Source: Oikopleura dioica
Taxonomy: Eukaryota > Animalia > Chordata
Assembly (NCBI GenBank): GCA_907165135.1
Contig: OU015568.1
Span: 8,680,001-8,744,000, forward strand
DNA: 64,000 nt
Direction of reading: 5' to 3'
Part shown: one piece after another, positions 1 to 64,000 of the stretch
Layout of the letters: each line of letters opens with the position of its first letter
Position numbering within the stretch: position 1 is the stretch's first letter
The notes under the pieces: model-generated
Told to the model about the DNA's origin: nothing
The model's input: only the letters and a program-made list of their open reading frames with translations
Database searches by the model: none
Translations under genes and position numbers: made by a program

Positions 1-38
1 AATGCAGTTTTCCCTAGAATATCTCTTGATTTGCCTAG

Positions 39-3000
39 AAAAGGAGGAGATGAAGATCTTTCCGCTATCATCGATCATATTCGTGGAGATATGGAGAAGG
101 AACGGCCGGATATTTCGGAGCGGGAAATCGAGCTAGAAGCAGAAAGACTCATCATTTCGGCAAAAGCCCAGGATATGCCTGCTCATGAGCTGATGATCTA
201 CCAAAAACGACCTCCTTTCTATTTGGCAGACTATGAGCTTGATCTTGGACCGGTTATTCTCGGTGATGTTCGAAAAGCACTCATTAGAATCGATAATTTC
301 GGAGACATGCCTGTTGCTTTTGCACCTGATGTACGGGAGTTGGATAATTTTGGCTTCTTTTGCGAAGTCTCTAGAATTGGGAAAATGGAGCCGGGTCATA
401 CCGTCTCAGTAGAAATCACATTCGATCCACGATCTGTTGACTTACCAGTTGGTCAAGTCGGTCCAGTATGTGTTCCTATTCAAATCGAGCGAGGACCGGT
501 AGTGAATCTTCATATAAAAGCTTTGGTTACAATGCCTAGACTTCTAGCCACTCTGGATAAACAAAACACTCCAGAGCCAAGAATCAACGTTGCTTTTGGC
601 GAGGTAGAATGTGGTCGAGTAAAAGTCGTGACTGTGCAACTCTACAATGAGCTGCAGGTTGAGTCATCCTGGAAATGGCAAAAGTACAAAGACAAGAGAT
701 TCTTCATTGATCCTCGACTTCCATTGCACCAGAAAAAGGCACTGAAAGAAGCTCAAAAGCCTCTCCCGCGAATCTTTCAAGTATTTCCAGAAGAAGGCAT
801 TCTAGCGCCGGGAGAACGATCTACAGTTCAGGTGGAATTCATGCCGACAGAAGAGAGCACTTTCGAAGAAAATCTTCTCATCTTTGTCGACAACTCAACC
901 CAACGAATGGAATTTAACGTCTCTGGCTCTGGAGTTTGTCCAAGTCTCATTTTCTCCAAATCACCGATTGAGCTCGGTCCCATTATGCCTGATTCTGCGG
1001 GAGCAACAGAAACTTTCAGCATCAAAAATAATTCAAAAGTCGAGGTGGAATTTTACTCGTTGGACTTTGATGAGAAATATTTGAAAGAAGAAGAGATGAT
1101 AAGAAATTTGGCCGAGAAGAACTTTAATGCATTCCAAAACGTAAGAATGCCGACTCGAAGACCCGGGCAGAGCTTACCCTTTATCGAATACATCAAAGAG
1201 GAGACTCCTCCTTCCGTTTCAGAAGACGACGAATTGATCAAAACTGAGCCTAAGGACCCTCTCGAGCTCGCGTTGGAGAAGCACTCTGGAATCGACAATT
1301 CGCCAGAAGGTCTTGCTGCGCGAAATCGACTTGGTTTCAGTGGAATTATCTGGGGAGCGCCGTTCAGTGGCAAGTCAACTTTGGCAAAGCAAATGTCTGA
1401 AAAATACGATACTGTTGTTGTAACCATCGATGAAATACTCGCGAGTGCAGTTCAGTCCCCTAAATCAGCTGCGAGCAAAACAGCTCGCGAAAAGTGCGAA
1501 GAAGAGTCAAGAAGATTGGAACAGGAAAGAATGAATGCATTGGAATCAGAAGATACGACAAAGGAAGCTCCTGCGTTGAGAGATGATGCCTCTGTGATGA
1601 CTATGAGAACCGGTGTCACTCAGAATACAAGCAAGCCGTCGAGAAGAGGAGGAAAGGTCAAGAATATCCCGGAAGAGCCAAAAGTCCAAAGCCTTCTTCC
1701 CCAGAAAAACATCGAGCGTCTCGAAAGCGAACTTACCGACGCTGCAGAAGCTAACCGCCCACTGGTCTCAACAGTTTTACCAGTCGATCTCGCCGCTGAA
1801 ATCATCTCAGAAAAACTTCAAGAAAAAGAATTCTACAAAGGAGTGATTTTCGACGGAATAGAGTCGAGTTTTCTGACAAAGCTCAAGGACAGCATGGAAG
1901 TTTTGCTGAAAGCACTTAACAATCGAAAACATCTTCGGGTGTTTCATTTGCCACTCACCATGGCAGATTACCTGGAAAGGGTTAAAAAAGCAAAGCGCAA
2001 AGCAGAAGAGGAAGAGGCAGAACGGGTCAGGAAGGAGATGGAAATGATCAGAGATATGACCGAGGACGAGTACGATGCGTTGCCAGAAGAAGAACAGAAA
2101 CGAATTGACAATATTCGGTAAATGAAAAGAATATTTTAAGGTGGTTTATTTTCAGACTTGCGAAAAAGAAAGAACGTATCGCTGAGGAAAAAAGAATTGC
2201 AGAGAAAAAGCGAGAAGAAGCCGAACGACTAGCTGAGCTCCAAGCAGAAAGCGCGAAGAAAAAAGGGAAGGGCTCAAAATTGCATCTCAATAAGAGCGAC
2301 TCGACGAAATCTTCAGGTAAAAATTGAAATGAAATTTCGATAAAAAATTGGAATTCTAACTTTAGCTCCGCGAGCTCGCTTAAATAGCCGACAAAGTAAG
2401 GAAAACTTAAAACTTGCGTCGGTGGTGGAGGAATCCTCTACCCACCGACGACATCGCTCTGAGACGGAAGTGGAGCGTAGCTCAGAGAGCGTACCGCGCG
2501 GCGCACTCGCCCGGGGCCAATCCACCCGCTCGCTATTCAGTGATACGCGCGCGCCATCTACTGGTAAACTTTAAATAGTTGCCATGAAAGAATATTTTTT
2601 TAAATTCGAATCAAAAATATTTCTGAAAGAAAATTTGGAGAATTTTCTTGTTCAGCTGTTTTTAGAAATAGCCATTTTGTTCTTTTTTTAGATGAGGCCC
2701 CATCTGGGAAGAAGGAGAAAAGTAAATGGAGTCAAGTTAAAACAGCGGTGGCTATTGCCGAGCCTGGTACTTTTAGCCCACTAGAAAAAAAACAACGATA
2801 TACTTTTCTTATAATATATTTTGACTAACCCCATTTTTCGCTTCTAACGATTTTTCCAACTGTTTCAAAATGCTAAACAAAACTTCAGGCCGAGTAACTG
2901 ACGATCAGCCAGGACTTAGTCGAGCCTCAAGTTCAATGGGAGAAAACAGGTACAGTCGAAGTCATCAAATTAAATTGCAAGTGTGAAACATTCACTAATA

Positions 3001-6000
3001 CTTTTCAACAGCACTGCACCACCACCAACACGGGATCGCGTTCTCTCTCGAGCCGAGAGTGTTGCTTCATCCCTGCATCTTGGGTAACCGATGCATGAAA
3101 AATTCTGATATTCATGATTTTTATTATTTACTGATTTTAAAATTTCAATGAAATTTTCTAATGAGCCTTTTTCATAATGTAGAAACCGTCTTGGCAAGAC
3201 GGTCTTGCCCACTTTGCTTTTCTGTAAGATTTCATGTTTAACTCTGATTTAGACGGAGAAAAGGCAGAAAAATCTCAGAACAAACTGATCTTCCTGAACA
3301 ATCACCAGCTGAAAAACTAATTGCGCTCCGCTTTTTCAATGCTGCTGAAACGCAACTTGAGCCGAGTGATAAAGTAGAGTGGATATTGAAATACTGGAAT
3401 ATGGTCGAACAAGATGTTATCTCACAAGTAAAACAGACTCAGGAAGATGAGTCGCCGAAGAAAGTGAAATCAAGATTAAAACCGGAAGAAATAAAAGCCG
3501 AGGAAGAAAGAATTGCGGCGGAGATTGAGAACGAATTGAAAAAGGAAGAAGTCGGCGTGATTATGATCGAAATTGAAGCCGAGTGCGAGCCCCCCTCGCT
3601 CGAAAAAATCTACGAACAGCTACCAACTGTTGAAGAAGTAGACGACGACCTAGGTCTTGGAGTAAACGGACCACCAATTCCTGAGCCTATCGAATTCACG
3701 GTCGTTCCAAAGCCGCAAAGACGCCAACCGCCTTATTACGACAAGCCGAAGTTCTTCGATCTAATTGCTTTGAATCAAGACGATCCAAATATCCACTCAG
3801 ATGATCGTATTCAAGAATCACTGACAGAATCAGTAATGACGGAAGCAAGTGACAAACCATCAAGCAGCTCAAAGAAAAATCGAGGTAAGGGAAGAGGCTC
3901 CAGCAATGCGAGCAGAGCAAAAACAGATCGCCCAACTCCATCGCCACTCCCGGAAGCAGAAACGCAGCCAGAAGACAAATTTTATCGACTGCAGGATTAT
4001 CGATGGGTCTTACAGCCAGGCGAAGAAGTGACGCTTAGGGTCAAGTTCGACTGCAACAAAGTCGGAACTATCGATCGAGAACTCTCATTCGAGACAGTTA
4101 GCACACGACAAGTCTTTAAAATAGCAGTCCGTGGAGTTTGCGTATTCCCAGACATTGTCAGAGATATCAAGAAAATCTTCATGCCACCCAAGTCAGTCGA
4201 AAGTTCAGATGGAATTGTCCGACCAGTCGGGACTCTTGTCGAAAAGAAAAAGAAAACAATCGTCAAATTTGAACCGGCGCTCATTGGGAAGATGGAATCG
4301 AAGGAAAAAGATTCTGGCGCTGCTAAGTTCAAAATTGTCAACTCTGGTCCCCTTGAATCTGAAGTTACATTTGCCATGAAAAAAGGAGACTCCGTTTTTA
4401 CACTTGAACCGTTCAACATGAATCTGGCTCCGTTTGAGAAGAAGATTTTGACAATAAATGCTTTCCCGAAATCTTCTGGAACTCACGATGACGCTCTTAT
4501 CGTCTGCGTGTCCGACAACCCTGTTCCTGCGATTTTCCCCGTTCAAGTAACCGGAGTACGCCCAGAAGTTCAAATATCATGGAACGGCGAAGGAAAACCA
4601 ATTAACTTTGGAAAAGTTCTGCTCCATCGTCTATCGAGTCAGATTTTGCATTTGTTCAATCCGACTGATCTCCCAATAAACTGGAGAATAGAAGGCTTGG
4701 ACAACCTGGGCGACGAATTCTCAAGAAATTGCGATTCGGGAACTATCAATCCGAAGGAAACTTTTGATTTCATCCTTGATTTCAGAGCGCTCAAAGCTCA
4801 GAACCACAAGCGAAACATACGCCTTGTCGTGAGCGATACTGACAATATCATCGGCGACTGTCAATCCGAAACGATTCCAGTTTTCGCAGAAGCTTACGAT
4901 GTAGCTATGGACATGAGCTTTCCAAAGGGCTGCGATGGCGGGCTAGAATTCGGCACAATCAAGGTTCATGATGAAATGAAGCAAGTTTGTACGTTGAAAA
5001 ATCGCGGGCGATATGAGATTTCGTTCAAATTTACTCTCGAAGATCATCTTTTCAACAGCGAACTGTCGCGCTTTTTCAAAATCATGCCGCAGCAGGGCTC
5101 TTTATTGCCCAACGATAGGCCGATGCAAGTAAACATCGTTTTCAACCCACCTGAAGAGTTCCACCTGGCTAATCTTCCGATAATCAAATGTCACGTGATA
5201 GAAGCAGTAATCGGCGAAACTATCGCAGCGATTCCGATCAAAGTTTCCGCTCGATCAGTGTTTTCTCAATATGTGATCACGCCTTCCAAAGATGTCAATT
5301 TCGGCCCAGTTCCGTATGGAAATCATAAACGAAGCTTTGAGATTGAAAATCATGGAGAATTCGATTTCAAGTTCGCTATTTCGAAACTGGTTAAACCTGG
5401 CTCTCCACCAAAGTCAGAGCGGCCGAAGAGAACCAAAGATTCGCGCCAGAGCTCCGCTCAGTCGAGAAGACCTGGTCAACTGACTAGAGAGCAGACACAA
5501 GTTATGAAGCTCGCTCATGGGCCTTTTATTATCTCACCTGGCTATGGAAATGTTCCGGTTGGAGGATCAATCGTCATCAATGTTGACTGCAATGTAGAGG
5601 CGTCAAAGAAATTCGAAGAATTCATCGCCATTGAAATCGCAGACAGAGATGTCCGTAAAAGCCCGGCAGGAATCAACTATAAACTGATTGCAGAAGGATG
5701 CCAGCCAGTTATTGACACAAAGAATATCGAAGCGATCTTTGAAGAACACAGAATTCTTCACTCAATCGAAGAAGCAATTCATTTGCCACTCTTTGACTTG
5801 CAATGTGGCATCTATGGCCAGATGGAGAGTCAGTTCAACTTTCCGTTTTCCACAGTCGGCGTTCCGAATTCCGTTCGCTTCAAGATCCTCAACCCTTCGA
5901 AACTACCCTGCGATTTCGTCGCTTCCGTTAAACCACTTATTCCAAAAGACAGACAACGGGTTTCAGACAGCTTCGAATTTGACCCACCACGGGGTCAAAT

Positions 6001-9000
6001 CACTCCACATGGAAGTGTTTTTGTAACAGTAACAGTCAAGCCAAAAGCAATTGGTGAATACTGCGCCCTATTTGAAGCGGCTGTGGAAGGCGCACCAAAA
6101 GCTAAGCCGTTGGTTTTTACGATGAAAGCTGAAGCTTACTTGCCGAGAGTAGAGCTTGTCCATCCTGCCGCAAACCCTACCGATGGTATGAGACGACTTA
6201 ATTTTAGAAATGCGATGATTGGAGAAATGACTTCAACAAACATACAGCTTCGAAACACTGGAAGACTCCCAGCAAGGGCACGGCTGGCGATTTCAGACTC
6301 ACCCGCATTCAAAATTATGGATAAAGAAGAAATCATCAATGAAAGAACTGATGTTTGTCTCAATCAAGGAGAGACGAAGATCCTTGAAGTGTTCTTCTGC
6401 CCTGCTGATATCGGCAACTTCGAAGCTGAGCTCGCCATGAAAATCATCAACAACGACTTTGAAATCAGCGAAGCTTTGCTTTTCGGCGAGTGTATTCAAC
6501 CTGACGTTATGTTGACAAATCTCCCGTCATTGCCTACTAATCTTCTTGGAAAATACTCGCAAGCTGCTCTTGATTTTGGTGGAATAGCAATAAACGAAAC
6601 GCAACGAAAGAGCTTCACGATTTCGAATAATCTCAATTCTGCAGTCCGATTTGAATGGGATGAGCATCACGCGATTTCGTTCGAGCCCTCTGTTGGGCAT
6701 ATTCCGGCTAAGTCGACCATTGACATTCTCGTCGCTCTGCAATCATCGGAAACGATCGAACTTGACGGCGATGTTGTGGAATGCACGATTTTACCGATTA
6801 TTTACGAGGAAGAAAGTAGTACGGTTCAATGGGATGACCGGCTCAAAATAATCAAATGGATCGACGGCAAAAACGCATCAGGAGGACGAACCAAGGAAAA
6901 AGTCATTGAAACAGAAGAAGAACCAAAATATGAAACAAATGGAGATGCTCGCGCTTTGCCAATTTATGTTTCTGGAATCGTCGATTATTCAAGACCAGAG
7001 CTAGAAATTGAAGAAGTCAACTTTTCGCAAGTCGAGTTGTTCAATCAAACGAGGAAAGAGATAACTCTCAAGAATACTGGCTCAACAATCGTTGATTTTA
7101 CTTTTGACTTGGTTGACAGAAACACGGGCGAGAGCCTTAGGCCTTCAACAGCTTCCAGATCGCATATTCACACAGCTGTGCCCTTCAACATGCGCGACCC
7201 AGTTTTCAGCCTCCATCCGGACTCCGGAAGGCTCAAGGAAGGCGAATCAATGCAGATCAGTGTCTTTTTCAATCCAACAGAAAAGAAAGATTATGATATG
7301 ACAGCATTTTGCCGCGTGCCGAACATGGAAAATTCTGGTGCTCTGACAATGGCTTTGAGTGGATCTGGATTCACACCGGGGGTGCAGTTCATGTTGCCTG
7401 AAGTTCACTCTCCTCATTTCAACAAACACAAGGTTTCTTTAGAAAGAATAAATGAAGAGCAACTTCTAGTAAAACTCGAGCCAGTTGGACTTGGAAAGAA
7501 ATACATCACTTCAATCTGGATCCTAAATTCTACCGGAGACGATCTTCCGTGGTCTCTAACAAAACGAATCGGAAACAATACGGATGCTGATGAATCTTTA
7601 GTGTGCAATACTCCGTCGGGTTCATTACTTTCAGGGCGCAAGCAAATCTTAAAGTTTGAATACTCGTCCAAAATCTCGAAAAAATCCATCGAGACTTGGA
7701 TCTTTAAAGCTGGCCACATCGAACAGGTCATCAGCGTCCAAGCAATGCCTCGAGAGCCAGTGCTGATCGTCGATACAACGCACATCTCTTTCCCAGATTT
7801 AATCGCCAATCATACGCAGAAGAAATCGTTCAAAATCGTCAACCCAGATCCCACCCCCGTCAAGTTCAAAATCAACGACGATCCAAAAGCAACTCAAGCT
7901 GCTGGCTGGGACTTACAGCTTTCCGAAAAATCTGGAATTATTCAGCCAAAAGAAAGTATCGAAGTCGAAGTGTCGGTGAGAACCAAATTCCCTGGTGAAC
8001 TCGCTCATCCTTTGAATATCCTTGTTGATGGCAAAATTTCACCATTGTCAGTTTACGTCAAGGCTTTTGCACATGAAATGTCGGTAAATATATCATCTCA
8101 TGAAGAAAACGGCATGTCGGTAATGTTCAACCCGAAAGTGAAAAATCCGATTAATTTCGGCGTCGTCGAAGTCAATACAAAAGTCATGCGAACGTTAAAA
8201 ATCAGCAATCAGTCCGAACATGCGGTAGCCATCGATATCAATTTGCCAAAGAAATTCAGAAGACAGGTTCAACTAGCGTTTCAAAATGATCTTGTCATAC
8301 CTCCACTCGAGACTGTTGAGGGCATTCTCACCTACTCCCCAACGCGACCTGGAAGCACTTTGGACGGGTGTGATTTGAAAATTCAAGTTCAATTTGGAGA
8401 GACTTTCAATATCGCTGTTCGAGGGTCCGCTCGTTGCCCACCCGTTCTTTTTAATCCTTCTCAACTTGACTTTGGGTCTCGGTTCATTTACGAACCGGGT
8501 ATGCCAACTTACAAAACACAGATCCAAATTTCCAACCCCTCCGATCAACAGATCTCCTTAGACTTGGCCAAGTCAGAAGCTTCATCATGGATTGAGGTTG
8601 ATTTCAAACCGATCGTTTTGGAGCCAAAGAAGTCAACGAACGTTTTTGTGTCTTTTAAGCCAAAAGCTGCCCAAGAGTTTTCCGAAGAAATCGTTTTCAT
8701 CGTCAATGGAGCTTCAGAATTCAAATTACCGGTGACTGGTACTGGTGTGAATCTTTCTATCGGATTGAAAACGAAGCTCAAAGACAGCGAACTCAAACTT
8801 GGAGCGCGTCAGCTTGGTGCGATTGCTAGAAAGAAATTAACAATAGTGAATAGATCCGTTGTTCCTGTCGACTTTCATCTGCAGATGAATTCAAAAGAAG
8901 AAGTTCTTCAAGACTCGAGAACATTCTACCTTACTGGGTTCATTCCAGGAGAGGCGATTCATCTGGAACCTCGAAAAACAAGAGAGATAGAGGTGGTATT

Positions 9001-10988
9001 CGCACCAAAAACCCGCATCCAGCAGTTCAAGACTGATATAATCCTCGAAGCTTACGGTCAACTGAAGAAGCTTGTCACTGTCTCCGGAAGCTGCGTTGCG
9101 CGTTCGATGGAGCTTGACTTGGACGCGATTCCCTTCGGTCCGATTATTCAAGGATCGACAAGTGAAAAACGAGTCATGATTAAAAATACGGGCGATATTG
9201 GTGCAAGCTTCAAGTGGGACACTGCAGCTCTGGGCAAATATTTCACCATCAGTCCTGCTAAAGGATATCTTTCTCCAGGAACTCAACAGCCTCTGGTCGT
9301 TGTTTTTGCACCCAAGAATGTCAGTAGAGATGTTCGCGCAGAACGAGTCAGATGCGAAATCGAAGGTCTTTCACAGCCGCTACAGTTGACTCTTACAGGC
9401 AGTTCTCTTCCACCAACACTGACAAAAGATGCTCCAATTATTTTCAACGCTACAGTGCGTACAAGCGATACGAAATCAATCACTCTTAAAAACCCAACGA
9501 ATCAACGCTGGTCAGTGCGAGTTCAACTTCGCGGTGCTTACGCTCACTTCTGGCAGCCTGAAAGCGATCTGCTTATCATCGAGCCTCAGCTGCAGCGATC
9601 GATGAATTTTACCTACACTCCGATGGAAATGACAAGTTCAAGTCACAAGCACGAGGCGAATCTGTTCTTTCAACTTCCAGATGGCCAAGGGCAAGCGTAC
9701 GTTTTTCAGGGAATTTCCGAGCCTCCGAAACTTATTAATCTTCCACAGCGGGATATTCCGGCAAAATGCGCTTACGAAGAAAAGATCAGGGTCGAAAACT
9801 GGCTGAAGAAAACACAACGCTTGGCTGTTGAAATCGAGCCCATCAAGCCAGAGAAATTCGATGCGAGCCTTGTTGTTGATGGCAAAAATCACATTGACCT
9901 TGGATCGCTAGAAACACGAGCTTATACTCTCAGAGTCAGTTCTTTCAAAGAAGGCCTGGTCTCTGCGAAGGTCACCTTTAGGAATCCGTCCACTGGAGAG
10001 TTTATCGCGTATCAGGTCAACTTCAAATTCACTCAGCCAAAGCCGCAGTCTGAAACGATTAAGCTTTCATCCCAAGTGCGCCAGCTTGTTTCCCACACAG
10101 TTTCAATACCCAATCCTCTTCCGAAAGAGGTCGTGTTTACTTGGGATAGCAAATTAGCGGATATCATCGTTCCACCGACTTTCCACGTGCCTCCACTTTC
10201 CACCGGCTCCTGCACTTTTGACTATCAACCGTTGAAAACAGGCCAAACAGAAGGAACAATCACCTGTTTTACACCGGAACTAGGTGCGTTCCACTTCCCA
10301 CTCTTGCTCACCGCGAAACTCGCTGATCCAGAACCAGTCGTTTCCTTCTCTGCGCCGCTTGGAAGCTCACAGACCAAGACGATCCGCATCCGATCCTACA
10401 CACGGCAGAAGACCGACTTCATCATCAAATGCTCCTCTCCTCAGTTTATGCATGAAAAGTCTGTGTCCGCGCCGCAATCGCCACCAAACGGGACCGAGAT
10501 CACCTTCGAAGTGACCTTTGAACCGACTCAAATAGGTCGCCAAAATTGTTACATAACGTTGAATTCGAACGCAGGAGGCGAGTACGAAATCCCGCTGGTG
10601 TCGGAATGCACGGTGCCCCAACCCCTCGGGCCGTTTTCCCTCAGGGCAAAGACGCAAATTCCCATTTCCTTTAAAAATGTCTTTGCGGAAAGTGTTGAAT
10701 TCCACTTTGCCACTGCTAATGGATTGTTTACCGTGAACAAGAAGAAAGAAACGATCAAGTCGAAAAAGGTGAGTCTTCCTTGATTTCTGGAGCCGCGCCA
10801 GGGCTCTCATTAACATCCTTTCAATGCGCTTACTGTAATTATCTCTATTCTAGTCGTTTTCACTACTGGTTGGATTCGAGGGAAGTCCAACTGATGAAAT
10901 CGTAACTTCAAAATTGATCATTACGAGGAAAGACATGCCCGGAATCGCCTGGGAAATGTATCTAAGAGGATCAAATGAGAAAATCTAA
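39..10988 (+). CDS. HYDIN: HYDIN central-pair axonemal protein, 3' part (5' exons lie before the window)
   Basis: ORFs 31-2121 and 3386-10783 encode repeated ASH/Ig-like (PapD-like) beta domains, an adenylate-kinase-like P-loop (GAPFSGKST) and a charged coiled region. Acceptor TAG at 36-38. Several short GT-AG exons at about 2156-3225. Last intron 10769-10853, final exon ...WEMYLRGSNEKI*, stop 10986-10988, AATAAA near 11085. Confidence 0.92.
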
Positions 10989-11185
10989 AGAAGGATCAAT
11001 CTTCTTTGTCTGATGTTTCTGTAAATACTGTAACTGCTCCTGTACTATCTGTAACATGAAAAAATATTTATTTTTAAAAGCGTTAATAAACCTATTTTCA
11101 TATGACAAATCATTGATGAACATCTCCATCGTCGATCAGCCGACCTGTTTTCGTGATGATTTTTACGAGTGCCCATTCAGGTTAA

Positions 11186-11716
11186 CCGCATGGGACAGAT
11201 CGGGGGATAAAGGCGCTCGGACAGAAGGTGTATTCCACTGCACTTAAGAAAACTACTGATTGGATAAACTTGAAAATTATACCCAATACTAATTTCGGGG
11301 TGTAGATTTCAAATCTGCTTTCAAAATTTTCATATCTCTTTTCCTTATTGCAGAAAAAATCCCATTTTTATATGGGTGAATTCAAAAAATATCTCTTACT
11401 TAGATTTCTCGACAAGGTAAAGTCAATATTTGAAATCAGTAGTCTCGAAAACATATAAAAGCCCTTTTAGTACAAGAAATTCTTGATATTGGTTCGGTTT
11501 CAATGTGCAAACACTCAGCGGGAGGGCAATTAGGCCGCATATAATCCGGTGCAGAGGGCGGTCGGTATCCGATAATTCCTTGAAACTTGGCAGACATGCT
11601 CCAATAAAGTGAAGGAACAACCATTTTAATTTTCATCTAATTTGGACAATTCGTTCGGAAGTTATTTAGCTGAAAAGTCCTTAAGTGCAGTGGAATACAC
11701 CTTCTGTCCCATGCGG
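11186..11716. mobile_element. Non-autonomous MITE with TTAA target duplication (piggyBac-like)
   Basis: TTAA at 11182-11185 and 11717-11720. 37-bp terminal inverted repeat CCGCATGGGACAGAAGGTGTATTCCACTGCACTTAAG; the left copy is interrupted by a 26-nt insertion at 11200-11225. Confidence 0.75.
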
Positions 11717-12720
11717 TTAAGAATTAACCCACTAACTCCATCGTGATGGAATCTGGCGCCCTGCGCCACGTGCTGAGTGGATCGATCCCTCTTCAAGCCG
11801 CTCCTGCTAACGGTTCAGAAAAAACGCGTCAGATCTAAAAAAAGAAGATCGAAAAAATAAGAAATTTTTAAAAAACCCAACTTTTCAAAAAAGAGGTAAG
11901 AAATGGCATTTGTAAAAAAATCAATTGAAATTCTCTGATTTGTCAGATTTTATTTTGGCACGCGGAAAATAAGACAAAAAAGCGAAAGTTTTTCGAGAAC
12001 AAAGAGAGAATTTTTTAGTAAATGCTGTTGAGGTTCGTAAATTTCTAGATATTCTGGGGACTTCATACATTTCAAATTCAAGGGCGCTAGAATATTTCTT
12101 CAATAGCGAAGGTGTTTTATGTTGAGAGAAAAGATCGACTATAAATCGAGTATTTTCTACAAAAAGTGTTGATTCGAAGATCAATTTATTTTCTCAATTG
12201 ACGATGATGGTCTTCTTATCGACCCTTTTTGTAAGAATTTTACTCTAAAATTTGCGTTTTAGAAAAATTCCAAGCTCGTGACTCGTAGCAAAATCTGTCG
12301 GTAAACTGTCAACCGTTCTAAAAAGTCTTGATTTCGCGCCGAAAGCCTTTCTTTCTATTCGAAAATGACGATTTGGCGGGCTTTCTAGCGACGAAATAAG
12401 GCGCATTTTTGTGGCGCGCGCGCACTTTCTGCTTTTTTTTAATTTCAATTTTTCCTTTTTTTCAAACTCTCTTTTCTCAACTCGAACAATTCTTATCTCA
12501 GAATTCAAATTTGGATCCTAGAGAGCCCAACAGTCTGATCTTCAAAATTTTGAGCCAGAGATATTGATACAATATCCGAGTTACTGTACCTAGGCAAATA
12601 AGAGAGAATGATCAATATTTACTGTATAAACTCAAGTTCGGATTTTTTCCTTTTGAGTTAATTTATTAAAAGCATTGAACTTGCATTTTGTCAGCTGAAA
12701 ATCTAACTGTAAATCTAAAT

Positions 12721-12733
12721 ACTGTCCTTTTAG
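12721..12733 (+). promoter_or_regulatory. Acceptor-like site 16 nt upstream of the kinase ATG (candidate SL trans-splice or 5'UTR acceptor)
   Basis: ACTGTCCTTTTAG immediately before the ATG at 12750. Similar sites precede GET1 (15590-15597) and WDR19 (16289-16295). Confidence 0.45.
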
Positions 12734-12749
12734 AAGCACTTTACGGAGC

Positions 12750-15244
12750 ATGGAACCTCTTATCAAGCGAGCCCGAAAGAACCCTGTTAGAATCAGCATT
12801 GAAGGGAACATTGGTAAGTCACAAATACTTGAAATCCACAGTTTACTGTTCTTGAAATGACCGGCTACAAATCTACAGTCAGCTAAAAAATTAAACTCGG
12901 CGGGCGGGCACTTTTCTTCGCCCTGGGCGAATCACAGACGAGTTTTTTATTGAACAGAACTCGCTGTCCGGATTTTTTCTTTATAGAGAAGCTTTTTATA
13001 CAGTCATTTGATAGACAAAATGATGGACAAAAGAAGGTTTAGATTCTATAGAAGGTAGAAATATATAATGAAAAACGGCCTGGAATCTTCTGGCCGTTGA
13101 CGTAATCGATAATTTAAATCCGGGTTAATTTATTTTTCTTCTTTCGTTGAATAAATTCACCGCTTTCAGCCACTGGAAAATCGACCTTCATCAAGATCCT
13201 CGAAGAAGCGGCTGGAACTGAAGACTGGGAAATCACACCGGAACCAGTCTCCACCTGGACCCAGATCGAGGGCAAAAATGTAAGTTCCCACTCGTAAAAT
13301 TTCGCTCCCGAAAACATCATAAATCGTCCGCGGAAAAAAACCGACGAAAAAATGAGTGTTTAATGAGTAAAAAAGACGTTGTCTAAAATTAGTTGAGTAA
13401 ACTGTTAAAACACTCCCGCTTAAAATTTAAATTTTGTAGCCTGTTGAGCTGGAGGTAAAGTCACTCTTTACTCATTTATATACATTTACATTTATAAATT
13501 TGGTTTCATAAAGAGCCCAAATCCAAACTGTTCTCTTCATGAAGCCTAAACGGACGAAGATTTCGTCTCTCTAAAATGTCAAAAATGATCTAAATTCCGT
13601 CTCCTACTCGCCGAATTTCGCTCTCAACTCCTCCTGCTAAAGAGTTTTACGTTAGCCTTATGGAAAATTTTCAAATGAGGATCATTTGTGACATTTAGAG
13701 AACCGGAATCATGCACTTCGGTCCTTTTCAAACCCTGCATGCTTTTATCATTTTCATTTATCCCCATTTTCAACTCAGAATTTCGACTCCTGGATGCTCG
13801 GGCTGGTTCTCGGACTGATTTTTTTCTGAAATTGAGCTGTTCCCGCGGGCCGGCTCGCCGCATCCGCGACCCCCTAAAATTTCCCCCTTTTGTGTCCTTT
13901 TTTCGTGTTTCAATGAATTGACACCTTCTTTTTTGAAGGGAAGCTCATCGGGCGGCAACTTGCTGAAGCTCTTCTACGACGACGCTAAGCGTTGGTCGTA
14001 CACTTTCCAGAGTTTTGCGTTGCTCTCGCGAATGCGCTTGCAGCGGGAGCCCTTTGGGCCAAGGACCGTCGCTCGTTTGTCTGAACGTTCGATCCATTCC
14101 GACCGGTAAGTAGTTAGATTTAGTACTAACAGGGGTTGAATATCGTACAGAAAACACGCCCGAGCATCCCTAAGAACCATCTCCATTTTGAAAAATTCAT
14201 TTATAAAAATTCGCTGTTGTAATTTCTGAAAGTCGCTGTTGTAGTAATTGACCGGTCCATTTTTAGGAGCAAAACGCGAAAAAAGAGATTTTGGGCAAGT
14301 TCTACACTGACCCTAAGCGTTGGGCCTACACTATGGAGAGCTTCACCTTTGTGACGCGCATGCACGCCGAGAAAATGCGCCGTCAGCGGCCATCCTCGGT
14401 CTCGTGCTCGATAAACGAGCGAAGCGTGTATTCAAATCTGTACGTTTTCAACCCCCTTTCAACCTCCCCTCATTTGACAACTTCTTCCATAGCTACATTT
14501 TTGCACGAAACTGCTTCGAAACCGGACTCATGACGGAGACCGAGTGGGCCATTTACAAAGACTGGTCGACTTATCTCCTCGAATCCCTTGGCGATCTCCA
14601 GCTGGATGGATTCATCTACCTTCGTTGTGATCCCAAAGTTTGCGATAAGCGAATGGCAAAACGAGGTCGGCCAGAAGAACAGGGCGTAACCTTGGAGTAC
14701 CTCACCCAGCTGCACGAAAAACACGAAAAGTGGCTTCACAATCGCGAATTCCAGTAAGTTTTCAACCAAGCCAACCAGAGGCCCAAGACAAGATTGAAAA
14801 TGTCTTTCCCTAATGATTTTTCTGAAGAAGTTTTTGGAAAAACAGCATATTTATCCTATATTTTTAGTAACGAAGAGATTATGCACGATATTCCAGTGTT
14901 GGAAATAGACTGCAATATGGAATTTCATGACGACGAAGCAATCAAGACTAAAATGCTCAATCAGGTTCGTCATTAACCCCTATCAGTGCGAATATCGAAA
15001 ATGAAGAAGTCTGATAATTCAAAAATACTTCCAGGTTCGTGATTTCGTCCGCCAGGTGCAAGAAAAACGTCAGGAGAAGCTCAACTCTCTCCAGGAAACC
15101 GATTCCGGAGTGGACTCGTACTCCCGTTCAGACTCTCCTCTTTCGGACGCGCAGTCGCTCAGCCCGCTTCCATTTTCCAAAACAAGCAGCGAGGAAGAAA
15201 TCGCTCCAGTGGCGCAAGTTACGACTGAAATCAAAACTGAATAG
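12750..15244 (+). CDS. DCK: Deoxynucleoside kinase, dCK/dGK family, with mutually exclusive third exon
   Basis: Spliced translation: MEPLIKRARKNPVRISIEGNI|ATGKSTF...EPVSTW...|exon 3A or 3B|YIFARNCFE...DGFIYLRCDP...RGRPEEQGVTLEYL... It has the P-loop, ERS motif and lid motif. Exons approx. 12750-12813, 13171-13279, 13939-14105 or 14267-14439, 14493-14753, 14868-14964, 15035-15244. DCK versus DGUOK orthology is not resolved. Confidence 0.9.
13939..14105 (+). other. Kinase alternative exon 3A (dCK-like: WSYTFQSFALLSR...ERSIHSDR)
   Basis: AAG acceptor at 13936-13938, GTAAGT donor at 14106; 167 nt, phase 0 to phase 2, open frame. Confidence 0.88.
14267..14439 (+). other. Kinase alternative exon 3B (divergent paralogous exon: WAYTMESFTFVTR...ERSVYSNL)
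   Basis: TTTTAG acceptor ending 14266, GTACGT donor at 14440; 173 nt, phase 0 to phase 2, open frame, homologous to exon 3A. Confidence 0.85.
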
Positions 15245-15602
15245 TTCCCCATTTTCTTTCCAATTTCAAACTTTTAAACAACTCTTTGAACTAATTTGCA
15301 TTTATCCTGTTTAACTACGGGCTTCGTGTTCATCGAAATCGAGCTTCTAGTTACGATAACTGTTACTGTATCTACAACTGTTGCAGAGCTAAAGCTCAAA
15401 ACAAATGTTTTTGTGAACAGATGCGCGGAGAAAACGAACTCCGTTGCGGAGAAGCTTCTGTATAGTTACAAACTGCCTTTTCCTTAGAAATAAATTCATT
15501 CGCTAAATGCGACGAAAAGCAACTGATCATTTTCTTGCAAACATGCCTACAGCATACGACTCTAGAATGCATATTTTACAGGGATCATTTCATTCAGACA
15601 AA

Positions 15603-16222
15603 ATGTTGGCATTGGCGGTGATTTTCGTTACAACGATAGATATTCTTCTGACTTTCATTTTCAAACAATTCAAGTCGCCATCCCAGGCGCATAAGGAAAT
15701 CCTTCAAATTGATCAAGAACTCAAGGGATTGTCTGAAACCGAAGACTTCGTCAAATGGGCCAGGTCTAATTTGAACTCTTCTGGGCAATTTTTAAGGTCT
15801 TTTCAGGCTCACACGAAAACGACAGGAATTGGTGAAGCAAAATGCTCAAAGTGAAGCGTCTTTTTCTGCTTCAATTTCTAAAAGTGCGGACAAAGAATCA
15901 ATTTCTAGAGCTAATCATTGTTTTTCTAGCGATTTCAACGATTTCAAAGTTGAGCAAAGTCCTCCTCTTCCTTCTTTTCCGAACAAGCCCGATTGTCACC
16001 CTCGACGCAGAATTGCTCCCAGTCGCGTTTGCCAAGGCGCTTTCCTTTACTGGCTTCAGTTTCATACGATACGGAGATGTTTCTACTTTCATGTTTTACT
16101 TCTGTGCCAAATCGTTTGTTTCCTGCATCAGTTCCTGTCTTCCGAAAGGGAGCGGGGTCGACAAATCGGCAACTGGGATTCCAGATATTTTGACGCATCT
16201 ATCTAACCCAAAACTTGACTAG
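15603..16222 (+). CDS. GET1: GET1/WRB ER membrane insertase receptor
   Basis: N-terminal TM, coiled coil with ...SETEDFVKWAR|LTRKRQEL (family motif FAKWAKL.RK), then two further hydrophobic segments. Intron 15764-15806 and a second intron ending at 15908. Stop 16220-16222. Confidence 0.75.
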
Positions 16223-16296
16223 AATTTATCACAAATTTCTGTATATTGAAATAATATTGAAAACTTTTTCGAAATCATTAAATTTATGTTTTAAGA

Positions 16297-19200
16297 ATGT
16301 CTGGGAAACTTCTGTTCGATCTGCGAGGACTGAGTCCTCACGCTGCTGCGTGGCAATCCCGCGGAGGAAGCGTCCTGGCTCTTGCGTCAAAAGACAGCGT
16401 CAAACTCTGGGACCGGTCGGGGCAATTAGTCGCCGAGAATGCGGCAAAGCAAGCTCTTATCGCGTGGGATTCTGACGGGCAGATTCTCTCCATCATTCCG
16501 AGCAAGTCGCAGAGTCTCACCGTCCTGATGATGTCAAACAAGCAATCGAGGGTGATTGAGTTTGATTTGAAAGATCAGCTCGTTTGCCAGGCTTGGAGCA
16601 TGAATACAAATTCGCTGGCTATCGGGACGAGTAAAGGATCGTTGATTCTAGTCGATTTCAAGACCGATAAAAAAGTACCTGTCTTGGGAAAACACGGGAA
16701 AAAGATCTCGCACGCTGTCTGGTCAAAAGATAACCGACTGGCTTTGGCATCAATTGACGGGATGATTTCAGTTAATGACTCAAAAGGAGACCTTATTGTT
16801 TCACAACGACTTCGAGCGGAACCACAAGATCTTCAATTTGGCTCAATGAAGAGCGACCAGCGATCGCATGCTCCAGACACGATTTCAGTCCTTCAAGAAA
16901 AACGCTCCATCTTCCTGTGGCGATACGAAGGGGAGGAGCAATCCGAGCTTTCTTTCCAAGCGAGCTATGGGAAGATCATTTCCTACAGTTGGTATGGCGA
17001 CGGATATCTAGCGATCGCCTTTGATACAGGAAGACTTATCGGCGTTTCTACTCATATTGCTGAAATCGGAACAGAAATCTTCAACATTCAAGATCACTCT
17101 GAATTCTGCAGCTCTATGAAGCTCACGAATGATGGGATCAAGCTTGCAACAGCTGGAGAAGATTCAATTCGAGTCCACTCAGTTGCCAATATGAAAGTGA
17201 CGGATTCGATCATTCCGATTCCTGACGAAACTGCCGGCGGCTTTAGGGCCATCCAATGGTCGGACAATGGCGCGCTCATTGCCGCACTCAGTAATTCCGG
17301 AACGATCTACGTTTTTCTGACGGAATTGACTGTTATGGGACAAAGTAATGGGAATAAACTCGCCTATCTCAGCTCATTGTCGGAAATGACGCTTTTTGAA
17401 CCAAACACGGAATCGAAAAAGATCAAGCTTGGCATGGAGCCCAGCTTTGTCGGTCTTGGCCCTGCAGATCTTTGCTACGGATTCAACAACAAGGCGAAAT
17501 TCCATCAACTGGATGATGGAAGCTTGACGGAGAAAGAATACGTTGGCTCTGTAAAACGCGTTTCGGTTGGAAATGATTACGCTGTTGGATTGCTCAGTGA
17601 TGGTCGCCTTCAGTTGCATTTGATTGTCGATGATGGAATGACGCCTGAAAAATCCGTGAAGATCTTCCCCGATGGAAAGTCTCAAGACGGTAACATCATC
17701 GCAGCTGAAATTCGTGGAGAAATGCTCATCTATGCGACAAGTGGCGGCAAATTGAGATTTTTCTCCTCGATGAATGGACAGAAGTAAACTGCTTGGATGT
17801 CAAAAAGACGATCACCGCGATGTATTGCGATACTTCCGGTGCTAGAACCCTTCTCATTGACGATGTCAACAAGGGTTATGTCTACACAGCTGGAGATGAT
17901 ACTCTCATGGAAGTTGGCGAGCTCCCTGGACGGGTAAATGGCTGCCTTTGGGACGCTGTGGAGACGCATGTCTTTACAGTCTGGGATAATCAAAACCAGC
18001 TGGTGGTGTTTTCCGTGCACGATCTTCACGTCGAGGGACAAAAAGTCGAACAAGTAGCGATCGGACGCAAACCAAAAGGGCAATCGCCGCTATTACTATC
18101 TTCCGGGCTTTTGTTTCTTCAGACAAGCTCCGGAAAACTTAACCGAATCACCCTTCCTTCTCATAAAGGATCCGGGCCAGCTGAGATGAGCGACTTAGAA
18201 AATGCCATTCGACTGCGTAACTGGCCTTCTGCTCAAGAAATATGCGCCGAACTTGACGATCCAAAGGCGTGGAATAAAGCCGCAGAAGGTGCAGTTAGGT
18301 GTATCGAAATAGAGGCAGCGATGCGATTCTATCAAAAGGTCCAACATGCGGGAATGGTTTTGAATCTGATGGAATTAAAAACGAAGAAGATATTTTCTAC
18401 CTACGCGGGGCCTGCTCAGTTTTGTTGAGGAACTTTGACGTCGCGCAGAAAGCTTTCTTGCAATCTAGCGAGCCTATTGCTGCGCTAGAACTTCGAAGAG
18501 ATCTCCAACATTGGGAAGAATCGCTCTCCTTGGCAAATCGACTCGCTCCAGAGAGAATACCAGAAATTGCTCGTGAATACGCTGCGCAGCAAGAATTTGA
18601 AGGAAATTACTCAGGCGCTCTTGGTAATTACGAACGAGCAATTCAAGACGGAGCGAAGACGCTTTCGAAGGAGCAGTTATTCCTGGCGAGCTCTGGAATC
18701 GCTCGATGCTCGTTGAGAATGGGCGATTTGAGGAGAGGTCTTCAACTGGCGAACAATTCTAGCTCAAAGGTCTTGAAGCGAGAATGCGCTGATATCCTAG
18801 GTATATTTGAAATATATTTCAAATTTTAACAATATTTTATCAAGACAAAATGAAACAGTACACTCAAGCTGGCATGCTCTATGTAAAAGGAGAGTTCTGG
18901 GAAAAAGCTGCCGCATCATTTCTAAAGGGCAAGGAATCGAATCGAGTCGCTGAAATTATTGATAAAGTTGACGCTGTCAAGATCCACATGGCTTTTGCAA
19001 AAACTCGAGAGGCCGAAGGCAAGATCGATGAAGCGTTGACTGCGTATGGCCGAGCTGGAGACGAAGACGCTCGAATCCGATTGCTGCTTTCTTCGGGCAG
19101 GACTCTTGAAGCTGAAGAAATTGTGAAGGAAACTGGCTCGCTTGAGGGAGCCGATAGAATAGCTCGATACTACATCAAAAAGGCGATTACGGCAGCGCCA

Positions 19201-22200
19201 TTGAGTTTCTCGTTCTTTCTGACTGTAACACAGAAGCTTTCCAACTGGCCCAGCAGCACTCGCAAATGGAGACGTACGCTGAAATTATCGGAAATAGAGG
19301 GGGCATTGATGATTTCAAATCGATCGCGATTCACTTTGAAAACGATGGCAATTTCCTACAGGTATTTTTAGCTAAAAACAATCTTAATCAATCCTGTTTA
19401 GTCTGGCAAGTTCTTCCTGAAAGCAGGCGAATACGACAGAGCATTGAATCACTTCCTCCGAGTAAAATCCGCTGATGATGAAAATATCTCGCTGGCGATT
19501 GAAACAGTTGGAGAAGCGAAAGATGAGAAGCTCAGCCTAGGGTTCCGCACGATTGGAGGACCTTATTTTTCAAAATCCGAATCCTTATTATATCAAAAAT
19601 AGACTTTTTATAAACTATGGGTTTTCGAATACGGCGAAAAAATGATGACAATAATATTCCGATTCACCATCGGAGTCGCCGATTTCTCTCGGTTTTTCAT
19701 ACTTCTAGTGGCAGCACAAACTTTTCTTTAACACTGTAGATAGAATCAACCCTAAAAATCACAAATCTGCAAAAACAAATTTAAAAATTCAAGGTTTTTA
19801 TGTGCTGTCCATTTGAAAATTATCCATTATTTATCATTATGTGAAAATTGAGGAGGCGCGCTCTGATTGGCTGATGAGGAAGACATTCTCAAGAGTCGAT
19901 TTGAAGGAAGATTATTCTAAGCTTCCGCGATTTTGTCCTTGTTGGTGAAAAAGCCCTTTCTCGATAAAATTTTAAATAGAAACCATAACAAAGTAAAAAT
20001 CTTGGATAATTTGACTTTTTACAACAATGGGTGAGGGCGGGGTTGGGGACATAACTGAGATTGATCACCTCAGAGTCCAACGCCGATCTCAAGCCCCTTA
20101 AATAAAAAATCAAGGAACGGGGCTGAAACGGCCCGAAGGGCCGTCAAGCCCCTTAAATTAAAAATCAAGGAACGGGGCTGAAACGGCCCGAAGGGCCGTC
20201 AAGCCCCTTAAATAAAAATCAAGGAACGGGGCTGAAACGGCCCGAAGGGCCGTCAAGCCCCTTAAATTAAAAATCAAGGAACGGGGCTGAAACGGCCCGA
20301 AGGGCCGTCAAGCCCCTTAAATTAAAAAATCAAGGAACGGGGCTGAAACGGCCCGAAGGGCCGTCAAGCCCCTTAAATTAAAAAATCAAGGAACGGGGCT
20401 GAAACGGCCCGAAGGGCCGTCAAGCCCCTTAAATTAAAATCAAGGAACGGGGCTGAAACGGCCCGAAGGGCCGTCAAGCCCCTTAAATTAAAAATCAAGG
20501 AACGGGGCTGAAACGGCCCGAAGGGCCGTCAAGCCCCTTAAATTAAAAATCAAGGAACGGGGCTGAAACGGCCCGAAGGGCCGTCAAGCCCCTTAAATTA
20601 AAAATCAAGGAACGGGGCTGAAACGGCCCGAAGGGCCGTCAAGCCCTTAAATTAAAAATCAAGGAACGGGGCTGAAACGGCCCGAAGGGCCGTCAAGCCC
20701 CTTAAATTAAAAATCAAGGAACGGGGCTGAAACGGCCCGAAGGGCCGTCAAGCCCTTAAATTAAAAATCAAGGAACGGGGCTGAAACGGCCCGAAGGGCC
20801 GTCAAGCCCCTTAAATTAAAAATCAAGGAACGGGGCTGAAACGGCCCGAAGGGCCGTCAAGCCCCTTAAATTAAAAATCAAGGAACGGGGCTGAAACGGC
20901 CCGAAGGGCCGTCAAGCCCCTTAAATTAAAAATCAAGGAACGGGGCTGAAACGGCCCGAAGGGCCGTCAAGCCCCTTAAATTAAAAATCAAGGAACGGGG
21001 CTGAAACGGCCCGAAGGGCCGTCAAGCCCTTAAATTAAAAATCAAGGAACGGGGCTGAAACGGCCCGAAGGGCCGTCAAGCCCTTAAATTAAAAATCAAG
21101 GAACGGGGCTGAAACGGCCCGAAGGGCCGTCAAGCCCTTAAATTAAAAATCAAGGAACGGGGCTGAAACGGCCCGAAGGGCCGTCAAGCCCCTTAAATTA
21201 AAAATCAAGGAACGGGGCTGAAACGGCCCGAAGGGCCGTCAAGCCCTTAAATTAAAAATCAAGGAACGGGGCTGAAACGGCCCGAAGGGCCGTCAAGCCC
21301 CTTAAATTAAAAATCAAGGAACGGGGCTGAAACGGCCCGAAGGGCCGTCAAGCCCCTTAAATTAAAAATCAAGGAACGGGGCTGAAACGGCCCGAAGGGC
21401 CGTCAAGCCCCTTAAATTAAAAATCAAGGAACGGGGCTGAAACGGCCCGAAGGGCCGTCAAGCCCTTAAATTAAAAATCAAGGAACGGGGCTGAAACGGC
21501 CCGAAGGGCCGTCAAGCCCCTTAAATTAAAAATCAAGGAACGGGGCTGAAACGGCCCGAAGGGCCGTCAAGCCCTTAAATTAAAAATCAAGGAACGGGGC
21601 TGAAACGGCCCGAAGGGCCGTCAAGCCCCTTAAATTAAAAATCAAGGAACGGGGCTGAAACGGCCCGAAGGGCCGTCAAGCCCCTTAAATTAAAAATCAA
21701 GGAACGGGGCTGAAACGGCCCGAAGGGCCGTCAAGCCCCTTAAATTAAAAATCAAGGAACGGGGCTGAAACGGCCCGAAGGGCCGTCAAGCCCTTAAATT
21801 AAAAATCAAGGAACGGGGCTGAAACGGCCCGAAGGGCCGTCAAGCCCTTAAATTAAAAATCAAGGAACGGGGCTGAAACGGCCCGAAGGGCCGTCAAGCC
21901 CTTAAATTAAAAATCAAGGAACGGGGCTGAAACGGCCCGAAGGGCCGTCAAGCCCCTTAAATTAAAAATCAAGGAACGGGGCTGAAACGGCCCGAAGGGC
22001 CGTCAAGCCCCTTAAATTAAAAATCAAGGAACGGGGCTGAAACGGCCCGAAGGGCCGTCAAGCCCTTAAATTAAAAATCAAGGAACGGGGCTGAAACGGC
22101 CCGAAGGGCCGTCAAGCCCTTAAATTAAAAATCAAGGAACGGGGCTGAAACGGCCCGAAGGGCCGTCAAGCCCCTTAAATTAAAAATCAAGGAACGGGGC

Positions 22201-25200
22201 TGAAACGGCCCGAAGGGCCGTCAAGCCCCTTAAATTAAAAATCAAGGAACGGGGCTGAAACGGCCCGAAGGGCCGTCAAGCCCCTTAAATTAAAAATCAA
22301 GGAACGGGGCTGAAACGGCCCGAAGGGCCGTCAAGCCCCTTAAATTAAAAATCAAGGAACGGGGCTGAAACGGCCCGAAGGGCCGTCAAGCCCTTAAATT
22401 AAAAATCAAGGAACGGGGCTGAAACGGCCCGAAGGGCCGTCAAGCCCCTTAAATTAAAAAATCAAGGAACGGGGCTGAAACGGCCCGAAGGGCCGTCAAG
22501 CCCCTTAAATTAAAAATCAAGGAACGGGGCTGAAACGGCCCGAAGGGCCGTCAAGCCCCTTAAATTAAAAATCAAGGAACGGGGCTGAAACGGCCCGAAG
22601 GGCCGTCAAGCCCCTTAAATTAAAAATCAAGGAACGGGGCTGAAACGGCCCGAAGGGCCGTCAAGCCCCTTAAATTAAAAATCAAGGAACGGGGCTGAAA
22701 CGGCCCGAAGGGCCGTCAAGCCCTTAAATTAAAAAATCAAGGAACGGGGCTGAAACGGCCCGAAGGGCCGTCAAGCCCTTAAATTAAAAATCAAGGAACG
22801 GGGCTGAAACGGCCCGAAGGGCCGTCAAGCCCCTTAAATTAAAAATCAAGGAACGGGGCTGAAACGGCCCGAAGGGCCGTCAAGCCCCTAAATTAAAAAA
22901 TCAAGGAACGGGGCTGAAACGGCCCGAAGGGCCGTCAAGCCCCTTAAATTAAAAATCAAGGAACGGGGCTGAAACGGCCCGAAGGGCCGTCAAGCCCCTT
23001 AAATTAAAAATCAAGGAACGGGGCTGAAACGGCCCGAAGGGCCGTCAAGCCCCTTAAATTAAAAAATCAAGGAACGGGGCTGAAACGGCCCGAAGGGCCG
23101 TCAAGCCCCTTAAATTAAAATCAAGGAACGGGGCTGAAACGGCCCGAAGGGCCGTCAAGCCCTTAAATTAAAAATCAAGGAACGGGGCTGAAACGGCCCG
23201 AAGGGCCGTCAAGCCCCTTAAATTAAAAATCAAGGAACGGGGCTGAAACGGCCCGAAGGGCCGTCAAGCCCCTTAAATTAAAAATCAAGGAACGGGGCTG
23301 AAACGGCCCGAAGGGCCGTCAAGCCCCTTAAATTAAAAATCAAGGAACGGGGCTGAAACGGCCCGAAGGGCCGTCAAGCCCCTTAAATTAAAAATCAAGG
23401 AACGGGGCTGAAACGGCCCGAAGGGCCGTCAAGCCCCTTAAATTAAAAATCAAGGAACGGGGCTGAAACGGCCCGAAGGGCCGTCAAGCCCCTTAAATTA
23501 AAAATCAAGGAACGGGGCTGAAACGGCCCGAAGGGCCGTCAAGCCCCTTAAATTAAAAATCAAGGAACGGGGCTGAAACGGCCCGAAGGGCCGTCAAGCC
23601 CCTTAAATTAAAAATCAAGGAACGGGGCTGAAACGGCCCGAAGGGCCGTCAAGCCCCTTAAATTAAAAATCAAGGAACGGGGCTGAAACGGCCCGAAGGG
23701 CCGTCAAGCCCCTTAAATTAAAAATCAAGGAACGGGGCTGAAACGGCCCGAAGGGCCGTCAAGCCCTTAAATTAAAAATCAAGGAACGGGGCTGAAACGG
23801 CCCGAAGGGCCGTCAAGCCCCTTAAATTAAAAATCAAGGAACGGGGCTGAAACGGCCCGAAGGGCCGTCAAGCCCCTTAAATTAAAAATCAAGGAACGGG
23901 GCTGAAACGGCCCGAAGGGCCGTCAAGCCCCTTAAATTAAAAATCAAGGAACGGGGCTGAAATGGCCATCCGTGTTTTCCAAGCTAGAAAGCTTTTGAAA
24001 AAATGAGACACGGGTTGGATTCGAGCTCGCCATCTCGTCTGCGCGAAGAGAAGCGCTCACCACTCAGCCAACTCCAGGGTGACGGTGCAGTGCAGTACTC
24101 GATTCATATTCCCGCGAAGAGCGCCAGCCAATCAGCGCGCAGCAGGCCTCCTTGGCAAAATATACTTTGAAGCCCTTAAAAGGGCTGAAGGGGGATTTTC
24201 TGGAAAAACAGAGGCCAGGAATGAATTTCTAGGCATTATTTTGGTGGAATCTCCAAATTTTATTAAAATGAAAAATTTTGGTCCAATCGTGCGGAACCCT
24301 AGCTCAGCCGCACTCTTTTGGACTTTTGCTTGGCCAACATGATGACGGACAGGTTTAATTCTCTTTAAAATGCAATCCTTATATTATTTTAGTCAAAAAT
24401 GCGAAGTTTCTGTTCCAATTCTATGTATCACTCGATCAGTACCAAGAGGCGGCCTCTACGGCTATCATCATTGCCCGCGATCATCAGTTGAAAGGCGATT
24501 ATAAAAAGGTAAAATATCAATTATCTTCCATGATTTCAATCGAGTATTTCAAGGTCGTGAATTCCTGTTTCAAATGTACAAAGACTTGCGCATTCGAGGA
24601 ATCCGCCTCCCCGCAGAAATGTCTTCATCGCTTTTACTTCTTCACTCATACTTGCTGATTCGCCCGACACTCTCCGTTAGAAATGATCACATGACTGCTG
24701 CGAGATTGTTAACTCGCGTGGCTAAGAGCATTTCGAAATTTCCCAAGCACATTGTTCAACTGCTCACAAAAACGGTCATCGAATGTAATAAAGTTGGACT
24801 TCAACGGTCCGCTTTTGAGTACGCGGCGCTACTCATGAGGCCAGAATATCGGTAAGAATGCGCACAAGCCTCGATGAATTGTTAAAAATCATTCAGAGAA
24901 GCCGTGGATCAGAAGTATCGACGGCCTATTGAGAAACTCGTGCGAGATCGTCGAGGAGCCAATGAAGAAGATCCACCTGCTGAAGCAACTCCTTGCCCGT
25001 TCTGTTCGAAAAAGTTCGATTCGTATGAGGTAAATTAAAGCTAGTTTTTCGCCGTTTATTAATCATTTTCAGCTAACATGCCCCTTCTGCCGTGAAGTCT
25101 CCCCTTTTTGCATAGCCACCGGCCGCCATGTGACTGTGGAGGACCTCACCAAATGCCCAACCTGCGAGTCGCCCGCTTTGATTGAACCCCTCGCCGAGCT

Positions 25201-25303
25201 AGTCAATTCTGACGGACATTGCCCGATGTGCTCGGCTTCGCTCAACAACGAAGATCTTGTTATTATCGAAAATGCCGCAACCTATCTGAAGCAACTTGCG
25301 TGA
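16297..25303 (+). CDS. WDR19: WDR19/IFT144 intraflagellar transport A subunit
   Basis: WD40 propellers, TPR region ([17 protein letters not shown]), [32 protein letters not shown] and C-terminal Zn-finger CPFC...CIATGRH...CPMC. Stop 25301-25303, AATAAA near 25365. The model needs six 1-nt homopolymer corrections and removal of the element at 19538-24301. Confidence 0.92.
19538..24301. mobile_element. hAT-type non-autonomous DNA element (4,764 bp) inserted in a WDR19 coding exon
   Basis: Perfect 20-bp TIR TAGGGTTCCGCACGATTGGA / TCCAATCGTGCGGAACCCTA; 8-bp TSD GCTCAGCC at 19530-19537 and 24302-24309. The empty site restores ...[11 protein letters not shown]... No transposase ORF inside. Confidence 0.9.
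20089..23966. repeat. Tandem satellite, ~55-bp unit, about 70 near-identical copies, each with a GC-rich hairpin
   Basis: Unit AAATTAAAAATCAAGGAACGGGGCTGAAACGGCCCGAAGGGCCGTCAAGCCCCTT. Copies differ almost only in homopolymer length. Confidence 0.97.
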
Positions 25304-25552
25304 CACTCGTGACAATTCTCTTGATTTACTTTTCTACCCATTGAAATTTTCTATTTTTATACTCAATAAAATGTTTATGTTTTATGCATTAGACTATTGG
25401 ATAAAAAATTATTCCAATAATTCAAAGTTTTTGTTCGTTTTGCTCCTGCAGGGTACTCATCCATGATTTCAAATAGATTTTCAACTACAGCAGTAAATAT
25501 CCTTTTCATGAGTTTATTCTTTCGACTGATGGTTATTTACGAGAGCAATAAT

Positions 25553-28500
25553 CTACTGCACTTCGTTCTCCACTTGTGGAAGATATGACTGCGCATTATC
25601 CTGTGCATCTTCAGCAACTACGGGTTCAAAATTCAATTTAAAAAATCGAGAATAGGAATCATTGAATCGAAGAATTTGGGCATTTTGATCGAGCGAAATA
25701 GATAATGCGAATTTTGAATCTAAGCTTCCTTTTGAATCTTTTGCGAGTTATTATAGAATCAGAGAGTAGCGGGTGGATGTTAGTTTATTAACAGTGAATT
25801 ACAGACAATAGTCGATCGGGCTGACTACTCGTAATCATGGGCGACTATGAGTTAATTTTTGAATTTGTGCATTTGAGTAATTTTTAAGAACTTAAATCGA
25901 CTCTCTTACCTTGGATACCCAAGAGGGCCAGGATTCCTTCGGCAGCGAGCGACTGCGCTTCTTCAGGGGTTGAAGACCATCGGCATCCACTGCGTGTTAC
26001 CATCTGTAATCATGTTAGAATTCAGTAGATTAATTGAGATTTACCTGGTTGAGGGTAGACCCATTCGCTAGGGTTATGTGGCATAAGTACATGACTTTGA
26101 CCCCAACCTATGAAGGAATCGGTTATTGTTCACTTAGATTGGAGATGGTTTACCTGGCATGAATGTAATTGGTAAACTGGGGACCCCAATTGATTCAGCT
26201 TGCAAATTTCCTCCAAGAGTTGAAAGGAGGTGAGTTTGCGCTGCCGCTGGATTGGGAGCAGTGTGGGCGTTTTGGTCGACCGGTTGAGCGTGCCGCTCGA
26301 GATTGGCGTAGGCGTAGGGATGAGTGGTGTCGCGGGGCTTCTCCCGTATTTCCTGAACGCTCATTGGACCAGGAGCACCAGATGATGATGAGAGCCAATC
26401 AGAACTCTCCGAAGCACGCATGGGCTGACTAGATGTCATTTTTAGCCAATCACGTGCTGTGTTTCATTCCTTACCCTATATAGGTCCGGCCACCCAGTGG
26501 GCGGGTGCCTCCTGCCCCTCGCGGTTTGCGCAACGCTGATTGGCGCTGAAAATGAGAAATCACGATTAAAAGCACGGAAATTAGCAGCTTTTAGCTTACC
26601 CCTTCTGGCACGAGCGCTGGCTGGTACATCTGATAGTACAGTGGAGCGCCTGCGTAGACATTCTGAGCTTGAGCAGCAGCCAAGGATTGAGCAGTTGCAT
26701 CTCCGTAAGCCAAAAGCATAGGCATCTGAGGAGTTTGGATGACCTTTCTTTCCGAAGCTCGGGAGTGACGAACGTAGCTATCTCGATCAACAGGCTTAGC
26801 AAGGACGACTTCGACGAGAGCGCCGTCGATCATGCCGTTGTTGAGCTCCTAGGAAGAAATGTAATGAAGACTCAGCTATTTGATAATGATGATTAATTGT
26901 ACCTTCATCGCTTTGAGAGCATTCTCACGCGTGTTGAAATGTACGAATGCATAATCTCTGATCTTCTTGACACGTTCAATCGTTCCCTTTCCGGTGACCT
27001 TGGCAAACGCCGCCTCAAGTGTATCCTCACTCGTGTGGAGCATCAGATTTCTGACGTAGAGAATTTTTACCGTTTCCATCACGCTAAATATCATTGAAGA
27101 AGTATTCAAGAGCGACCATTTTTACCTTTCATCGACTTCAATTTCTGGCTCAGCCCAGTCAACAGCGATCTGATGTCCCCAGAGCTGGATTCGCCCGGGC
27201 ATGAGTTTTCTTCTAGCCATGGCGGCAGCTTTGTGATCCTTGTACTCGACAAAAGAGAATCCTCGGTTCTTGCTTTTGTCCGCAGCAGAAGGATAAACGA
27301 TGACATCAACGACTCCTACAGAAATATTAAAAAAGGGAAAGGGTCTGGAAGCTTCGAATGGAAAAATTTATCCTAGATAAATATTCGTGAAAGCAGAGCA
27401 AATAACTCTGTTTCAGAAACTGAGATAAGCAGTTGTGAAAATAATACTCTCGATTCTTACCCTCTGTGACTTTCTTCATTTCCTCCATAATCTCATCCCT
27501 CTTCTTTGTCTTTGGAATTCCACCGACAAAGAGTCTACAGTTGTCCACCGATTGGCAAGCGCCGAGTAGTCTTCCCTTTCTGATTTCAAAATTATTGATT
27601 CCTTCCTCTGGATTCTCGACCATTTCGAATTTTACTGAGAATAAATCCATTCTCTCGACTGTTTCGTTCCGCATTTCCGCGAAAAAAACAGGGTGTAATA
27701 ACAAAATTAGAGATCTGACACATTCACGCAGCGTGGGAGATTCAAAAAATCACATTCACAGCTACAGATAAGGCTGCTGGTGTACATAACTTCGAGCATA
27801 ATTAGACTCGTTTAAAGATCTGGAGGTGAGTTTTCCGATGATATTCTAGAGAATACAGTTCCTTTGAGAGCAGCTTGAGACTCATTTCTTGTTTGATAGG
27901 TGACGAAGCAGAATCCACGGTTGTTTCCGTTGAAGTCCAGCATCATTCGTAACTCGAAAACGCTAGAGACATCAGATGAAAATGAGCATAATTTCCATGA
28001 ATCTTACGGGCCGTAGCTTTCGAGTACTGGATACAACTCATCTTCGAACAAGTCTCGTGGCAGTTTTCCGATAAAGATTTCGGTCCCCTTCTCCGGCTTT
28101 CCAGTAAGCGCAGGATTTGTGTACTTCCGCTGGCCGTTCTCCTGCTTCATCACCAATCCAGTTCTGAGGCATAGCGCTAAATTCGGTTTTAGTAAATTTG
28201 AAGTATCATCATCTTGAAATCAAGGAAGAGTCCCGAAAAAGCGCTGACCAAAGTGGGCATGCCAAAATTGCTCGGCTAATATTTGAAGTTCTTGATTTAG
28301 TTCCATTGCAAACAGTACCCTTTACCCTCTTGCGACAAGGATATTTACATGATATCAAATGCACTTATAAAAGTACAGCTACGGCAAATGTCCAAATGTC
28401 AGATCACAAGATGATGAATTACGGATTCTTTAGTCATCATCATTTTTATTTGCAATTTTGAATTGGCATGAAAACCACGTTGTTGGACAGTCACTGTTTA

Positions 28501-28660
28501 AATTTGCATTTCGGGTGGCAAAAATTAAGTCTCACATTCGCGCAATTTCGAACGTTTGAGTCATTTCTTTACCTTTAATTTTAGCCTCAACCCTTGGGTT
28601 CATTGGATGTTGCACTGCTGGTTCCGAGCCATCATCTGAGCCAGCAGAGTTCAGGCTCAT
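25553..28660 (-). CDS. A1CF: A1CF/RBM47/RBM46-family RNA-binding protein (3 RRM, RG-rich motif, C-terminal dsRBD-like domain)
   Basis: [128 protein letters not shown] at 28660, stop at 25555-25553. Exact paralog identity is uncertain. Confidence 0.85.
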
Positions 28661-29325
28661 GGAAGCAGTAGAGGCAATTTCTGCGTTCTTTACGTCAGTC
28701 TTCCAAGGGATGATCGATCTCTTTTCATATCTCTGTGTTATTTAAGCGCCTGGTTTTTAACTCCTTGGTTTACGATTTTTATATAAAAGATATGTGTGAT
28801 TCATCATCCCGTATTCATCACCGATTGAAGAAAAATCAAAAAAAATCGAAAATCAAATCGAAAAATTAGCGAAAAAAAAGTTAAATCAGCCGAATCACCG
28901 CAGCGAACCACCAATTTCTGTGGAAGTTAACAAAAAAACGAAACGAACGATATGGGATTTTGCATTCGTTGAGGAATCTCACCCACTCGCCCGCGGCAAC
29001 ATTTGCACCCGCTTGCGGCGTAAGCACGACCCGCGTAGCTCTTGCCTCCATCGCCGCTGCAAGTCAATCAGTAACTACAGACCGAAAAGCAAATAACACA
29101 AATTTACAACCGAGAGCAACATTTGCAACGGACACACAGATAAACAACATCAGATGCGCGCGGCTTCGGGCACACACGCGAAGACAACCGTGTTTGACCG
29201 TCAAATACGAATCAACGTTGCCAATTCTCTATCAAGCAAAAGTTCACCTGGAGAAAGTGCAATTCTCTTCCCATGCCAAAATTTCAAAATGATGCAGTTG
29301 TCATTTTTATTCAAAATAAAGCAAG

Positions 29326-29541
29326 TCAGGTCTCTTCAAGAATAGTTTCAAGCGTTCTTGAGCTCTTCGCAAGCTCTCGATCAACCGATAATTTCGATGG
29401 TCTTTCTTTGAAGAATTTGCTTCTGATTTTCTTCCTCACAAAGATCGAGAAATTCCAACTCTCCGGGACAATCCATGAAATAAGTAGAATCACAAAAATG
29501 ATACAAAATCCTCGTTTTATTTCGTCTGCTGATTTTCTCAT
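29326..29541 (-). CDS. Putative 71-aa single-pass membrane micropeptide (or terminal exon of an unidentified model)
   Basis: MRKSADEIKRGFCIIFVILLISWIVPESWNFSIFVRKKIRSKFFK...ETILEET*. Strong acceptor TTTATTTTTAG near 29564 upstream and AATAAA about 15-20 nt after the stop. Confidence 0.45.
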   Translation of the reverse strand: MRKSADEIKRGFCIIFVILLISWIVPESWNFSIFVRKKIRSKFFKERPSKLSVDRELAKSSRTLETILEET

Positions 29542-30101
29542 GTCAATTTGATGCGTAAATGTCCTAAAAATAAACCGTTCAGAAAATCTCAACTCTGCCC
29601 ATGGGCGATGCCAGTATGATTTAGATAAGAATTTCGTCTGCAATAAATCGTAAAAACAGCCTGCAAATTTATAAACAAACTACCCTTTGTTTCATTCCAA
29701 ATGTTTTTTATTCAGATAGTTGAATTCCAAAGCTGGGTACAGTGAAAACAAGAACAGAATAGAAAAAAGTGCACAAAATTTGAAACATCAATCGCAGTAC
29801 AAAAACAGGTTCTCACATAATCACATTTTTAGAGAATAAGTGGGAGTGCTGCCCAACTGGTGGTTTTTATTTTTCAACCCATGGGCCCGAGCACGACTTT
29901 TTCTAGAGCACTGACGGCGCTTGAAGCTGCCAAGTCTAAAGTGCAGGTGAAAAGACGACTGCGGATTTTGTTACCCAAGGATTTTTTGATAACCAGCTAA
30001 TTTGGGATTGTGGAAATCATATTCCATCTTTTTTAATTAATTTGTGATTATGCGGGGATAAATAAAGTTTACAGGAAAGATTGTACAGTCATAAAAAGGT
30101 A

Positions 30102-33100
30102 TTAAACCTTGATAGTGTCTCGAACAATCTGCTTGTATTCGACCTTGTAGCTGTTGATTTTGGCTCCGCCATCGTCCTCTGGCTTGTTCCATTCAACAGC
30201 AACATATCCATCTCCGACGTCGGTGACGTTGATTCGGCCAACTGGTCCAGGTGGTCCAGAAGCTCGGAAGCTTTCATCAAGAGCGCAAGCTGGGCCTTCG
30301 CCGAATTCGTTGACGGCCTTGACTCGGAAGAAGTATACGAGGCCTCGGACAAGTCCTTCGATTCTGAAGTTCTGTCGGGTGACATTTTCAGCGGCGGTTT
30401 TCCATGCTTTCTTGGTGGATTCCTTCATCTCAATGACATAGTTGCTGACAATAGATCCACCATCGTTGACGGGAGCGTTCCATTGAAGAGTGACGTAGTC
30501 GGTGCTCTTTTCCTTGATGCAGATGTCGGTAGGAGCAGAGGGAGTATCCTGAATGACGACGTTGACGGTAACTTCTTTGGATCCAGCAGAGGAGGAGATG
30601 GTGACAGCGTAAGCGCCGGAGTCGTTTCGGTTGGGCTTCTCAACTTCGAGTCGAGTGCTGCCCATGCCAGATTCGACAAAGACGCGATCTGGGAGTGGCA
30701 TGTTGTCCTTCTTCCAGGAAATGGATGGGGCAGGGTTGCCAGTAACCTTTCCGTTGATACGAAGAGGAACTCCGGCCTTGACCTTGAGAGCCTGCTTGAT
30801 AGAGCAGTCCAAGTCGATCTCGGGAGCGATCATGATGATCTGCGGCTTGTATGGATCGAAGAGAGCAACAGCTTCGGACTCAGCGGTATTGTTGAAAGCA
30901 ATAACTCGGAAGAGATAGTTGTTCAACTCAGAGAGGCCGGGAATGGTGTAGTGAAGGTTGGTGTTGCGGATGATGATCTTCTGGTACTCAGCTTCGACAC
31001 CTTCAGCGGGCTGAATAGCGTACTCAACAGCGTAGCCAATAATATCGCTGCCGCCATCGAAGTTAGGCTTGTTCCAGCCAAGAGTGACAGAAGTGTTGGT
31101 AGAAGTCTCGACGCGAATATTGGTTGGTCCAGATGGTGGATAAATAGGATTGACCATGTGCACATATGGTGATGGATCAGAAGGTTCAGATTGGCCAGCA
31201 GCGTTCTCAGCAATGACTCGGAATTCATAAGATCGCTCCATAGCGAGTCCGGAGATTCGAGTTCGGCATTCGGAGACACGCTTTTTGACGGCTCGCACCC
31301 ATCGCATACCGTCCTTGTCTCGTTTCTCGACGACGTAGTTTTCGATCTCAGCGCCACCAGTTTCGACAGGTCGAGTCCAGGTGAGAGTGAGAGAGCCATC
31401 GACAACATTTGAGGCTTCAGGAGAGCCAGGCTTGCTAGCGGGATCGTATGGGTTCTTGGCCTTGGCGGCCTTGGACTCAATAACTTCACCCTTGCCGTAC
31501 TTGTTGACACCAGCGACTCGGAAGATGTATTCGTTTCCTTCGAAAAGGTTAGCGCACTTGTAGCTGGTAGAAGTGATGTCAGAGCCAACCAAAGTCCAGG
31601 CGAGATGAGATGTCTCTCGTTTTTCAATGGTGTAAGAAGAAACATCAGCTCCGCCATTATCAACTGGCGCGTCCCAGCTCAATCGCATAGTAGTCTTGTT
31701 CATAACCTTGACAGTGAGGTGGTCACATGGTCCAGGTCGGGAAAGAACTCGCACTCGGATCTCGCCATTGTCGATACCGCCAATGTTTCGGGCAGAAACG
31801 CCATAAGTGCCAGTATCAAGTCGGGAAGCTTCCTTGATCTCGATCCAGCTTTCTCGCTCATCGTTTCGGATTCGAACGTTCTTGGTTTCAACAAGATCTT
31901 TGCCATCCTTGGTCCACTTAACTTGAGGAAGAGGAGTTCCTTGGAGATGAACCATGAATTTAAGGCTGTCGCAGGCCTTGGCCATGACAACATCCTTGTA
32001 CTTGGCATCAATCAAGACCTTGGGAGAAGTGATTTCATCCTTAGGCGTGATCTCATCAGAGGACTCGGACCATTCAGAAAGAGTGTTGGCAGCGTTCTTT
32101 GCCTGAACTCTGAATCTGTAGGCAGTGTTTTCTTCGAGGCCAGTGACGTTGAATCGGGTCTCGAGAACGTTGGAGAAGTTACATTTGAGCCATCGGCCCT
32201 TGTTACCTTCTTCTTCCTTTTCAATGGTGTAGCCAGTAATCTTGGCACCGCCATCGTACGCAGGCTTTTCCCAAGCGATCAAAGAAGATGTTCGACCAAG
32301 TTCAAGAAGTTCGGGCTTGCCGCATCGCTCGCATTGATCCTTGCACATGATTCCTTCAGAAGCTTGAGACCACTTAGATCTACCGGCTCGGTTTTCAGCG
32401 CAAACTCGGAACTCGTAAGTAGCACCATCAGCAAGGTTGCTGACTTGAGCTTGGAGAGCCTTGAGTGAGCCTCGAACGGCAGAAGTCCAGACGAGAGCAG
32501 ATCGCTCCTTCTTTTCCAAGAGGTAGCCAGTGATCTTGTCACCACCGTTGTTTGCTGGCTCGTTCCACTTGACCTTGATCCAGTTTCGGCTAGCTTCAAC
32601 GACAGTTGGGGCACTTGGTGCATATGGAGCTCGGAATGGCCACTCAGCCTTCAAGTTCTGAGAGACGAGAGGATCAGATCTACCGAATCGGTTCTCAGCA
32701 AAGACTCGGAACTTGTACTCAGAACCAGCGCGCAAGTTCTTGGCCTTGTAGCAAGCTCGAACAACAGTACCAGCGATTTCAACCCATTGGTCAGAGTCGG
32801 ACTCGCGGCATTGGACGATGTAATTGGCAATCTGAGCGCCGCCATCTTCCTTTGGTGCAGACCAGGTAAGAGTAGCGGAAGTGGTATTGACGTCGCTAAA
32901 CTCAATTGGTCCAACGGGGATAGATGGTCGATCCAAGACGACGAATCGGAGCTTCGATTGTTTCTCACCGGCAGATGATTTAGTAGTAAGAACGAATTCG
33001 TCGGCATCAGATCGGACAGCATCGGCGATCTGGAGTCGAGTGTAGAGAATGCCGTTCTCAGTGAACATCTCTGTGTTTGCTCGCTGAGTTTCTCTCCAGG

Positions 33101-36100
33101 TTCCCTCGGAGTTGTTCCATCGAGTGACTGGAGCTGGCTTACCGATGACTGGGATTCGGAGGTCGACGTTCTCGCCAGCGCGACAAGTGTAGCTGGACAT
33201 GTAAAGTTGACGCATATCCAAATCAGGAGCAATGATGTGGTCCTTGGCGACTTCAGTCAATCGAGTCTCAATAGGCTCAGAAAGGCCGATTGCGTTCTTG
33301 GCCATAACTCGGAAAACGTAACCAGCACCCTCCTTGAGGTTGGTGCAGGTGTAGGTGTTCTTGGTTGTGGTGCCCTGTTCGAGCCAGGTTTCAGCACCAA
33401 CAACAGAGAGGGCCATTTCCACAACGTAACCGGTGACAGCAGATCCTCCATCAGAAAGTGGCTTAGTCCAGGCGATCTGGCCAGTAGATTTGGTCATCTC
33501 GACAACATCGATAGACATTGGCTGATCAGGCTTAGAAGCAATGATCGATGGCTCCTCGGTGACGCCTTCTTTACCATCGCCGTACTTGTTGACACCTCTG
33601 ACTCGGAAGAAATAGCTTTCGCCAGTGATAAGAGATTTGACAACGCACATTTCTCGCTCGCACTTGTCCGTGACAGTAGTCCAAGATTTTTTATCAGCGG
33701 TCTTCTTCTCAACAATGTAGTGAGTGATAGGAGCACAACCGTCATTGGCAGGAGTATCCCAAGTGAGCTTGACATCATCCTTTCCGATATCGGCAACGCG
33801 AACGTTGAGTGGAGCAGATGGCGCATCAATAACTCTGACGGAGACAGCGCCATCTTTAGATCCAGCTGCAGATTCCAAAACAAATTCGTATCGTCCAGAA
33901 TCAAGAACAGTAGCTCGCTCGATAATAAGAGTAGATCGACCCTTCTGAGTGTCGACAACAGCGAGCTCGTTCAAGTCGCCTTCAGCTTTTCTCCAGGTGA
34001 TAGTTGGCTCTGGTCGACCCTTCATCTTCAAGCTGATTCGGAACGTAGCGCCGGCCTTGACCATCATAGTGCGCTGGCATTCGACATCAAGCTCGAACAT
34101 TGGTGGCTCGACAATATCGTCGGCAGTGACCCATCCAGAGTCCTGAGAAGCGTCAGAAGCCCCAACATCATTACAAGCAATAACTCGGAAAGCGATCATC
34201 TTCTGATCAAGTCCAGTGATCTTGTACTCAGTATCTGGAATTGGAAGTGCAGTGACTGGCTGGTAATTGATATCATCAGCAGCAGCGTCTTGAACAGCCA
34301 TTTCGACGATGTAGTTCTTGATTGGAGCACCGCCATCATGAATTGGCTTAGCCCATCGAAGATGGATCATATTCTTGTTAGAGTCAACAATCTTTGGCGA
34401 TCCAGGCTTGGATGGTGGGTAGAGTGGATCCTGAGCAGTTCCGTAGTCAGAAGCTTCAGATACAGCGCCAACACCGGCCTTGTTAATAGCAGAAACGCGG
34501 AATTCGTACTCGTTACCGGCCTGGAGGTGAGCAACACGAAGTCGACACTCGTGGACAGCGCTCTTGTGAGCGCGGACCCAGTTCATGTTCTTCTTGTTAC
34601 GACGCTCAACCTGGTAGCCAGTGATTTGGCTGCCACCATCATGAGTAGGTCTATCCCAAGTGATGGTGATAGAGTCAGACATGGTTGCGGCGATCTTTGG
34701 CTTTCCAGGAGCTCTTGGAACAGTGAAGTCGTTCTTGATGACAACAGCTTCGGATTCTTTAGGATATCCGGTTCCGTATTTGTTTGCGGGACTGACTCGG
34801 AAGATGTACTGGTTATCCTTGATTAATCTTTTGATGGTGCAGTTGGTCTGTCTGCAATCATCATCGACAGTAGTCCAAATAAGTCGGCTTGTTTCTCGCT
34901 TTTCGACAATGTATCGCTGAATTTCGCTGCCACCAGTTTCCTTTGGTGGAGACCACTGAAGTCGGACTCGTTCTTCAGTGACACCGTAGACCTTAACTTG
35001 GTCAACAGCGCCAGGTCGGTCGAGAACGGCAATATGGCAAGACAAGCTAGCAGTTCCGTAGTGGTTGGAAACAGTGCAGTTGTAATCGCCAGCGTGTTTA
35101 AGCTTTGAATCCTTGATCAAGAGCTCAGAGGTCTTGGGGCCGTTGGTGATCTTGACAAAGTCGTTTTCGCGGACATCAGCGTTACCGTGCATCCAGGCAA
35201 CACGTGGGATAGGCTTGCCGCTGATCTTAGCGGTAATCAAGATATCCTGGCCAGCTCGGACAGTGCAGCCCTCAAGAAGAGTCTGATCGAATTCAACAGA
35301 AGCTGGAATGTAGACATCCTTAACGTCGATTTCGACAACTGGCTTGCAAGGCTTGGAAGAGCAGCCAGCAGTGTTGCGAGCGATAACTCGGAAGTCATAG
35401 CAGCAGCCATCGATGAGGTCGGTGACGGTGTAGTGGAGGGTCTGGACGCCGGTGAAGTTGGCCTTCTGCCAGATCTTTCCGGGATGCTTTCGGTATTCGA
35501 TGTCGTAACCAGCAAGTCGGTGACCACCAGTGTACTTAGGGCCAACCCAAGAAAGAGAAACAGTAGAAGCGGTGATGTCATCAACCTTGAGATCATAGGG
35601 CGCATCGCAAGGATCAAGAGCCTTAGCGCACCAAGTTGGATCAGAAGGTTCAGAAGCACCGGCAATGTTGCAAGCACGAACTCGGAACTGATACTCGAGG
35701 CCTTCGATGAGACCGTTGACTCGGCCTTCAGTCGATCTGGTTTCACATCCTTCCTTCCAGAATTGAGAGTTGTTTTCTCTAAATTCAACGATGTAGTGAG
35801 TGACTCGTGAGCCGCCAGATTTTCGTGGAGGGCTGAAGTCGATGGTCATAGATTCCTTGTGAATCTCGCTAATGGCAACATCCTGTGGAGCAGATGGAAC
35901 GGCGAATGGATACTTGGCAAGAGCAGTTTCAGTCACAACAGGGGTAGAAAGACCGATTCGGTTCTCAGCCATGACGCGGAAAGTGTATTCGAGTCCAGCA
36001 ACAAGGCCAGAGATTCGGCAATTAGTTCTGCTGACAGAATTCGACACCAAGTTCCAGTTGCAGGAGTCGTTGTCTCGCTTTTCAACAGTGTAGCCAGAAA

Positions 36101-39100
36101 TATCAGCTCCGCCAGTATCTTTCGGCATATTCCAGTTGAGAAGAGCGAAGTCAGCATTGATTTCGACGATTTCAAGCTTTTCAACAGGCTCAGGTCGTCC
36201 AAGGACAACGATTCGCATCTTAGCAGAAACTTCACCAGCAGAGTTCGAAGCAATCATCTGGTACGAACCAGCATCTTCTTTGTGCACGTTCTTGTTGATA
36301 AACATTGAACACCATGTGGAGTTGTCGATTTCAGTGCGAGAATCCTCCTTGACAGTGACATAGAGATCATCTTCTTCGAGCTTCTTCCATCGAATTTCTG
36401 GCTTAGGCTTACCAGTGAAAGGAATCTTGATCTTCTTGGAAGTTCCCTCTCGAAGATAAACAGTATTGCTTGGGTAGTCAGAAGTATTGACGGTTGGCTT
36501 TTCAGATGGATCTCGGCCAGCGATGATCTTTTCTCGTGGCTCACCGACTCCAGCAATGGATTTGGCCGAGATTCGGACAACATATTCGACGTCCATCTCC
36601 ATACCAGTGCATTTGTAGATGCAGTTCTTCTGGAAGTTGAGCTCGATCCATTTTTCTTTCTTTGCATCAAAGTCGGCCTTTTTGCACCATTCGATGAGAT
36701 ATCCAGTGATTCTAGAGCCGCCATCGTATTCTGGCTTGGCCCAGACAAAGTTGGCAAATGTCTTAGTTGCAGCGGTAATCTCGAATTTTGTGATTGGACC
36801 AGGAGTCTGGCAGACACGGATTGGGCCGATCACAGCGCCAGCACCGACACCATATTCGTTCTCACCAAGAACTCGGAAGTTGTAGTTTCGGCCAAGTTCA
36901 AGTCCAGTGACGTTGATGGAGCACTTGGGATTTTCAGTAGCAAAAGTAGACCAGGCCTTTCGTCCGGAAAGCTGTTTCTCAACGATGTAGTTGCTGACAG
37001 CAGATCCACCATCAATATCGGGAAGCTCCCAGGTAAGTTGTACGGTGTTTGACTTGATATCTTTAACGGCCAAAGCATTAACTGGGCCAGGAGAATCAAG
37101 AACACGAACGTTCACTTGGGCTTGCTTATTGCCAGCATTGTTTTCAACGAGCATGATGTACTTGCCAGTATCATTTCGAGTAGCCTCGGTAATGACAAGA
37201 GAAGCATCCCAATCAGATTGCTTGATTTCAGCACGGTTGAGTGCGATCTCCCCGTCAAGTTTGCTCCAGCTCACCTTGGGTGCAGGGCGAGCAGAAATCT
37301 TTGCGTAGATTCGAATTGGCGCACCTGCTCGGACCATGATTGTTCGCTGGCAAGTGGCGTCGAGCTCGATCTCAGGAACTTCGACGATATCAATTGGAAT
37401 GAAAGGCTCTTCGAGAACGGAGGGTTCAGATTCGCCAGCCTGATTAACAGCAGTAATCTGAGCTCGATATTCTCGGCCGCCAGTAAGACCAGTAACATTG
37501 ACGCTGCAGACCTTAGAAGCGCCAAATTTGACGAATTTTTCTGGGTCTTCTGGCTTGGCAATGTAGACGTTGTAGCCAGTAATTTCTAGACCTCCGTCGT
37601 AGGCGGGCTTAGTCCACTTGATAAAGGCAGATGATCGAGTCATATCGGCGAGCTTGGGGAAGGCTGGTGGTGCTGGTGGATAAGTTGGATCAGCAGCCAC
37701 AACAGATCGAGAAGGTCCAGATGGGTCACCAAGACCAGCGCTGTTTTCAGCAATGACTCGGAATTCGTACTCAGTTCCTTCAGAAAGTCCGCCGCACTTG
37801 TAAGTTCGATCAAGAACAGCTCGTCGGTTGACCTTAGACCACTGGAAGTTCTTAGTCTCACGCTTTTCAACGTAGTAACCGGAAATTGGTTTTCCGCCAT
37901 CATCAGATGGGACCTTCCATGAAAGAGTGACAGTGGAAGCGGTCGAGTTCTGGATCATTGGTGGGTTGCAAGCCTTTGGTGGACCGAAAGGATTCTTAGC
38001 AACAACGGCTTCAGAAATCTTTGGCTGACCAAGACCGAATTTGTTTTCAGCAGTAACTCGGAAGACGTATTCGTGCTGCGCAATCAGCTTGGGCACAGTA
38101 AAGTCAGTCGAGACAATAGCCGAAGAAACAACAACCCAGGTTGGTCGAGAGGTTTCTCGCTTCTCAACAACGTAGTTTGTGACAGCAGAACCACCATCAA
38201 GGGCAGGAGCATCCCAAGAAAGGTTAAGTTTCTCGGCAAAGACTCGAGAGATCTTGATATTTTCTGGAGGACCAGGCTTGTCAAGAATGACAACCTTGAC
38301 CTTCTGAACAGCTTCGCCGGATGGATTCTTAGCAGAAACGACGTAGTCACCACCGCTAGAGAGGTTCACATTCTTGAGAGTGAAGACAGATCGGTTCAAA
38401 GATGTCTTGATGGTCTGGCTTTCACCGAAAGATCCAAGTGGAGCCTCACCCTTCATCCATTTGATTTCAGGCTTTGGCTTGCCCTGGAATTTAGCATCAA
38501 TAACGAGCTCTTCACCAGCTCTGATTTCAAGCTGATTTTTGCTATCAAGTCCAGCAACATCAAGAGATGGAGGAAGAATTTCCTGTCGAACAAGGACTGG
38601 ACCAAGGGACTCAGACCAAGGAGAAACAGTTGCGATAGTCTTGGCGCAGACTCGGAACTCGTACTGAGCACCTTCTTCCAATTCTTTGATAGTGGCGTGG
38701 TTGTTGGGATAGCGTGCATGTGCCTTCTCCCACCAGAGACCATCAGGAAGTTTTCGCATTTCGACCGTGTAGCTGACGACACGAGTACCACCATCTTTTC
38801 GTGGTTCATTCCAGGAGATTTCAGCGTGGCTGTTGGAAACGTCGACAACTTCAAGATTCATTGGTGGATCGCAAGGCTCTCGGATGCAAACAGGCTCAGT
38901 TGGCTTAGACAAAGCTCCCTGTCCGCACTGATTAACAGCAGCAACTCGGAACTGATATTCGAGTGATTCAATGAGAGAAATGTCGTTGAATTCTCGTCGC
39001 TTGATCAGACCCTTGTTGACCTTGTACCAAAGGATAGAGTTAACTTCCTTGCGTTCGATGTTGTAACCCTTGATAGTTGCACCGCCATCATTAGCTGGAG

Positions 39101-42100
39101 CTTCCCAAGACATGAGGCAAGAGTCTCGAGTGATTCGAACGATCTTGAGCGATCTTGGCTCTTCTGGTGGATTGAATTGGTATTTGGCGACCATGTTCTC
39201 GGAGAGAAGCGATTCAGACTGGCCAACCTTGTTTTCAGCTCGAACTCGGAAGATGTACTCAGAGCCCTTGTTGAGTTTGTCAACGCGGTAGACGCATCGG
39301 CTGACAGTGGAAGAAAGAGTCTTCCAGCCAGAAACCTGGACTTCCATAGCCTCAACGATGTATCCATTGATACCGCATCCACCATCATCAGCGGAAGGCT
39401 CCCAGTTAAGAGTGCAAGAGTCGACGGAAACATCAGTGAAGACAATTGGGCCGACTGGAACAGTAGGAGCATCAAGAACAGTGACTTCACACTTGACAGA
39501 AGAAACACCGTGTTTGTTCTTAGCATTGAGCTGGTAGATTCTAGAATCTCCTCGGTTAGACTTCATGCAAAGAATGGTAGCTCGTTTGTTAGTTCGCTGG
39601 GTAGAAAGTCGATCAGTTTCGGCGATTTCTTCCATGGTTTCACCATCGACCCACTGGACGAATGGTTTAGGCTCACCAGAAACGAGAGCGTCAATCTGAA
39701 TTGGCTCGCCAGCTCTGACATGCATTTCCTTGATCATGTTGATAAGGGGCTTCTCAGCAGGCTCCTTGACGGTGATCCATTCAGTTTCTCGTCGAGAACC
39801 GGTAAGAGACTCGTTCTTGGCCTTGATAGCGAACATGTACTTCGAGTTCTCCTCAAGTCCGTGAACAGTGCACTCGGTATCGATGATATCTCGATAAGTT
39901 CTGTAATTGTCAGCATCCTTTGGTCGGATTTCGACAGTGTATCCAGTAATCTTGGATCCACCGGTATCAGCAGGAGCTTCCCAAGTAAGAGTGCATCGGT
40001 CCTTAGCCATTTCGCTAACTTGGAGTCGGCCAACTGGTCCGGGCTCGGTGAGAGGCTTTCGAGCTCGAGTTGCCTTGAGAGTTTCAAAGACAACACCTTC
40101 ACCCCACTTGTTGACAGCGACGATTCGGAAATAGTACTCTTTGCCTTCAAATAGCTTATCGACCTTGACAGACTGTCGGGTGAGCTCGTGATCAACTCGC
40201 GACCAGGTCTTTTGGTCAGACTCACGCTTGTCAAGTCTGTAGTGTGTGATTTCAGCACCACCGTCGTTGTCTGGAGCGCTGAAAGTAATGGAACAACCGT
40301 TTTCAGTGACATCCTTGACGACAACATCTTGGACTTTACCAGGAGTGTCCTGGACAGTAACATTGATGTTGACTGAGGCAGAGCTCTTTTCGTTTGAAAC
40401 CGTAAGAGTGTATCGACCAGAGTCATTTCGATCAGCAGTTGGGATCAAGAGAGAAGTAGAATCAGCCTTGATGTCAACATCAGCTCGTCGGCTGATAGAT
40501 TCGCCAACCTTCGACCATTTGGCAGTTGGAGCAGGTCGACCAGAAAACTTAGCCTGAAGAAGGAGTTGCTGACCAGCTCGAATATAAGTTCGTTGCTGGA
40601 ATTCTCTGGCAATTTCGATCGAGGGCTCGATAGAAATGTCTTCGGGCTGGAAGAGCTCTTCGATCTCGGCGTATTCTCCAGTTCCCGCGTTGTTAATGCA
40701 AGCAACTCGGAAGAAATACTTTTCCTCGGGTTTGAGAGAAGCAACGGTGTAGCCACTGACTCGAATAGACGGTTTGATATCGATTCGAGACCACAAGTTG
40801 TAAGCCTTATCCTTTTCTTTGCAGTATTCAAGGACGAATCCGATAAGTGGAGATCCACCATCATAAGCTGGAGCAGCCCAAGAAAGAGATGCAGAAGAGG
40901 CTGATTGATCAACAATCTTAAAGCCTAAAGGGGCTTGTGGCACAACAATAGGATCATGAGGCTTGATTGGCTTGGAAACCATGGATGGCTCGGAAACACC
41001 AACTTCGTTTTCAGCTCGAATTCGGAACTGATACTCGATCTGGTCAGACAGTCCAAGAGCCTTGTATCGTCGGTCAGGAACGGAATGCATGTTGCATGGC
41101 ACCCATCTGACACCCTTCTTTTCTCGTTTTTCGATAAAGTAGCCGAGGATGGATTTGCCACCATCAGATTCTGGCTCAGCCCAGCTAAGCTGAACAAAGT
41201 CCTTGGTGAACTTGGTGATTTCAGGCTGTGGTGGAGCTGAAGGAGGAGAGAAGGGGTTCTTAGCAACCATTGGGCTAGATTCGATGTAGTGAGAAACTCC
41301 CATCTTATTCTGAGCGCGAACTCTGAAGATGTACTCATTTCCTTCAACAAGATGAGGTGCAGTAACGATTGGAACTCGAATAGATTCAGTGACGATGCCC
41401 CAAACCATTCTGTTAGTAGCGGCCTTTTCGATGCAATAGTTGGTGATTGGAGTTCCTCCATCGTCCTTTGGCAAATCCCATGAGAGGGTCATTCTATCCT
41501 TCATGACAGTAATGAATCGAATAGGACCAGTGCAAGGAGCAGGCTTGTCGATAACAGTAATGTTGCAGGTAGCAGTAGCTTCTCCGTACTCGTTGGTAGC
41601 AACGATGTTGTAGTTGCCAGAGTGTTCTCTAGCGCAACCATTGATGACGAGCTCAGTTTCATTTTCTCTGTTGTTAACCGAGCATTTTGGCACTTTGAAC
41701 ATGTCCTTATCGCCGTTCATGATCTTGACATCAGGGTATGGGATTCCAGAGACCTTGGCAAGAAGTTTTAGGGTAGTGCCAGCCTTGACGACCAAGTTGC
41801 CCTTCTCGAGCTTGGTAGCGATCTCGCAAGTTGGTGGAGCGGCGTCATCTTTCATTTCAATAGGGCCGACAGTCACGTGGTCAGAGTTACCAGCCTTGTT
41901 CGTGGCAACGACGGAGAATGTCCAGCTGTCACCTTCGGCAATACCAGAGCTGACCTTGATTCGCTTGGTTTTGAAAGCTTCTCGGTTAACAAGCTCTTCG
42001 AATTCCTTGGAGGCACCCTTCTTTCCGAGAACCTTGTAGTGAGAAATTGGCTCTCCACCATCCCATTCAGGTCGTTCGTAAGTGAACTCGATGAAGTCTT

Positions 42101-45100
42101 TGCCTCGAGAGTGAATCTTGACATCTCGAACAGGCATTGGCTTAACGAATGGATCGACCATGCAAGTTGGCTTTTGGTTTCGACGGATGGACCTTGACCG
42201 CACTTGTTTTCGGCAGTAACTCGGAAGAAGTAGTCGTGACCTTCAGAGCCTCGAGCCTTGATCATTCGCTTGGTGCCTTCGGAAGAAACCAAAGACCAGC
42301 CCATGAAGCTGAATCCTGGTTGCTGTGGCTCTCGCATTTCAAGGACGTAGTTGATGACTTCAGTGCCACCTTCATCCTCTGGAGCATCCCAAGAAACGAC
42401 GCAGCCACCCTTGGAAGGATAGCTAGTTCGGATATTTCGGCATGGGCCGGGCTTGTCAAGAATATTGATGGAAATCTTTCCACTAGCCTCGCCAGCTTCG
42501 TTCTTTGCAGTGACAATGTAATCACCAGAATCGGATCGAACAGAGTCCTTCATCTTCATCTCAACACCGAGGGGAGTTTCTTTGAAGAAGAATCGTTCAG
42601 ATTCAATAGGTTTGCCCTTGTAGCTCCAAGTGACTTCTGGCGCGGGTTTGCCTCGGATGATTGCTCCGACCTTGACGATGTTACCGACTCGGTAGTTGTG
42701 GACACCTCGGACACCTTGTTCAACTTCCACCTCGGGCTCGATGAGGATATCTTTGCACTGAACAGTTTCAGAAAGCTCAGCCCACTCAGATTCGCTAAAT
42801 TCAGTGACAGCACAAACTCGAAGTCGGTACTTCTGCTTGTCCTTGAGACCGTTGATTTTGTAGGTGTTAGAGAGAGAAGCGTTCTGATTAGCTCGTTTCC
42901 AGTCTTCCTGTCCATACAGCTGGAGCTCAAGGAAATAACCAAGAATTGGTTTTCCTCCATCCTTGAGTGGCTTGTTCCAAGTAGCGGTGATAGAATTCTT
43001 AGAAACATCAAGAATTTTGATGTTGAATGGAGCGCCTGGAGCAGTAACTGGTCGCTCAGCAGTAAAAACTTCAGAAGGATCAGATGGCTTAGACTTTCCA
43101 CCAGCGTTCTCGGAAGTTACACGGAACTGATATTGTCGTCCGTCGAAAAGTCCCTTCACTCGCATAGTGTTACCAAGAATTGGCTCGTGATTGCACTTGG
43201 CCCACTTGCCAGTTTCCTTGTCGAGTCGCTCAATAGTGTAACCAAGGATTGGGCTTCCACCGTCGGACTCAGGAGTTTTCCAGGTTACAGTGCAAGCAGA
43301 TTCGATGATATCGACAACCTTTGGTGGGAGAGTCTTCTGTGGTGGTTCGAAAGAGTGCTTTGCAATGACAGGCTCAGAAATGAGTGGTTCAGAGACGCCA
43401 TATTTGTTCTCAGCTCGAACTCGGAAGAGATAAGACTTGCCGGCAATAAGTCGGGGGACCTTGATTTTGTTTCGGCTGCCCTTTGAAGAAACCATTGACC
43501 ACTGTTCTTTTGGTGGTGGGAGGCCTTCCTTGACAGGCTTTTGCTGGAGTTTCTCGACGATGTAGTTAGAGATTGTGTTTCCACCATCGTCTTTTGGTGC
43601 TTGCCAGCCGATAACAGCGTATTCTGGAGTAACTTCCTCCATTTGAATGGGTCCAACTGGGGGTTCTGGTCGATCAAGAACAGTGCAGTGAATGACAGCA
43701 GTCTTTGCACCAGCATCGTTCTTGGCGGTCAAAGAGTATTCACCGGTGTCGCCTCGCTGAGCCTTTTTGATCAAAAGGATAGAAGATCCCTTTTCTTCTT
43801 GAATCTCAACTCGGTTCTCCTCAGTGCTTTCAAGTGGCTCGCCGCTAGCACTTGCCCAGACGGTTTCCGGAGCAGGAATACCCTTTACCATGGCGGGCAC
43901 TGTGATCGTAGAACCAGCTCGAACAGTCAAGCCTTCAAGGATCTTCACGTTGATGTTGATTGAAGGAGAAATGAGCTTAGCAGTTGGAACAACTGGAATA
44001 GTTGAGTCAGGTCGACCTTCACCGGCTTCGTTGATGGCTCGAACTCGGAATTTGTAGGCAACATTTTCCATGAGTCCAGTAACGGTGCACTTGAAAGTAG
44101 AGACGGTCTTGTAGTCTTCCCATGCGCTGATCTTTGTCTGCTTCTCGCCGTATTCATCTTCGACTTCTTCTTCAGTGCACATTTCGATTCTGTAAGATGT
44201 GACTGGAGAACCGCCATCTCGACCAGGTCGGTTCCATGCGAGGGAGATGTTATCCTTGTCGATATCAGTGACTTCCAAGTTCTGTGGGATAGATGGAGGA
44301 TGGATTGGGTTTCGAGCGATTACTTCATCAGTCTCAGCTGGTCGACCCATACCGAAGCAGTTCTCTGCGAAAACTCGGAATCGGTAAGTTTCTCCTTCGA
44401 TCAAATATTTGACCTCAATGTTGTTCTTCTTGTGAGAAAGAGCAATAGGCTTCCAATCCTGATTTCCATCGCCCTTGGCAATTCGCTCAACTCGGTAGTG
44501 GCTGATAACAGTTCCGCCATTGTCAGATGGAGTCTTCCAAGAAAGTCGAAGAGACTCAGCGTGAACTTCAGTGATTTTCATGTCACGTGGTGGCGATGGA
44601 ATGTCAAGAACGGACACAAAACAGGAAGCAACCTTCTTGCCCATAGAGTTTTCGGCCTGAATGCAGAATCGGCCAGTGTGAGCTCGCTGAGCGTCGACGA
44701 TGATGAGTTTAGTTCGGTTGTCCTGAGTCTGAATAAGCTTAGACTCAATCTCTTTATCGCCATTGACGGGGTCGTTCTTGATCCACTTGACAGTTGGCTT
44801 TGGAGTACCAGAAATAACGGCTGAAAGGACAAGCTCGCTACCAGCCTTGACTACTCGTTCGTTGACCATGTTGCCATCGGGAGTGATTTCTGGTGGAGCA
44901 AGCTTTTCGACAACAACAACAGTATCTCGCATAACTCCGGGCTCGGAAGTGCCAGCGGCATTAACAGCCTTTACTCGAATGTAGTACTCGAACGACTCAG
45001 TAAGGTCAGGAATGAGGAAGCTTGTAGTCTTCTGAGTTTCAGAAGTACACCAGGTCTTCCAGACGTCAGTGCCGACCTTGTTTGTTTCAACAATGTATCC

Positions 45101-48100
45101 ATCGATGGCGCAGTTTCCATTGTGTCGTGGTGGGTTCCAGCTAATGGAAACGGTGCTGCCCTTGATAGCATTTACACCAATGTTGATTGGCATAGATGGT
45201 GGGTTGATTGGATCTCGGCAGAGCACAGCCTTGGATGGAACAGATGCCGGAGAAAGACCAATGGAGTTTTCAGCCATAACTCGGAATTCGTACTCGTTTC
45301 CTTCGAGCAGTTCTCGAACGGTGTACTTGTTCTCAGTGATGAGCTCCTTTGTGACTCGGATCCATCGCTCGGATTGAGTCTCTCGTTTCTCAACTCGGTA
45401 GTTGAGAATTCGCTTGCCGCCATCATATGGCTTGTTCCATTCGAGAAGAACACGGTCCTTGAAAGTTTCCTTGGCTCGGACATTGTCAGGGGCATCTGGG
45501 ATCTTGTATCGATCTCGAATGACCACAGTGGGAGTGTCAACAGGATCGGAAAGACCGTAGCTGTTTTCAGCCATGACTCGGAACTGGAATTCTCCGTTTT
45601 CTCTGAGCTTAGAAACTCGGATTTCGTTCTTGAGGCAGGCGTTGTTGACAGTGAGCCACATCATTCGCTGCATATCCTTCTTTTCAACGACGTAGTTGGA
45701 GATTGTCTCACCGCCGTCATCTTCAGGATCGTCCCACTTGAGGAGAACAAACTCACGAGTGACTTCAACAACGTCAAGGTTGCGGACAAGAGCAGGCTTG
45801 TCAGCAATGACGACTTCGACTCGTGCGGATTTCTCACCAGCACTGTTGGCGACCTTGATATTGTACATACCAGAGTCTTTTCGCTCGGCGTTGTAGATGG
45901 AGAGCATTGAGGTAGTTGCGGTGTTCTTTGTTCGGATTCGATCAGCAGCAGGAAGCTCGTGGTTGTTATGAGTCCATGTGACTCGTGGAGAAGGCTTGCC
46001 ACCGATAAAGGCAGGAATCTGGAGAGAGTTACCAACTCGGCAGATAAGCTTTTCTCGGCAATCAAGGTCGAGCTTTGGCATAATGATTAGATCTCGGCAG
46101 ATGCAAGGCTTGGTGGGGAAGGATGGCTTTCCAGCACCCATTTCGTTGAAAGCAATGACTCGGAATTCGAAGTTGTCACCTTCAGAGAATCCAGTTAAAG
46201 TAGCCTGGCAGTCAGAGAAAGCTTTTTCGGAGGCTTCAACGTATCGCTCCTGACCGACTCGTCGTTTTTCAACAACGTAGTGAGTGATTGGAGCACCACC
46301 ATCGAAAGCAGGAGTTTTCCAGCTAAGAAGAACTCGATCTCGCATGACATCTTCATACTTGAGCTCTTCAGGTCGAGCAGGAGTGCCGACAGGATCTCGA
46401 GAAGTAATTGGAAGAGCAGTCTCAAGGAAAGGTCCAACGCCCATGACGTTTTCAGCGGCGACTCGGAACATGTAGCTCTCATCAGGCTGCAAGCCCTGGA
46501 TGACAATCTTTGTTCGAGTGACAGACATCGAGACCTTTGTCCAGGATCGTCGAGAAGATTCTCGCTTTTCGACAATGTAGTTAGTGATTTCAGTACCACC
46601 ATTGTCTTCTGGCTTCTGCCATTCAAGCGTGACTGAATCCTTGACGATATTGGTGCAGTTAACTGGGCCAACAGGGAGACCAGGAACGGACAAAACGTTG
46701 ACGTTGATGTCGGCAGAGATTGATTTCTCGCCAGCCTGAGCTGTGATTGTGTAGACACCAGCGTGTTCTCGCTCAGAAGATCGGATGGTCAAAGTGTGGT
46801 TAATGACTGAGCTGTCGATTCGAGCAAGTTCTGGTACATCTTCTCCCTTGAATTTCCAGGAAACGGTTGGCTCTGGTCGACCAGTGACATAAGCAACAAG
46901 TCGAAGCTGCTTGCCGTTCTTGACAGTCAGGCCATCCTTGAGAAGAGCATCGAGTTTGATTTCAGGGTCGATCTTGATTTCTTCAACAACGACGTATTCT
47001 TCAAGAGTAGCTGGTTCAGACTGACCGGCTTCATTGACAGCCAAGACTCGGAACTTGATCTTTTAGATCGGTCGAGATCCTTGACAGTAACGTCATGGCT
47101 GCGGACTTCATGGCCGTAGACCTTCTCCCAAAGTTCCTCGGGCTCCTTTTCAGGATCTTCTGGAACGGTTCGAGTACCTTCGTAGTGTTTTTCAATGAAA
47201 TAGCCTCGGACCTTTGATCCGCCATCAGCCTCAGGCGAGTTCCATCGAAGATTGACAGTGCTGTCTGTCTTGTCATGGACGGCAAAGTTTCTTGGCTCAC
47301 TTGGTGGATGAATTGGTGGTCGGGCAATAGCACCAAGAGAAGGCTGAGAGAATTCAGAAGTACCAGCAGCATTGACAGCAGCAACTCTGTAAAGGTACTC
47401 TGTGCCCTCGTTAAGACCTCGAACTCGATATTCTTCGTTGGGAATGAGCTCATGAACGACTCGAGTCCATTTTCGCTGGATTCGAGTTCGCTTTTCGAGA
47501 ATGTACCCATTGATAGCAGCTCCGCCGTTGTCACTTGGAGGATCCCATCGAACAGTCATGGAATCTCGAAGAACGCCATCGACGAGTGGTGGTTCCATTC
47601 GGCCAGTGACTTCGCACAAGTTCTTCGCGACAAATGGCTCAGATTTGAGGTAAGGACCTTGGCCGTACTGGTTGACAGCAGCGACACGGTAGATGTAGTG
47701 CTTGCCCTTGTGAAGCTCTGTAGAAGTAACTTCGCAAGATTTGAGCTCTTCACCAACTGGAGCCCAGTACTGTCGGTCAGTGACACATCGTTCAACGATG
47801 TAGTGGCTGATGTGACATCCACCGTCATCGACTGGAGGAAGCCAAGTAATAGACTGCGAGGAAGCAGTGCAGTTTGCAAGAGTGATTGGGCCAGAAGGTG
47901 CACCAGGCTTGGAAAGAATGACGACCATAATCTGCTTAGAACCAACGCCAGCGGCATTAGTTGCGCGAACGGTGTACGATCCCTTGTCGTCTCGGACACT
48001 CTCGTCGATAATGAGGTTACTGGAGCCAACCTCATTCTTCACCTTGACTCGTGGATCAGTAATTGGCTGATCGTTCTTGAGCCATTCAACCTCCGGAATC

Positions 48101-51100
48101 GGGTTACCGGTGATTTTTGCGTTGATATCGAGCTTCATGTTGTTCTCAATTTCCTTGAATCCGAGAACTTCGATTCCAGGGAAAATAATGTCGTCCTTGC
48201 AGGTAACGGGACCGACGACGTTGGATGGTCTTGACTCACCGTAATCATTGATAGCAATTACTCGGAAGGAAGGAGTCGAGCCTGGCTTAAGGCCCTTGAC
48301 TGTGTACTCGGTATCGGTAATGATGACCTTGTTGCAGGCTTCCCAGACTTCAAGATCTCGTTTAGTGAGTCGTCGCTGCTTGAGAGCTCGTCGCTCAGGA
48401 GATTGAGTACCATCGTTGTTTCGAGGCTTGGTCGCGAGATAATCTTCGTATGTAATTCGGTGCTCAGAGGCGACCATTGGTGGATGCTGACCGTCGAATT
48501 CCATCATTGGAAGAGAAGCAGGGGCAGATTTACCCTTGGCGTTGACAGCGATGATACCGAAAGTCCATTCGCCTTGGGCGATGCCGGTGACCTTGTATCG
48601 AGTATCGTGGACAACATCGAACTCTTCCCACTGAGTAGAACCGCCCTTCATACCAACAACAATGTAGCTGCTGATAATGCCAGCTTTCTTTGGCTGAACC
48701 CAACCGAGGGTGATATTGTCGATACCAGAGTCCATTACAGAGACTGGTCCAGGTGGGCTAGAAACATCAGTTGGTCCAGCTTCACCATCAGCGGGCTTGA
48801 CTTCAGCGGCAGCCTTGACAGCAGCTTCCAATTTTTCACCGAGAGCATCGTGAGCTTCGTCTTGGAAGAACTCATCGGCAGAGATTCGTTTCTTGAGCAT
48901 TTCGACCTGATAAGTGGTGATTGGAAGATTACCAGTGAATTCTGGAGCCTTCCAGGTGAGAGAACAGGTCTTTGAAGTGATCTTGTTGATCTTGAGGTGA
49001 AGTGGTGGCTCAGAAAGACCAACTGGATCTCGTGCGATGACTGGGTCAGTAGTATAGACGAATTCACCCTGGCCGACCTGGTTAACAGCAGAAACTCGGA
49101 AGAAGTAAGACTCATTCTCGAGAACGTCATTGCACTGGTAGGTGAGACCGCCAATAACGGATTCGACTCGAGTCCATCCTCGCATATCTTCTCGTCGCTT
49201 ATCAACAACATAGTGAGAGATTCGAGCACCACCGTCGAGTGCTGGTGGCTCGTACTGAAGTTTGACCGACTTCTTTGTGACACCGACGACCTGAAGCTTC
49301 TGTGGGTTGCCGGGAGTATCGAGAACGATAACTCGGCAAGCGCACTGGCGAACACCACCAGCATTCTTAGCAATCAATGTGTATTTGCCAGAGTGCTTTC
49401 GGTTAGCAGCTGGGATAATGAGAGTGGAAGTTGAATCAGTAGACTCAATCTTTGCATCTTCGCTAATTGGCTGGCTCTCTTCGAATTGCCACTTCTGAGT
49501 AGCAGTTGGTCGAGCGTCGATGGTAGCTTTCACTCGGAGAGTGGATCCAGAATGAATAACCAAAGCGTCTCGGAGACCAGCATCAATGCTGATAAGTGGA
49601 GCTTCGATAAGTTCTCGGCATTCAATTGGAGGAGTGGAGAACGAGAATGATGATTCACCAGCCTTATTCACAGCCTTCACTCGGAACTGGTACTTGAAAC
49701 CCTTTCGGAGATTGTCCTTGGTGAACATAGTCTGCTTGATGAAATCATCATTATCGTAGTTCTTCTGAGCAACCTTGGCGCGGACTCTCTGGGAAGTCTC
49801 ACCGCCACCAAGGCCAAGAGATTCCTTGAGTTTCATCTTCTTGAATGCATCGGCAGCAGTTTCTTTCTGTTCATCAGTAAGATCGCCTTCGATGTTATTT
49901 TCGGCAGCCCAGGCTTTAATAAATTTGCCTTCTTCCTCAGCCGCAGCTTTTTCTTCAGCAGCTTTAGCTGCTTCAGCGGCCTTGGCCTTTTCCTCCTCGG
50001 CCTTGGCCGCCTTAGCAGCTCGATCTTCCTCAGATTGGTATGAGACAACTTGCCAGGCGCAGGTAATCTCGTCCATCATTTCCATGATGTAACCAATGAG
50101 CGGAGTTCCACCAAGCTTGCTTGGTTGAGACCAAGAGAGAGAAATAGAATTGTCAGTAGTGTCGTCAACCTCTGGTTTGCCGGGAGTAGATGGAGGGAAG
50201 ATGGGATCAGAGGCGAGGGCGTATTCAGAAACACCACTGACTGCACCAGTTCCAGCCGCATTGACAGCAGATACTCGGAATCGGTACTCAATGCCTTCGA
50301 TGACATCAGTGTATCGGAATTCGCATTTTTGCATTGGTGGCTTGGTGATCGGAGCTCGCTGAACTTTTCGCCATCGGATGTTGTCAGTGTCCTGGACTTC
50401 GAGCCAGTAACCTTCGATGTGCGCGCCACCGTCGTTCTTTGGTGGATTCCAGGTCACGATGATGAAATCCTTTCGATTCTCTTCGATAGTGGGGGTGCTT
50501 GGAGCATCGGGAACAACGTAAGGGTTCTTAGCGACGACTGGACCGAGTTCAGCCCATTCGCCAACACCGAATCGAGACTCAGCTGCAACTCGGAAGTGGT
50601 ATTCAACTCCTTCTTGAAGCTTGGTTACTCGGTATTTGGTTTCGACAACAGTCTGAGAGCAGCTGATCCATTCGAGTTTGCGACCTTCTCGTCTTTCAAC
50701 AACGTAGTTCATAATGGAATCACCACCATCATCAGAACCATCATCCTCTGGTGGTCGCCAATCAAGCTGAGCACTGTCCGCAGTGACATCATCAATGGTA
50801 AAATTGAGTGGAGGAGAAGCGACGCTGTTGACATCGAGCTGGACTCGGCAGAACTTGCTACCGTGAATATTGACAGCTCGGCAGATGTAGAAACCGACAT
50901 CGTCTCGAGTACATTTTCGAATGACGAGGTTGTTGTTGTCGCCGATAACGTGGAGCTCATGATGTTCTGGTTCCTGGCCCTCAGGAAGATCTTTGGGAGT
51001 CTCAGTAATGAGCCGAGGTCCATCAAGAGACTCGAAAGTCCAGGTAACGTGAGCTGGTGGCACAGCGTGGACGTAAGCCGGAACAGAGACAAGATCGCCC

Positions 51101-54100
51101 TTGTAAGCGGTGATTACGTTGCGAACACCGACATCAATGTTGATAATTGGCTCACAATCGTCTTCCTTGGAGGTGAGAATCTGAGTCATAGCAGGTTCAG
51201 ACTCGCCAACATCATTGACAGCTTTGACACGGAACTGATACTTTTCCATAAAGACCAACTTTTCGACCTTATATTCGATAGCATCGGTAATGATCTTGGG
51301 TGGCTGGATGAGCAAATTATTGCATGGTTTCCAGAGTTTCTCCTCCGCCTCAGCTTCGGCAGCAAGTCGCTCCTTTTCAAGGCGCTTTTGCTCTTTGACG
51401 TAGGCTTTTCGATCTTCAGGAGACATGGACTCAAGGTCGACTTCTGGCTCGGGAGTGTCGGGCTTGACTTCTTCGACTTCTTCAGCTGGAGCTTCTTCGC
51501 CTTCAGTTGCCTCCTCGCCTTCTTTAGGCTCTGGTTTCTTTGGCTTCTCTTTCTTGGGATAGTGTCGCATGTCAACAATGTATCCCTTGATTTTGGAACC
51601 GCCATTATTTCGTGGAGTGACCCACTGGAGAACGAGGTTGTCGTCGAGCTTGTTGATGACCTTGACGTGCTCAGGTCGTCCTGGAGGATGAAGGGGATCT
51701 TGGCAAACAACTGGTGTTGTCTCAGCCCATTTTGAGCGGCCTTGAGCATTGACAGCGCAAACTCGGAAGGCGTAAGTCTGAGTTTCAAGCACAGTGTTGA
51801 CTTCCATGCTGAGTTTCTCAGTCTTGCCACATGGAAGCCAAGCATGCATCGACATGTCACGTCGCTCTACAACGTACTCAGTGACGAGAGAACCGCCATT
51901 ATCCTGAGGCTTGTTCCAAGCGACCTGGATGAAGTCTTTCGTGACAGTAGCGGGTCGGGCGTGCTCTGGTGGAGATGGAACGTCCAAGATGTTCAAGTTT
52001 GTGGTAACGTTCTTGCTGCCGACGCAGTTTCGCGCGGTAATCTTGTAGTTACCGTGATGAGATCGCTGAGGGCGTCGGATGTACATTTCGAGTCGACCGG
52101 TAACCTGATCAGTAGAGATTTCGATCTCAGGGGCGTTTTCGCTATCAAGAATCTTATCACCATGCTTGATAATGATTTCTGGGAAGGGTCGTCCGGTAAC
52201 GGATGCCTTGAGCCAAAATCGGTTGTTAGCCATGTGTCGTACAGATTCACGCTCGAATTCTTCGTCAAGTTTGATAAGAGGAATCTCAAATCGATCCTTG
52301 GCGATGACCTCTTTGATGAGAGCGGGCTCGGATTCACCAGCCTTGTTGACGGTCTTCACTCGGAAAGTTACCTGAGCATGCTCTTTCAAATCAGTGGCAT
52401 TGAATTGGCACTCTTTGATCGGCTCGGTAGTAAGAGCAGACCATTCGTTTTCTTCCAGAAGCTGCTCGACAGTATATCGAAGGTTTTCCTTGCCGACGGC
52501 ACCGTCATTTTCAGGAGCGTTCCATTCAAGTTGAACAGAGTTTTTGGTAGAATCAGAAACTCGAACAACGGGCTTGCCAGGAGCGTAAGTTGGATCTTCG
52601 ATAGCAGTTGGTGCAGTTGGGTTAGAGGGCTTTGATGAGCCAGCTTCGTTGAAAGCAATGACTCGGAACTGATAAGTTCTGCCGGCGAACAAGTTCTCGT
52701 TGATGAAGTAAGAGGTGTCTTCGATCTTCTTTCGGACAACCTTGATGAACTTCTCTCCTTGGTCCGACTTTTTCTCGAGGTAGTAGCCGAGAATTGGACT
52801 TCCACCGTTAGCGGGTTCAGTCCAATTGACTCGACATTGTCCGACGAGAATGTCAGTAAGGACAGGGACATCAGGCTGTGCTGGAGGATCAAAGGGCAGC
52901 GATGGCTTGTAAATTCGAGACCAGAGCCATGGTGAGTGTCCGAGCTTGTTTTCAGCGGCGATTCGGAACTGGTAGGTCTTGTCGTCGCGAAGATTGGTAG
53001 CGCGGTACATGGTTGTAGTGATGTTAGTTGCAACAACAGTCCAGCCAAGAGCTTGTCGCTCGAGTTCTTTTCGCTGAAGAGTGTAGCCCGAGATCATAGC
53101 TCCACCATCATCCTCAGGCTCGTTCCACTCAAGAGTGATGGCGTTGTTCCATGGGTCAGAGTAAGTCCATGGTTCCTGAGGAACACCGGGAACGTCCAAA
53201 ACATTCATGTTGACGATAACATAGTTTCGTCCTTGGTTATTCTCGGCAATGATCAAATATCGACCTCGGTTCTTTCGAGTGCAGTTCTTGACAATGAGCT
53301 CGGAATGACCATTCTTCGAATCTTTTTTGGTCTGAGAGACGGTGACTTTGTCGGAAGATTCGAGAAGCTTTGGCTGCGATTCGCTGAAGAGTCGCTGGAG
53401 AAAGATTTCATTCTGTTCCGCAACAGTAAGGGCTCGGTTAGGATCCTTAGCTCGTGCTTCGGCTTCAGCGGCTTCTCGGTCAAGATCAGCTTGAGATTTT
53501 CCATCTTCATCTCGGAAAGTGATGACGGCATCGGTGAAAGAGTTAACACCCTTGTAGCAACCGAATCGACCTGCATCAGTAAGTCGAGCGCCAGTAATGG
53601 TCAAAGTTCGCCTGAGACCTTCAGCGGAAGCGATGTATTTCTCGCCCAAGTTAAGCTCTTTGTTATCTCGCTTCCAGACAACAGCGGCGTCCTCATCCTT
53701 GACTTCGACGGTAAGCTCAACCTTTTCTTCGGTAATAGGGAAGTCCTTGGCTTCCAAGAAAGTGGAGAAAGCAGCACCCTTTTGTCGCTGTGGTGGAAGT
53801 TCTTCTTTTTGCCCCTTCTGGACGATCTTGTTAGCGCCACCGGCTTCGTCACCTTCGTAACCTTCATCAAGGTTGTCGATTGTAGGGGCGCTAACGTGAG
53901 TCAAGAGCTCTGGTGGAATATCTTCAGGCTGGACAATACCCAAAATGGCAGAGAAGATGTCAAGAGCTCGCTGCTCGGAAGCTTGAAGACTCTGTCCCTC
54001 CTCATCGATATGATACCACGACACTTTGGCGTAAGGGTTACCAAAGACGTTGCATTCGATTTTCAAATCCCGACCAGCTCGAGCTTCGAAAGTTTCCTGA

Positions 54101-56655
54101 GCTTCTTTAGACTTGATAACTTCGATTTGTGGAAGAGCAAGTGGATCAGAGGCTCGAATAGCAGTTGGCCAGTAAGCCCATTTGGAGTGGAACTCGCGGT
54201 TGATCGAGGCGATTCGGAACTCGTAGTCCTTGCCTTCGATGAGTTCTCGGCACTGGTATTTCGTACCGTCCAGTTGGCCGCAGAGAAGGTTCCAGACTTC
54301 AGTGTCTTTCTCGGCGAATTCGAGGCAATATCCAATGATAGCTGCTCCGCCATCTCGGTCAGGTCGGCTCCATCGGAGAGTGACCGACGATGACGTAACA
54401 TCCTTGGAAATCAGATCCTGTGGTGGCTCTGGTGGATCGACGGGGTCAATAGCCTTGGTATTTTCGCCAGAGATGAGTGGCTCACCGGCACCGACCTTGT
54501 TGTGCGCGACAATTTTAAAGGTGTAAACTGTGTCAGTGATAAGCTCCTCGACTTTCCACTCGCACTTAGTAACCTCGGGATTGACAAGTCCCCAAGTTCG
54601 GCGTCCCTCTTCTTGCTTGAAGATGGAGTAATATTCGATTGGGCATCCACCGTCGTCCTGTGGTGGAGTCCAGGTGAGTTTGCAAGTAGATTTGGTGACT
54701 TCGCCGATCTGAAGGTTCTGTGGAGCACCAGGTCGGTCCTGAACAATGACACGGCAAGTGGCATAAATCGTATCGATCTTATTCTCAATAGCAGCGCAGT
54801 ATCGACCCTGATGTTCTCGTCGAACAGCAGCCACAAAGATAGACGATTCGGCAGATGAAGATTGAAGTCGGATTCCGAGCTCTTTCTTGAAATCGCGTTC
54901 ATCCTTCTGCCAGGTAAGTGTGGGCATTGGAGATCCACCGAATGGAACTCGGATGCGCAACTTTTGTCCAGCAATGAGAGTGACATTCTCGGCCGAGATT
55001 TTGTGCCATGGGCTGTTGTCGGGGTCCTTTGGCTCAACTTCAGCGGAGGCATCCGATGGCTGAGACATACCGGCGCAGTTATAGGCGACAACACGGAATT
55101 TGTATTCTCGGCCAGATCGGAGGTTGGTGACGTTACCCTCAGTTTCGTCGCCCTTGGTGGCGGCGCATCGAGCCCATTCTTCAGTACCATCGGCCATGAC
55201 CATGTTTCGCTCAATGTAGTAGCCGAGAATGTCAGATCCACCATTGTCAGCGGGCGCTTTCCACTTAAGAGAGACAAAGGAAGCGGCAATCTGGACAAAC
55301 TGGACATCAAATGGTGGGGATGGAGGAGAAAGTGGATCCTGGATCATAACATATTCAGTAGGCTGGGAGACTTCACCGATACCAGCTTCGTTCTTGGCGT
55401 AGATTCGGAATCGGCACTCGGCCTTTTCAGTGACATCGTTGACAATAGCTTGCTTAGAATCGCCAGGGACGGTTGAAACGAGTTTCCACTTGGGAGTACC
55501 CTTGTCCTGGCGCTCAATGCAGTACTCAGTGATTTCAGTACCACCGTTGAAGATTGGTTCTCTCCACTTGAGCTCGACAGCTTCAGCGGTGATATCCATG
55601 ATTCGAAGAGATCGAGGAACTCCAGGAGGATCAAACATGCACTTGGCGGTGATAGGGTCGAGATTTTCATGCCAGTCAGAGATACCGGCAATATTGTAGC
55701 AGTGGACGCGGAAAACGTAGTCCATGCCTTCAGTCAAATCTGGAACATGGAGGTTGGTTTCGTTGACATCAACAGCGATTTCCTTCCACTGCTTGGATCG
55801 GCCAGCGCGCATTTGCACTGCATAGCCGAGGATTGGAGCGCCACCATCATTCTCAGGGACGTCCCACTCGAGCGAGATAGAGCTTGGAGTGGTGCCGACA
55901 TTCTTGAGAGCTCGTGGTGGCGAGGGTCGTTTCTGGTCGGGTCGGGGCTGACAGATTTCGGAAGCCTTTGATGGCTGAGATCGACCGGCATTGTTCACCG
56001 CAACAACTCGGAATTGGTATTCCTTCTTCATTGTGACAAGATCGCGGACGGTGAACTCGTTGGCCTTGACCTGAAGCTCCCAAGGAGAGAAGTCATCTCC
56101 CCAGGTGGAACCTTCAGTGATGGTAGACTCGGCGTCATCTTCGAGGGCAGAAATAGCAGTAGCGATCGATTCAGAGTAAAGGGTTTGCACGTCATCGTTA
56201 TCAGCTGCGAGGTCGGCTTCCTCAACTGCTTCGCCTATTTTTAAAATTCAAGATAAGAAAAAAGGACAAAAGAAAACTGATTACCTTCAATGTTTTCTTC
56301 TTCTTCTTCTTGCTGCGCTTCTTCAGCAACCTGTTCGACGGGGTTTTCAGCGGATTCCGGAGCTTCAGCTTCAGCTTCTACGGTTTCCTCTTCATCTCCT
56401 TCCTAATGAGGGTTTTAGAAACTAGATTTATAGAGATGTTTTTACCTGTTGGTTGGAGTTATTGTTAGAATTAGCAGACTGCGCGCTCATCTCGTACCCA
56501 AAAGAGATGTGTGCTGCAGCAGTAGCTGCTGATTCTGGGACGGCATCACGGGTGGCGAGTCCGGAGCCATCGAAAGTGGATTCAGCTTCGACAAGCGCAA
56601 CTTGCTGCTCGTCAGAAGCGTGACATTGTCCCTCCTTGGATGGGGAAAAATGCAT
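30102..56655 (-). CDS. TTN: Titin A-band fragment (about 8,820 aa): end of I/A Fn3 run, D-zone x6, C-zone x3 plus partial
   Basis: ORFs 46927-56190, 41873-47044 and 30102-42203 join after 1-nt homopolymer corrections near 47062 and 42173. Alternating I-set Ig and Fn3 domains in the vertebrate titin super-repeat pattern. Small upstream exons 56446-56693 (ATG 56655) and 56285-56402 splice in frame to a giant exon 56234-30108. Confidence 0.88.
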
Positions 56656-57044
56656 TTGGGTTTGGTCACTTGGCAGTGTCGATATCGTATTGTCTGAAAA
56701 ATGAAATTATAATGATTTCTGTAAGAACTCAATAATAATGATTCATTTTAAACGTGTACAGGGACATAATGTCTATTTATAGTTTTGATTAACATTTTCA
56801 AAGTACAACTAAAAAGCTATCGACATCTCAGTGAGAATTTTCGCTCAAATCTTCTTAGATCTCTCGTCTGCAACTCAAAAAAGTACAAAACTGGAGCGCC
56901 TGGGCATATTATTTTTAAAAATCTCGCATAGATGTGTGCAGATAGACGAGCTAAGACGCGGGTAGCAAGTTAACACTTAGCACCTAAGCCTGTACCAGAA
57001 ATTTCTATTTCTGCACATCGCTTACGCAAGGGACGCTTACTCAC

Positions 57045-57300
57045 CTGAGAGTAATTCTTGAGCCGGTAGGGAGCTAATCCTTCTCTTAGCTGCAGTAGCT
57101 CCTTCTTCAAATCTGTGAATATCTCTTAGGCAGGGTTACGTTGAGTTGGGGTTGAATGAAAGTATGAGCTTCTGGCACCTTCGCTGCGTCGTAAAACAAC
57201 CAAGTCAGCTGATCGCCGACCGACCCAAGTCAAGTGCATGTCGGAAATGCGCACAGCTGACAATGCATATCAGCTTAGGAAATCAAAGAATTGATAGTCA
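57045..57300 (-). promoter_or_regulatory. Candidate titin-fragment first exon and muscle-type promoter
   Basis: Strong donor CAG|GTGAGT at 57045/57044. The upstream in-frame reading is closed by TAA near 57138 with no ATG. CAGCTG E-boxes at 57206-57211 and 57254-57259, CAAGTG at 57231-57236. The neighbouring gene's AATAAA (minus strand) is at about 57331-57336. Confidence 0.45.
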
Positions 57301-57372
57301 TCGGATTAGAATGTTTTCTTGTTTATATGGTTTATTAGAAAATGAAAAGAAAAGTGTATAATACTTGGTTTA

Positions 57373-58353
57373 TCAATTTCCTCCACCGCCGTTGCTTGAT
57401 GGTTTCGGATTCGCAATTCGGTAAATTTCATGAGCTCTCATCGCAGTTTTCATCAATAGACCTATTAGAAAAAACAAATTGGTTAGGAACTTGCTAAAGA
57501 AATGAAGCTTACAAAGCTTGATTTGAATCGGGAGATGAGGTGGAAAATTCACGGTAGCGAAGTAATTGCGGTCTTTCACCATGTTAGTCTTGAAGAATAA
57601 GATTTTGGTCTCTTCAGTGATACGTTCCACTTGACTGTCTAGAGTTGCAATAACATTTCCTTCTTGGCTGAGCGGGAAAAAACGTTAATATCTTAAACAG
57701 AATTATGAATACCCGAATATAATTTGCTCTTCTCCGTGTCGATTTGAGAATGAGGGCTGTGGCATGTTGAAGTCAAAGACTGGATTTGAGTAAGAGTCAA
57801 TCAGTTCTCCTGTAGGTGTTTTGCAACAGCCGTAATTTGTTCTGAGCTTTTATTTATAATTAATCTACAGAATTTCACAAAAACCTTAAACTTCCAAGTT
57901 GCTCTTGTCCGGCGAAAATACCTTCTTCTTGCATCGTCTTTAAACAAAATATTATCGACGGTAAATAATAGCAGAAGTGTGTTTTTGAAAACCAACCGGG
58001 CATTGGCAGAACAGAACAGAACAGATGCGAGTCATCGTGTGACACTTGTTCTGTTTGACAATTGTAGTCGACAAAACTTCTCCAAGGCTATGATGGTGCG
58101 CTGAAAACTGCACATCGCATTCGCAACAGCTAAGGCACTTGTTCTGGTATCTCACAGTAAGAAGCTGTTGTCGCTGGCTGTTGTAGACGATTACGCTTCC
58201 CATTTCATGGTTGTAATAAGGTTCGCAATCTTTTTGATGGACTGCTGTAAATTGAGTCTCTAAAATATCAAGATAGTTTCGGTTGTTTTTTGTCATTTTA
58301 TTCCTTGGAAGATAGCTCGTACCTGTCTCAAGAAATTGAAATTGCGAGCTCAT
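57373..58353 (-). CDS. Cys-rich protein of possible scramblase/Tubby-C-like fold, paralog A
   Basis: ATG at 58353 after TTTTAAG. Short GT-AG introns. Segments VIVYNSQRQQLLTVRYQNKCLSCCEC and ATVNFPPHLPIQIKL...GLLMKTA loosely resemble scramblase C-terminal motifs. The family call is weak. Confidence 0.4.
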
Positions 58354-58790
58354 CTTAAAAAAAACTGCGTAAAATACTAAAAAATATTCAATCTTTGTTA
58401 CTATTCTAGAGAGAAAATTATGAAATCTTTGGGAAATTTCATAAATATCCTGTTTATAAAGGCGCTTTATTGCCAGGGAGATTGGAAAAGTGATTCCGTA
58501 TTTATTCGTTCGATCGCTGTGGAAATTTTCCTTATCGGGTACCAATTTGGTACCTGCACCGCCCGGATCCCAGAAATTGTACTACCCCTTCTATCTGGAA
58601 AGTATCAATTCATATTCGATATGAAATTCTTATTTTCTAATAAGTTATCAGTGATAAGTGATAACGATGCTCCAAGCTTAGGAAATCGAAGAATTGAATC
58701 GATTCAATTGATAGTCATCGGATTCATGCTGGTGATTTAGTTTATTAATAAATGAAAATAATAGTGGATGACAGTTGGTTCTCAAGGTTT

Positions 58791-59728
58791 TCAATTGTCA
58801 TCGGGTTTCGGATTTTCAATTATGTAAATTTCATGAGCCCTCATTGCTGTTTTCATCAATAGACCTGAAGACAGGTAGGTCAATTATTTTTAATTTAACA
58901 AAACTTACAAAGCTTGATTTGAATCGGCAGATGTCGCGGAAAGTTCACAGTAGTAATGTAATTGCGGTCTTTCAGCATCTTAGCCTTGAAGAATAAGATT
59001 TTTTTCTTTTCAGTGATGCGTTCCACTTGACTGTCCAGAGTTGCAATTTCATTCCCTCCTTGGCTAAACGGGAAAAAGCGTTAATATTTTTAACAGAATT
59101 ATAGATAACCTAAAAATAATTTGGTGTTTCTGTCGTTTTGGAAAGTTGAAGTCAAAGACAGGATTTGAATGAGAGTCAATCAATTCTCCAGTAACCGGTT
59201 CGGCCCAGTTGTACTTCGATCTTAACTTTTATTTATAATTTATCTACAGAAATTCACAATAACCTTAAACTTCCAAGATGCTCCTGTCCAGCGAAAATAC
59301 CTTTCTCTCGCATCGTCTTTAAACAAACGAATAATAGACTTTATAGTAAAGAAGAAGTGTGCATTCGAAAACCTACCGGCCAAGGACAGAAAAAACAGCA
59401 TTTATCTTCTTTGACAGTTGTAGTCGTCAAAACTTCTCCTAGACTATGATGCTCAGCTGTAAAATGCTCCTCGCACTCGAAACAGTTAATGTCGTCGTTC
59501 TGGTATCTCACAGTAAGAAGCTGTTGTCTTTGGCTGTTGTAGACAACAACACTCCCCATTCGATGGTTGTAATAAGGATCACAATCTTTTTGATGGACTG
59601 CTGTGAATTGCGTCTCTATAATATCAAGATATTTTCGGTAAAAGTGTTATTGTCAATAAATTATTGGTAGTTTTATTCTTTGGAAGACAACTCGTACCTG
59701 TCATAAGAAATTCAAATTGTGAGCTCAT
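58791..59728 (-). CDS. Cys-rich protein of possible scramblase/Tubby-C-like fold, paralog B
   Basis: Same exon structure and clear similarity to paralog A (MSSQF.FL, MGSVVVYNSQRQQLLTVRYQN, GELIDS.SNPVFDFN, TVNFP.HLPIQIKL). ATG at 59728, stop at 58793-58791. Confidence 0.45.
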
Positions 59729-59898
59729 CTCTACAAGAAAGTGAATCAAATTCTAAAAGATATTCAATCTTTATTACTGTTGTAGCATAAAATAAGTGAT
59801 TTGCGTGGTAAGTTGTCTTTATATTCTTTATTGGTGAACATATGGTACCCTTCAGTATGCTCAAACCCTTGTTTATATACACTAAGGTTGAGAACATG

Positions 59899-60486
59899 GA
59901 CGTGCTTTTTTTAAGGTTAACGAAGTTTTCCAGTCCACTTCCGCCTTATAGACCCCCAAACACCATACCTTTTTAGAATCAGTAGAAAATTTTAAGAATT
60001 TTGACCATTTAAAATTCCAGAAAACTCCACTTCCGGTCGATTCTAGAGCCGGAAGTTGACCAAATTTAGGTGTTAGGGTGAAGTGTGACCCATCAAATTA
60101 ATGCTCAGATGATTTCCTATCATTTGAGAAAAGAGTGAACACCGACGGGGATCAAACCAACCGGAAAAACTGAAAAAATTCATCATTTTATGCCATTTTT
60201 ACATGATTTTACCGGTCGGTTTGACCATATTTGGGACTATTTCTTCTGATATATTGATTACAGGATGATACAAAATCTTCTGAGCATCAATTTGATAGGT
60301 CACACTTCACCCTAACACCTAAATTTGGTCAACTTCCGGCTCTAGAATAGACCGGAAGTGGAGTTTTCTAAAATTTTAAATGGTCAAAATTCTTAAAATT
60401 TTCTACTGATTCTGAAAAGGTATGGTGTTTGGGGGTCTTTAAGGCGGAAGTGGGCTGGAAAACTTCGTTAACCTTAAAAGCACGTC
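59899..60486. mobile_element. Fold-back MITE with ~210-bp terminal inverted repeats
   Basis: 59899-~60110 is the near-perfect reverse complement of ~60270-60486. Ends are ambiguous: either TTAA-flanked (59915-60473) or extending to GACGTGC/GCACGTC. Confidence 0.8.
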
Positions 60487-60599
60487 ATGGTGACGTTAAT
60501 TGTGCGTTAAGTTGAACTGGCCCCGTTTCCCACAAGTCTAACGGCCAGGCTGAACCCTTGGAAAGGACCGTCACAGTTATTATTCTAGAGAAGAAACTA

Positions 60600-60950
60600 T
60601 AAATATTGCAAATTATGGTAATCAAACTGCAAATACCCCGAAAGTGGTTCCGTATTTACTCGTCCGATCGCTGTGAAAATTTTCCTTATCGCTCGCAAAG
60701 TACACTCCCCAAGACAAACAGATTTCGCAGCCATTGCAAAATCGCCAAGTTTCGCTTTTCCTTGCTGACGAAATCTTCCATTTCCGATCTCCTTTGTCGA
60801 TCGTTTTTCAGAGAGATTAGGACCACCGTTCCAATTATACAGAGCATAGTCGCTATAGTGACGCAGTATTTACACACAATCAGGAATCGTACTACCCCTT
60901 CTGTCTGGACAGCATCGATTCAAATTTGATATAAAACTCACACTTTCTGA
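60600..60950 (-). other. Possible small hydrophobic-protein gene or remnant, head-to-head with the Tctex gene
   Basis: GTGTGA/CCAG intron-like signals and the segment TEGVVRFLIVCKYCVTIATMLCIIGTVVLISLKNDRQRR. A degenerate copy lies at about 58470-58670. No clean full model. Confidence 0.25.
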
Positions 60951-60955
60951 TAACG

Positions 60956-62482
60956 ATGCCGCCCAGAGGACTGAAGGAGAAAAAGGTACCGTCCCAGTAA
61001 CAACTCATATCTGAGCTCGAAACACTAGAAAGCGAAGGGAAAAGAAGCGAAAAAGGCGGTAAACTTTGAACCGGAAGAAAAGCCACAAAAGAAATACTCA
61101 ACTCGAGTGCCGGTAGCTGTTTTTATTGAGAAAGTAAAAATAAAAATTTTCTTCAGGAAAAAATCAAGCATGATTTCCTCGATCGAAAAATCAAAAATTT
61201 TCTGTCAATCGTCTTAGGAAGCAGAGAATATCATCCAGAAAAGGCGAGAACATGGGTAAGGGCTCATCAAGATTGGCTCTTCTGACAACTTCGGGCATCA
61301 TGAATTCTAGAGCCCAATAAAGAGTATGGACCTCTCCTCACGAATCTCTGAAATGGTGAAGGAAGATAGCCCTGAAAACTTCAAACACATAGCTCTAGTA
61401 ATGATCGGAAGCGTGCAAGAGAAACCTTCGATATTCTTGGGCTCAAGATGTCTCTGGAACGAAGCTACTGACGATTTTATGAAAGGGTCAATTCTTTTCT
61501 TCCGAAAATTTAAAATTCTTTTTTCTAAAAAATGAGCCTAAAAGATCAGTGCGATTTCAAAATGAATCTCTCTACGCTGTCGCTCTTATTCAGGGTTCCA
61601 ATTTTGGCCGAAAAAATTTTGGAGTGGAGTGGAGAGATGAGTGGATAGCCCAAAAAATTTTTTGAGCGGAGTGGAGCGGTGAGTGGATGCCCAAAAAAAT
61701 GGTTGAGCGAGTGGAGTGGGTGAGCGGAGTGGATTTTGAGTGGATTTTGAGCGGATTTTTAGGGAAGTTTGAGCGATTAAAAATTTTTTTTTGCATTTCA
61801 TAATCCATTATAATGGGTCGTTGGGGGGAGGGTTATCAAAAAGGTTGAAAGAGAGCAGAATAACAAAAAAGGTTCGACCCCAAGAGCAGACAGAAACCGA
61901 AGTCATCTTTGCACGCCGTGAGCAAGCCTTTCCTTTTCTGAAAAAAGGGGTTTTAAGAAAGGGGGTGAAAGGAAGAGAAAGAGGGGGCGTAAAGAAGAGA
62001 GGTTGAAAAAGGTCGGGCCCCCACGAGCAGACAGAAACCGAAGTCTTCTTTGCACGCCGTGAGGAAGCCTTTCATTTTTCTGACCATCAAACTTTTATGA
62101 AGGAGTTGGTCCTAAATTGAAGGTTGACCCTGATATTATATCAGTGATTTATTCTCTTGATTATCCCCTGAGAGAATTTGATTCTTCATTTAAAAATGGA
62201 CAAAACTCGGTCTCCAATCACAATACGAGAAAAGGGGCGCTAAAGACAAAAATCCACTCCATCCGCTCAAAATCCACTCCATCCACTCAAAATCCACTCC
62301 AAAGTAGATTTTACAGGTTGGAGTGGAGTGGAGCGAATGAGTGGATACTAAAAATATAGGCTGAGCGAGTGGAGTGGAGTGGATCCACTCCGCTCACGCT
62401 CCACTCCACTCCGCTCAAAATCCACTCCATCGCTCAGCAAAATTGGAACCCTGCTCTTATTTACTGCCTCTATTACGAATAA
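60956..62482 (+). CDS. Tctex-1 domain dynein light chain (DYNLT family), last exon interrupted by a MITE
   Basis: MPPRGLKEKK|KAKGKE...|EKIKHDFLDRKIKNFLSIVLGSREYHPEKARTW|SMDLSSRISEMVK...FKHIALVMIG...GSRCLWNEATDDFMKG|SVRFQNESLYAVALI[element]YCLYYE*. This has the Tctex-1 RCLW and terminal Y.E motifs. Confidence 0.85.
61591..62453. mobile_element. hAT-type MITE (863 bp) in the Tctex-1 last coding exon
   Basis: TIR CAGGGTTCCAATTTTG / CAAAATTGGAACCCTG; 8-bp TSD CTCTTATT at 61583-61590 and 62454-62461; GGAGT/ACTCC subterminal repeats in opposite orientation; internal ~70-bp direct duplication near 61870-61950 and 62010-62085. Confidence 0.9.
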
Positions 62483-62641
62483 ATTAAAATTTCACTCCTG
62501 AGTACCAAGCTTTGACCTTTCAAGGTCAGTGTGCTGAAATCAACGAGGAAAATCACCAAGATGAATGTTCAAAAGCAAATTTGAAAAACATAAATTTTCA
62601 AATTTACAATTTCGGGTGCGGCCAATTTCTTCTGTTCTTCG

Positions 62642-62961
62642 GGCTGCTACTATTTTCTGGAGTTTGAAAAATTTGGAGTACTTTTTCTGGAAGTTGTAAA
62701 AAATTTCGTAGGTTCCGTTTGGAGCAACGAAATTTCTAATCGATTTTTAAGGGTGTTAAGGGCCTCCCGGCCTCAAACCCCGGCAAAAATGTGGGCCCGG
62801 GCCCGTTCTTTCTTTTGCCGGGGTCAGTTACCCTTAATTATTACTCTAACACCCTTAAAAATCGATTTGAAATTTCGTTGCTCCAAACGGAACCTACGAA
62901 ATTTTTACAACTTCCAGAAAAGTACTCCAAATTTTTCAAACTCCAGAAAATTGGGGTAGCC
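62642..62961. mobile_element. 320-bp palindromic MITE with 8-bp TSD
   Basis: ~110-bp inverted arms; GTTCTTCG duplicated at 62634-62641 and 62962-62969. Confidence 0.8.
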
Positions 62962-63374
62962 GTTCTTCGAGTGAAGCATGACTGTACATTACACTAGTAT
63001 TTGGAGATAAGGATCTTGGCTCTTGAATTCAAACTTTCAAGGCGCCGAAATTCGCGGCTCTCGAAAAGTTCAAACAGAATTATTCGAATTTAGACGCGTT
63101 TTTGAATGAAGGATCTCTTTCAAATTTAACAGCAACAAAGGAGTCACGGAAGTGGCACTATCTGTACCAGCCAAATTTGACGTGGACACAAACAGATAAA
63201 AAGGACAGATTGAAACGGGAAAGCTTTTACTCTCAATGTTAGCAAAAATGGAGTTTTGGCTGATTACTTATCACTGAAACGTTATCAGCAATAAGTGTTT
63301 TACTAAATAGAATTATTTGATTTATCAAAATATTTAAAGAAGAAATTCTGATTTTTATCGACTCCTTTATTTTT

Positions 63375-63663
63375 CTCAATATCCTGATTTTCAAAGTATT
63401 TCTCGGAAATTATACTGTGTCGACTCAGTACAGCTAGGATAGCCGTGTTCTACTTGATCTTTAGCTAAAATATACATTACAATTATTATCGCGAAAATTC
63501 AGTATTTTCCGCTGAGTATCCTTTCAAATTGAAGATACTGAATTTTGCGCTAAATTTCGAATGTTTATTATATTTGAATATCAAGCAAGGCTCTTCAATC
63601 GTGGCTGTACCGAGTTGACACAGTATAATTTCCGAAAAGTGCTTTGATAACCTGAAAATTGAG
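63375..63663. repeat. Degenerate inverted repeat (old MITE)
   Basis: ~60-bp imperfect arms, e.g. CGGAAATTATACTGTGTCGACTCAGTACAGC versus GCTGTACCGAGTTGACACAGTATAATTTCCG. Confidence 0.6.
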
Positions 63664-63689
63664 CAAAAAAGAGTTTTTTTGAAAATCTA

Positions 63690-63810
63690 TGCGACGCGTG
63701 ATCGGGCGCGTTGGCCCGTGCTCCCCCGCTTGGCTGTCCGCGATGACGTCATCAGCCGAATGGACCAATCAAAAAGTCCGACGGCGCTGGCGCACGCGCG
63801 TTTTCTCAAT
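63690..63810. promoter_or_regulatory. GC-rich promoter-like segment with CRE and CCAAT
   Basis: TGACGTCA at 63744-63751 and CCAAT at 63765-63769 in a CpG-rich island between AT-rich flanks. The target gene is not visible in the window. Confidence 0.35.
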
Positions 63811-64000
63811 TTTTCAGCCATTTTGAAAAGTATTACTACTCGCCACTAAAACTGCTGAATCACCCGAGCGAAGCCAGAAAAACTAAAAATAAAAGAAATT
63901 TGAAATAAAGAAGTTTTATCTTTTGATCTTATAAGAGAGATACGAAGAAATAAATTAGTAAAGAAGGTTGAATAAGAGATTTAAAAGAAGATTTTGGAGA

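Follow-up and report, generated by a model that had tools for sequence, protein, structure and literature searches.

A tandem pair of mutually exclusive exons provides an Oikopleura dioica deoxynucleoside kinase gene with two predicted base-recognition pockets

In the usual view, an animal handles all four deoxynucleosides by means of either a set of paralogous kinases, as in vertebrates, or a single broad enzyme, as in insects. Pyruvate kinase M (exons 9/10) and ketohexokinase (exons 3A/3C) are examples of metabolic enzymes retuned by mutually exclusive exons. Competing RNA structures, formed between docking sites and selectors, operate in the mutually exclusive splicing of insect Dscam exon 6, 14-3-3 zeta, and MRP1. 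In human dCK, Gln97 makes two hydrogen bonds to N3/N4 of cytosine, and Asp133 binds the amino group (PMC1802566). The Q81E variant of the fly enzyme, DmdNK, accepts a base with N3 as a proton donor, and the combination V84S+M88R+A110D turns fly dNK dGK-like (PMC11357392). A literature search on mutually exclusive exons in deoxynucleoside kinases, Oikopleura dCK, and tunicate dNKs, with subscription journals outside its coverage, found nothing relevant.

The gene described here lies in a 64,000-nucleotide stretch of O. dioica DNA (the window), and its model has the following parts.

12750 to 15244, plus strand: deoxynucleoside kinase gene (dCK/dGK family), full coding sequence from start to stop; gene model, translated, with seven exons when both alternatives are counted
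12750 to 12813, plus strand: exon 1, start codon and first part of the P-loop; gene model and RNA
13170 to 13279, plus strand: exon 2, remainder of the P-loop (GNIATGKST) and the EPV..W catalytic Glu region, ending in phase 0; gene model
13939 to 14105, plus strand: exon 3A, 167 nt, predicted Q-type pocket with Q97, A100, R104, ERS, D133, and split codon R134; gene model, alignment, Pfam
14267 to 14439, plus strand: exon 3B, 173 nt, predicted E-type pocket with E97, T100, R104, ERS, N133, and split codon L134; gene model, alignment, Pfam
14493 to 14753, plus strand: exon 4, common, Y135 onward, with the arginine-rich lid KRGRPEE; gene model, 87 bits to PF01712
14868 to 14964, plus strand: exon 5, common; gene model
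15035 to 15244, plus strand: exon 6, common, acidic Ser-rich tail (disordered in the structure model) and stop codon; gene model

Exons 3A and 3B are flanked by the splice sites tttgaag/G and CG/gtaagt, and tttttag/G and CT/gtacgt, respectively, and each runs from phase 0 to phase 2. Their products are 35% identical (E 2e-11). Exons 1, 2, 3A, 4, 5, and 6 together encode 302 amino acids, while the version with 3B encodes 304. Inclusion of both alternative exons leads to a TGA at codon 143, and omission of both to a TGA at codon 104. The two exons are, then, adjacent, homologous, and equal in phase, with a reading frame broken by both-in and both-out forms, as expected of a tandem mutually exclusive pair. 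The original prediction of two such exons, of which exactly one must be used, was correct in coordinates, lengths, phases, and splice sites, and the RNA data described below bear out its reading that the two exons exclude each other and show that exon 3B is transcribed.

Among named proteins, the closest is P0073, an O. dioica entry titled “unnamed protein product” and labeled deoxyguanosine kinase in UniRef. This entry corresponds to isoform A, exon 3B being absent from the annotation. Loose read ends carrying the O. dioica spliced-leader tail, a string contained in PMC6883708, indicate that the spliced leader is joined ~12 nt upstream of exon 1, near 12738, and loose read ends at 14750 run into the exon 5 sequence of the other lineage. 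Junction reads were taken from bulk RNA-seq of another O. dioica lineage, in three runs (X10, X11, and X12) with junctions listed at three or more reads. The exon 1–exon 2 junction was covered by 62, 109, and 486 reads, the exon 2–3A junction by 75, 112, and 486, and the exon 2–3B junction by 20, 42, and 204, so that 3B accounts for 21–30% of exon 2 junction reads. The 3B–exon 4 junction was present, and 3A–exon 4 appeared as a shortened junction (14051 to 14492). At this threshold, neither a 3A–3B nor an exon 2–exon 4 junction was listed among ~950 exon 2 junction reads from the three runs; nonsense-mediated decay could conceal rare double-inclusion forms. A contig from a seawater metatranscriptome joins exon 2, 3B, and exon 4 exactly, and a full-length isoform B cDNA contig is found in Logan (L008). 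Both isoforms are made, one exon at a time, with B constituting the above share of transcripts in the runs examined. Since both exons are spliced into mRNA, the exon pair is far beyond chance.

The following elements were distinguished around the two exons.

13790 to 13824, plus strand: element U, in intron 2, complementary to C, with a 12-bp perfect core GGATGCUCGGGC and dG -32.2
13842 to 13869, plus strand: second conserved GC-rich island in intron 2, identical at 27 of 28 positions between two O. dioica lineages
14131 to 14170, plus strand: element C, in the 3A–3B intron; its 5′ part (14131 to 14152) can pair with D and its 3′ core (14158 to 14169) with U
14436 to 14456, plus strand: element D, across the 3B 5′ splice site (CT/GTACG), complementary to the 5′ part of C, dG -27.6

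The first 29 nt of U (13790–13818) are unchanged (100% identity) in the Bergen O. dioica genome, within an otherwise indel-rich intron, and the CTCGGG core of U is found at the same place in another species, L005. In the Bergen lineage, indels occur in the linkers of C, but its paired blocks, GGGGTTGAA, ATCGTACAG, and GCCCGAGCATCC, show no change. Two Bergen-lineage substitutions in D keep the pairing as G-U wobbles, and in L007 the same pairing architecture is built from a different sequence, i.e., the pairing is kept while the sequence changes. A complementarity search found no pairing partner for the GC-rich island at 13842–13869. Shuffles used as controls for pairing kept mononucleotide composition. 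For a 33-nt segment centered on the 3B donor, compared with central intron, z was -6.8 in the 64-kb window (0 of 500 shuffles), and -5.4, -3.4, and -5.3 in L005, L007, and L009, respectively; helices in Styela scored 56–58 against a shuffle maximum of 40. Whole-intron duplex statistics, which were noisy due to long interleaved duplexes, were dropped, and ungapped-helix and fixed-window tests were used instead.

The strong U:C and C:D cores adjoin in the window, where only the weaker extensions overlap (14137–14152). The overlap is likewise partial in L005. The two pairings draw on identical C nucleotides in L007 and in Styela; a strict exclusion of one pairing by the other is shown in L007 only. 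In appendicularians, one pairing partner is the 3B 5′ splice site, while in Styela, where the intronic element lies at L001 4230–4267, the partners are the 3′ coding ends of both exons. Since two alternative pairings are open to the conserved intron elements, one across 3A and the other onto the 3B donor, an RNA switch is suggested, and we infer that exon choice may be set by competing RNA pairings. Pairing of C with D would hide the 3B donor, and 3A would be used. Pairing of C with U would loop out 3A and free the 3B donor. A transcript that included or skipped both exons would be frame-shifted and lost.

The Pfam dNK profile PF01712, also precomputed for P0073 and for isoform B of the second O. 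dioica lineage (P0095), is matched by exon 3A with 40.6 bits, by exon 3B with 34.3 bits, and by exon 4 with 87.1 bits. Each alternative exon alone exceeds the gathering score of 27 and aligns to the same profile positions, from 36 or 39 to 87. The translation contains the kinase motifs GNIATGKST, PEPVSTW, ERS (in both 3A and 3B), and KRGRPEE, whose columns are invariant in two alignments. An AF2 model of P0095 (pLDDT 80.7, pTM 0.76) is confident across helix alpha-4, and its best PDB matches upon structure superposition are dCK and dGK (TMt 0.86–0.93). The modeled 3B form has the dNK fold, at a TM of about 0.9. By sequence and by model, the gene belongs to the dCK/dGK family, and its products are predicted to phosphorylate deoxynucleosides.

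The swapped exon encodes helix alpha-4, with the base-contacting residues (97, 100, and 104 in dCK), the ERS motif, and residue 133, while the P-loop, the catalytic Glu, and the lid are common to both isoforms. At dCK positions 97/100/104/133/134, the alignment gives Q-A-R-D-R for 3A and E-T-R-N-L for 3B, just as had been read from the DNA alone. Judged from these residues, isoform A has the Q97...D133 pocket of dCK/dGK, and exon 3B represents what appears to be a discrete E-type pocket class, E97-T100-R104 with no acid at 133. Across the family, Q97 occurs with D or E at 133 (two exceptions have N), and E97 always with S, G, A, or N. No solved enzyme combines E97 with a non-acidic residue 133, and isoform B is not assigned to the dCK or dGK type because it has E97/N133 in place of Gln97/Asp133. 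The idea that 3B replaces vertebrate DGUOK is not supported as worded: human dGK has a Q...D pocket like that of 3A, and of the two exons it is 3A that comes closest to dGK (5.9e-10). The R134L change that had been pointed out in 3B is real, and L134 is kept in both O. dioica lineages; it is, though, specific to this species and not a feature of the class, almost all relatives having R or K, and could weaken isoform B of O. dioica.

A substrate-specificity difference is plausible, because the fly Q81E variant takes bases that act as N-H donors. These data (PMC11357392), together with the 97/133 covariation, which is perfect for E97, support the inference that the A and B enzymes may differ in nucleobase preference. 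Isoform A would take dC, dA, and dG, like dCK. The direction of the change in B follows from a chemical argument only: B would favor bases with an N-H donor facing residue 97, dG/dI being the most likely candidates and dT/dU further possible ones. A and B would also differ correspondingly in their feedback inhibition by the matching dNTP. The best explanation of the locus, which we regard as likely though by no means certain, is a single kinase gene with an anciently duplicated tandem exon 3, mutually exclusive splicing, two pockets, and control by RNA pairing.

Of the other explanations, the strongest is that A and B act on the same nucleosides and that the swap alters quaternary structure or regulation, through homo- and heterodimers formed via helix alpha-4, stability, or the strength of feedback. 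The swapped exon corresponds to the long helix 74–97 of the model, which we take to contribute to the dimer interface in dCK, dGK, and dNK crystal structures, and many residues outside the pocket also differ between 3A and 3B. However, the differences that are fixed between E- and Q-types from bacteria to tunicates are at the base-contacting positions 97, 100, and 133, and changes at equivalent positions alter specificity in fly dNK (PMC11357392) and in human dCK (PDB titles 3hp1 and 3qeo). We consider this explanation unlikely, if worth keeping in mind.

Much less probable is that isoform B is a pseudo-enzyme with weak catalysis or none, acting as a regulatory partner that binds nucleosides or nucleotides. 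Such a role would fit E97 and L134, which are unusual among characterized enzymes, and has a parallel in NDUFA10, described in PMC9226000 as a dNK fold reused as a non-catalytic dGTP-binding subunit. On the other hand, ERS is kept in 3B, and the remaining catalytic elements are all common to the two isoforms. Moreover, the E-type is the dNK homologue in ~76 genomes of Dependentiae, where a dead enzyme is unlikely: in the loci fetched, E97 was present in 76 of 81 homologues, with the pattern E97-(A/T)100-R104 and G at 133.

Between O. dioica lineages, codons of 3B show 10 synonymous changes and 1 replacement, and those of 3A 6 synonymous changes and 1 replacement; exon 3B is thus under purifying selection, and both exons are constrained. 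The exon pair recurs in two ascidians, Styela clava (NCBI isoforms X1/X2) and Phallusia, and in four or more appendicularians besides O. dioica. Isoform pairs with at least 98% identity outside the exon, and 29–58% inside it, were found in four appendicularian taxa, in Styela clava, and in the second O. dioica lineage; Phallusia has the same isoform pattern by alignment only, its E form being a 135-aa fragment. The genomic order, Q exon followed by E exon in the same phases, is shared by Styela and another appendicularian. That exon 3B is a decaying duplicate, spliced only as noise, is next to impossible: it is the more divergent copy (22.7 bits to human dGK, as compared to 42.1 for 3A) and is missing from the protein annotation, but its share of junction reads, its excess of synonymous changes, the full-length B transcripts in several species, and its conservation in ascidians already contradict such decay.

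The arrangement was already present in Styela clava as an automatic isoform annotation, which the original prediction had missed. E-type pockets are also found in stand-alone genes elsewhere, and in a further eukaryote group with an S-R-L signature; searches of ESM Atlas and NCBIfam yielded neither a name nor a taxon, be it for this group or the bacterial E-type. When the Styela E exon was used in a region-restricted word search, only five proteins were returned, and no taxonomic spread. In amphioxus, a second copy of exon 3 was looked for, and none was found. In Ciona, each form has apparently come to occupy a gene of its own, that of the Q isoform being an intronless copy, judging from protein data (including the C. 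savignyi E-type P0041) and an intronless C. intestinalis locus.

An exon phylogeny, aimed at dating the duplication, gave a divided answer. A tree that includes the signature columns separates the E from the Q exons in a single split (support 79/96). When columns 97/100/133/134 are left out, three changes of the E label are required, and a single E clade costs 18 lnL (p-AU 0.06); in a reduced set, an appendicularian E+Q clade, corresponding to an independent duplication, was kept by the test (p-AU 0.52). With ~58 columns, which are too few, the tree leaves a single tunicate-wide origin and parallel origins of the exon pair undecided.

Taken together, these data permit a broader reading, on which we are divided, leaning slightly against. 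The E-type (a carboxylate at 97, Thr/Ala at 100, Arg104, and no acid at 133) would be a natural specificity class, previously unrecognized, with reversed hydrogen-bond polarity (e.g., a dG/dI or dT/dU kinase). In tunicates it would have persisted beside the Q-type over hundreds of millions of years, as a module selected by splicing, with the choice made by a conserved RNA switch and the Ciona forms apparently relocated to two genes. An E-type pocket would then be common to tunicates, the further eukaryote group, and Dependentiae bacteria. The two isoforms, differing at only ~57 residues, are a clean natural experiment on base reading in a drug-activating enzyme family. The conserved intron pairings would offer a compact chordate model of exclusive splicing controlled by RNA structure, and O. 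dioica is suited to such work because of its small introns and compact genome.

The gene resembles human dCK/dGK (PF01712, non-TK1) in its fold, P-loop, EPV..W Glu, ERS, and lid, and isoform A resembles them further in its Q97-A100-R104-D133 pocket. Vertebrates have the separate genes DCK, DGUOK, and TK2, whereas the Oikopleura gene would obtain two pockets by splicing; if true, one gene with two exchangeable base-recognition modules is a third solution to deoxynucleoside supply. The positions engineered in Drosophila dNK (81/84/88/110) are those that differ between 3A and 3B, and Q81E is the same chemical change as Q97E. However, Drosophila has one broad enzyme and its E variant is man-made, while the tunicate E is natural and apparently ancient, and goes together with an absence of the 133 acid. 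The Dependentiae (TM6/Babeliales) homologues share the E-type residues with 3B, but are stand-alone bacterial genes, with no Q-type partner found within 1.5 kb. Pyruvate kinase M and ketohexokinase, although they belong to other enzyme families, likewise have tandem exons of equal phase, of which one is used, with ligand or effector handling changed and the rest of the protein shared. As in Dscam, 14-3-3 zeta, and MRP1, conserved intronic elements would form alternative pairings, each favoring one exon, and the pairing outlasts sequence change (L007 versus the window); in tunicates, however, a candidate partner is the 5′ splice site of the downstream exon (appendicularians) or the 3′ coding ends of both exons (Styela).

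The segment 11800–15600 of the window was read and its exons were joined by script, which gave a kinase gene with GT-AG boundaries in every intron and the following exons:
12750–12813, forward strand, exon 1
13170–13279, forward strand, exon 2, ending in phase 0
13939–14105, forward strand, exon 3A (167 nt, phase 0 to 2)
14267–14439, forward strand, exon 3B (173 nt, phase 0 to 2)
14493–14753, forward strand, exon 4
14868–14964, forward strand, exon 5
15035–15244, forward strand, exon 6

Scripted splicing yielded a protein of 302 aa with exon 3A (isoform A) and of 304 aa with exon 3B (isoform B). When both exons were spliced in, a TGA was reached at codon 143, and when both were left out, at codon 104. 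The coordinates, lengths, phases, and frame argument of the original prediction were thus all correct. The P-loop, the EPV..W glutamate, and the arginine-rich lid are encoded by exons common to both isoforms. The nearest named protein is O. dioica P0073, isoform A of a second lineage (ca. 91% identity to isoform A of the window outside exon 3), and the protein annotation of O. dioica contains isoform A without isoform B. As annotated in the Bergen genome (FN655428.1), P0073 carries an additional PVSLE (five residues) where exon 2 meets 3A, to which junction reads give no support. Reads of the gene have an O. dioica spliced-leader tail upstream of 12738, just 5′ of the start codon, and the same string is found in a paper on trans-splicing in this species (PMC6883708). 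Since the leader is joined near ~12738, the kinase mRNA is trans-spliced.

Use of the two exons was followed in transcripts. A seawater metatranscriptome was chosen since 93% of sampled exon 3B words were present in it; its 239-nt contig runs from exon 2 (13249–13279) through the entire exon 3B (14267–14439) into exon 4 (14493–14527), with two mismatches in total. Three oligo-dT RNA-seq runs with the same species label (X10, X11, and X12) contained reads only 90–95% similar to the window, and therefore come from another lineage. Exon 2–3A junction reads numbered 75, 112, and 486 in these runs, and exon 2–3B junction reads 20, 42, and 204, so that exon 3B accounts for 21%, 27%, and 30% of exon 2 junction reads, respectively. 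The 3B–exon 4 junction was found in all three runs, while neither a 3A–3B nor an exon 2–exon 4 junction was listed in them at a threshold of 1% and 3 reads. A complete 1034-nt cDNA contig of isoform B was present in a Logan assembly. The junction pattern and this cDNA show that the exons are used singly, each at a substantial level, though nonsense-mediated decay could mask rare aberrant forms. Mutually exclusive use of 3A and 3B in the O. dioica kinase gene, which had been proposed from the frame, is confirmed.

Each exon singly exceeds the gathering score of Pfam PF01712 (dNK), at profile positions 36/39–87. Against the PDB, exon 3A matched human dGK best (5.9e-10), followed by dCK; the best match of exon 3B was also dGK, but it was much more diverged (1.3e-3). 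The two exons share 35% protein identity. Translation and alignment bore out the residues claimed for the base pocket: positions 97/100/104/133/134 (dCK numbering) read Q-A-R-D-R in 3A and E-T-R-N-L in 3B. In dCK, Gln97 is the main reader of cytosine, making two hydrogen bonds (N3 and N4), and Asp133 holds the amino group (PMC1802566). In 3B, the differences fixed between the RNA-seq lineage and the window comprised 10 synonymous codon changes and one replacement (S43V, in the variable loop), against six synonymous changes and one replacement in 3A. This ratio in 3B, together with the retention of E-T-R-N-L in P0095 (isoform B of the second lineage), shows that exon 3B is under purifying selection.

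Isoform B (P0095) was modeled with AlphaFold; the exon-encoded helix is confidently placed (pLDDT 83–95), and the model superposes on dCK and dGK with a TM of ~0.9. Isoform B should therefore have a normal kinase body with an altered base pocket. A rival explanation is that the exon swap acts via the dimer interface built by this helix, which contributes to that interface in the dCK/dGK/dNK family. As to the altered pocket, a carboxylate at 97 acts as a hydrogen-bond acceptor but not as a donor. Fly dNK Q81E, the same change as Q97E, accepts a base with a proton-donor N3, and dNK changes at the equivalents of 100/104/133 lead to a dGK-like preference (PMC11357392). According to the titles of PDB entries, dCK R104M/D133A variants bind thymidine analogues. 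By analogy, isoform A would be dCK-like (dC, dA, and dG), and isoform B would favor bases that present an N-H donor, most likely dG/dI, because R104 is retained, and possibly dT/dU. The suggestion that 3B stands in for vertebrate DGUOK was not supported as worded: dGK is itself Q-type, hence isoform B is not the vertebrate dGK solution.

The pockets fall into two discrete classes, Q-type and E-type. Among 222 proteins fetched, Q at 97 was always accompanied by D at 133, rarely by E, and by N in two; all sequences with E97 had T100 and R104, together with S, G, A, or N at 133. L134 is peculiar to O. dioica, K or R occupying this position in almost all other E-type sequences. E-type members comprise the alternative exons of tunicates, stand-alone proteins of ascidian-like type (C. 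savignyi P0041 among them), a eukaryote group with long N-terminal extensions, and bacteria, placed by genome scan in Candidatus Dependentiae/Babeliales. In the latter genomes (L010–L089), 76 of 81 dNK homologues have E97-(A/T)100-R104-G133, and a Q-type gene was not found within 1.5 kb of the homologues. The eukaryote group (P0011, P0012, P0014, and P0156–P0166; JGI, Logan, and ENA) has the signature E-T-R-S-R-L; its extensions are Ser/Pro-rich, and its exon 3 loop contains an acidic insert. No Q-type partner was seen among the proteins found. A PDB search revealed no E-type enzyme among solved structures.

The exon pair is not confined to O. dioica. A search with 3B alone over 1.84 billion representatives, plus follow-up searches, revealed protein pairs with at least 98% identity outside the exon and 29–58% inside it. 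Pairs were found in Styela clava ("deoxycytidine kinase 2-like" isoforms X1, Q-type, and X2, E-type) and in four appendicularian taxa from metatranscriptomes, and P0095/P0073 form such a pair in the second O. dioica lineage. For Phallusia mammillata, a Q-type protein was found together with a 135-aa E-type fragment whose flanks are identical in the alignment; the fragment was too short and was left out of the pairwise identity comparison. The Styela exons (locus L001), in both of which the split codon is that of residue 134, are:
3849–4045, Q exon (197 nt, phase 0 to 2), upstream of the E exon
4355–4542, E exon (188 nt, phase 0 to 2)

On a Tara metagenome contig from a further appendicularian, exon 2, 3A, 3B, and exon 4 follow one another as in the window, and 3A and 3B match that species' two transcripts at 100% identity. 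Amphioxus (Branchiostoma floridae, L002) has a single Q-type exon 3, with no second copy found at the locus. In the intron of this dCK-like gene beyond the true exon 4 equivalent (~5287–5436), there are two further partial tandem copies of that exon's WNIYCDWH...LRAEPEV segment, one open (5469–5591) and one with stops (5585–5887). An exon tree did not discriminate between a single duplication before the ascidian/appendicularian split and more than one duplication. In Ciona, two separate genes may have arisen from the pair, one a retrocopy of the Q isoform. The Q-type kinase gene of C. intestinalis (L003, 2001–2939) is intronless (one exon, 312 aa), and the separate E-type protein of C. savignyi, P0041, shares only ca. 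60% identity with the C. intestinalis kinase outside the exon.

Three complementary RNA elements were located in the O. dioica gene:
13790–13824, element U, in intron 2
14131–14170, element C, in the 3A–3B intron
14436–14456, element D, in the region of the 3B 5′ splice site

The 5′ part of C is complementary to D (dG −27.6), and its 3′ part to U (dG −32.2, with a 12-bp perfect core). In a test set beforehand, a 33-nt window centered on the 3B donor was paired with the central intron and compared with 500 intron shuffles. The z values were −6.8 (0/500) in the window, −5.4 (0/500) at the locus of another species (L005), −3.4 (2/500) at a further comparison locus (L007), and −5.3 (1/500) in the Bergen genome. 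For the 3A donor, neither the window nor L007 gave such a signal. Introns are indel-rich between the two O. dioica lineages, yet conservation tracks pairing: 29 nt of U (13790–13818) show no differences, nor do the three paired blocks of C, whose intervening linkers vary, and two substitutions in D both remain paired as G-U. A GC-rich island in intron 2 (13842–13869) is also conserved (27/28 identical, neighboring intron poorly conserved); a pairing partner for it was not found.

L007 has a like architecture with different sequences, one C element forming 29 bp with U (−47.9) or pairing with the 3B donor region (−34.5), and both alternatives occupy the same C nucleotides. In Styela, the 3′ coding ends of the two exons are alternative partners (−43.7 and −41.7) of one intronic element (L001, 4230–4267), with scores far beyond those of any shuffle. 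The first 11 nt (AACCCAGTGCA) of the segments bound (4005–4036 and 4501–4528) are identical, the exons being otherwise well diverged, as expected if RNA pairing constrains coding sequence. From these complementarities, we infer a candidate RNA switch in which exon choice is set by C:D versus U:C pairing. C:D pairing would conceal the 3B donor, leading to the choice of 3A, and U:C pairing would loop out 3A and release the 3B donor, leading to the choice of 3B.

A literature search returned no paper describing mutually exclusive exons for any deoxynucleoside kinase, nor any on the tunicate enzyme, and the Styela isoform pair is already present as automatic NCBI annotation. Neither this kinase family nor mutually exclusive exons nor competing RNA structures are new as such.

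Follow-up and report, generated by a model that had tools for sequence, protein, structure and literature searches.

A coding exon of the ciliary gene WDR19 is interrupted by a 4,764-bp transposable element (19538-24301) in the 64-kb window of the Oikopleura dioica genome analyzed here, which is the whole stretch of DNA from whose first base all coordinates are counted. Inverted repeats at its two ends, together with an 8-bp duplication of the target, confirm that this is a true transposition into the exon. Our preferred reading, which we hold with moderate confidence, is that a recent satellite-carrying insertion sits on one WDR19 haplotype, most likely as a rare heterozygous recessive disruption and probably not as an efficiently spliced intron. 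The original prediction had instead presented the locus as intron gain caught in progress and tolerated in an essential gene.

WDR19 is split within a conserved exon

We compared the exons one at a time with human WDR19 (PDB 8fgw_C) and computed joined junction peptides for frame arithmetic only. The exon pieces match human residues 16-501, 853-962, 963-1025, 1027-1070, 1087-1123 and 1129-1223, and this collinear similarity to solved IFT144 proteins extends over the propellers, the TPR region and the C-terminus. The rest of the coding sequence is open and conserved and includes an exon of 501 aa. Elsewhere in the genome, WDR19 is matched only by fragments on the Y-specific scaffold that are riddled with stops. 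The gene and the two parts of the interrupted exon are as follows.

16297-25300, + strand: WDR19/IFT144 gene, approximate extent from exon translations against human WDR19, single copy in the assembly
19402-19537, + strand: interrupted exon, 5′ part (...EAKDEKLS plus the first base of an Arg codon), matching human WDR19 1027-1070, with 96-97% identity to proteins P0001/P0002
24310-24352, + strand: interrupted exon, 3′ part ((R)TLLDF...), followed by an ordinary 40-nt GT-AG intron at 24353-24392

The split falls between ...EKLS and RTLLDF, at about human residue 1071/1072, and the next conserved block begins 16 residues after the insertion point. That the element divides a conserved coding exon of a ciliary gene, as first proposed, is upheld by the match to human WDR19 and by P0001-P0003, three proteins from other DNA samples that run continuously over the empty site. 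From these sequences, empty sites appear to be present in related Oikopleura DNA. A metagenome scan with the empty-site junction gave 0 matches.

The element is a satellite-filled, non-autonomous copy

The features of the insertion, none of which is assigned a strand, are listed here.

19530-19537: target duplication copy 1 (GCTCAGCC), a direct repeat with copy 2
19538-19556: left terminal inverted repeat (TIR), starting TAGGG and containing the candidate donors GG 19540 and GT 19542; 100% complementary to its inverted partner
19538-20088: left unique arm, 99% identity to two chr2 copies
20089-23967: 55-bp tandem repeat, 70.8 units (~71), 98% match, 3.9 kb of satellite
23968-24301: right unique arm with the right inverted repeat at 24283-24301, from the inverted-pair and family comparison
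24302-24309: target duplication copy 2, giving AG 24301-24302 (with the last A of the TIR) and the CAG ending at 24307

The element ends form a perfect inverted repeat of 19 nt, or of 21 nt with the flanking C/G included. The left end, TAGGGTTCCGCACGATTGG, begins at 19538 and its exact reverse complement stops at 24301, with the 8-bp direct duplication GCTCAGCC on either side. The left 19-mer has 34 exact occurrences genome-wide, as against 0 for a reversed control. Satellite makes up 82% of the element, and an ORF scan found no ORF within it, a transposase ORF included. The first 186-432 nt of the left arm are common to ORF-bearing family copies of 4.5-5.2 kb, and with the same ends as those copies and no ORF of its own, the WDR19 element is a non-autonomous derivative. 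Compared with two sister copies on chr2, the 885 bp of its unique arms contain a single private substitution, and the copy is extremely young.

The insertion lies in a diploid region with a poor local consensus

The scaffold containing the window (17,092,476 bp) is the pseudo-autosomal region and is diploid (PMC8008620). The Okinawan assembly has one male as its source, with ~3.6% heterozygosity and ~221x Nanopore sequencing of sperm-filled males, and the initial 99.3-Mb assembly was merged with HaploMerger2 to give one reference half and one allelic half (PMC8008620). Given a diploid scaffold and a haplotype-merged assembly, the WDR19 insertion may be one allele of two. No alternative haplotig with an empty site was found among 19 scaffolds.

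Three frame errors of a single base, all in homopolymers, lie within ~360 bp upstream and ~100 bp downstream of the element.

19177-19181, + strand: A-run with a one-base WDR19 frame shift and no intron; frame 1 matches human WDR19 up to residue 962, and the match continues in frame 0 from residue 963
24324-24327, + strand: T-run one base short; LSRTLLDF and LLGQHDDGQ are in different frames here and in one frame in P0001-P0003
24395-24399, + strand: A-run lacking one base where the next exon begins, as deduced from the P0002 read-through frame

Homopolymer deficits are also found inside the arms of the element, and elsewhere in the window ORFs run without a break for 12.1, 9.3 and 7.4 kb. The assembly consensus is poor around the WDR19 element. 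Because the A-run at 24395-24399 is one base short, the GT-AG intron at 24353-24392 fails to restore the conserved KNAKFLF frame. A GG-AG intron at 24352-24392 was considered and rejected in favor of two homopolymer errors, the true frame being that of P0001/P0002.

The candidate splice sites are in frame and weak

According to the original prediction, the left TIR supplies a GT at 19542 and the right duplication copy a CAG ending at 24307. Both positions are correct, with a GT at 19542-19543 and AGs at 24301-24302 and 24306-24307. Our enumeration reproduced the frame arithmetic as well: removal of 19542-24307 stays in frame and adds 6 nt (Leu-Gly), and removal from GG 19540 to AG 24302 stays in frame and adds 9 nt. 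There are several further in-frame G*-AG combinations, including GA-AG pairs that delete 2-3 codons. An in-frame GT-AG pair at this site is, however, no more than chance gives; since the donor zone has a single GT and the acceptor zone a pair of AGs spaced by 5 nt, two of the three phases are covered and the odds of such a pair are ~2/3.

The acceptor caveat raised with the prediction, a weak pyrimidine tract and a competing AG 5 nt upstream, proved accurate. The last 20 nt before the candidate acceptor are 20% T, compared with 40-55% in six neighboring introns, and the acceptor zone holds two AGs 5 nt apart. The candidate donor, GTTCCG, lacks the +3 A that is found in 5 of 6 local donors. As judged from these motifs, both candidate splice sites are weak. 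The candidate intron would span 4.8 kb, ~100 times the local length, the six measured WDR19 introns being 40-46 nt. Across the element there are 262 AG dinucleotides, and the satellite array contributes 70 GTCAAG motifs. A word search with the 66-aa read-through ORF (candidates of 36-115 aa) did not find the +Leu-Gly junction and returned only empty-site fragments from other samples.

The family is small, recently active and hAT-like at its ends

Genome-wide we counted 58 family ends, corresponding to ~30 elements, with copy identities between 70% and 99.6%. ORF-bearing copies are mostly on the Y-specific scaffold. Among non-autonomous copies the 55/56-bp array varies in length (5.6, 13.7, 45.8, 55.8 and 70.8 units). 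Every paired copy checked has the same ends, and exact 8-bp duplications flank 10 full copies, the window copy and 11 further small copies, the exception being one degenerate copy (L067).

The element had been called a hAT, and this label stands on its 8-bp duplication and on TIRs that begin TAGGG, in agreement with the hAT consensus YARNG. It is not matched by the contents of the family: the WDR19 copy is non-autonomous, satellite-filled and has no ORF, and the family transposase shows no recognizable hAT domain (BED finger, RNase-H-like core or C-terminal dimerization domain PF05699) in Pfam searches. Neither the 486-aa and 202-aa ORFs of the longer copies nor the relatives P0007 and P0010 gave a relevant Pfam match at E values up to 1-10, which is why the label depends on the ends and the duplication. 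The precomputed Pfam field was blank for 7 of 7 transposase relatives, and a transposase profile had no match among PDB sequences. An AlphaFold model built on a seven-sequence alignment was poor (pLDDT 44.5), too poor for classification. The fold sought was the DDE RNase-H type, in which a hAT transposase would carry an all-helical insertion and, past the fifth strand, a CxxH motif. Residues 298-397 of the model follow the order strand-strand-strand-helix-strand-helix-strand, and D303, D368 and C398/H401 do not vary among the aligned sequences. Foldseek with this poor model gave weak, mixed matches (ISCth4 transposase, Hermes, retroviral integrases), and the Atlas search gave only low-score ZBED/DUF659 leads.

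Some exonic copies have clean splice solutions and others have none

In family copies, a G before TAGGG yields a GT and a G after CCCTA yields an AG. The exonic survey covered nine copies, at least four in conserved exons and five in long ORFs. The idea that TIR and duplication can together furnish splice sites receives some support from part of this set: a GT-AG solution with a net change of at most 6 nt is present in 4/9 copies, using three different donor positions, with net changes of 0 or +6 in three copies. The other five lack such a solution. In four of these the options are limited to GC, GA or GG donors or to a GT-AG pair adding 36 nt, and one, an X-specific copy, has no in-frame solution of any G*-AG type. 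Splice sites supplied consistently by element or duplication, the mark of introners, were not seen among the nine. Given the five copies with no small in-frame GT-AG solution and the X-specific copy with no G*-AG solution at all, the family does not look built for splicing.

The copies with clean solutions merit description. The sequenced male is haploid for the X-specific scaffold. On that scaffold, at position 9,774,390, a 211-bp copy in an exon of the single-copy gene Mot1/BTAF1 has stops in every read-through frame and a GT-AG solution of +6 nt, which would add Ser-Lys. A second 211-bp X-specific copy, at 4,861,357 in another long ORF, and a 570-bp pseudo-autosomal copy at 10,647,488 each have an exact scarless GT-AG solution, because their duplications contain AG/G(T). 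The two 211-bp copies differ by 8.5% and may be old. It is plausible, judging from these older X-specific copies, that some family members are spliced out. A word search with the Mot1/BTAF1 flanks returned only relatives at 47-62% identity, with no Okinawan model or transcript. By comparison, two near-identical satellite-bearing sister copies inside 170-180-aa ORFs have no good GT-AG solution, and neither do the copies in an SLC12/KCC exon on chr1 at 9,151,456 and in a TBC-like ORF; these fit unfiltered recent insertions. A good solution is also lacking for the X-specific copy at 131,084.

Weighing the explanations

We propose that a non-autonomous, satellite-carrying copy jumped very recently into the WDR19 exon. 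The copy would belong to a DNA transposon family that is small, hAT-like and recently active, and the sequenced Okinawan male would carry it on one of its two haplotypes. The reference, as a haploid mosaic, would then happen to display the filled allele, whose RNA would be truncated or mis-spliced. We infer that the filled allele is heterozygous and has lost function. Because the region is diploid and the assembly is a haplotype-merged product of one male, a heterozygous disruptive allele explains the WDR19 copy at least as well as a new intron does. Three observations count against it, namely that no empty-site haplotig was among the 19 scaffolds, that several in-frame G*-AG options exist and that older exonic copies in X-specific genes have clean GT-AG solutions. 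A nascent intron, in which the element is removed in frame from WDR19 pre-mRNA and the filled allele still makes working IFT144, is possible, though we regard it as doubtful. It has candidate in-frame routes (GT 19542 to AG 24307, GG 19540 to AG 24302, and GA-AG pairs), an insertion point 16 residues ahead of the next conserved block, and family precedents in the Mot1/BTAF1 copy at +6 nt, the two scarless copies and the possibly old 211-bp copies. The O. dioica spliceosome is also permissive and processes many non-canonical G*-AG introns, and non-canonical introns as a whole account for ~12% of the total and are enriched among new ones (PMC4122922); this too counts against a disruptive allele. 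Opposing these points are the GTTCCG donor with no +3 A and the acceptor region of just 20% T, a length ~100 times that of local introns with 70 GTCAAG motifs and 262 AGs inside, and a 21-bp perfect duplex of the element ends that would bury the donor. Chance in-frame pairing at ~2/3 and the 5/9 family copies lacking a small in-frame GT-AG weigh in the same direction.

The three frame errors beside the element, together with a satellite array that is hard to assemble, could point to an insertion absent from the germline (through a mis-join, a somatic change or a variant carried by a minority of reads). We consider this improbable, as a mis-join would not leave perfect inverted ends inside a perfect 8-bp duplication where other samples have uninterrupted sequence, and coverage was ~221x Nanopore from sperm-filled males (PMC8008620). 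It is very improbable, and slightly more so, that the assembled haplotype is a decayed, long-dead allele carrying three frameshifts and a transposon. Four disruptions do fall within one gene copy, but each of the three frameshifts amounts to one missing base in a run of 4-5 identical bases, as is typical of Nanopore error, and the rest of WDR19 is open and conserved, including the 501-aa exon. With a nearly mutation-free transposon and an intact duplication, there has been no time for neutral decay.

Discussion

A broader proposal is that the family is a live intron-generating transposon, whose TAGGG...CCCTA ends become GT/AG when G is the first or last base of the 8-bp target or the target includes AG/GT, so that older copies would already be X-linked introns and the WDR19 copy would be an intron at birth. 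We find this unlikely on present evidence. If true, it would give a specific mechanism for intron gain in O. dioica, which has been massive and is unexplained: most introns have been replaced, the route of gain is unsettled and reverse splicing has been proposed (PMC4122922). A transposon family whose ends and target duplications can turn into GT-AG introns within coding exons would offer a directly testable alternative to reverse splicing. The WDR19 copy alone does not establish transposon-driven intron gain; the short list of deciding loci is Mot1/BTAF1, the second X-specific gene and one pseudo-autosomal copy. Gene models can also be misled by this reference, which carries young insertions and homopolymer frame errors in essential genes.

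Introners are intron-generating transposons (Huff et al. 2016, PMC5684705, as cited in PMC13326754; Gozashti et al. 2022, PMC9860276) and have been validated in the tunicate Styela clava (PMC12130899); PMC9860276 makes no mention of Oikopleura. Like introners, the family described here is a DNA transposon with TIRs and target duplications that is found in exons, and its candidate splice sites come partly from element ends and partly from duplicated target. In introner families, numerous copies are present as introns that are spliced out at consistent sites, whereas the O. dioica family has ~30 copies, inconsistent candidate sites and several exonic copies with no solution. In maize, the non-autonomous hAT element Ds is reported by Wessler and colleagues in the late 1980s to be spliced out where it has inserted into exons of waxy and adh1. 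Its removal from RNA is said to be imprecise, using donors near the element end and nearby acceptors with small in-frame changes, and the spliced RNAs were reportedly sequenced. Like Ds, the WDR19 copy is non-autonomous and sits in a coding exon, and its removal would likewise be imprecise with small in-frame changes; it is, however, a candidate hAT rather than an established one. In Fritillaria borealis, Henriet et al. in 2019 reportedly described transposon-derived non-canonical introns with non-GT/AG ends at genomic scale, with RNA evidence. PMC13326754 is related work. Both species are larvacean tunicates with inverted-repeat elements in genes, which in Fritillaria are small and removed by a permissive major spliceosome; the O. 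dioica family differs in having a handful of copies and only G*-AG candidate sites. Finally, the family resembles transposon-to-satellite derivatives, in that a 55/56-bp array, differing in length between copies, stands in place of the transposase region.

A young transposon in a coding exon of WDR19

The genome comprises 64.28 Mb in 19 scaffolds, and the window falls within one of 17,092,476 bp. As this is the size published for the pseudo-autosomal region of Oikopleura dioica OKI2018_I69 (chromosomes 1 and 2 being 14,533,022 and 16,158,756 bp; PMC8008620), the window is placed in that region, on the long arm. By elimination, the X-specific region is the 12,959,145-bp scaffold; the Y-specific scaffold (YSR) measures 2,916,375 bp. 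Below, C1 to C5 denote the pseudo-autosomal, X-specific, Y-specific, chromosome 1 and chromosome 2 scaffolds, and L-numbers denote excised loci holding other copies of the transposon.

Features of the locus (window positions)
~16297-25300, + strand: WDR19/IFT144, from exon translations against human WDR19 (8fgw_C)
19177-19181: A-run, frame break; the reading frame changes from human residue 962 to 963, leaving no gap
19538-24301: element, 4,764 bp; perfect 19-nt inverted ends starting TAGGG (21 nt with the flanking C/G)
Either side of the element: exact 8-bp target-site duplication, GCTCAGCC
20089-23967: tandem repeat within the element; 55-bp unit, 70.8 units, 98% match
24324-24327: T-run, frame break of one base
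24395-24399: A-run, frame break of one base

Exon translations, searched singly rather than as a joined model, matched human WDR19 residues 16-501, 853-962, 963-1025, 1027-1070, 1087-1123 and 1129-1223. The gene is single copy, with only stop-ridden fragments elsewhere; these are pseudogene pieces on the Y-specific scaffold (C3:391655-401199, 57-68% identity). The element follows EAKDEKLS and lies within the Arg codon of RTLLDF, at about human residue 1071. Three proteins from other DNA samples (P0001-P0003; ENA and Logan) read uninterrupted over the empty site, which makes the insertion the derived state and the exon intact elsewhere. The placement of the element in a WDR19 coding exon was borne out.

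No ORF of at least 100 aa was found in the element. Its 55/56-bp satellite contains a CGGCCC-GAA-GGGCCG hairpin and ranges from 5.6 to 70.8 units among family copies (window 20089-23967; L049, L050, L052, L053), and for the left-arm stretch entering the array, over 25 further loci in the genome show 82-96% identity. When 885 bp of unique arms are compared with those of two sister copies on chromosome 2, the window copy shows a single private substitution, besides deficits in homopolymer length; it is very young.

A hAT-like family

Genome searches with the arms and the 19-mer end recovered 58 ends, or about 30 elements. An exact 8-bp duplication flanks all paired copies but one, which is degenerate.

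Groups of family copies
Group 1: ORF-bearing, 4.5-5.2 kb; mostly Y-specific scaffold, one on chromosome 2
Group 2: satellite-bearing, non-autonomous; the window copy, two 99%-identical chromosome 2 copies, two more distant
Group 3: MITEs (small non-autonomous copies), ~570 bp
Group 4: MITEs, 211 bp

The long copies encode a product of ~690 aa from an ORF interrupted by a short intron, with the join of the two halves taken from P0007, a 607-aa Bergen-type relative. This product had no Pfam match. In its low-confidence model (pLDDT 44.5), strands and helices follow one another as in an RNase-H-like core, and Foldseek matches were weak and mixed, to ISCth4, Hermes and integrases; D303, D368 and C398xxH401 are invariant in the alignment, and Atlas leads, under trust level, pointed to ZBED/DUF659 families. 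The original prediction had called the element a hAT. Given the 8-bp duplication and TAGGG ends, "hAT-like" is reasonable for the family, short of a demonstration.

ORF-bearing copies cluster on the 2.9-Mb Y-specific scaffold (C3 464374-469032, 1662232-1666727, 2186547-2191076, 2816583-2825634 and others); at one locus there, two right ends share an identical flank, the mark of a partial tandem duplication. On chromosome 2, a 570-bp MITE, a 5.2-kb ORF-bearing copy and a 4-kb satellite-bearing copy lie within 38 kb (C5:9572867-9610273), which may reflect short-range hopping.

Candidate splicing of the WDR19 copy

The element had been proposed to be removable as a new in-frame GT-AG intron, and splice enumeration reproduced both suggested pairs: a GT at 19542 paired with the CAG that ends at 24307 adds 6 nt (Leu-Gly), and GG at 19540 with AG at 24301-24302 adds 9 nt. 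GC-AG and GA-AG pairs deleting 6-9 nt are also in frame. A single GT is available near the 5′ junction and, near the 3′ junction, two AGs separated by 5 nt. These cover two of three phases (chance about 2/3), and an in-frame GT-AG pair here is no more than the chance expectation.

Candidate intron compared with six neighbouring introns
Length: neighbours 40-46 nt; candidate 4.77 kb
A+T content: neighbours 62-85%; candidate 50%
T among last 20 nt: neighbours 40-55%; candidate 20%
Donor: neighbours GTA... in 5 of 6; candidate GTTCCG

Against these local introns the candidate signals are weak. The candidate intron contains 70 GTCAAG motifs and 262 AGs, and its donor could be buried in a 21-bp perfect RNA duplex formed by the two ends.

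Family copies in other exons and ORFs

For the exon survey, a check that had been proposed, each element and one duplication copy were deleted in silico and the empty-site ORFs inspected.

Copies in exons or probable exons
WDR19: window copy; conserved exon
SLC12/KCC cotransporter: chromosome 1, C4:9151456-9153167 (L052:557-2268); 1,712-bp satellite-bearing copy; conserved exon
Mot1/BTAF1: X-specific, C2:9774390-9774600 (L065:1501-1711); 211-bp MITE in a 619-aa conserved exon
TBC/RabGAP-like 85-aa ORF: chromosome 1; resemblance judged by eye from adjoining ORFs
113-aa ORF: X-specific, C2:131084-132216 (L053:585-1717); 1,133-bp copy

Beyond the first four of these, another five copies occupy ORFs of 99-180 aa, and seven are in non-coding DNA. 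The SLC12/KCC flanks match AA_permease and human KCC1 residues 657-705, and the break falls within a highly conserved exon, between GLQMSSAR and YALLRLNEGPPHTKNWRPQ. Pfam gave no match for the TBC/RabGAP-like ORF region. The 113-aa ORF is a likely exon, since a good GTATGT donor closes it.

Enumeration gave exact, scarless GT-AG solutions for a 211-bp X-specific copy (L063:1501-1711, C2:4861357-4861567; duplication GATGAAGG; aag/GTAGGG ... GAAG/g) and for a 570-bp pseudo-autosomal copy (L059:1501-2070, C1:10647488-10648057; duplication CAGAAGGT). Both duplications contain AG/G(T), so the predicted intron would equal element plus duplication and the original frame would be restored. The Mot1/BTAF1 copy (duplication GTCGAAAG) has a GT-AG solution at +6 nt; a duplication with G first and last always yields +6, because G+TAGGG makes a donor and CCCTA+G an acceptor. 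Its flank matches Mot1 residues 365-656, the gene is single copy, the exon is continuous in relatives, every read-through frame has stops, and the X-specific scaffold is haploid in the sequenced male. Of all the copies, this one is the strongest candidate for a genuine intron made by a transposon.

No small in-frame canonical solution was found for the three youngest copies, the KCC and TBC copies or one X-specific copy, the weak WDR19 pair being the sole exception. Some copies may be old, as divergence is 8.5% between the two 211-bp copies and 0.4-8% among those of 570 bp (one outlier, 20-30%). These small numbers suggest a sieve, in which insertions would land anywhere and the spliceable ones would be those that persist in exons, above all on the single X. 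The L053 copy is a counter-example to this on the X; its ends offer no in-frame G*-AG solution at distances up to 30-45 nt.

Interpretation of the WDR19 insertion

The assembly derives from one male with ~3.6% heterozygosity; a 99.3-Mb first assembly was polished with Pilon and merged by HaploMerger2 into reference and allelic halves (PMC8008620). The reference therefore mixes two haplotypes, and where a pseudo-autosomal insertion is heterozygous, the filled allele could well be the one displayed. HaploMerger2 tends to keep the longer allele. We lean towards a very recent, probably heterozygous, insertion that would disrupt WDR19 on one allele, the filled one shown by the mosaic reference, as the most likely reading. 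That the filled haplotype is truly decayed is unlikely. All three frame breaks are single-base homopolymer deficits adjoining the element, elsewhere in the window ORFs of 12.1, 9.3 and 7.4 kb are intact, and three real indels within 600 bp could not have built up beside a nearly mutation-free transposon; the deficits are therefore read as residual Nanopore consensus errors, probably left uncorrected, and any gene model there would be distorted. The insertion itself is confirmed, and an artefact is unlikely.

The proposal of a nascent intron is partly supported, and we consider it possible, with less confidence than a disruptive allele. Its own splice signals are weak; the spliceable-looking family copies and the permissive G*-AG splicing of O. 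dioica (PMC4122922) make it somewhat more plausible. A literature search found no published account of intron-generating transposons in O. dioica; the concept itself is established, including in a tunicate (PMC9860276; PMC12130899).

What the first reader, a model, noticed from the sequence alone, without database searches (positions are those of the whole stretch)
29820..30256. Titin chain stops mid-domain: C-terminus is only strands A-B-C of an Fn3
The last domain reads PPGPVGRINVTDVGDGYVAVEWNKPEDDGGAKINSYKVEYKQIVRDTIK, then either GTT TAA or a phase-0 donor at 30107. No Fn3 continuation exists on the minus strand downstream in the window. Candidate tails are MEYDFHNPKLAGYQKILG* (30027-29971), or a 39-nt intron (29974-29936) leading to a strongly basic tail (...SFKRRQCSRKSRARAHGLKNK...). 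AATAAA at about 29710 suggests a real 3' end. The break is at the C-C' loop, the same loop that hosts insertions elsewhere in this protein.
Basis: partly seen in the sequence, partly recalled or inferred. Interest (0 to 1): 0.7.

Follow-up and report, generated by a model that had tools for sequence, protein, structure and literature searches.

The report
Titin gene ends inside a domain

Summary
The minus-strand titin A-band gene (ATG 56655) runs to ...YKVEYKQIVRDTIK-V-TAA at 30102. Its last 54 residues match only the first half of an Fn3 domain (Pfam positions 2-38 of 84). No second half exists anywhere else in the window, on either strand.

This is not a misassembly. Metagenome contigs of two other O. 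dioica lineages (dS about 1.0-1.1) end at the same Val-stop and keep the same downstream neighbours. The half-domain is under full purifying selection: 19 synonymous and 0 non-synonymous differences against one lineage.

Instead there is a normal-looking 3' UTR:
- a diverged stretch;
- a roughly 110-nt conserved block that folds as a hairpin on the sense strand;
- a conserved AATAAA at 29712;
- then a small conserved gene.

My best reading is an old gene fission, with this piece translated as a separate chain. The retained A-B-C half probably pairs with the C'-G half that starts the tail gene, which an earlier scan note (s1-346171) places about 1.45 Mb away. Trans-splicing of the mRNAs is not excluded.

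The parts
30108..30266 (-). Terminal half Fn3 (strands A, B, C and the start of the C-C' loop), ending ...YKVEYKQIVRDTIK
   Evidence: Pfam fn3 profile positions 2-38 of 84, E 9.6e-6. Own HMM positions 2-44. 0 non-synonymous against 19 synonymous differences to L001.
30102..30107 (-). Val codon (GTT; GTC in L002) followed by the TAA stop.
   Evidence: The stop is conserved in the window, L001 and L002. Position +3 of the would-be donor is T or C, whereas six introns I read by eye in this window all have A there.
30267..30563 (-). Last complete Fn3 domain before the half-domain
   Evidence: Pfam fn3 positions 1-76 of 84; HMM map.
29986..30101 (-). Poorly conserved first part of the 3' UTR.
   Evidence: 43-66% identity with indels between lineages.
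29876..29985 (-). Conserved non-coding block that folds as a long imperfect hairpin on the titin sense strand
   Evidence: 83-88% identity against 42-72% in the flanks. Sense strand: MFE -37 kcal/mol, z -2.6. Antisense strand: z -0.1. All indels fall in unpaired columns, and two one-sided changes keep G-U pairs. No Rfam family matches.
29707..29712 (-). AATAAA, the likely poly(A) signal of the titin piece
   Evidence: Aligned and conserved in L002, together with the preceding ACTGTACCCAGCT.
29326..29541 (-). Next gene downstream: a small conserved ORF (71 aa, one hydrophobic helix). It is not a titin exon.
   Evidence: 68% identical to L002:1828-2046 with a frame-preserving indel. The stretch upstream of its ATG is not conserved as coding. 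The identical L002 product is called on three metagenome contigs. No Pfam family.
55950..56655 (-). 5' end of the same gene: ATG at 56655, two short introns, an acidic unique sequence, then the complementary C'-G half of an Fn3
   Evidence: fn3 profile positions 43-82 of 84. The NCBI O. dioica model P0274 starts at the same ATG.
30102..56655 (-). The whole titin A-band piece, about 8,800 codons. D-zone-type 7-domain repeats are followed by C-zone-type 11-domain repeats.
   Evidence: Best database relatives are vertebrate titins and a Ciona savignyi protein named Titin.

Best explanation
This is one product of an old fission of the titin gene in the Oikopleura dioica lineage. The A-band piece (ATG 56655 to TAA 30102) is a transcription unit of its own. 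It has conserved upstream sequence, its own start codon, a stop one codon after the break, a roughly 400-nt 3' UTR and a conserved poly(A) signal. The protein therefore ends ...DTIKV with only strands A-B-C of an Fn3.

The break lies in the C-C' loop. In this protein that loop tolerates long acidic inserts and even a whole inserted domain, so the fission probably happened inside such a loop insert or an intron there.

Inferred, not shown: the retained half-domain is functional because it folds together with the complementary C'-E-F-G half at the start of the next chain. That chain is the tail gene, about 1.45 Mb away according to scan note s1-346171. The two halves would rebuild one Fn3 without a covalent link and join the chains end to end on the thick filament, where A-band titin is bound to myosin and carries little stretch.
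For: Shown:
- The break and the absence of any continuation in the window.
- The same ...TIK-V-TAA end in three lineages: the window, L001, and the L002 lineage, which recurs as L006.
- Those lineages are deeply diverged from the window (dS 1.0-1.1). Against the Bergen reference, measured at the 5' end of the gene, dS is 1.19.
- The half-domain shows 19 synonymous and 0 non-synonymous differences to L001, and 15 and 2 to L002 (omega 0-0.03). The rest of the gene has omega 0.03-0.04, and none of 34 other 54-codon bins has zero non-synonymous changes.
- The sequence after the stop diverges (43-66% identity), then comes a conserved sense-strand hairpin and a conserved AATAAA.
- The next gene and the RRM gene downstream, and the genes upstream of the 5' end, are collinear in other lineages.
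- The 5' end has its own ATG, conserved in the NCBI model P0274. A 73%-identical relative from a marine catalogue (P0275) also starts with unique acidic sequence plus the C'-G half.
- AlphaFold2 models the N-terminal half-Fn3 and the unique part at pLDDT below 50, while the next complete Fn3 is confident. The start cassette therefore does not visibly complete its own half.

From the literature: high-affinity fragment complementation of an Fn3 domain has been reported (Dutta et al. 2005). I know this only by its title, cited in PMC11666773. My memory that their cut separated strands A-B-C from the rest is unchecked.
Against:
- I could not read the tail gene. I could not check that its first half-domain fits this one, nor model the pair.
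- Conservation of the half-domain is explained equally well if the mRNAs are trans-spliced.
- The AlphaFold2 run on the C-terminal 153 aa without an alignment was uninformative, since even the complete Fn3 was poorly modelled.
Confidence: 0.62

Rival explanations
1. Genic trans-splicing. GT at 30107 is a working phase-0 donor. The pre-mRNA of this piece is spliced in trans to the acceptor in front of the tail gene's half-Fn3 exon. One covalent titin with an intact Fn3 is then translated, as with the split Hsp90 gene of Giardia.
For: - AAG|GT is conserved in all three lineages.
- The orphan half-domain is under full purifying selection.
- O. dioica has the machinery for spliced-leader trans-splicing (PMC11067885).
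- A conserved roughly 110-nt structured block lies just downstream of the site.
- Split genes 777 kb apart are joined this way in Giardia (abstract of PMC8494341).
Against: - The donor is poor: GTTTAA or GTCTAA, with a pyrimidine at +3, where six introns read in this window have A.
- An in-frame stop one codon later is conserved.
- This piece, and by scan note s1-346171 the tail too, begins with its own conserved ATG exon. A trans-spliced product would not need that.
- The conserved 3' block shows no complementarity to this gene's own homologous start region beyond background: 38 of 196 and 27 of 100 control windows pair as well or better. The true partner could not be tested.
Confidence: 0.15
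2. Separate chain, but with no pairing of halves. The A-B-C stretch is kept for another reason, for example as a binding strand for myosin, MyBP-C or another partner, or to protect the preceding domain.
For: Same evidence for a real 3' end as in the best explanation. Nothing here directly shows contact between the two halves.
Against: - The conserved residues are the usual core residues of Fn3 strands B and C (the W in VAVEW, the Y in YKVEY). Alone they would be exposed.
- Both ends of this gene, and by scan note s1-346171 the start of the tail, carry complementary halves cut at the same loop.
Confidence: 0.15
3. The mRNA is cis-spliced from 30107 to a nearby small exon, for example the acceptor at 29936, which would give ...DTIK-TWQLQAPSVL*. 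The protein would then carry a short extra tail.
For: - A TAG|A acceptor-like site and a GGGTAAC donor-like site inside the conserved block are kept in all three lineages.
- The peptide xWQLQAPSV would be shared and begins with the W expected for strand C'.
Against: - The block has no excess of third-position changes.
- It carries 1-2-nt indels.
- The predicted tails differ in length and sequence after APSV (10, 21 and 19 aa).
- The putative intron part is as conserved as the putative exon part.
- The donor is weak.
Confidence: 0.05
4. Assembly artefact: a misjoin at 30.1 kb in a long-read assembly.
For: The assembly does carry errors. One-base losses in A-runs break the titin frame at about 47058-47061 and 42172-42175, and they probably break WDR19 too.
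Against: The same junction, 3' UTR and downstream genes are present in independently assembled metagenome contigs from several samples, representing two other lineages.
Confidence: 0.02

Closest known systems
Vertebrate titin (TTN), A-band C-zone
   Same: - The same 11-domain super-repeat (Ig-Fn3-Fn3-Ig-Fn3-Fn3-Fn3-Ig-Fn3-Fn3-Fn3), preceded by 7-domain repeats.
- The best database relatives are vertebrate titins at 35-40% identity.
   Different: Vertebrate titin is one chain from Z-disc to M-band. Here the gene stops inside the third domain of the fourth C-zone-type repeat, and the rest is encoded elsewhere (scan notes s1-346171 and s1-322892).
Invertebrate division of titin functions (Drosophila sallimus and projectin; C. 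elegans TTN-1 and twitchin)
   Same: The jobs of titin are shared by several separate Ig/Fn3 chains (general knowledge, not tested here).
   Different: Those are distinct genes whose boundaries lie between domains. Here a true titin orthologue is cut inside a domain, and both halves are kept.
Engineered Fn3 fragment complementation (Dutta, Batori, Koide and Koide 2005, Protein Sci 14:2838)
   Same: An Fn3 cut in a loop into two fragments that reassemble with high affinity. I have only the title, as cited in PMC11666773.
   Different: That system is man-made and uses a small monobody scaffold. The paper was not held, so my memory of where they cut is unchecked.
Donor-strand complementation in chaperone-usher pili, and the titin Z1Z2-telethonin beta-sheet clamp
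   Same: Chains are joined without a covalent bond by completing or extending an Ig-like beta-sandwich with strands from another chain (general knowledge).
   Different: One strand, or a separate small protein, is donated there. Here half a domain on each chain would be involved, and nothing has been shown experimentally.
Split genes joined by trans-splicing (Giardia Hsp90, PMC8494341)
   Same: One ancestral gene lies in distant pieces on the same chromosome, with a GT at the break.
   Different: Giardia has canonical splice signals and complementary half-introns. Here the donor is weak, a conserved stop follows at once, and the next-piece type of start has its own ATG.

Membership tests
Titin (chordate TTN orthologue, A-band part) | Ig/Fn3 super-repeats of 7 domains (D-zone) and 11 domains (C-zone) | tested here: met
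   The HMM domain map gives I-FF-I-FFF units followed by three full I-FF-I-FFF-I-FFF units.
Titin (chordate TTN orthologue, A-band part) | Closest relatives are titins rather than twitchin, projectin or obscurin | tested here: met
   Top hits are named Titin in vertebrates and Ciona savignyi, at 34-41% identity. Twitchin-like proteins score lower.
Titin (chordate TTN orthologue, A-band part) | A single chain continuing to the kinase and the M-band | tested here: not met
   The ORF stops at 30102 and the window holds no continuation. The kinase lies about 1.45 Mb away according to scan note s1-346201, which I did not read myself.
Fibronectin type III domain (PF00041) | A complete seven-strand sandwich (profile positions 1-84) | tested here: not met
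   Only profile positions 2-38 are present at the C-terminus, and only 43-82 at the N-terminus of the same gene.
Trans-spliced split gene (Giardia Hsp90 type) | A canonical 5' splice site at the break | tested here: inconclusive
   GT is conserved, but positions +3 to +6 are TTAA or CTAA. Six local introns have A at +3.
Trans-spliced split gene (Giardia Hsp90 type) | Complementary sequences in the two half-introns | not testable with these tools
   The partner locus is outside the window. The surrogate test against this gene's own start region was negative.
Trans-spliced split gene (Giardia Hsp90 type) | A chimeric mature mRNA | not testable with these tools
Split-domain (fragment-complementing) protein pair | Both fragments retained under purifying selection | tested here: met
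   The C-terminal half has omega 0-0.03. The N-terminal half of this gene is nearly invariant even in a relative that is 73% identical overall.
Split-domain (fragment-complementing) protein pair | Physical association of the two fragments | not testable with these tools

The most novel reading that the evidence does not exclude
Oikopleura titin is a chain of separate polypeptides coupled end to end by split Fn3 domains. The A-B-C half that ends one chain and the C'-G half that starts the next would fold into one domain. A non-covalent joint would then replace the peptide bond inside the thick-filament ruler.
Probability: 0.4. Interest if true: 0.85.

Novelty: new variant of a known kind. Interest (0 to 1): 0.66.

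Why it matters
In vertebrates, titin is regarded as a single-molecule ruler and spring spanning half a sarcomere. Here a chordate with fast striated tail muscle has its true titin orthologue cut inside the C-zone. This is a natural test of whether covalent continuity is needed for thick-filament length control and for C-zone and MyBP-C patterning.

The strong selection on an orphan half-domain points either to a natural split-domain joint or to genic trans-splicing of a giant mRNA. Either would be unusual in an animal. Both can be tested directly with standard RNA and protein work in a laboratory organism.

The case also shows that the genome scrambling known in O. dioica can break an essential giant gene without destroying it. 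Two full-text searches of the held literature found no description of this.

Tried and rejected
- **Reads.** No RNA or raw-read evidence exists in this report.
- **Protein databases.** Two word searches with the C-terminus and the representative search returned no close O. dioica titin. The only near hit, P0001 (63% identity), stops about 100 residues before the end and runs into adapter sequence.
- **Rfam.** The region 29200-30200 gave only chance-level hits, none in the conserved block.
- **RNA pairing.** Pairing of the conserved 3' block with this gene's own exon 1 first looked good against shuffles. It is ordinary against real control windows, so I rejected it.
- **Automatic intron finder.** An attempt to build a donor matrix this way produced mostly false positives. 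I used six introns read by eye instead.
- **AlphaFold2 on the C-terminal 153 aa.** Run without an alignment, it was uninformative.
- **Domain matching.** Matching the terminal halves to particular repeat positions did not discriminate well.
- **Small ORF look-up.** An exact look-up of the window's small ORF found nothing.
- The joined-sequence steps, including a fold of half plus half, were left out.
Full report
**What is there.** On the minus strand, a nearly intron-free Ig/Fn3 gene runs from ATG 56655 to TAA 30102. It appears as three giant ORFs: 56190-46927, 47044-41873 and 42203-30102. The last ORF ends ...AAG GTT TAA, and the protein ends ...PPGPVGRINVTDVGDGYVAVEWNKPEDDGGAKINSYKVEYKQIVRDTIKV.

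- Pfam places the last 54 residues on fn3 profile positions 2-38 of 84 (E 9.6e-6).
- An Fn3 HMM that I built from 29 domains of this protein places them on positions 2-44 of 102.
- A tblastn with the last 1500 residues (E<=10) and the HMM at maximum sensitivity on all six frames find no further Fn3 sequence in 1-30110 or 56100-64000.

**Which part of titin.** The domain map shows 7-domain units (Ig-Fn3-Fn3-Ig-Fn3-Fn3-Fn3). These are followed by three complete 11-domain units (Ig-Fn3-Fn3-Ig-Fn3-Fn3-Fn3-Ig-Fn3-Fn3-Fn3), then Ig, Fn3 and the half Fn3. That is the D-zone and C-zone architecture of vertebrate titin, cut in the third domain of a fourth C-zone-type repeat.

The best relatives in 1.8 billion representatives and in the word-indexed database are vertebrate titins and a Ciona savignyi protein named Titin, at 34-41% identity. 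The organism is Oikopleura dioica. The N-terminal region is 88-91% identical to an NCBI O. dioica protein (P0274) encoded on scaffold FN653045.1 of GCA_000209535.1.

**Not an assembly artefact, and old.** A scan of JGI metagenome contigs with the last 200 residues returned two contigs with 95-96% protein identity (L001 from a 21.7-kb contig, and L002). An exact look-up added a further JGI sample and an ENA assembly of the L002 type (L006, L004).

In the DNA alignment, the window, L001 and L002 all read ...ACT ATC AAG GT(T/C) TAA. Synonymous divergence is large:
- dS 1.11 (window to L001), 1.01 (window to L002) and 0.48 (L001 to L002);
- dS 1.19 between the window and the Bergen reference at the 5' end of the gene.

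The neighbours are also collinear. Downstream, the small ORF and the RRM gene match L004. Upstream of the 5' end, window 56.7-63.9 kb matches L003 7.0-10.0 kb. O. dioica genomes are known for extreme scrambling (PMC11067885). A shared break with shared flanks in three lineages therefore means the fission predates their split.

**The orphan half-domain is under selection.** I counted Nei-Gojobori differences for the last 54 codons.

| Comparison | Synonymous | Non-synonymous | omega |
|---|---|---|---|
| Half-domain, window to L001 | 19 | 0 | 0 |
| Half-domain, window to L002 | 15 | 2 | 0.03 |
| Other 1812 codons, window to L001 | 734 | 175 | 0.039 |

None of the 34 other 54-codon bins has zero non-synonymous changes. 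From the gene-wide dN, about 5 non-synonymous changes were expected in the half-domain. Synonymous sites in the half-domain change freely, so the constraint is on the protein. A useless remnant is excluded.

**What follows the stop.**

| Window position (minus strand) | Identity between lineages | Feature |
|---|---|---|
| 29985-29876 | 83-88% | conserved block |
| 29875-29792 | 42-72% | diverged again |

- **Conserved block.** Its 1-2-nt indels shift the frame between lineages. There is no third-position pattern, and the "intron" part is as conserved as the "exon" part. The constraint is therefore on the nucleotide sequence.
- **Hairpin.** On the titin sense strand the block folds into a 36-pair hairpin (-37 kcal/mol, z -2.6, 1 of 200 shuffles as good). 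The antisense strand is unremarkable (z -0.1). All indels lie in unpaired columns, and two substitutions keep pairs as G-U. With three sequences there is no compensatory change, so the structure is suggestive only. Rfam has nothing for it.
- **Poly(A) signal.** AATAAA at 29712, with the preceding ACTGTACCCAGCT, is conserved in L002. The ATTAAA at 30037 and the AATAAA at 29871 are not.
- **Next gene.** About 165 nt further on, a small ORF starts (29541-29326, 71 aa). It is 68% identical in L002 with a frame-preserving indel. The sequence in front of its ATG is not conserved as coding, so it is the next gene and not a titin exon.

**Donor or stop?** The GT at 30107 is conserved, but the site reads GTTTAA or GTCTAA. 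Six introns that I could read by eye in this window start GTAAAA, GTAATC, GTATAT, GTATTT, GTAAAA and GTAAAG, all with A at +3. The T-to-C change in L002 is synonymous for Val.

This gene's own 5' end shows what a titin piece's start looks like here:
- a conserved upstream block (57107-56879);
- an acceptor at 56694;
- an ATG at 56655, shared with the Bergen model P0274;
- two short introns and an acidic unique sequence;
- then the C'-G half of an Fn3 (fn3 profile positions 43-82).

A 73%-identical relative from a marine catalogue (P0275) has the same layout. An earlier scan note (s1-346171) reports that the tail gene, about 1.45-1.48 Mb away, starts in the same way and encodes about 11,000 residues. 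That figure fits the rest of C4, plus C5-C11, the kinase and the M-band. I could not read that locus.

**Most likely mechanism.** I read this as gene fission in the C-C' loop. The same HMM position 44 carries a 61-aa acidic insert in one internal Fn3 and a whole nested Fn3 in another. The N-terminal half-Fn3 of this gene is most similar to the second half of the domain with the acidic insert (weak). A loop that already tolerated long disordered inserts could be cut without destroying the fold, provided the halves still meet.

My best reading (0.62) is therefore a separate chain ending in A-B-C, probably pairing with the next chain's C'-G half. AlphaFold2 does not let the start cassette complete its own half: pLDDT is below 50 there, while the neighbouring full Fn3 reaches 63-92. 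Fn3 fragment complementation has been engineered (Dutta et al. 2005, cited in PMC11666773; the paper itself was not held). The pairing step is inference only.

**Rivals.**
- **Genic trans-splicing (0.15).** It would also explain the selection, and O. dioica has spliced-leader trans-splicing. Against it stand the weak donor, the conserved stop and the self-sufficient start of the pieces.
- **Pairing test.** I tested whether the conserved 3' block pairs with this gene's own start region, as a stand-in for the tail's. It does not pair beyond control windows.
- **Short cis-spliced tail.** One such as TWQLQAPSVL cannot be excluded without RNA, but it is not supported by the conservation pattern.
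- **Misassembly.** This is refuted.

**Limits.** There are no reads, no 3' end mapping and no test for chimeric RNA. 

**Prior knowledge.** Two full-text searches and two papers read gave no description of a split titin in Oikopleura. The scan itself has noted the other ends of this split before (s1-346171, s1-322892). New here are the cross-lineage proof of the 3' end, the selection test on the half-domain, the rejection of the proposed tails, and the conserved 3' UTR hairpin.

Noticed in passing
window 29876-29985 (-): A block of about 110 nt in the titin 3' UTR is as conserved as coding sequence across lineages with dS about 1. It folds as a long hairpin on the sense strand only. It contains a GGGTAAC donor-like site and a TAG|A acceptor-like site. 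There is no Rfam match and its function is unknown.
   Followed up: partly
window 29326-29541 (-); L002 1828-2049: A small conserved ORF (71-73 aa) with one hydrophobic helix near the N-terminus and no Pfam family. It lies about 165 nt after the titin poly(A) signal, with a T-rich AG acceptor about 25 nt before its ATG. It may be a downstream gene of an operon with the titin piece.
   Followed up: partly
window about 47058-47061 and 42172-42175 (-); about 17757-17762 and 18377-18381 (+): Frame breaks with no intron, at short A or T runs, interrupt titin and probably WDR19. At 47058-47061 the Bergen assembly has one more base (AAGAAG against AAAAG). These look like one-base homopolymer errors of a long-read assembly, not real frameshifts.
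   Followed up: partly
window 56879-57107 (-) and L003 9586-9814: A non-coding block of about 230 nt, 180-450 nt upstream of the titin piece's ATG, is highly conserved between the window and the Bergen genome. It includes a strong CAG|GTGAGTAAG donor at 57044. It is probably the promoter or leader exon of this piece.
   Followed up: no
window 56578-56694 (-): The first ~117 nt of exon 1 (5' UTR plus the first 24 codons) differ from Bergen by only 4 substitutions and one 4-nt indel, with no synonymous change, although dS elsewhere is about 1.2. If one base is missing in the A-run before the ATG, the reading frame would be open from the acceptor in both lineages.
   Followed up: partly
window 51351-51537 and 48384-48834 (-): Internal Fn3 domains are interrupted at the same loop position as the gene's two ends. 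One holds a roughly 61-75-aa acidic, PEVK-like insert and the other a whole Fn3. The acidic insert is also present in the distant relative P0275.
   Followed up: partly
   Followed up: no
window 29056-29229 (-) and L004 836-1009: A conserved non-coding block of about 175 nt lies upstream of the RRM (hnRNP R/Q-like) gene and is probably its promoter or leader.
   Followed up: no
L004 1-51: The ENA contig of the L002 lineage is 99.7% identical to L002 from 64 nt after the titin stop onward. Its first 51 nt are unrelated, which suggests a chimeric contig end or a structural variant.
   Followed up: no

What the first reader, a model, noticed from the sequence alone, without database searches (positions are those of the whole stretch)
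30108..56655. Split titin: an A-band fragment bounded by complementary half-Fn3 domains at both ends
Seen: the N-terminus is an acidic low-complexity leader followed by only strands C'-E-F-G of an Fn3 (WELQVKANEFTVRDLVTMKKEYQFRVVAVNNAGRSQPS, 56082-55951). The C-terminus has only strands A-B-C (30256-30108). Unrelated genes with their own poly(A) signals flank both sides, and no Z-disk, I-band, kinase or M-band exons are present in the window. Both breaks fall at the same Fn3 loop. Established: chordate titin is normally one chain, and Ig/Fn3 folds can be completed in trans by strand complementation. Inference: titin underwent gene fission in this lineage. The pieces would be rejoined either as protein (half-domain complementation, possibly aided by acidic head and basic tail) or as RNA (trans-splicing between loci). 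Head-to-tail self-polymerisation is a third possibility.
Basis: partly seen in the sequence, partly recalled or inferred. Interest (0 to 1): 0.86.

Follow-up and report, generated by a model that had tools for sequence, protein, structure and literature searches.

The report
Split titin gene with half-domain ends

Summary

**The gene.** Window 56655..30105 (minus strand) encodes about 8,820 residues of titin A-band. It has two tiny leader introns and then one 26.1-kb exon.

**The ends.**
- The protein starts with Fn3 strands C'-G (Pfam fn3 positions 43-82).
- It ends with strands A-C (positions 2-38).

**C-terminal break.**
- Two metagenome contigs from diverged Oikopleura-like lineages (dS about 1) end at the same ...TIKV-TAA.
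- The half-domain shows dN/dS of 0 to 0.03.
- A more distant relative reads straight through this Fn3 for more than 10 kb.

**N-terminal break.**
- In Styela the orthologous Fn3 is intact.
- In at least five appendicularian taxa the gene starts the same way.
- Their transcripts carry the Oikopleura spliced leader about 30 nt before the start codon.
- In one relative the upstream titin piece, ending in the matching A-C half and a conserved stop, lies just upstream.
- In another relative the gene ends at a different Fn3 C-C' loop.

**Reading.** RNA joining between titin loci is disfavoured. Protein-level Fn3 fragment complementation is plausible, because this is the best engineered split site, but it is untested.

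**Open points.**
- The partner genes in this genome were not located.
- Two 1-nt frameshifts look like assembly errors.

The same C-terminal stop was noted by the scan on this same window (s1-322977), not on other DNA.

The parts
56656..56695 (-). Predicted spliced-leader acceptor (AG at 56695-56694) and short 5' UTR up to the ATG. An alternative AG lies at 56720-56719.
   Evidence: Sequence. An acceptor 28-38 nt upstream of the ATG is also seen in L014, L012 and L009. Transcripts of relatives carry the SL at the orthologous junction. For this genome the acceptor is inferred, not shown.
56774..56781 (-). TATAAATA box-like motif about 80 nt upstream of the acceptor.
   Evidence: Read directly. 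Weak evidence for an own promoter: the region is AT-rich.
56446..56655 (-). Exon 1: start codon and 70 codons of leader, ending in the N-rich motif (..SANSNNNSNQQ).
   Evidence: The start M(H/K)F and the N-rich motif are conserved in L014/P0298 and in other relatives.
56285..56402 (-). Exon 2: acidic leader. It is flanked by a 43-nt intron (56445-56403) and a 50-nt intron (56284-56235), both GTAA..AG.
   Evidence: The frame is kept across both introns. The spliced product aligns with the intron-less orthologue L014.
30105..56234 (-). Giant exon 3 (26,130 nt). Contents in order: acidic leader remainder, half Fn3, three Fn3, six Ig-F-F-Ig-F-F-F units, three 11-domain super-repeats, then Ig-Fn3-half Fn3.
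   Evidence: best-partner offsets of 11, 22 and 33 domains in the C-terminal part. Best database matches are titin of Ciona savignyi, vertebrates and amphioxus.
55972..56097 (-). N-terminal half Fn3 (strands C'-E-F-G).
   Evidence: Own HMM positions 45-85. Pfam fn3 43-82/84. It is 90-94% identical to most relatives, against about 70% for the next Fn3. It is orthologous to Styela P0094 from residue 255.
30129..30251 (-). C-terminal half Fn3 (strands A-B-C), followed by the tail ..QIVRDTIKV.
   Evidence: Own HMM positions 1-41. Pfam fn3 2-38/84. Over the last 48 codons, dN=0 with dS 0.93 against L002, and dN/dS 0.03 against L003.
30102..30104 (-). Stop codon TAA.
   Evidence: It sits at the same position in L002 and L003. 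The preceding Val codon is GTT or GTC.
29690..30101 (-). 3' UTR with AATAAA at 29712-29707, a signal also present in L003.
   Evidence: Metatranscriptome contigs cover 30095-30364 and 29763-29980.
29873..29987 (-). Conserved hairpin-forming block of about 100 nt inside the 3' UTR.
   Evidence: It is nearly invariant in three lineages whose flanks have diverged. Fold energy is -37 kcal/mol, z = -2.7. Indels fall in loops and no compensatory pairs were seen. No Rfam match.
47061..47064 (-). Frameshift 1: an A4 run inside a continuous Fn3 (..VKDLDRSK/KIKFRVLAVN..).
   Evidence: One extra base would restore the frame. Probably a homopolymer assembly error; not verified.
42172..42175 (-). Frameshift 2: an A4 run in an Fn3-Fn3 linker.
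   Evidence: Total coding length plus 2 nt is a multiple of 3 (my arithmetic). Not verified.
29326..29541 (-). Unrelated small downstream gene (M(R/K)KSA..), also conserved in L003.
   Evidence: No Pfam family.

Best explanation
This is a free-standing gene produced by fission of the ancestral titin gene. It encodes a chain of about 8,820 residues (roughly 1 MDa).

Content of the chain. It covers the start of the A-band: six 7-domain units, the first three 11-domain super-repeats, and the beginning of the fourth.

Shown:
- Both protein ends lie in the C-C' loop of an Fn3 that is intact in outgroups.
- The C-terminal stop and half-domain have been kept by purifying selection across lineages with saturated synonymous divergence.
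- Orthologous mRNAs of several relatives begin with the spliced leader about 30 nt before the leader's ATG.
- In one relative the preceding titin piece ends with the cognate A-B-C half and its own conserved stop, about 0.7 kb upstream of that acceptor.
- Another relative has a further break at another Fn3 C-C' loop, one that carries a nested-domain insertion in this genome.

Inferred course of events:
- Long insertions accumulated in Fn3 C-C' loops.
- A stop, together with a new SL acceptor and ATG, arose inside such an insertion (in-situ fission).
- Genome scrambling later moved the pieces apart.

Inferred mechanism (about 50% on its own). The separately made chains are rejoined non-covalently, end to end. 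The A-B-C half at the C-terminus of one chain and the C'-G half at the N-terminus of the next reconstitute one Fn3. This would restore a continuous ruler on the thick filament.

The confidence given (0.75) is for the free-standing fission gene with real half-domain termini. The complementation step alone is about 0.5.
For: Anatomy:
- establish the gene and domain layout.

Titin identity:
- Ciona savignyi titin 43-44% identical, vertebrate TTN giant-exon products 39-42%, twitchins 30-33%.
- 11-domain periodicity is seen.

C-terminal break:
- L002 and L003 are about 83% identical in DNA and 93-94% in protein, with no gaps over 2010 codons.
- dS is about 1 and dN/dS 0.03-0.04.
- The tail has dN=0 and an identical ..TIKV-TAA; the Val codon is GTT or GTC.
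- The UTR has diverged with indels, while the AATAAA and the downstream small gene are conserved.
- P0001/L001/L017 is the positional orthologue (56% identity against 34% for the best paralogous position). It has the whole Fn3 and more than 10 kb of further Ig/Fn3.

N-terminal break:
- Styela P0094 has the intact Fn3, and L009's upstream piece is collinear with P0094 residues 10-248.
- The Tara metatranscriptome unigenes P0279, P0297, P0299, P0300 and P0305-P0308 start with THPIFESDFDCLT.
- That peptide is the translation of the published 40-nt O. dioica SL (PMC6883708).
- P0293 (transcript, SL variant) and P0309 (metagenome contig) are the same from EQTEIAIRKRM onward but differ upstream of it.
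- L012 and L009 share a conserved stop of the upstream piece (..TD(Y/H)G(K/T)S-stop), followed by the acceptor and the ATG.

Species C:
- The gene ends ..SSSEF-TGA in an A-B-C half in at least three independent assemblies.
- The 12 kb downstream holds no Ig or Fn3.

Constraint on the half-domain:
- The N-terminal half Fn3 is 90-94% identical across most taxa, against about 70% for the next domain.

Precedent for complementation:
- An FN3 monobody split in the CD loop between residues 45 and 46 reconstitutes on mixing.
- That split was reported as the most efficient site (PMC11666773, citing Dutta et al. 2005).
Against: - No transcript of this genome's own lineage was obtained for the 5' junction.
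- The laid RNA runs belong to a diverged lineage and map only patchily. One metatranscriptome contig reads just 13 nt past the last Lys codon.
- The partner genes (upstream piece, downstream piece) were not located in this genome.
- Two frameshifts in the window are unexplained other than as assembly errors.
- The relatives are unnamed metagenomic or metatranscriptomic taxa, and L009 has 1.5x coverage with evident errors.
- The AlphaFold model of the N-terminus is of low confidence (mean pLDDT 49) and says nothing on complementation.
- Physical association of the halves is untested. Strong conservation could reflect another binding function.
Confidence: 0.75

Rival explanations
1. The gene is split, but the chains are not rejoined by domain complementation. 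The terminal half-domains would then have another role. They could be conserved docking or regulatory peptides for other thick-filament proteins. They could instead be completed in cis by leader segments such as the conserved YSESIAT..STITEGSEW stretch. Each piece would bind the filament independently.
For: - The stretch just before the N-terminal half is also conserved.
- The C-terminus has no obvious extension.
- Invertebrates manage with separate I-band and A-band titin-like proteins (established knowledge).
- No partner was found in this genome.
Against: - The halves keep the Fn3 core consensus (half-domain HMM scores of 26 and 34 bits).
- They are cut at the loop that works best for engineered complementation.
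- A cognate partner half is retained next door in species B.
- AlphaFold gives no strands for the leader, though at low confidence.
Confidence: 0.25
2. It is one ordinary long titin gene. The window's exons would be cis-spliced through very long introns, containing other genes, to I-band exons upstream and C-zone, kinase and M-band exons downstream.
For: - The last codons overlap a GT (AAG|GTTTAA) in phase 0.
- The reading frame is open from the candidate acceptor at 56694 to the ATG.
- The domain series stops in mid super-repeat.
Against: - The TAA is conserved in three lineages, while the +3 position of the would-be donor is T or C and behaves as a synonymous Val site.
- No downstream acceptor leads into Fn3 coding.
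- Unrelated genes, including ones on the same strand, flank both ends.
- Orthologous mRNAs start with the SL.
- The upstream piece in L012 and L009 has its own conserved stop.
Confidence: 0.06
3. The pieces are joined as RNA, by trans-splicing between titin loci.
For: The organism group has an active trans-splicing machinery (PMC6883708). Both breaks are near splice-like sites.
Against: - What is found on the orthologous 5' acceptor is the ordinary 40-nt spliced leader followed by an own ATG, in at least 8 unigenes.
- The 3' end has a conserved stop and a poor donor.
Confidence: 0.03
4. Head-to-tail self-polymerisation. The C-terminal A-C half of one molecule would complete the N-terminal C'-G half of another copy of the same protein.
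For: The two ends of this one protein are formally complementary halves.
Against: - The two halves derive from different ancestral domains.
- The N-terminal half has a cognate partner on a different gene in species B.
- Species C has the same N-terminus but a different C-terminal half.
Confidence: 0.05
5. The feature is an artefact or a decaying gene: the boundaries are assembly chimeras, or the locus is a pseudogene, as the two frameshifts might suggest.
For: There are two 1-nt frameshifts at A-runs.
Against: - There are about 8,800 codons without a stop in the three frames.
- dN/dS is 0.04 against other lineages.
- Independent metagenome contigs are collinear across the 3' boundary into the UTR and the next gene.
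- The 5' architecture is reproduced in many independent contigs and transcripts.
Confidence: 0.03

Closest known systems
Vertebrate and ascidian titin (TTN), A-band D-zone and C-zone
   Same: It is made only of Ig and Fn3 domains. It has Ig-F-F-Ig-F-F-F units followed by 11-domain super-repeats, and it is encoded largely by one giant exon. The best sequence matches are titin of Ciona savignyi, vertebrates and amphioxus.
   Different: It is a separate gene of about 8,820 residues. It has its own SL-type 5' end and its own stop. Only about 3.2 C-zone super-repeats are present. No Z-disc, PEVK, kinase or M-band parts are present. Both termini lie in mid-Fn3. Several loops carry long insertions and nested domains.
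Invertebrate division of titin functions (Drosophila sallimus and projectin; C. elegans TTN-1 and twitchin)
   Same: Sarcomeric Ig/Fn3 giants that act as separate polypeptides rather than one half-sarcomere chain (established knowledge, not tested here).
   Different: Those are old, distinct genes that begin and end with whole domains. Here an orthologous single chain was cut inside domains, and at different places in different appendicularians.
Engineered split FN3 (monobody) fragment complementation, Dutta et al. 2005 and PMC11666773
   Same: The cut lies in the CD (C-C') loop at about residue 45, giving an A-B-C fragment and a D/C'-G fragment. Those fragments reassemble on mixing.
   Different: That system is engineered from the tenth FN3 of fibronectin. 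Here the cut is natural, lies in titin, and association is not demonstrated.
Donor-strand complementation in chaperone-usher pili
   Same: An incomplete Ig-like fold of one subunit is completed in trans by another chain, giving a non-covalent fibre (established knowledge).
   Different: There a single strand is donated, in bacteria. Here half a sandwich (three strands against four) would be exchanged between giant eukaryotic chains.
SL trans-spliced genes and operons of Oikopleura dioica
   Same: The 5' end of the orthologous mRNAs is the 40-nt SL (PMC6883708). In species B the two titin pieces are adjacent on one strand.
   Different: The intergenic gap in species B is about 660 nt, and it was not tested whether the two pieces are co-transcribed. 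In this window the upstream same-strand neighbours are unrelated genes.

Membership tests
Chordate titin, A-band segment | Ig/Fn3 domains arranged as 7-domain units (Ig-F-F-Ig-F-F-F) | tested here: met
   Domain order from own HMMs shows six such units. Sequence periodicity of 7 is weak.
Chordate titin, A-band segment | 11-domain super-repeat (Ig-F-F-Ig-F-F-F-Ig-F-F-F) | tested here: met
   Three full copies plus the start of a fourth. Best-partner offsets of 11, 22 or 33 domains occur in 18 of 36 domains. Paralogous matches are spaced about 1,090 residues apart.
Chordate titin, A-band segment | Closer to titins than to twitchin, projectin or obscurin | tested here: met
   Ciona savignyi titin 43-44%, vertebrate titin exon products 39-42%, amphioxus titin-like 38%, twitchins 30-33%. 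No formal tree was built.
Chordate titin, whole molecule | One chain containing Z-disc, I-band/PEVK, A-band, kinase and M-band parts | tested here: not met
   Only the A-band part is in this gene. The gene has its own start and stop, and no other Ig/Fn3 coding lies in 64 kb.
Gene fission product | The outgroup orthologue is continuous across each break | tested here: met
   N-terminal break: Styela P0094. C-terminal break: P0001/L001/L017.
Gene fission product | Each piece has its own translation start or stop and its own mRNA end | tested here: met
   The stop is conserved in three lineages. SL-capped transcripts with an own ATG occur in relatives. The upstream piece's stop is conserved in L009 and L012. 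The own-lineage 5' end is inferred only.
Gene fission product | Partner pieces exist as separate genes in the same genome | not testable with these tools
   The rest of this genome could not be searched. Scan notes list no other titin piece so far. The upstream partner was found in species B.
Fn3 fragment complementation | The cut lies in the C-C' (CD) loop, giving A-B-C and C'-G fragments | tested here: met
   HMM positions 1-41 and 45-85. Pfam positions 2-38 and 43-82. The same loop is cut in L009 and in species C.
Fn3 fragment complementation | Both fragments are retained under constraint | tested here: met
   The C-terminal half has dN/dS of 0 to 0.03. The N-terminal half is the most conserved segment.
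Fn3 fragment complementation | The fragments associate and fold into one domain | not testable with these tools
   Only single natural chains can be modelled here. The N-terminal model has low confidence.
SL trans-spliced mRNA | The 40-nt spliced leader sits at the mRNA 5' end, joined at a 3' splice acceptor | tested here: inconclusive
   Met for orthologues in relatives. For this genome only the conserved acceptor and ATG geometry is seen.

The most novel reading that the evidence does not exclude
Appendicularian titin is a multi-chain ruler. Separately encoded segments of about a megadalton would be stitched end to end on the thick filament by natural Fn3 fragment complementation across the C-C' loop. 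Different species would cut at different super-repeat positions. This would be the first natural split-domain junction in a sarcomeric giant.
Probability: 0.45. Interest if true: 0.9.

Novelty: new variant of a known kind. Interest (0 to 1): 0.8.

Why it matters
Titin is the textbook single-molecule ruler and spring of the chordate half-sarcomere. A chordate lineage that cuts it into separate genes, inside domains, conflicts with the one-chain picture in three ways:
- The half-domains are kept under stronger constraint than whole neighbouring domains.
- The cuts lie at the loop where engineered FN3 halves reassemble best.
- The cuts recur at different positions in different species.

It offers a natural test of two questions. 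Does ruler function need covalent continuity? Can domain fragment complementation serve as a native assembly principle?

It also gives a worked example of how gene fission can proceed in a scrambling genome. The steps would be a loop insertion, then an in-situ stop plus an SL acceptor and start codon, then dispersal.

Tried and rejected
- **Laying RNA reads on 27800-31300.** The species-labelled runs are a diverged lineage (90-95% identity) and map only in patches. One metatranscriptome contig passes the last Lys codon by 13 nt. Not decisive.
- **Protein searches with the C-terminal 266 residues and with p3 region 3500-4023, plus the exhaustive representative search.** No same-species protein was found. 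Long titins dominate the last list.
- **Search for an exon continuing from a 30108 donor.** No acceptor leads into Fn3-like coding.
- **Rfam on the 3' flank.** No match.
- **The prokaryote-type promoter and terminator scan.** Irrelevant here.
- **Scan notebook look-ups for other titin pieces in this genome.** None so far.
- **Literature.** No description of a split titin in Oikopleura. One paper merely counts one titin orthologue.
- **AlphaFold of leader plus half Fn3 plus next Fn3, with an 18-row alignment.** Mean pLDDT is 49, so it is uninformative on cis-completion.
- **In-frame cis-splicing path from the upstream piece into the leader in L009.** Considered, then rejected once the better-covered L012 showed a conserved stop in the natural frame.

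Full report
**1. What is in the window**

Three very long minus-strand open frames abut one another: 56247-46930, 47062-41876 and 42242-30105. The two joins are not introns. Each lies inside continuous domain sequence, at a run of four A (47064-47061 and 42175-42172). One extra base at each join would restore the frame.

Adding those two bases makes the spliced coding length a multiple of three, giving 8,820 codons. I read the frameshifts as homopolymer errors of the assembly. This could not be verified.

Upstream of the giant exon lie two short exons, 56655-56446 and 56402-56285. They are separated by GTAA..AG introns of 43 and 50 nt and carry the frame from an ATG at 56655.

**2. Check of the observation**

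Profile HMMs built from the protein's own domains find 65 Fn3 and 24 Ig stretches.
- The first Fn3 hit covers only model positions 45-85.
- The last Fn3 hit covers only positions 1-41.
- Pfam's fn3 model agrees independently, with 43-82 of 84 at the N-terminus and 2-38 of 84 at the C-terminus.

Both ends therefore lie in the C-C' (CD) loop and are complementary halves.

The domain order is: half-F, F, F, F, six Ig-F-F-Ig-F-F-F units, three 11-domain super-repeats, then Ig-F-half-F. In the C-terminal part the best-matching partner of a domain lies 11, 22 or 33 domains away in 18 of 36 cases.

The best database matches are titins:
- Ciona savignyi, 43-44%;
- vertebrate giant-exon products, 39-42%;
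- amphioxus;
- twitchins lower, at 30-33%.

Nothing else in the 64 kb encodes Ig or Fn3 on either strand. tblastn with the relatives' neighbouring titin parts finds nothing outside the gene. The flanking genes are unrelated.

**3. The C-terminal end is real and old**

The last codons read ..ATC AAG GTT TAA. The stop therefore overlaps a possible GT donor, and this had to be resolved.

A scan of JGI metagenome contigs returned two contigs from diverged lineages of the same kind of animal: L002 (from a 21.7-kb contig) and L003.
- They are about 83% identical in DNA.
- They align without a single gap over 2010 and 428 codons.
- Amino-acid identity is 93-94%, dS about 1, and dN/dS 0.03-0.04.

Both end with the same ..QIVRDTIKV followed by TAA at the same position.
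- The Val codon is GTT in two lineages and GTC in the third. This is a synonymous change if it is translated. If it were a donor, it would put a pyrimidine at position +3 in all three.
- The last 48 codons show dN = 0 against L002, at dS 0.93.

After the stop the sequences diverge with many indels. The exceptions are a conserved block of about 100 nt, an AATAAA (window 29712), and the next small gene. All of these are collinear in L003.

A metatranscriptome also holds contigs over 30095-30364 and 29763-29980.

An assembly chimera, a recent pseudogene and a routinely used donor are each unlikely.

**4. The C-terminal break is derived**

P0001 (contig L001) and its cluster mate P0311 (contig L017, 16.9 kb) match the last 345 residues at 56%. 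The next best paralogous position matches at only 34%, so they are positional orthologues. In that relative (species D) the Fn3 is complete, and Ig/Fn3 coding continues for more than 10 kb.

**5. The N-terminal end**

The best match of the first 500 residues is Styela clava titin-like P0094, at 40% against about 33% for all others.

In Styela the orthologous Fn3 is intact. Strands A-C run directly into ..WKEDFITWEANVKTNE.., which aligns with the window's ..WGDDFSPWELQVKANE... Two more Fn3 domains lie upstream.

A protein search with the first 280 residues of exon 3 found about twenty proteins, 65-81% identical, from Tara and other marine data. All have the same architecture:
- a variable leader with an N-rich motif and an acidic run;
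- a conserved YSESIAT..STITEGSEW stretch;
- then the half Fn3.

**6. Orthologous mRNAs start with the spliced leader**

Eight metatranscriptome unigenes of one taxon (species A) begin MG-THPIFESDFDCLT. These are P0279, P0297, P0299, P0300 and P0305-P0308.

The 13 residues are the exact translation of the 40-nt O. dioica spliced leader as printed in PMC6883708. About 30 nt later comes an ATG.

A second taxon (species B: P0293, P0295) has a two-residue variant of the same peptide. For species B, the transcript P0293 and the metagenome-contig protein P0309 belong to one 90% cluster. They are the same from EQTEIAIRKRM onward and differ upstream of it, as expected at a trans-splice acceptor.

So in relatives the mRNA of this gene begins there. 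For the window itself I infer the same. The evidence is the acceptor at 56695-56694, 38 nt before the ATG. That geometry is shared with the closest relative's genomic contig L014, and the start M(H/K)F is conserved.

**7. The partner piece is next door in one relative**

Contigs L009 (12.7 kb, 1.5x coverage) and L012 (7x coverage) are of species B type. They show the following order on the same strand, upstream of the acceptor:
- ..Ig-F-F;
- an Fn3 A-B-C half (Pfam 3-40);
- an E/K-rich stretch;
- a nested Ig split by an intron;
- an N-rich stretch;
- an acidic tail ending ..TD(Y/H)G(K/T)S-stop, conserved between the two contigs;
- about 660 nt of non-coding sequence;
- the SL acceptor, ATG and leader, then the C'-G half.

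The upstream piece is collinear with Styela P0094 residues 10-248, and the downstream piece with residue 255 onward. This is an in-situ fission inside one Fn3.

In the window and in species C, the upstream neighbours are unrelated genes.

**8. A further break in another relative**

Species C is represented by L005-L008 and L010-L011, from at least three independent assemblies.
- The orthologous gene has a short leader and the same N-terminal half Fn3.
- It ends after about 2,470 residues in an A-B-C half, ..SSSEF-TGA.
- The next 12 kb hold ankyrin and zinc-finger genes and no Ig or Fn3.

That break lies in the Fn3 which in the window carries a nested Fn3 in its C-C' loop (p1 residues 2414-2454 and 2629-2674).

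Inside the window's protein, two Fn3 domains carry long insertions in the C-C' loop. A third is split further along the domain. The C-C' loop is thus a hot spot for insertion and, repeatedly, for fission.

**9. Constraint on the halves**

Across 17 relatives' sequences, the N-terminal half Fn3 is 79-94% identical to the window, and mostly 90-94%. The next whole Fn3 is about 70% identical. The C-terminal half has dN/dS of 0 to 0.03. A vestige would not be kept like this.

**10. Mechanism**

Shown: separate genes; real, conserved half-domain termini; the ordinary spliced leader at the 5' end in relatives.

Disfavoured: cis-splicing through long introns, and trans-splicing between titin loci.

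Inferred: the chains are rejoined as protein.
- The precedent is direct. An FN3 monobody cut in the CD loop between residues 45 and 46 gives fragments that reconstitute a functional domain on 1:1 mixing.
- That split was reported as the most efficient one (PMC11666773, citing Dutta et al. 2005).
- I put complementation at roughly 50%.

The main rival is that the halves have another conserved binding role, or are completed in cis. An AlphaFold model of the N-terminus was too poor to bear on this (mean pLDDT 49). Self-polymerisation is less likely because the N-terminal half has a cognate partner on another gene.

**11. What is missing**

- The partner genes in this genome were not located.
- There is no own-lineage evidence for the 5' junction.
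- The two A-runs are unverified.
- The metagenomic relatives are unnamed.
- There is no physical evidence for association.

I found no description of a split titin in appendicularians in the searchable literature.

Noticed in passing
window 47061-47064 and 42172-42175: Two 1-nt frameshifts, both at AAAAG, inside otherwise continuous Fn3 or linker coding. They look like homopolymer undercalls of a long-read assembly. This implies that residual indel errors may affect other gene models in this genome.
   Followed up: partly
window 29873-29987 (minus strand): A block of about 100 nt in the 3' UTR is nearly invariant in three lineages whose flanks have diverged. It folds into a long hairpin (-37 kcal/mol, z -2.7), with indels confined to loops. 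No Rfam family matches and no compensatory pairs were seen. RNA reads of a diverged lineage pile up on it.
   Followed up: partly
window about 51680-51190, 50190-49640 and 49005-48225 (p1 residues 1522-1685, 2019-2200, 2414-2674); also about 54080-53190: Fn3 domains inside the protein are interrupted by long E/K/A-rich insertions. Two of these lie in the C-C' loop and one further along the domain. One insertion contains a whole nested Fn3, and one Ig is interrupted by a nested Ig. The nested-Fn3 site is where species C has a gene break.
   Followed up: partly
window 29326-29541 (minus strand): A small gene encoding a hydrophobic protein of about 70 residues (M(R/K)KSA..) sits between the titin piece and the RRM gene. 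It is conserved in L003 and has no Pfam family.
   Followed up: no
window 57955-58581 and 59344-59646 (minus strand): Two tandem paralogues of a cysteine-rich protein without a Pfam match lie upstream of the titin piece on the same strand. A further open frame (57684-57376) and an AATAAA at 57336 follow them.
   Followed up: no
L001 about 600 and 1984-1986; L009 between 1059 and 1109: The metagenome contigs of relatives carry a frameshift and an in-frame TAA (L001) or a frameshift (L009). The sister contig L017/P0311 reads Glu at the TAA site, so these are assembly or sequencing errors.
   Followed up: partly
L009 1109-2527 and L012 1-431: In species B the upstream titin piece carries a complete Ig domain (split by an intron of about 870 nt) after its terminal half Fn3. 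An N-rich motif follows that resembles the N-rich motif of the downstream gene's leader. This suggests both derive from one former loop insertion.
   Followed up: partly
window 27800-28970 (minus strand): The 5' exons of the RRM/hnRNP-like gene are expressed in the laid runs. They show introns of about 47 nt and about 407 nt, and lineage differences including an 11-nt replacement at one junction.
   Followed up: no
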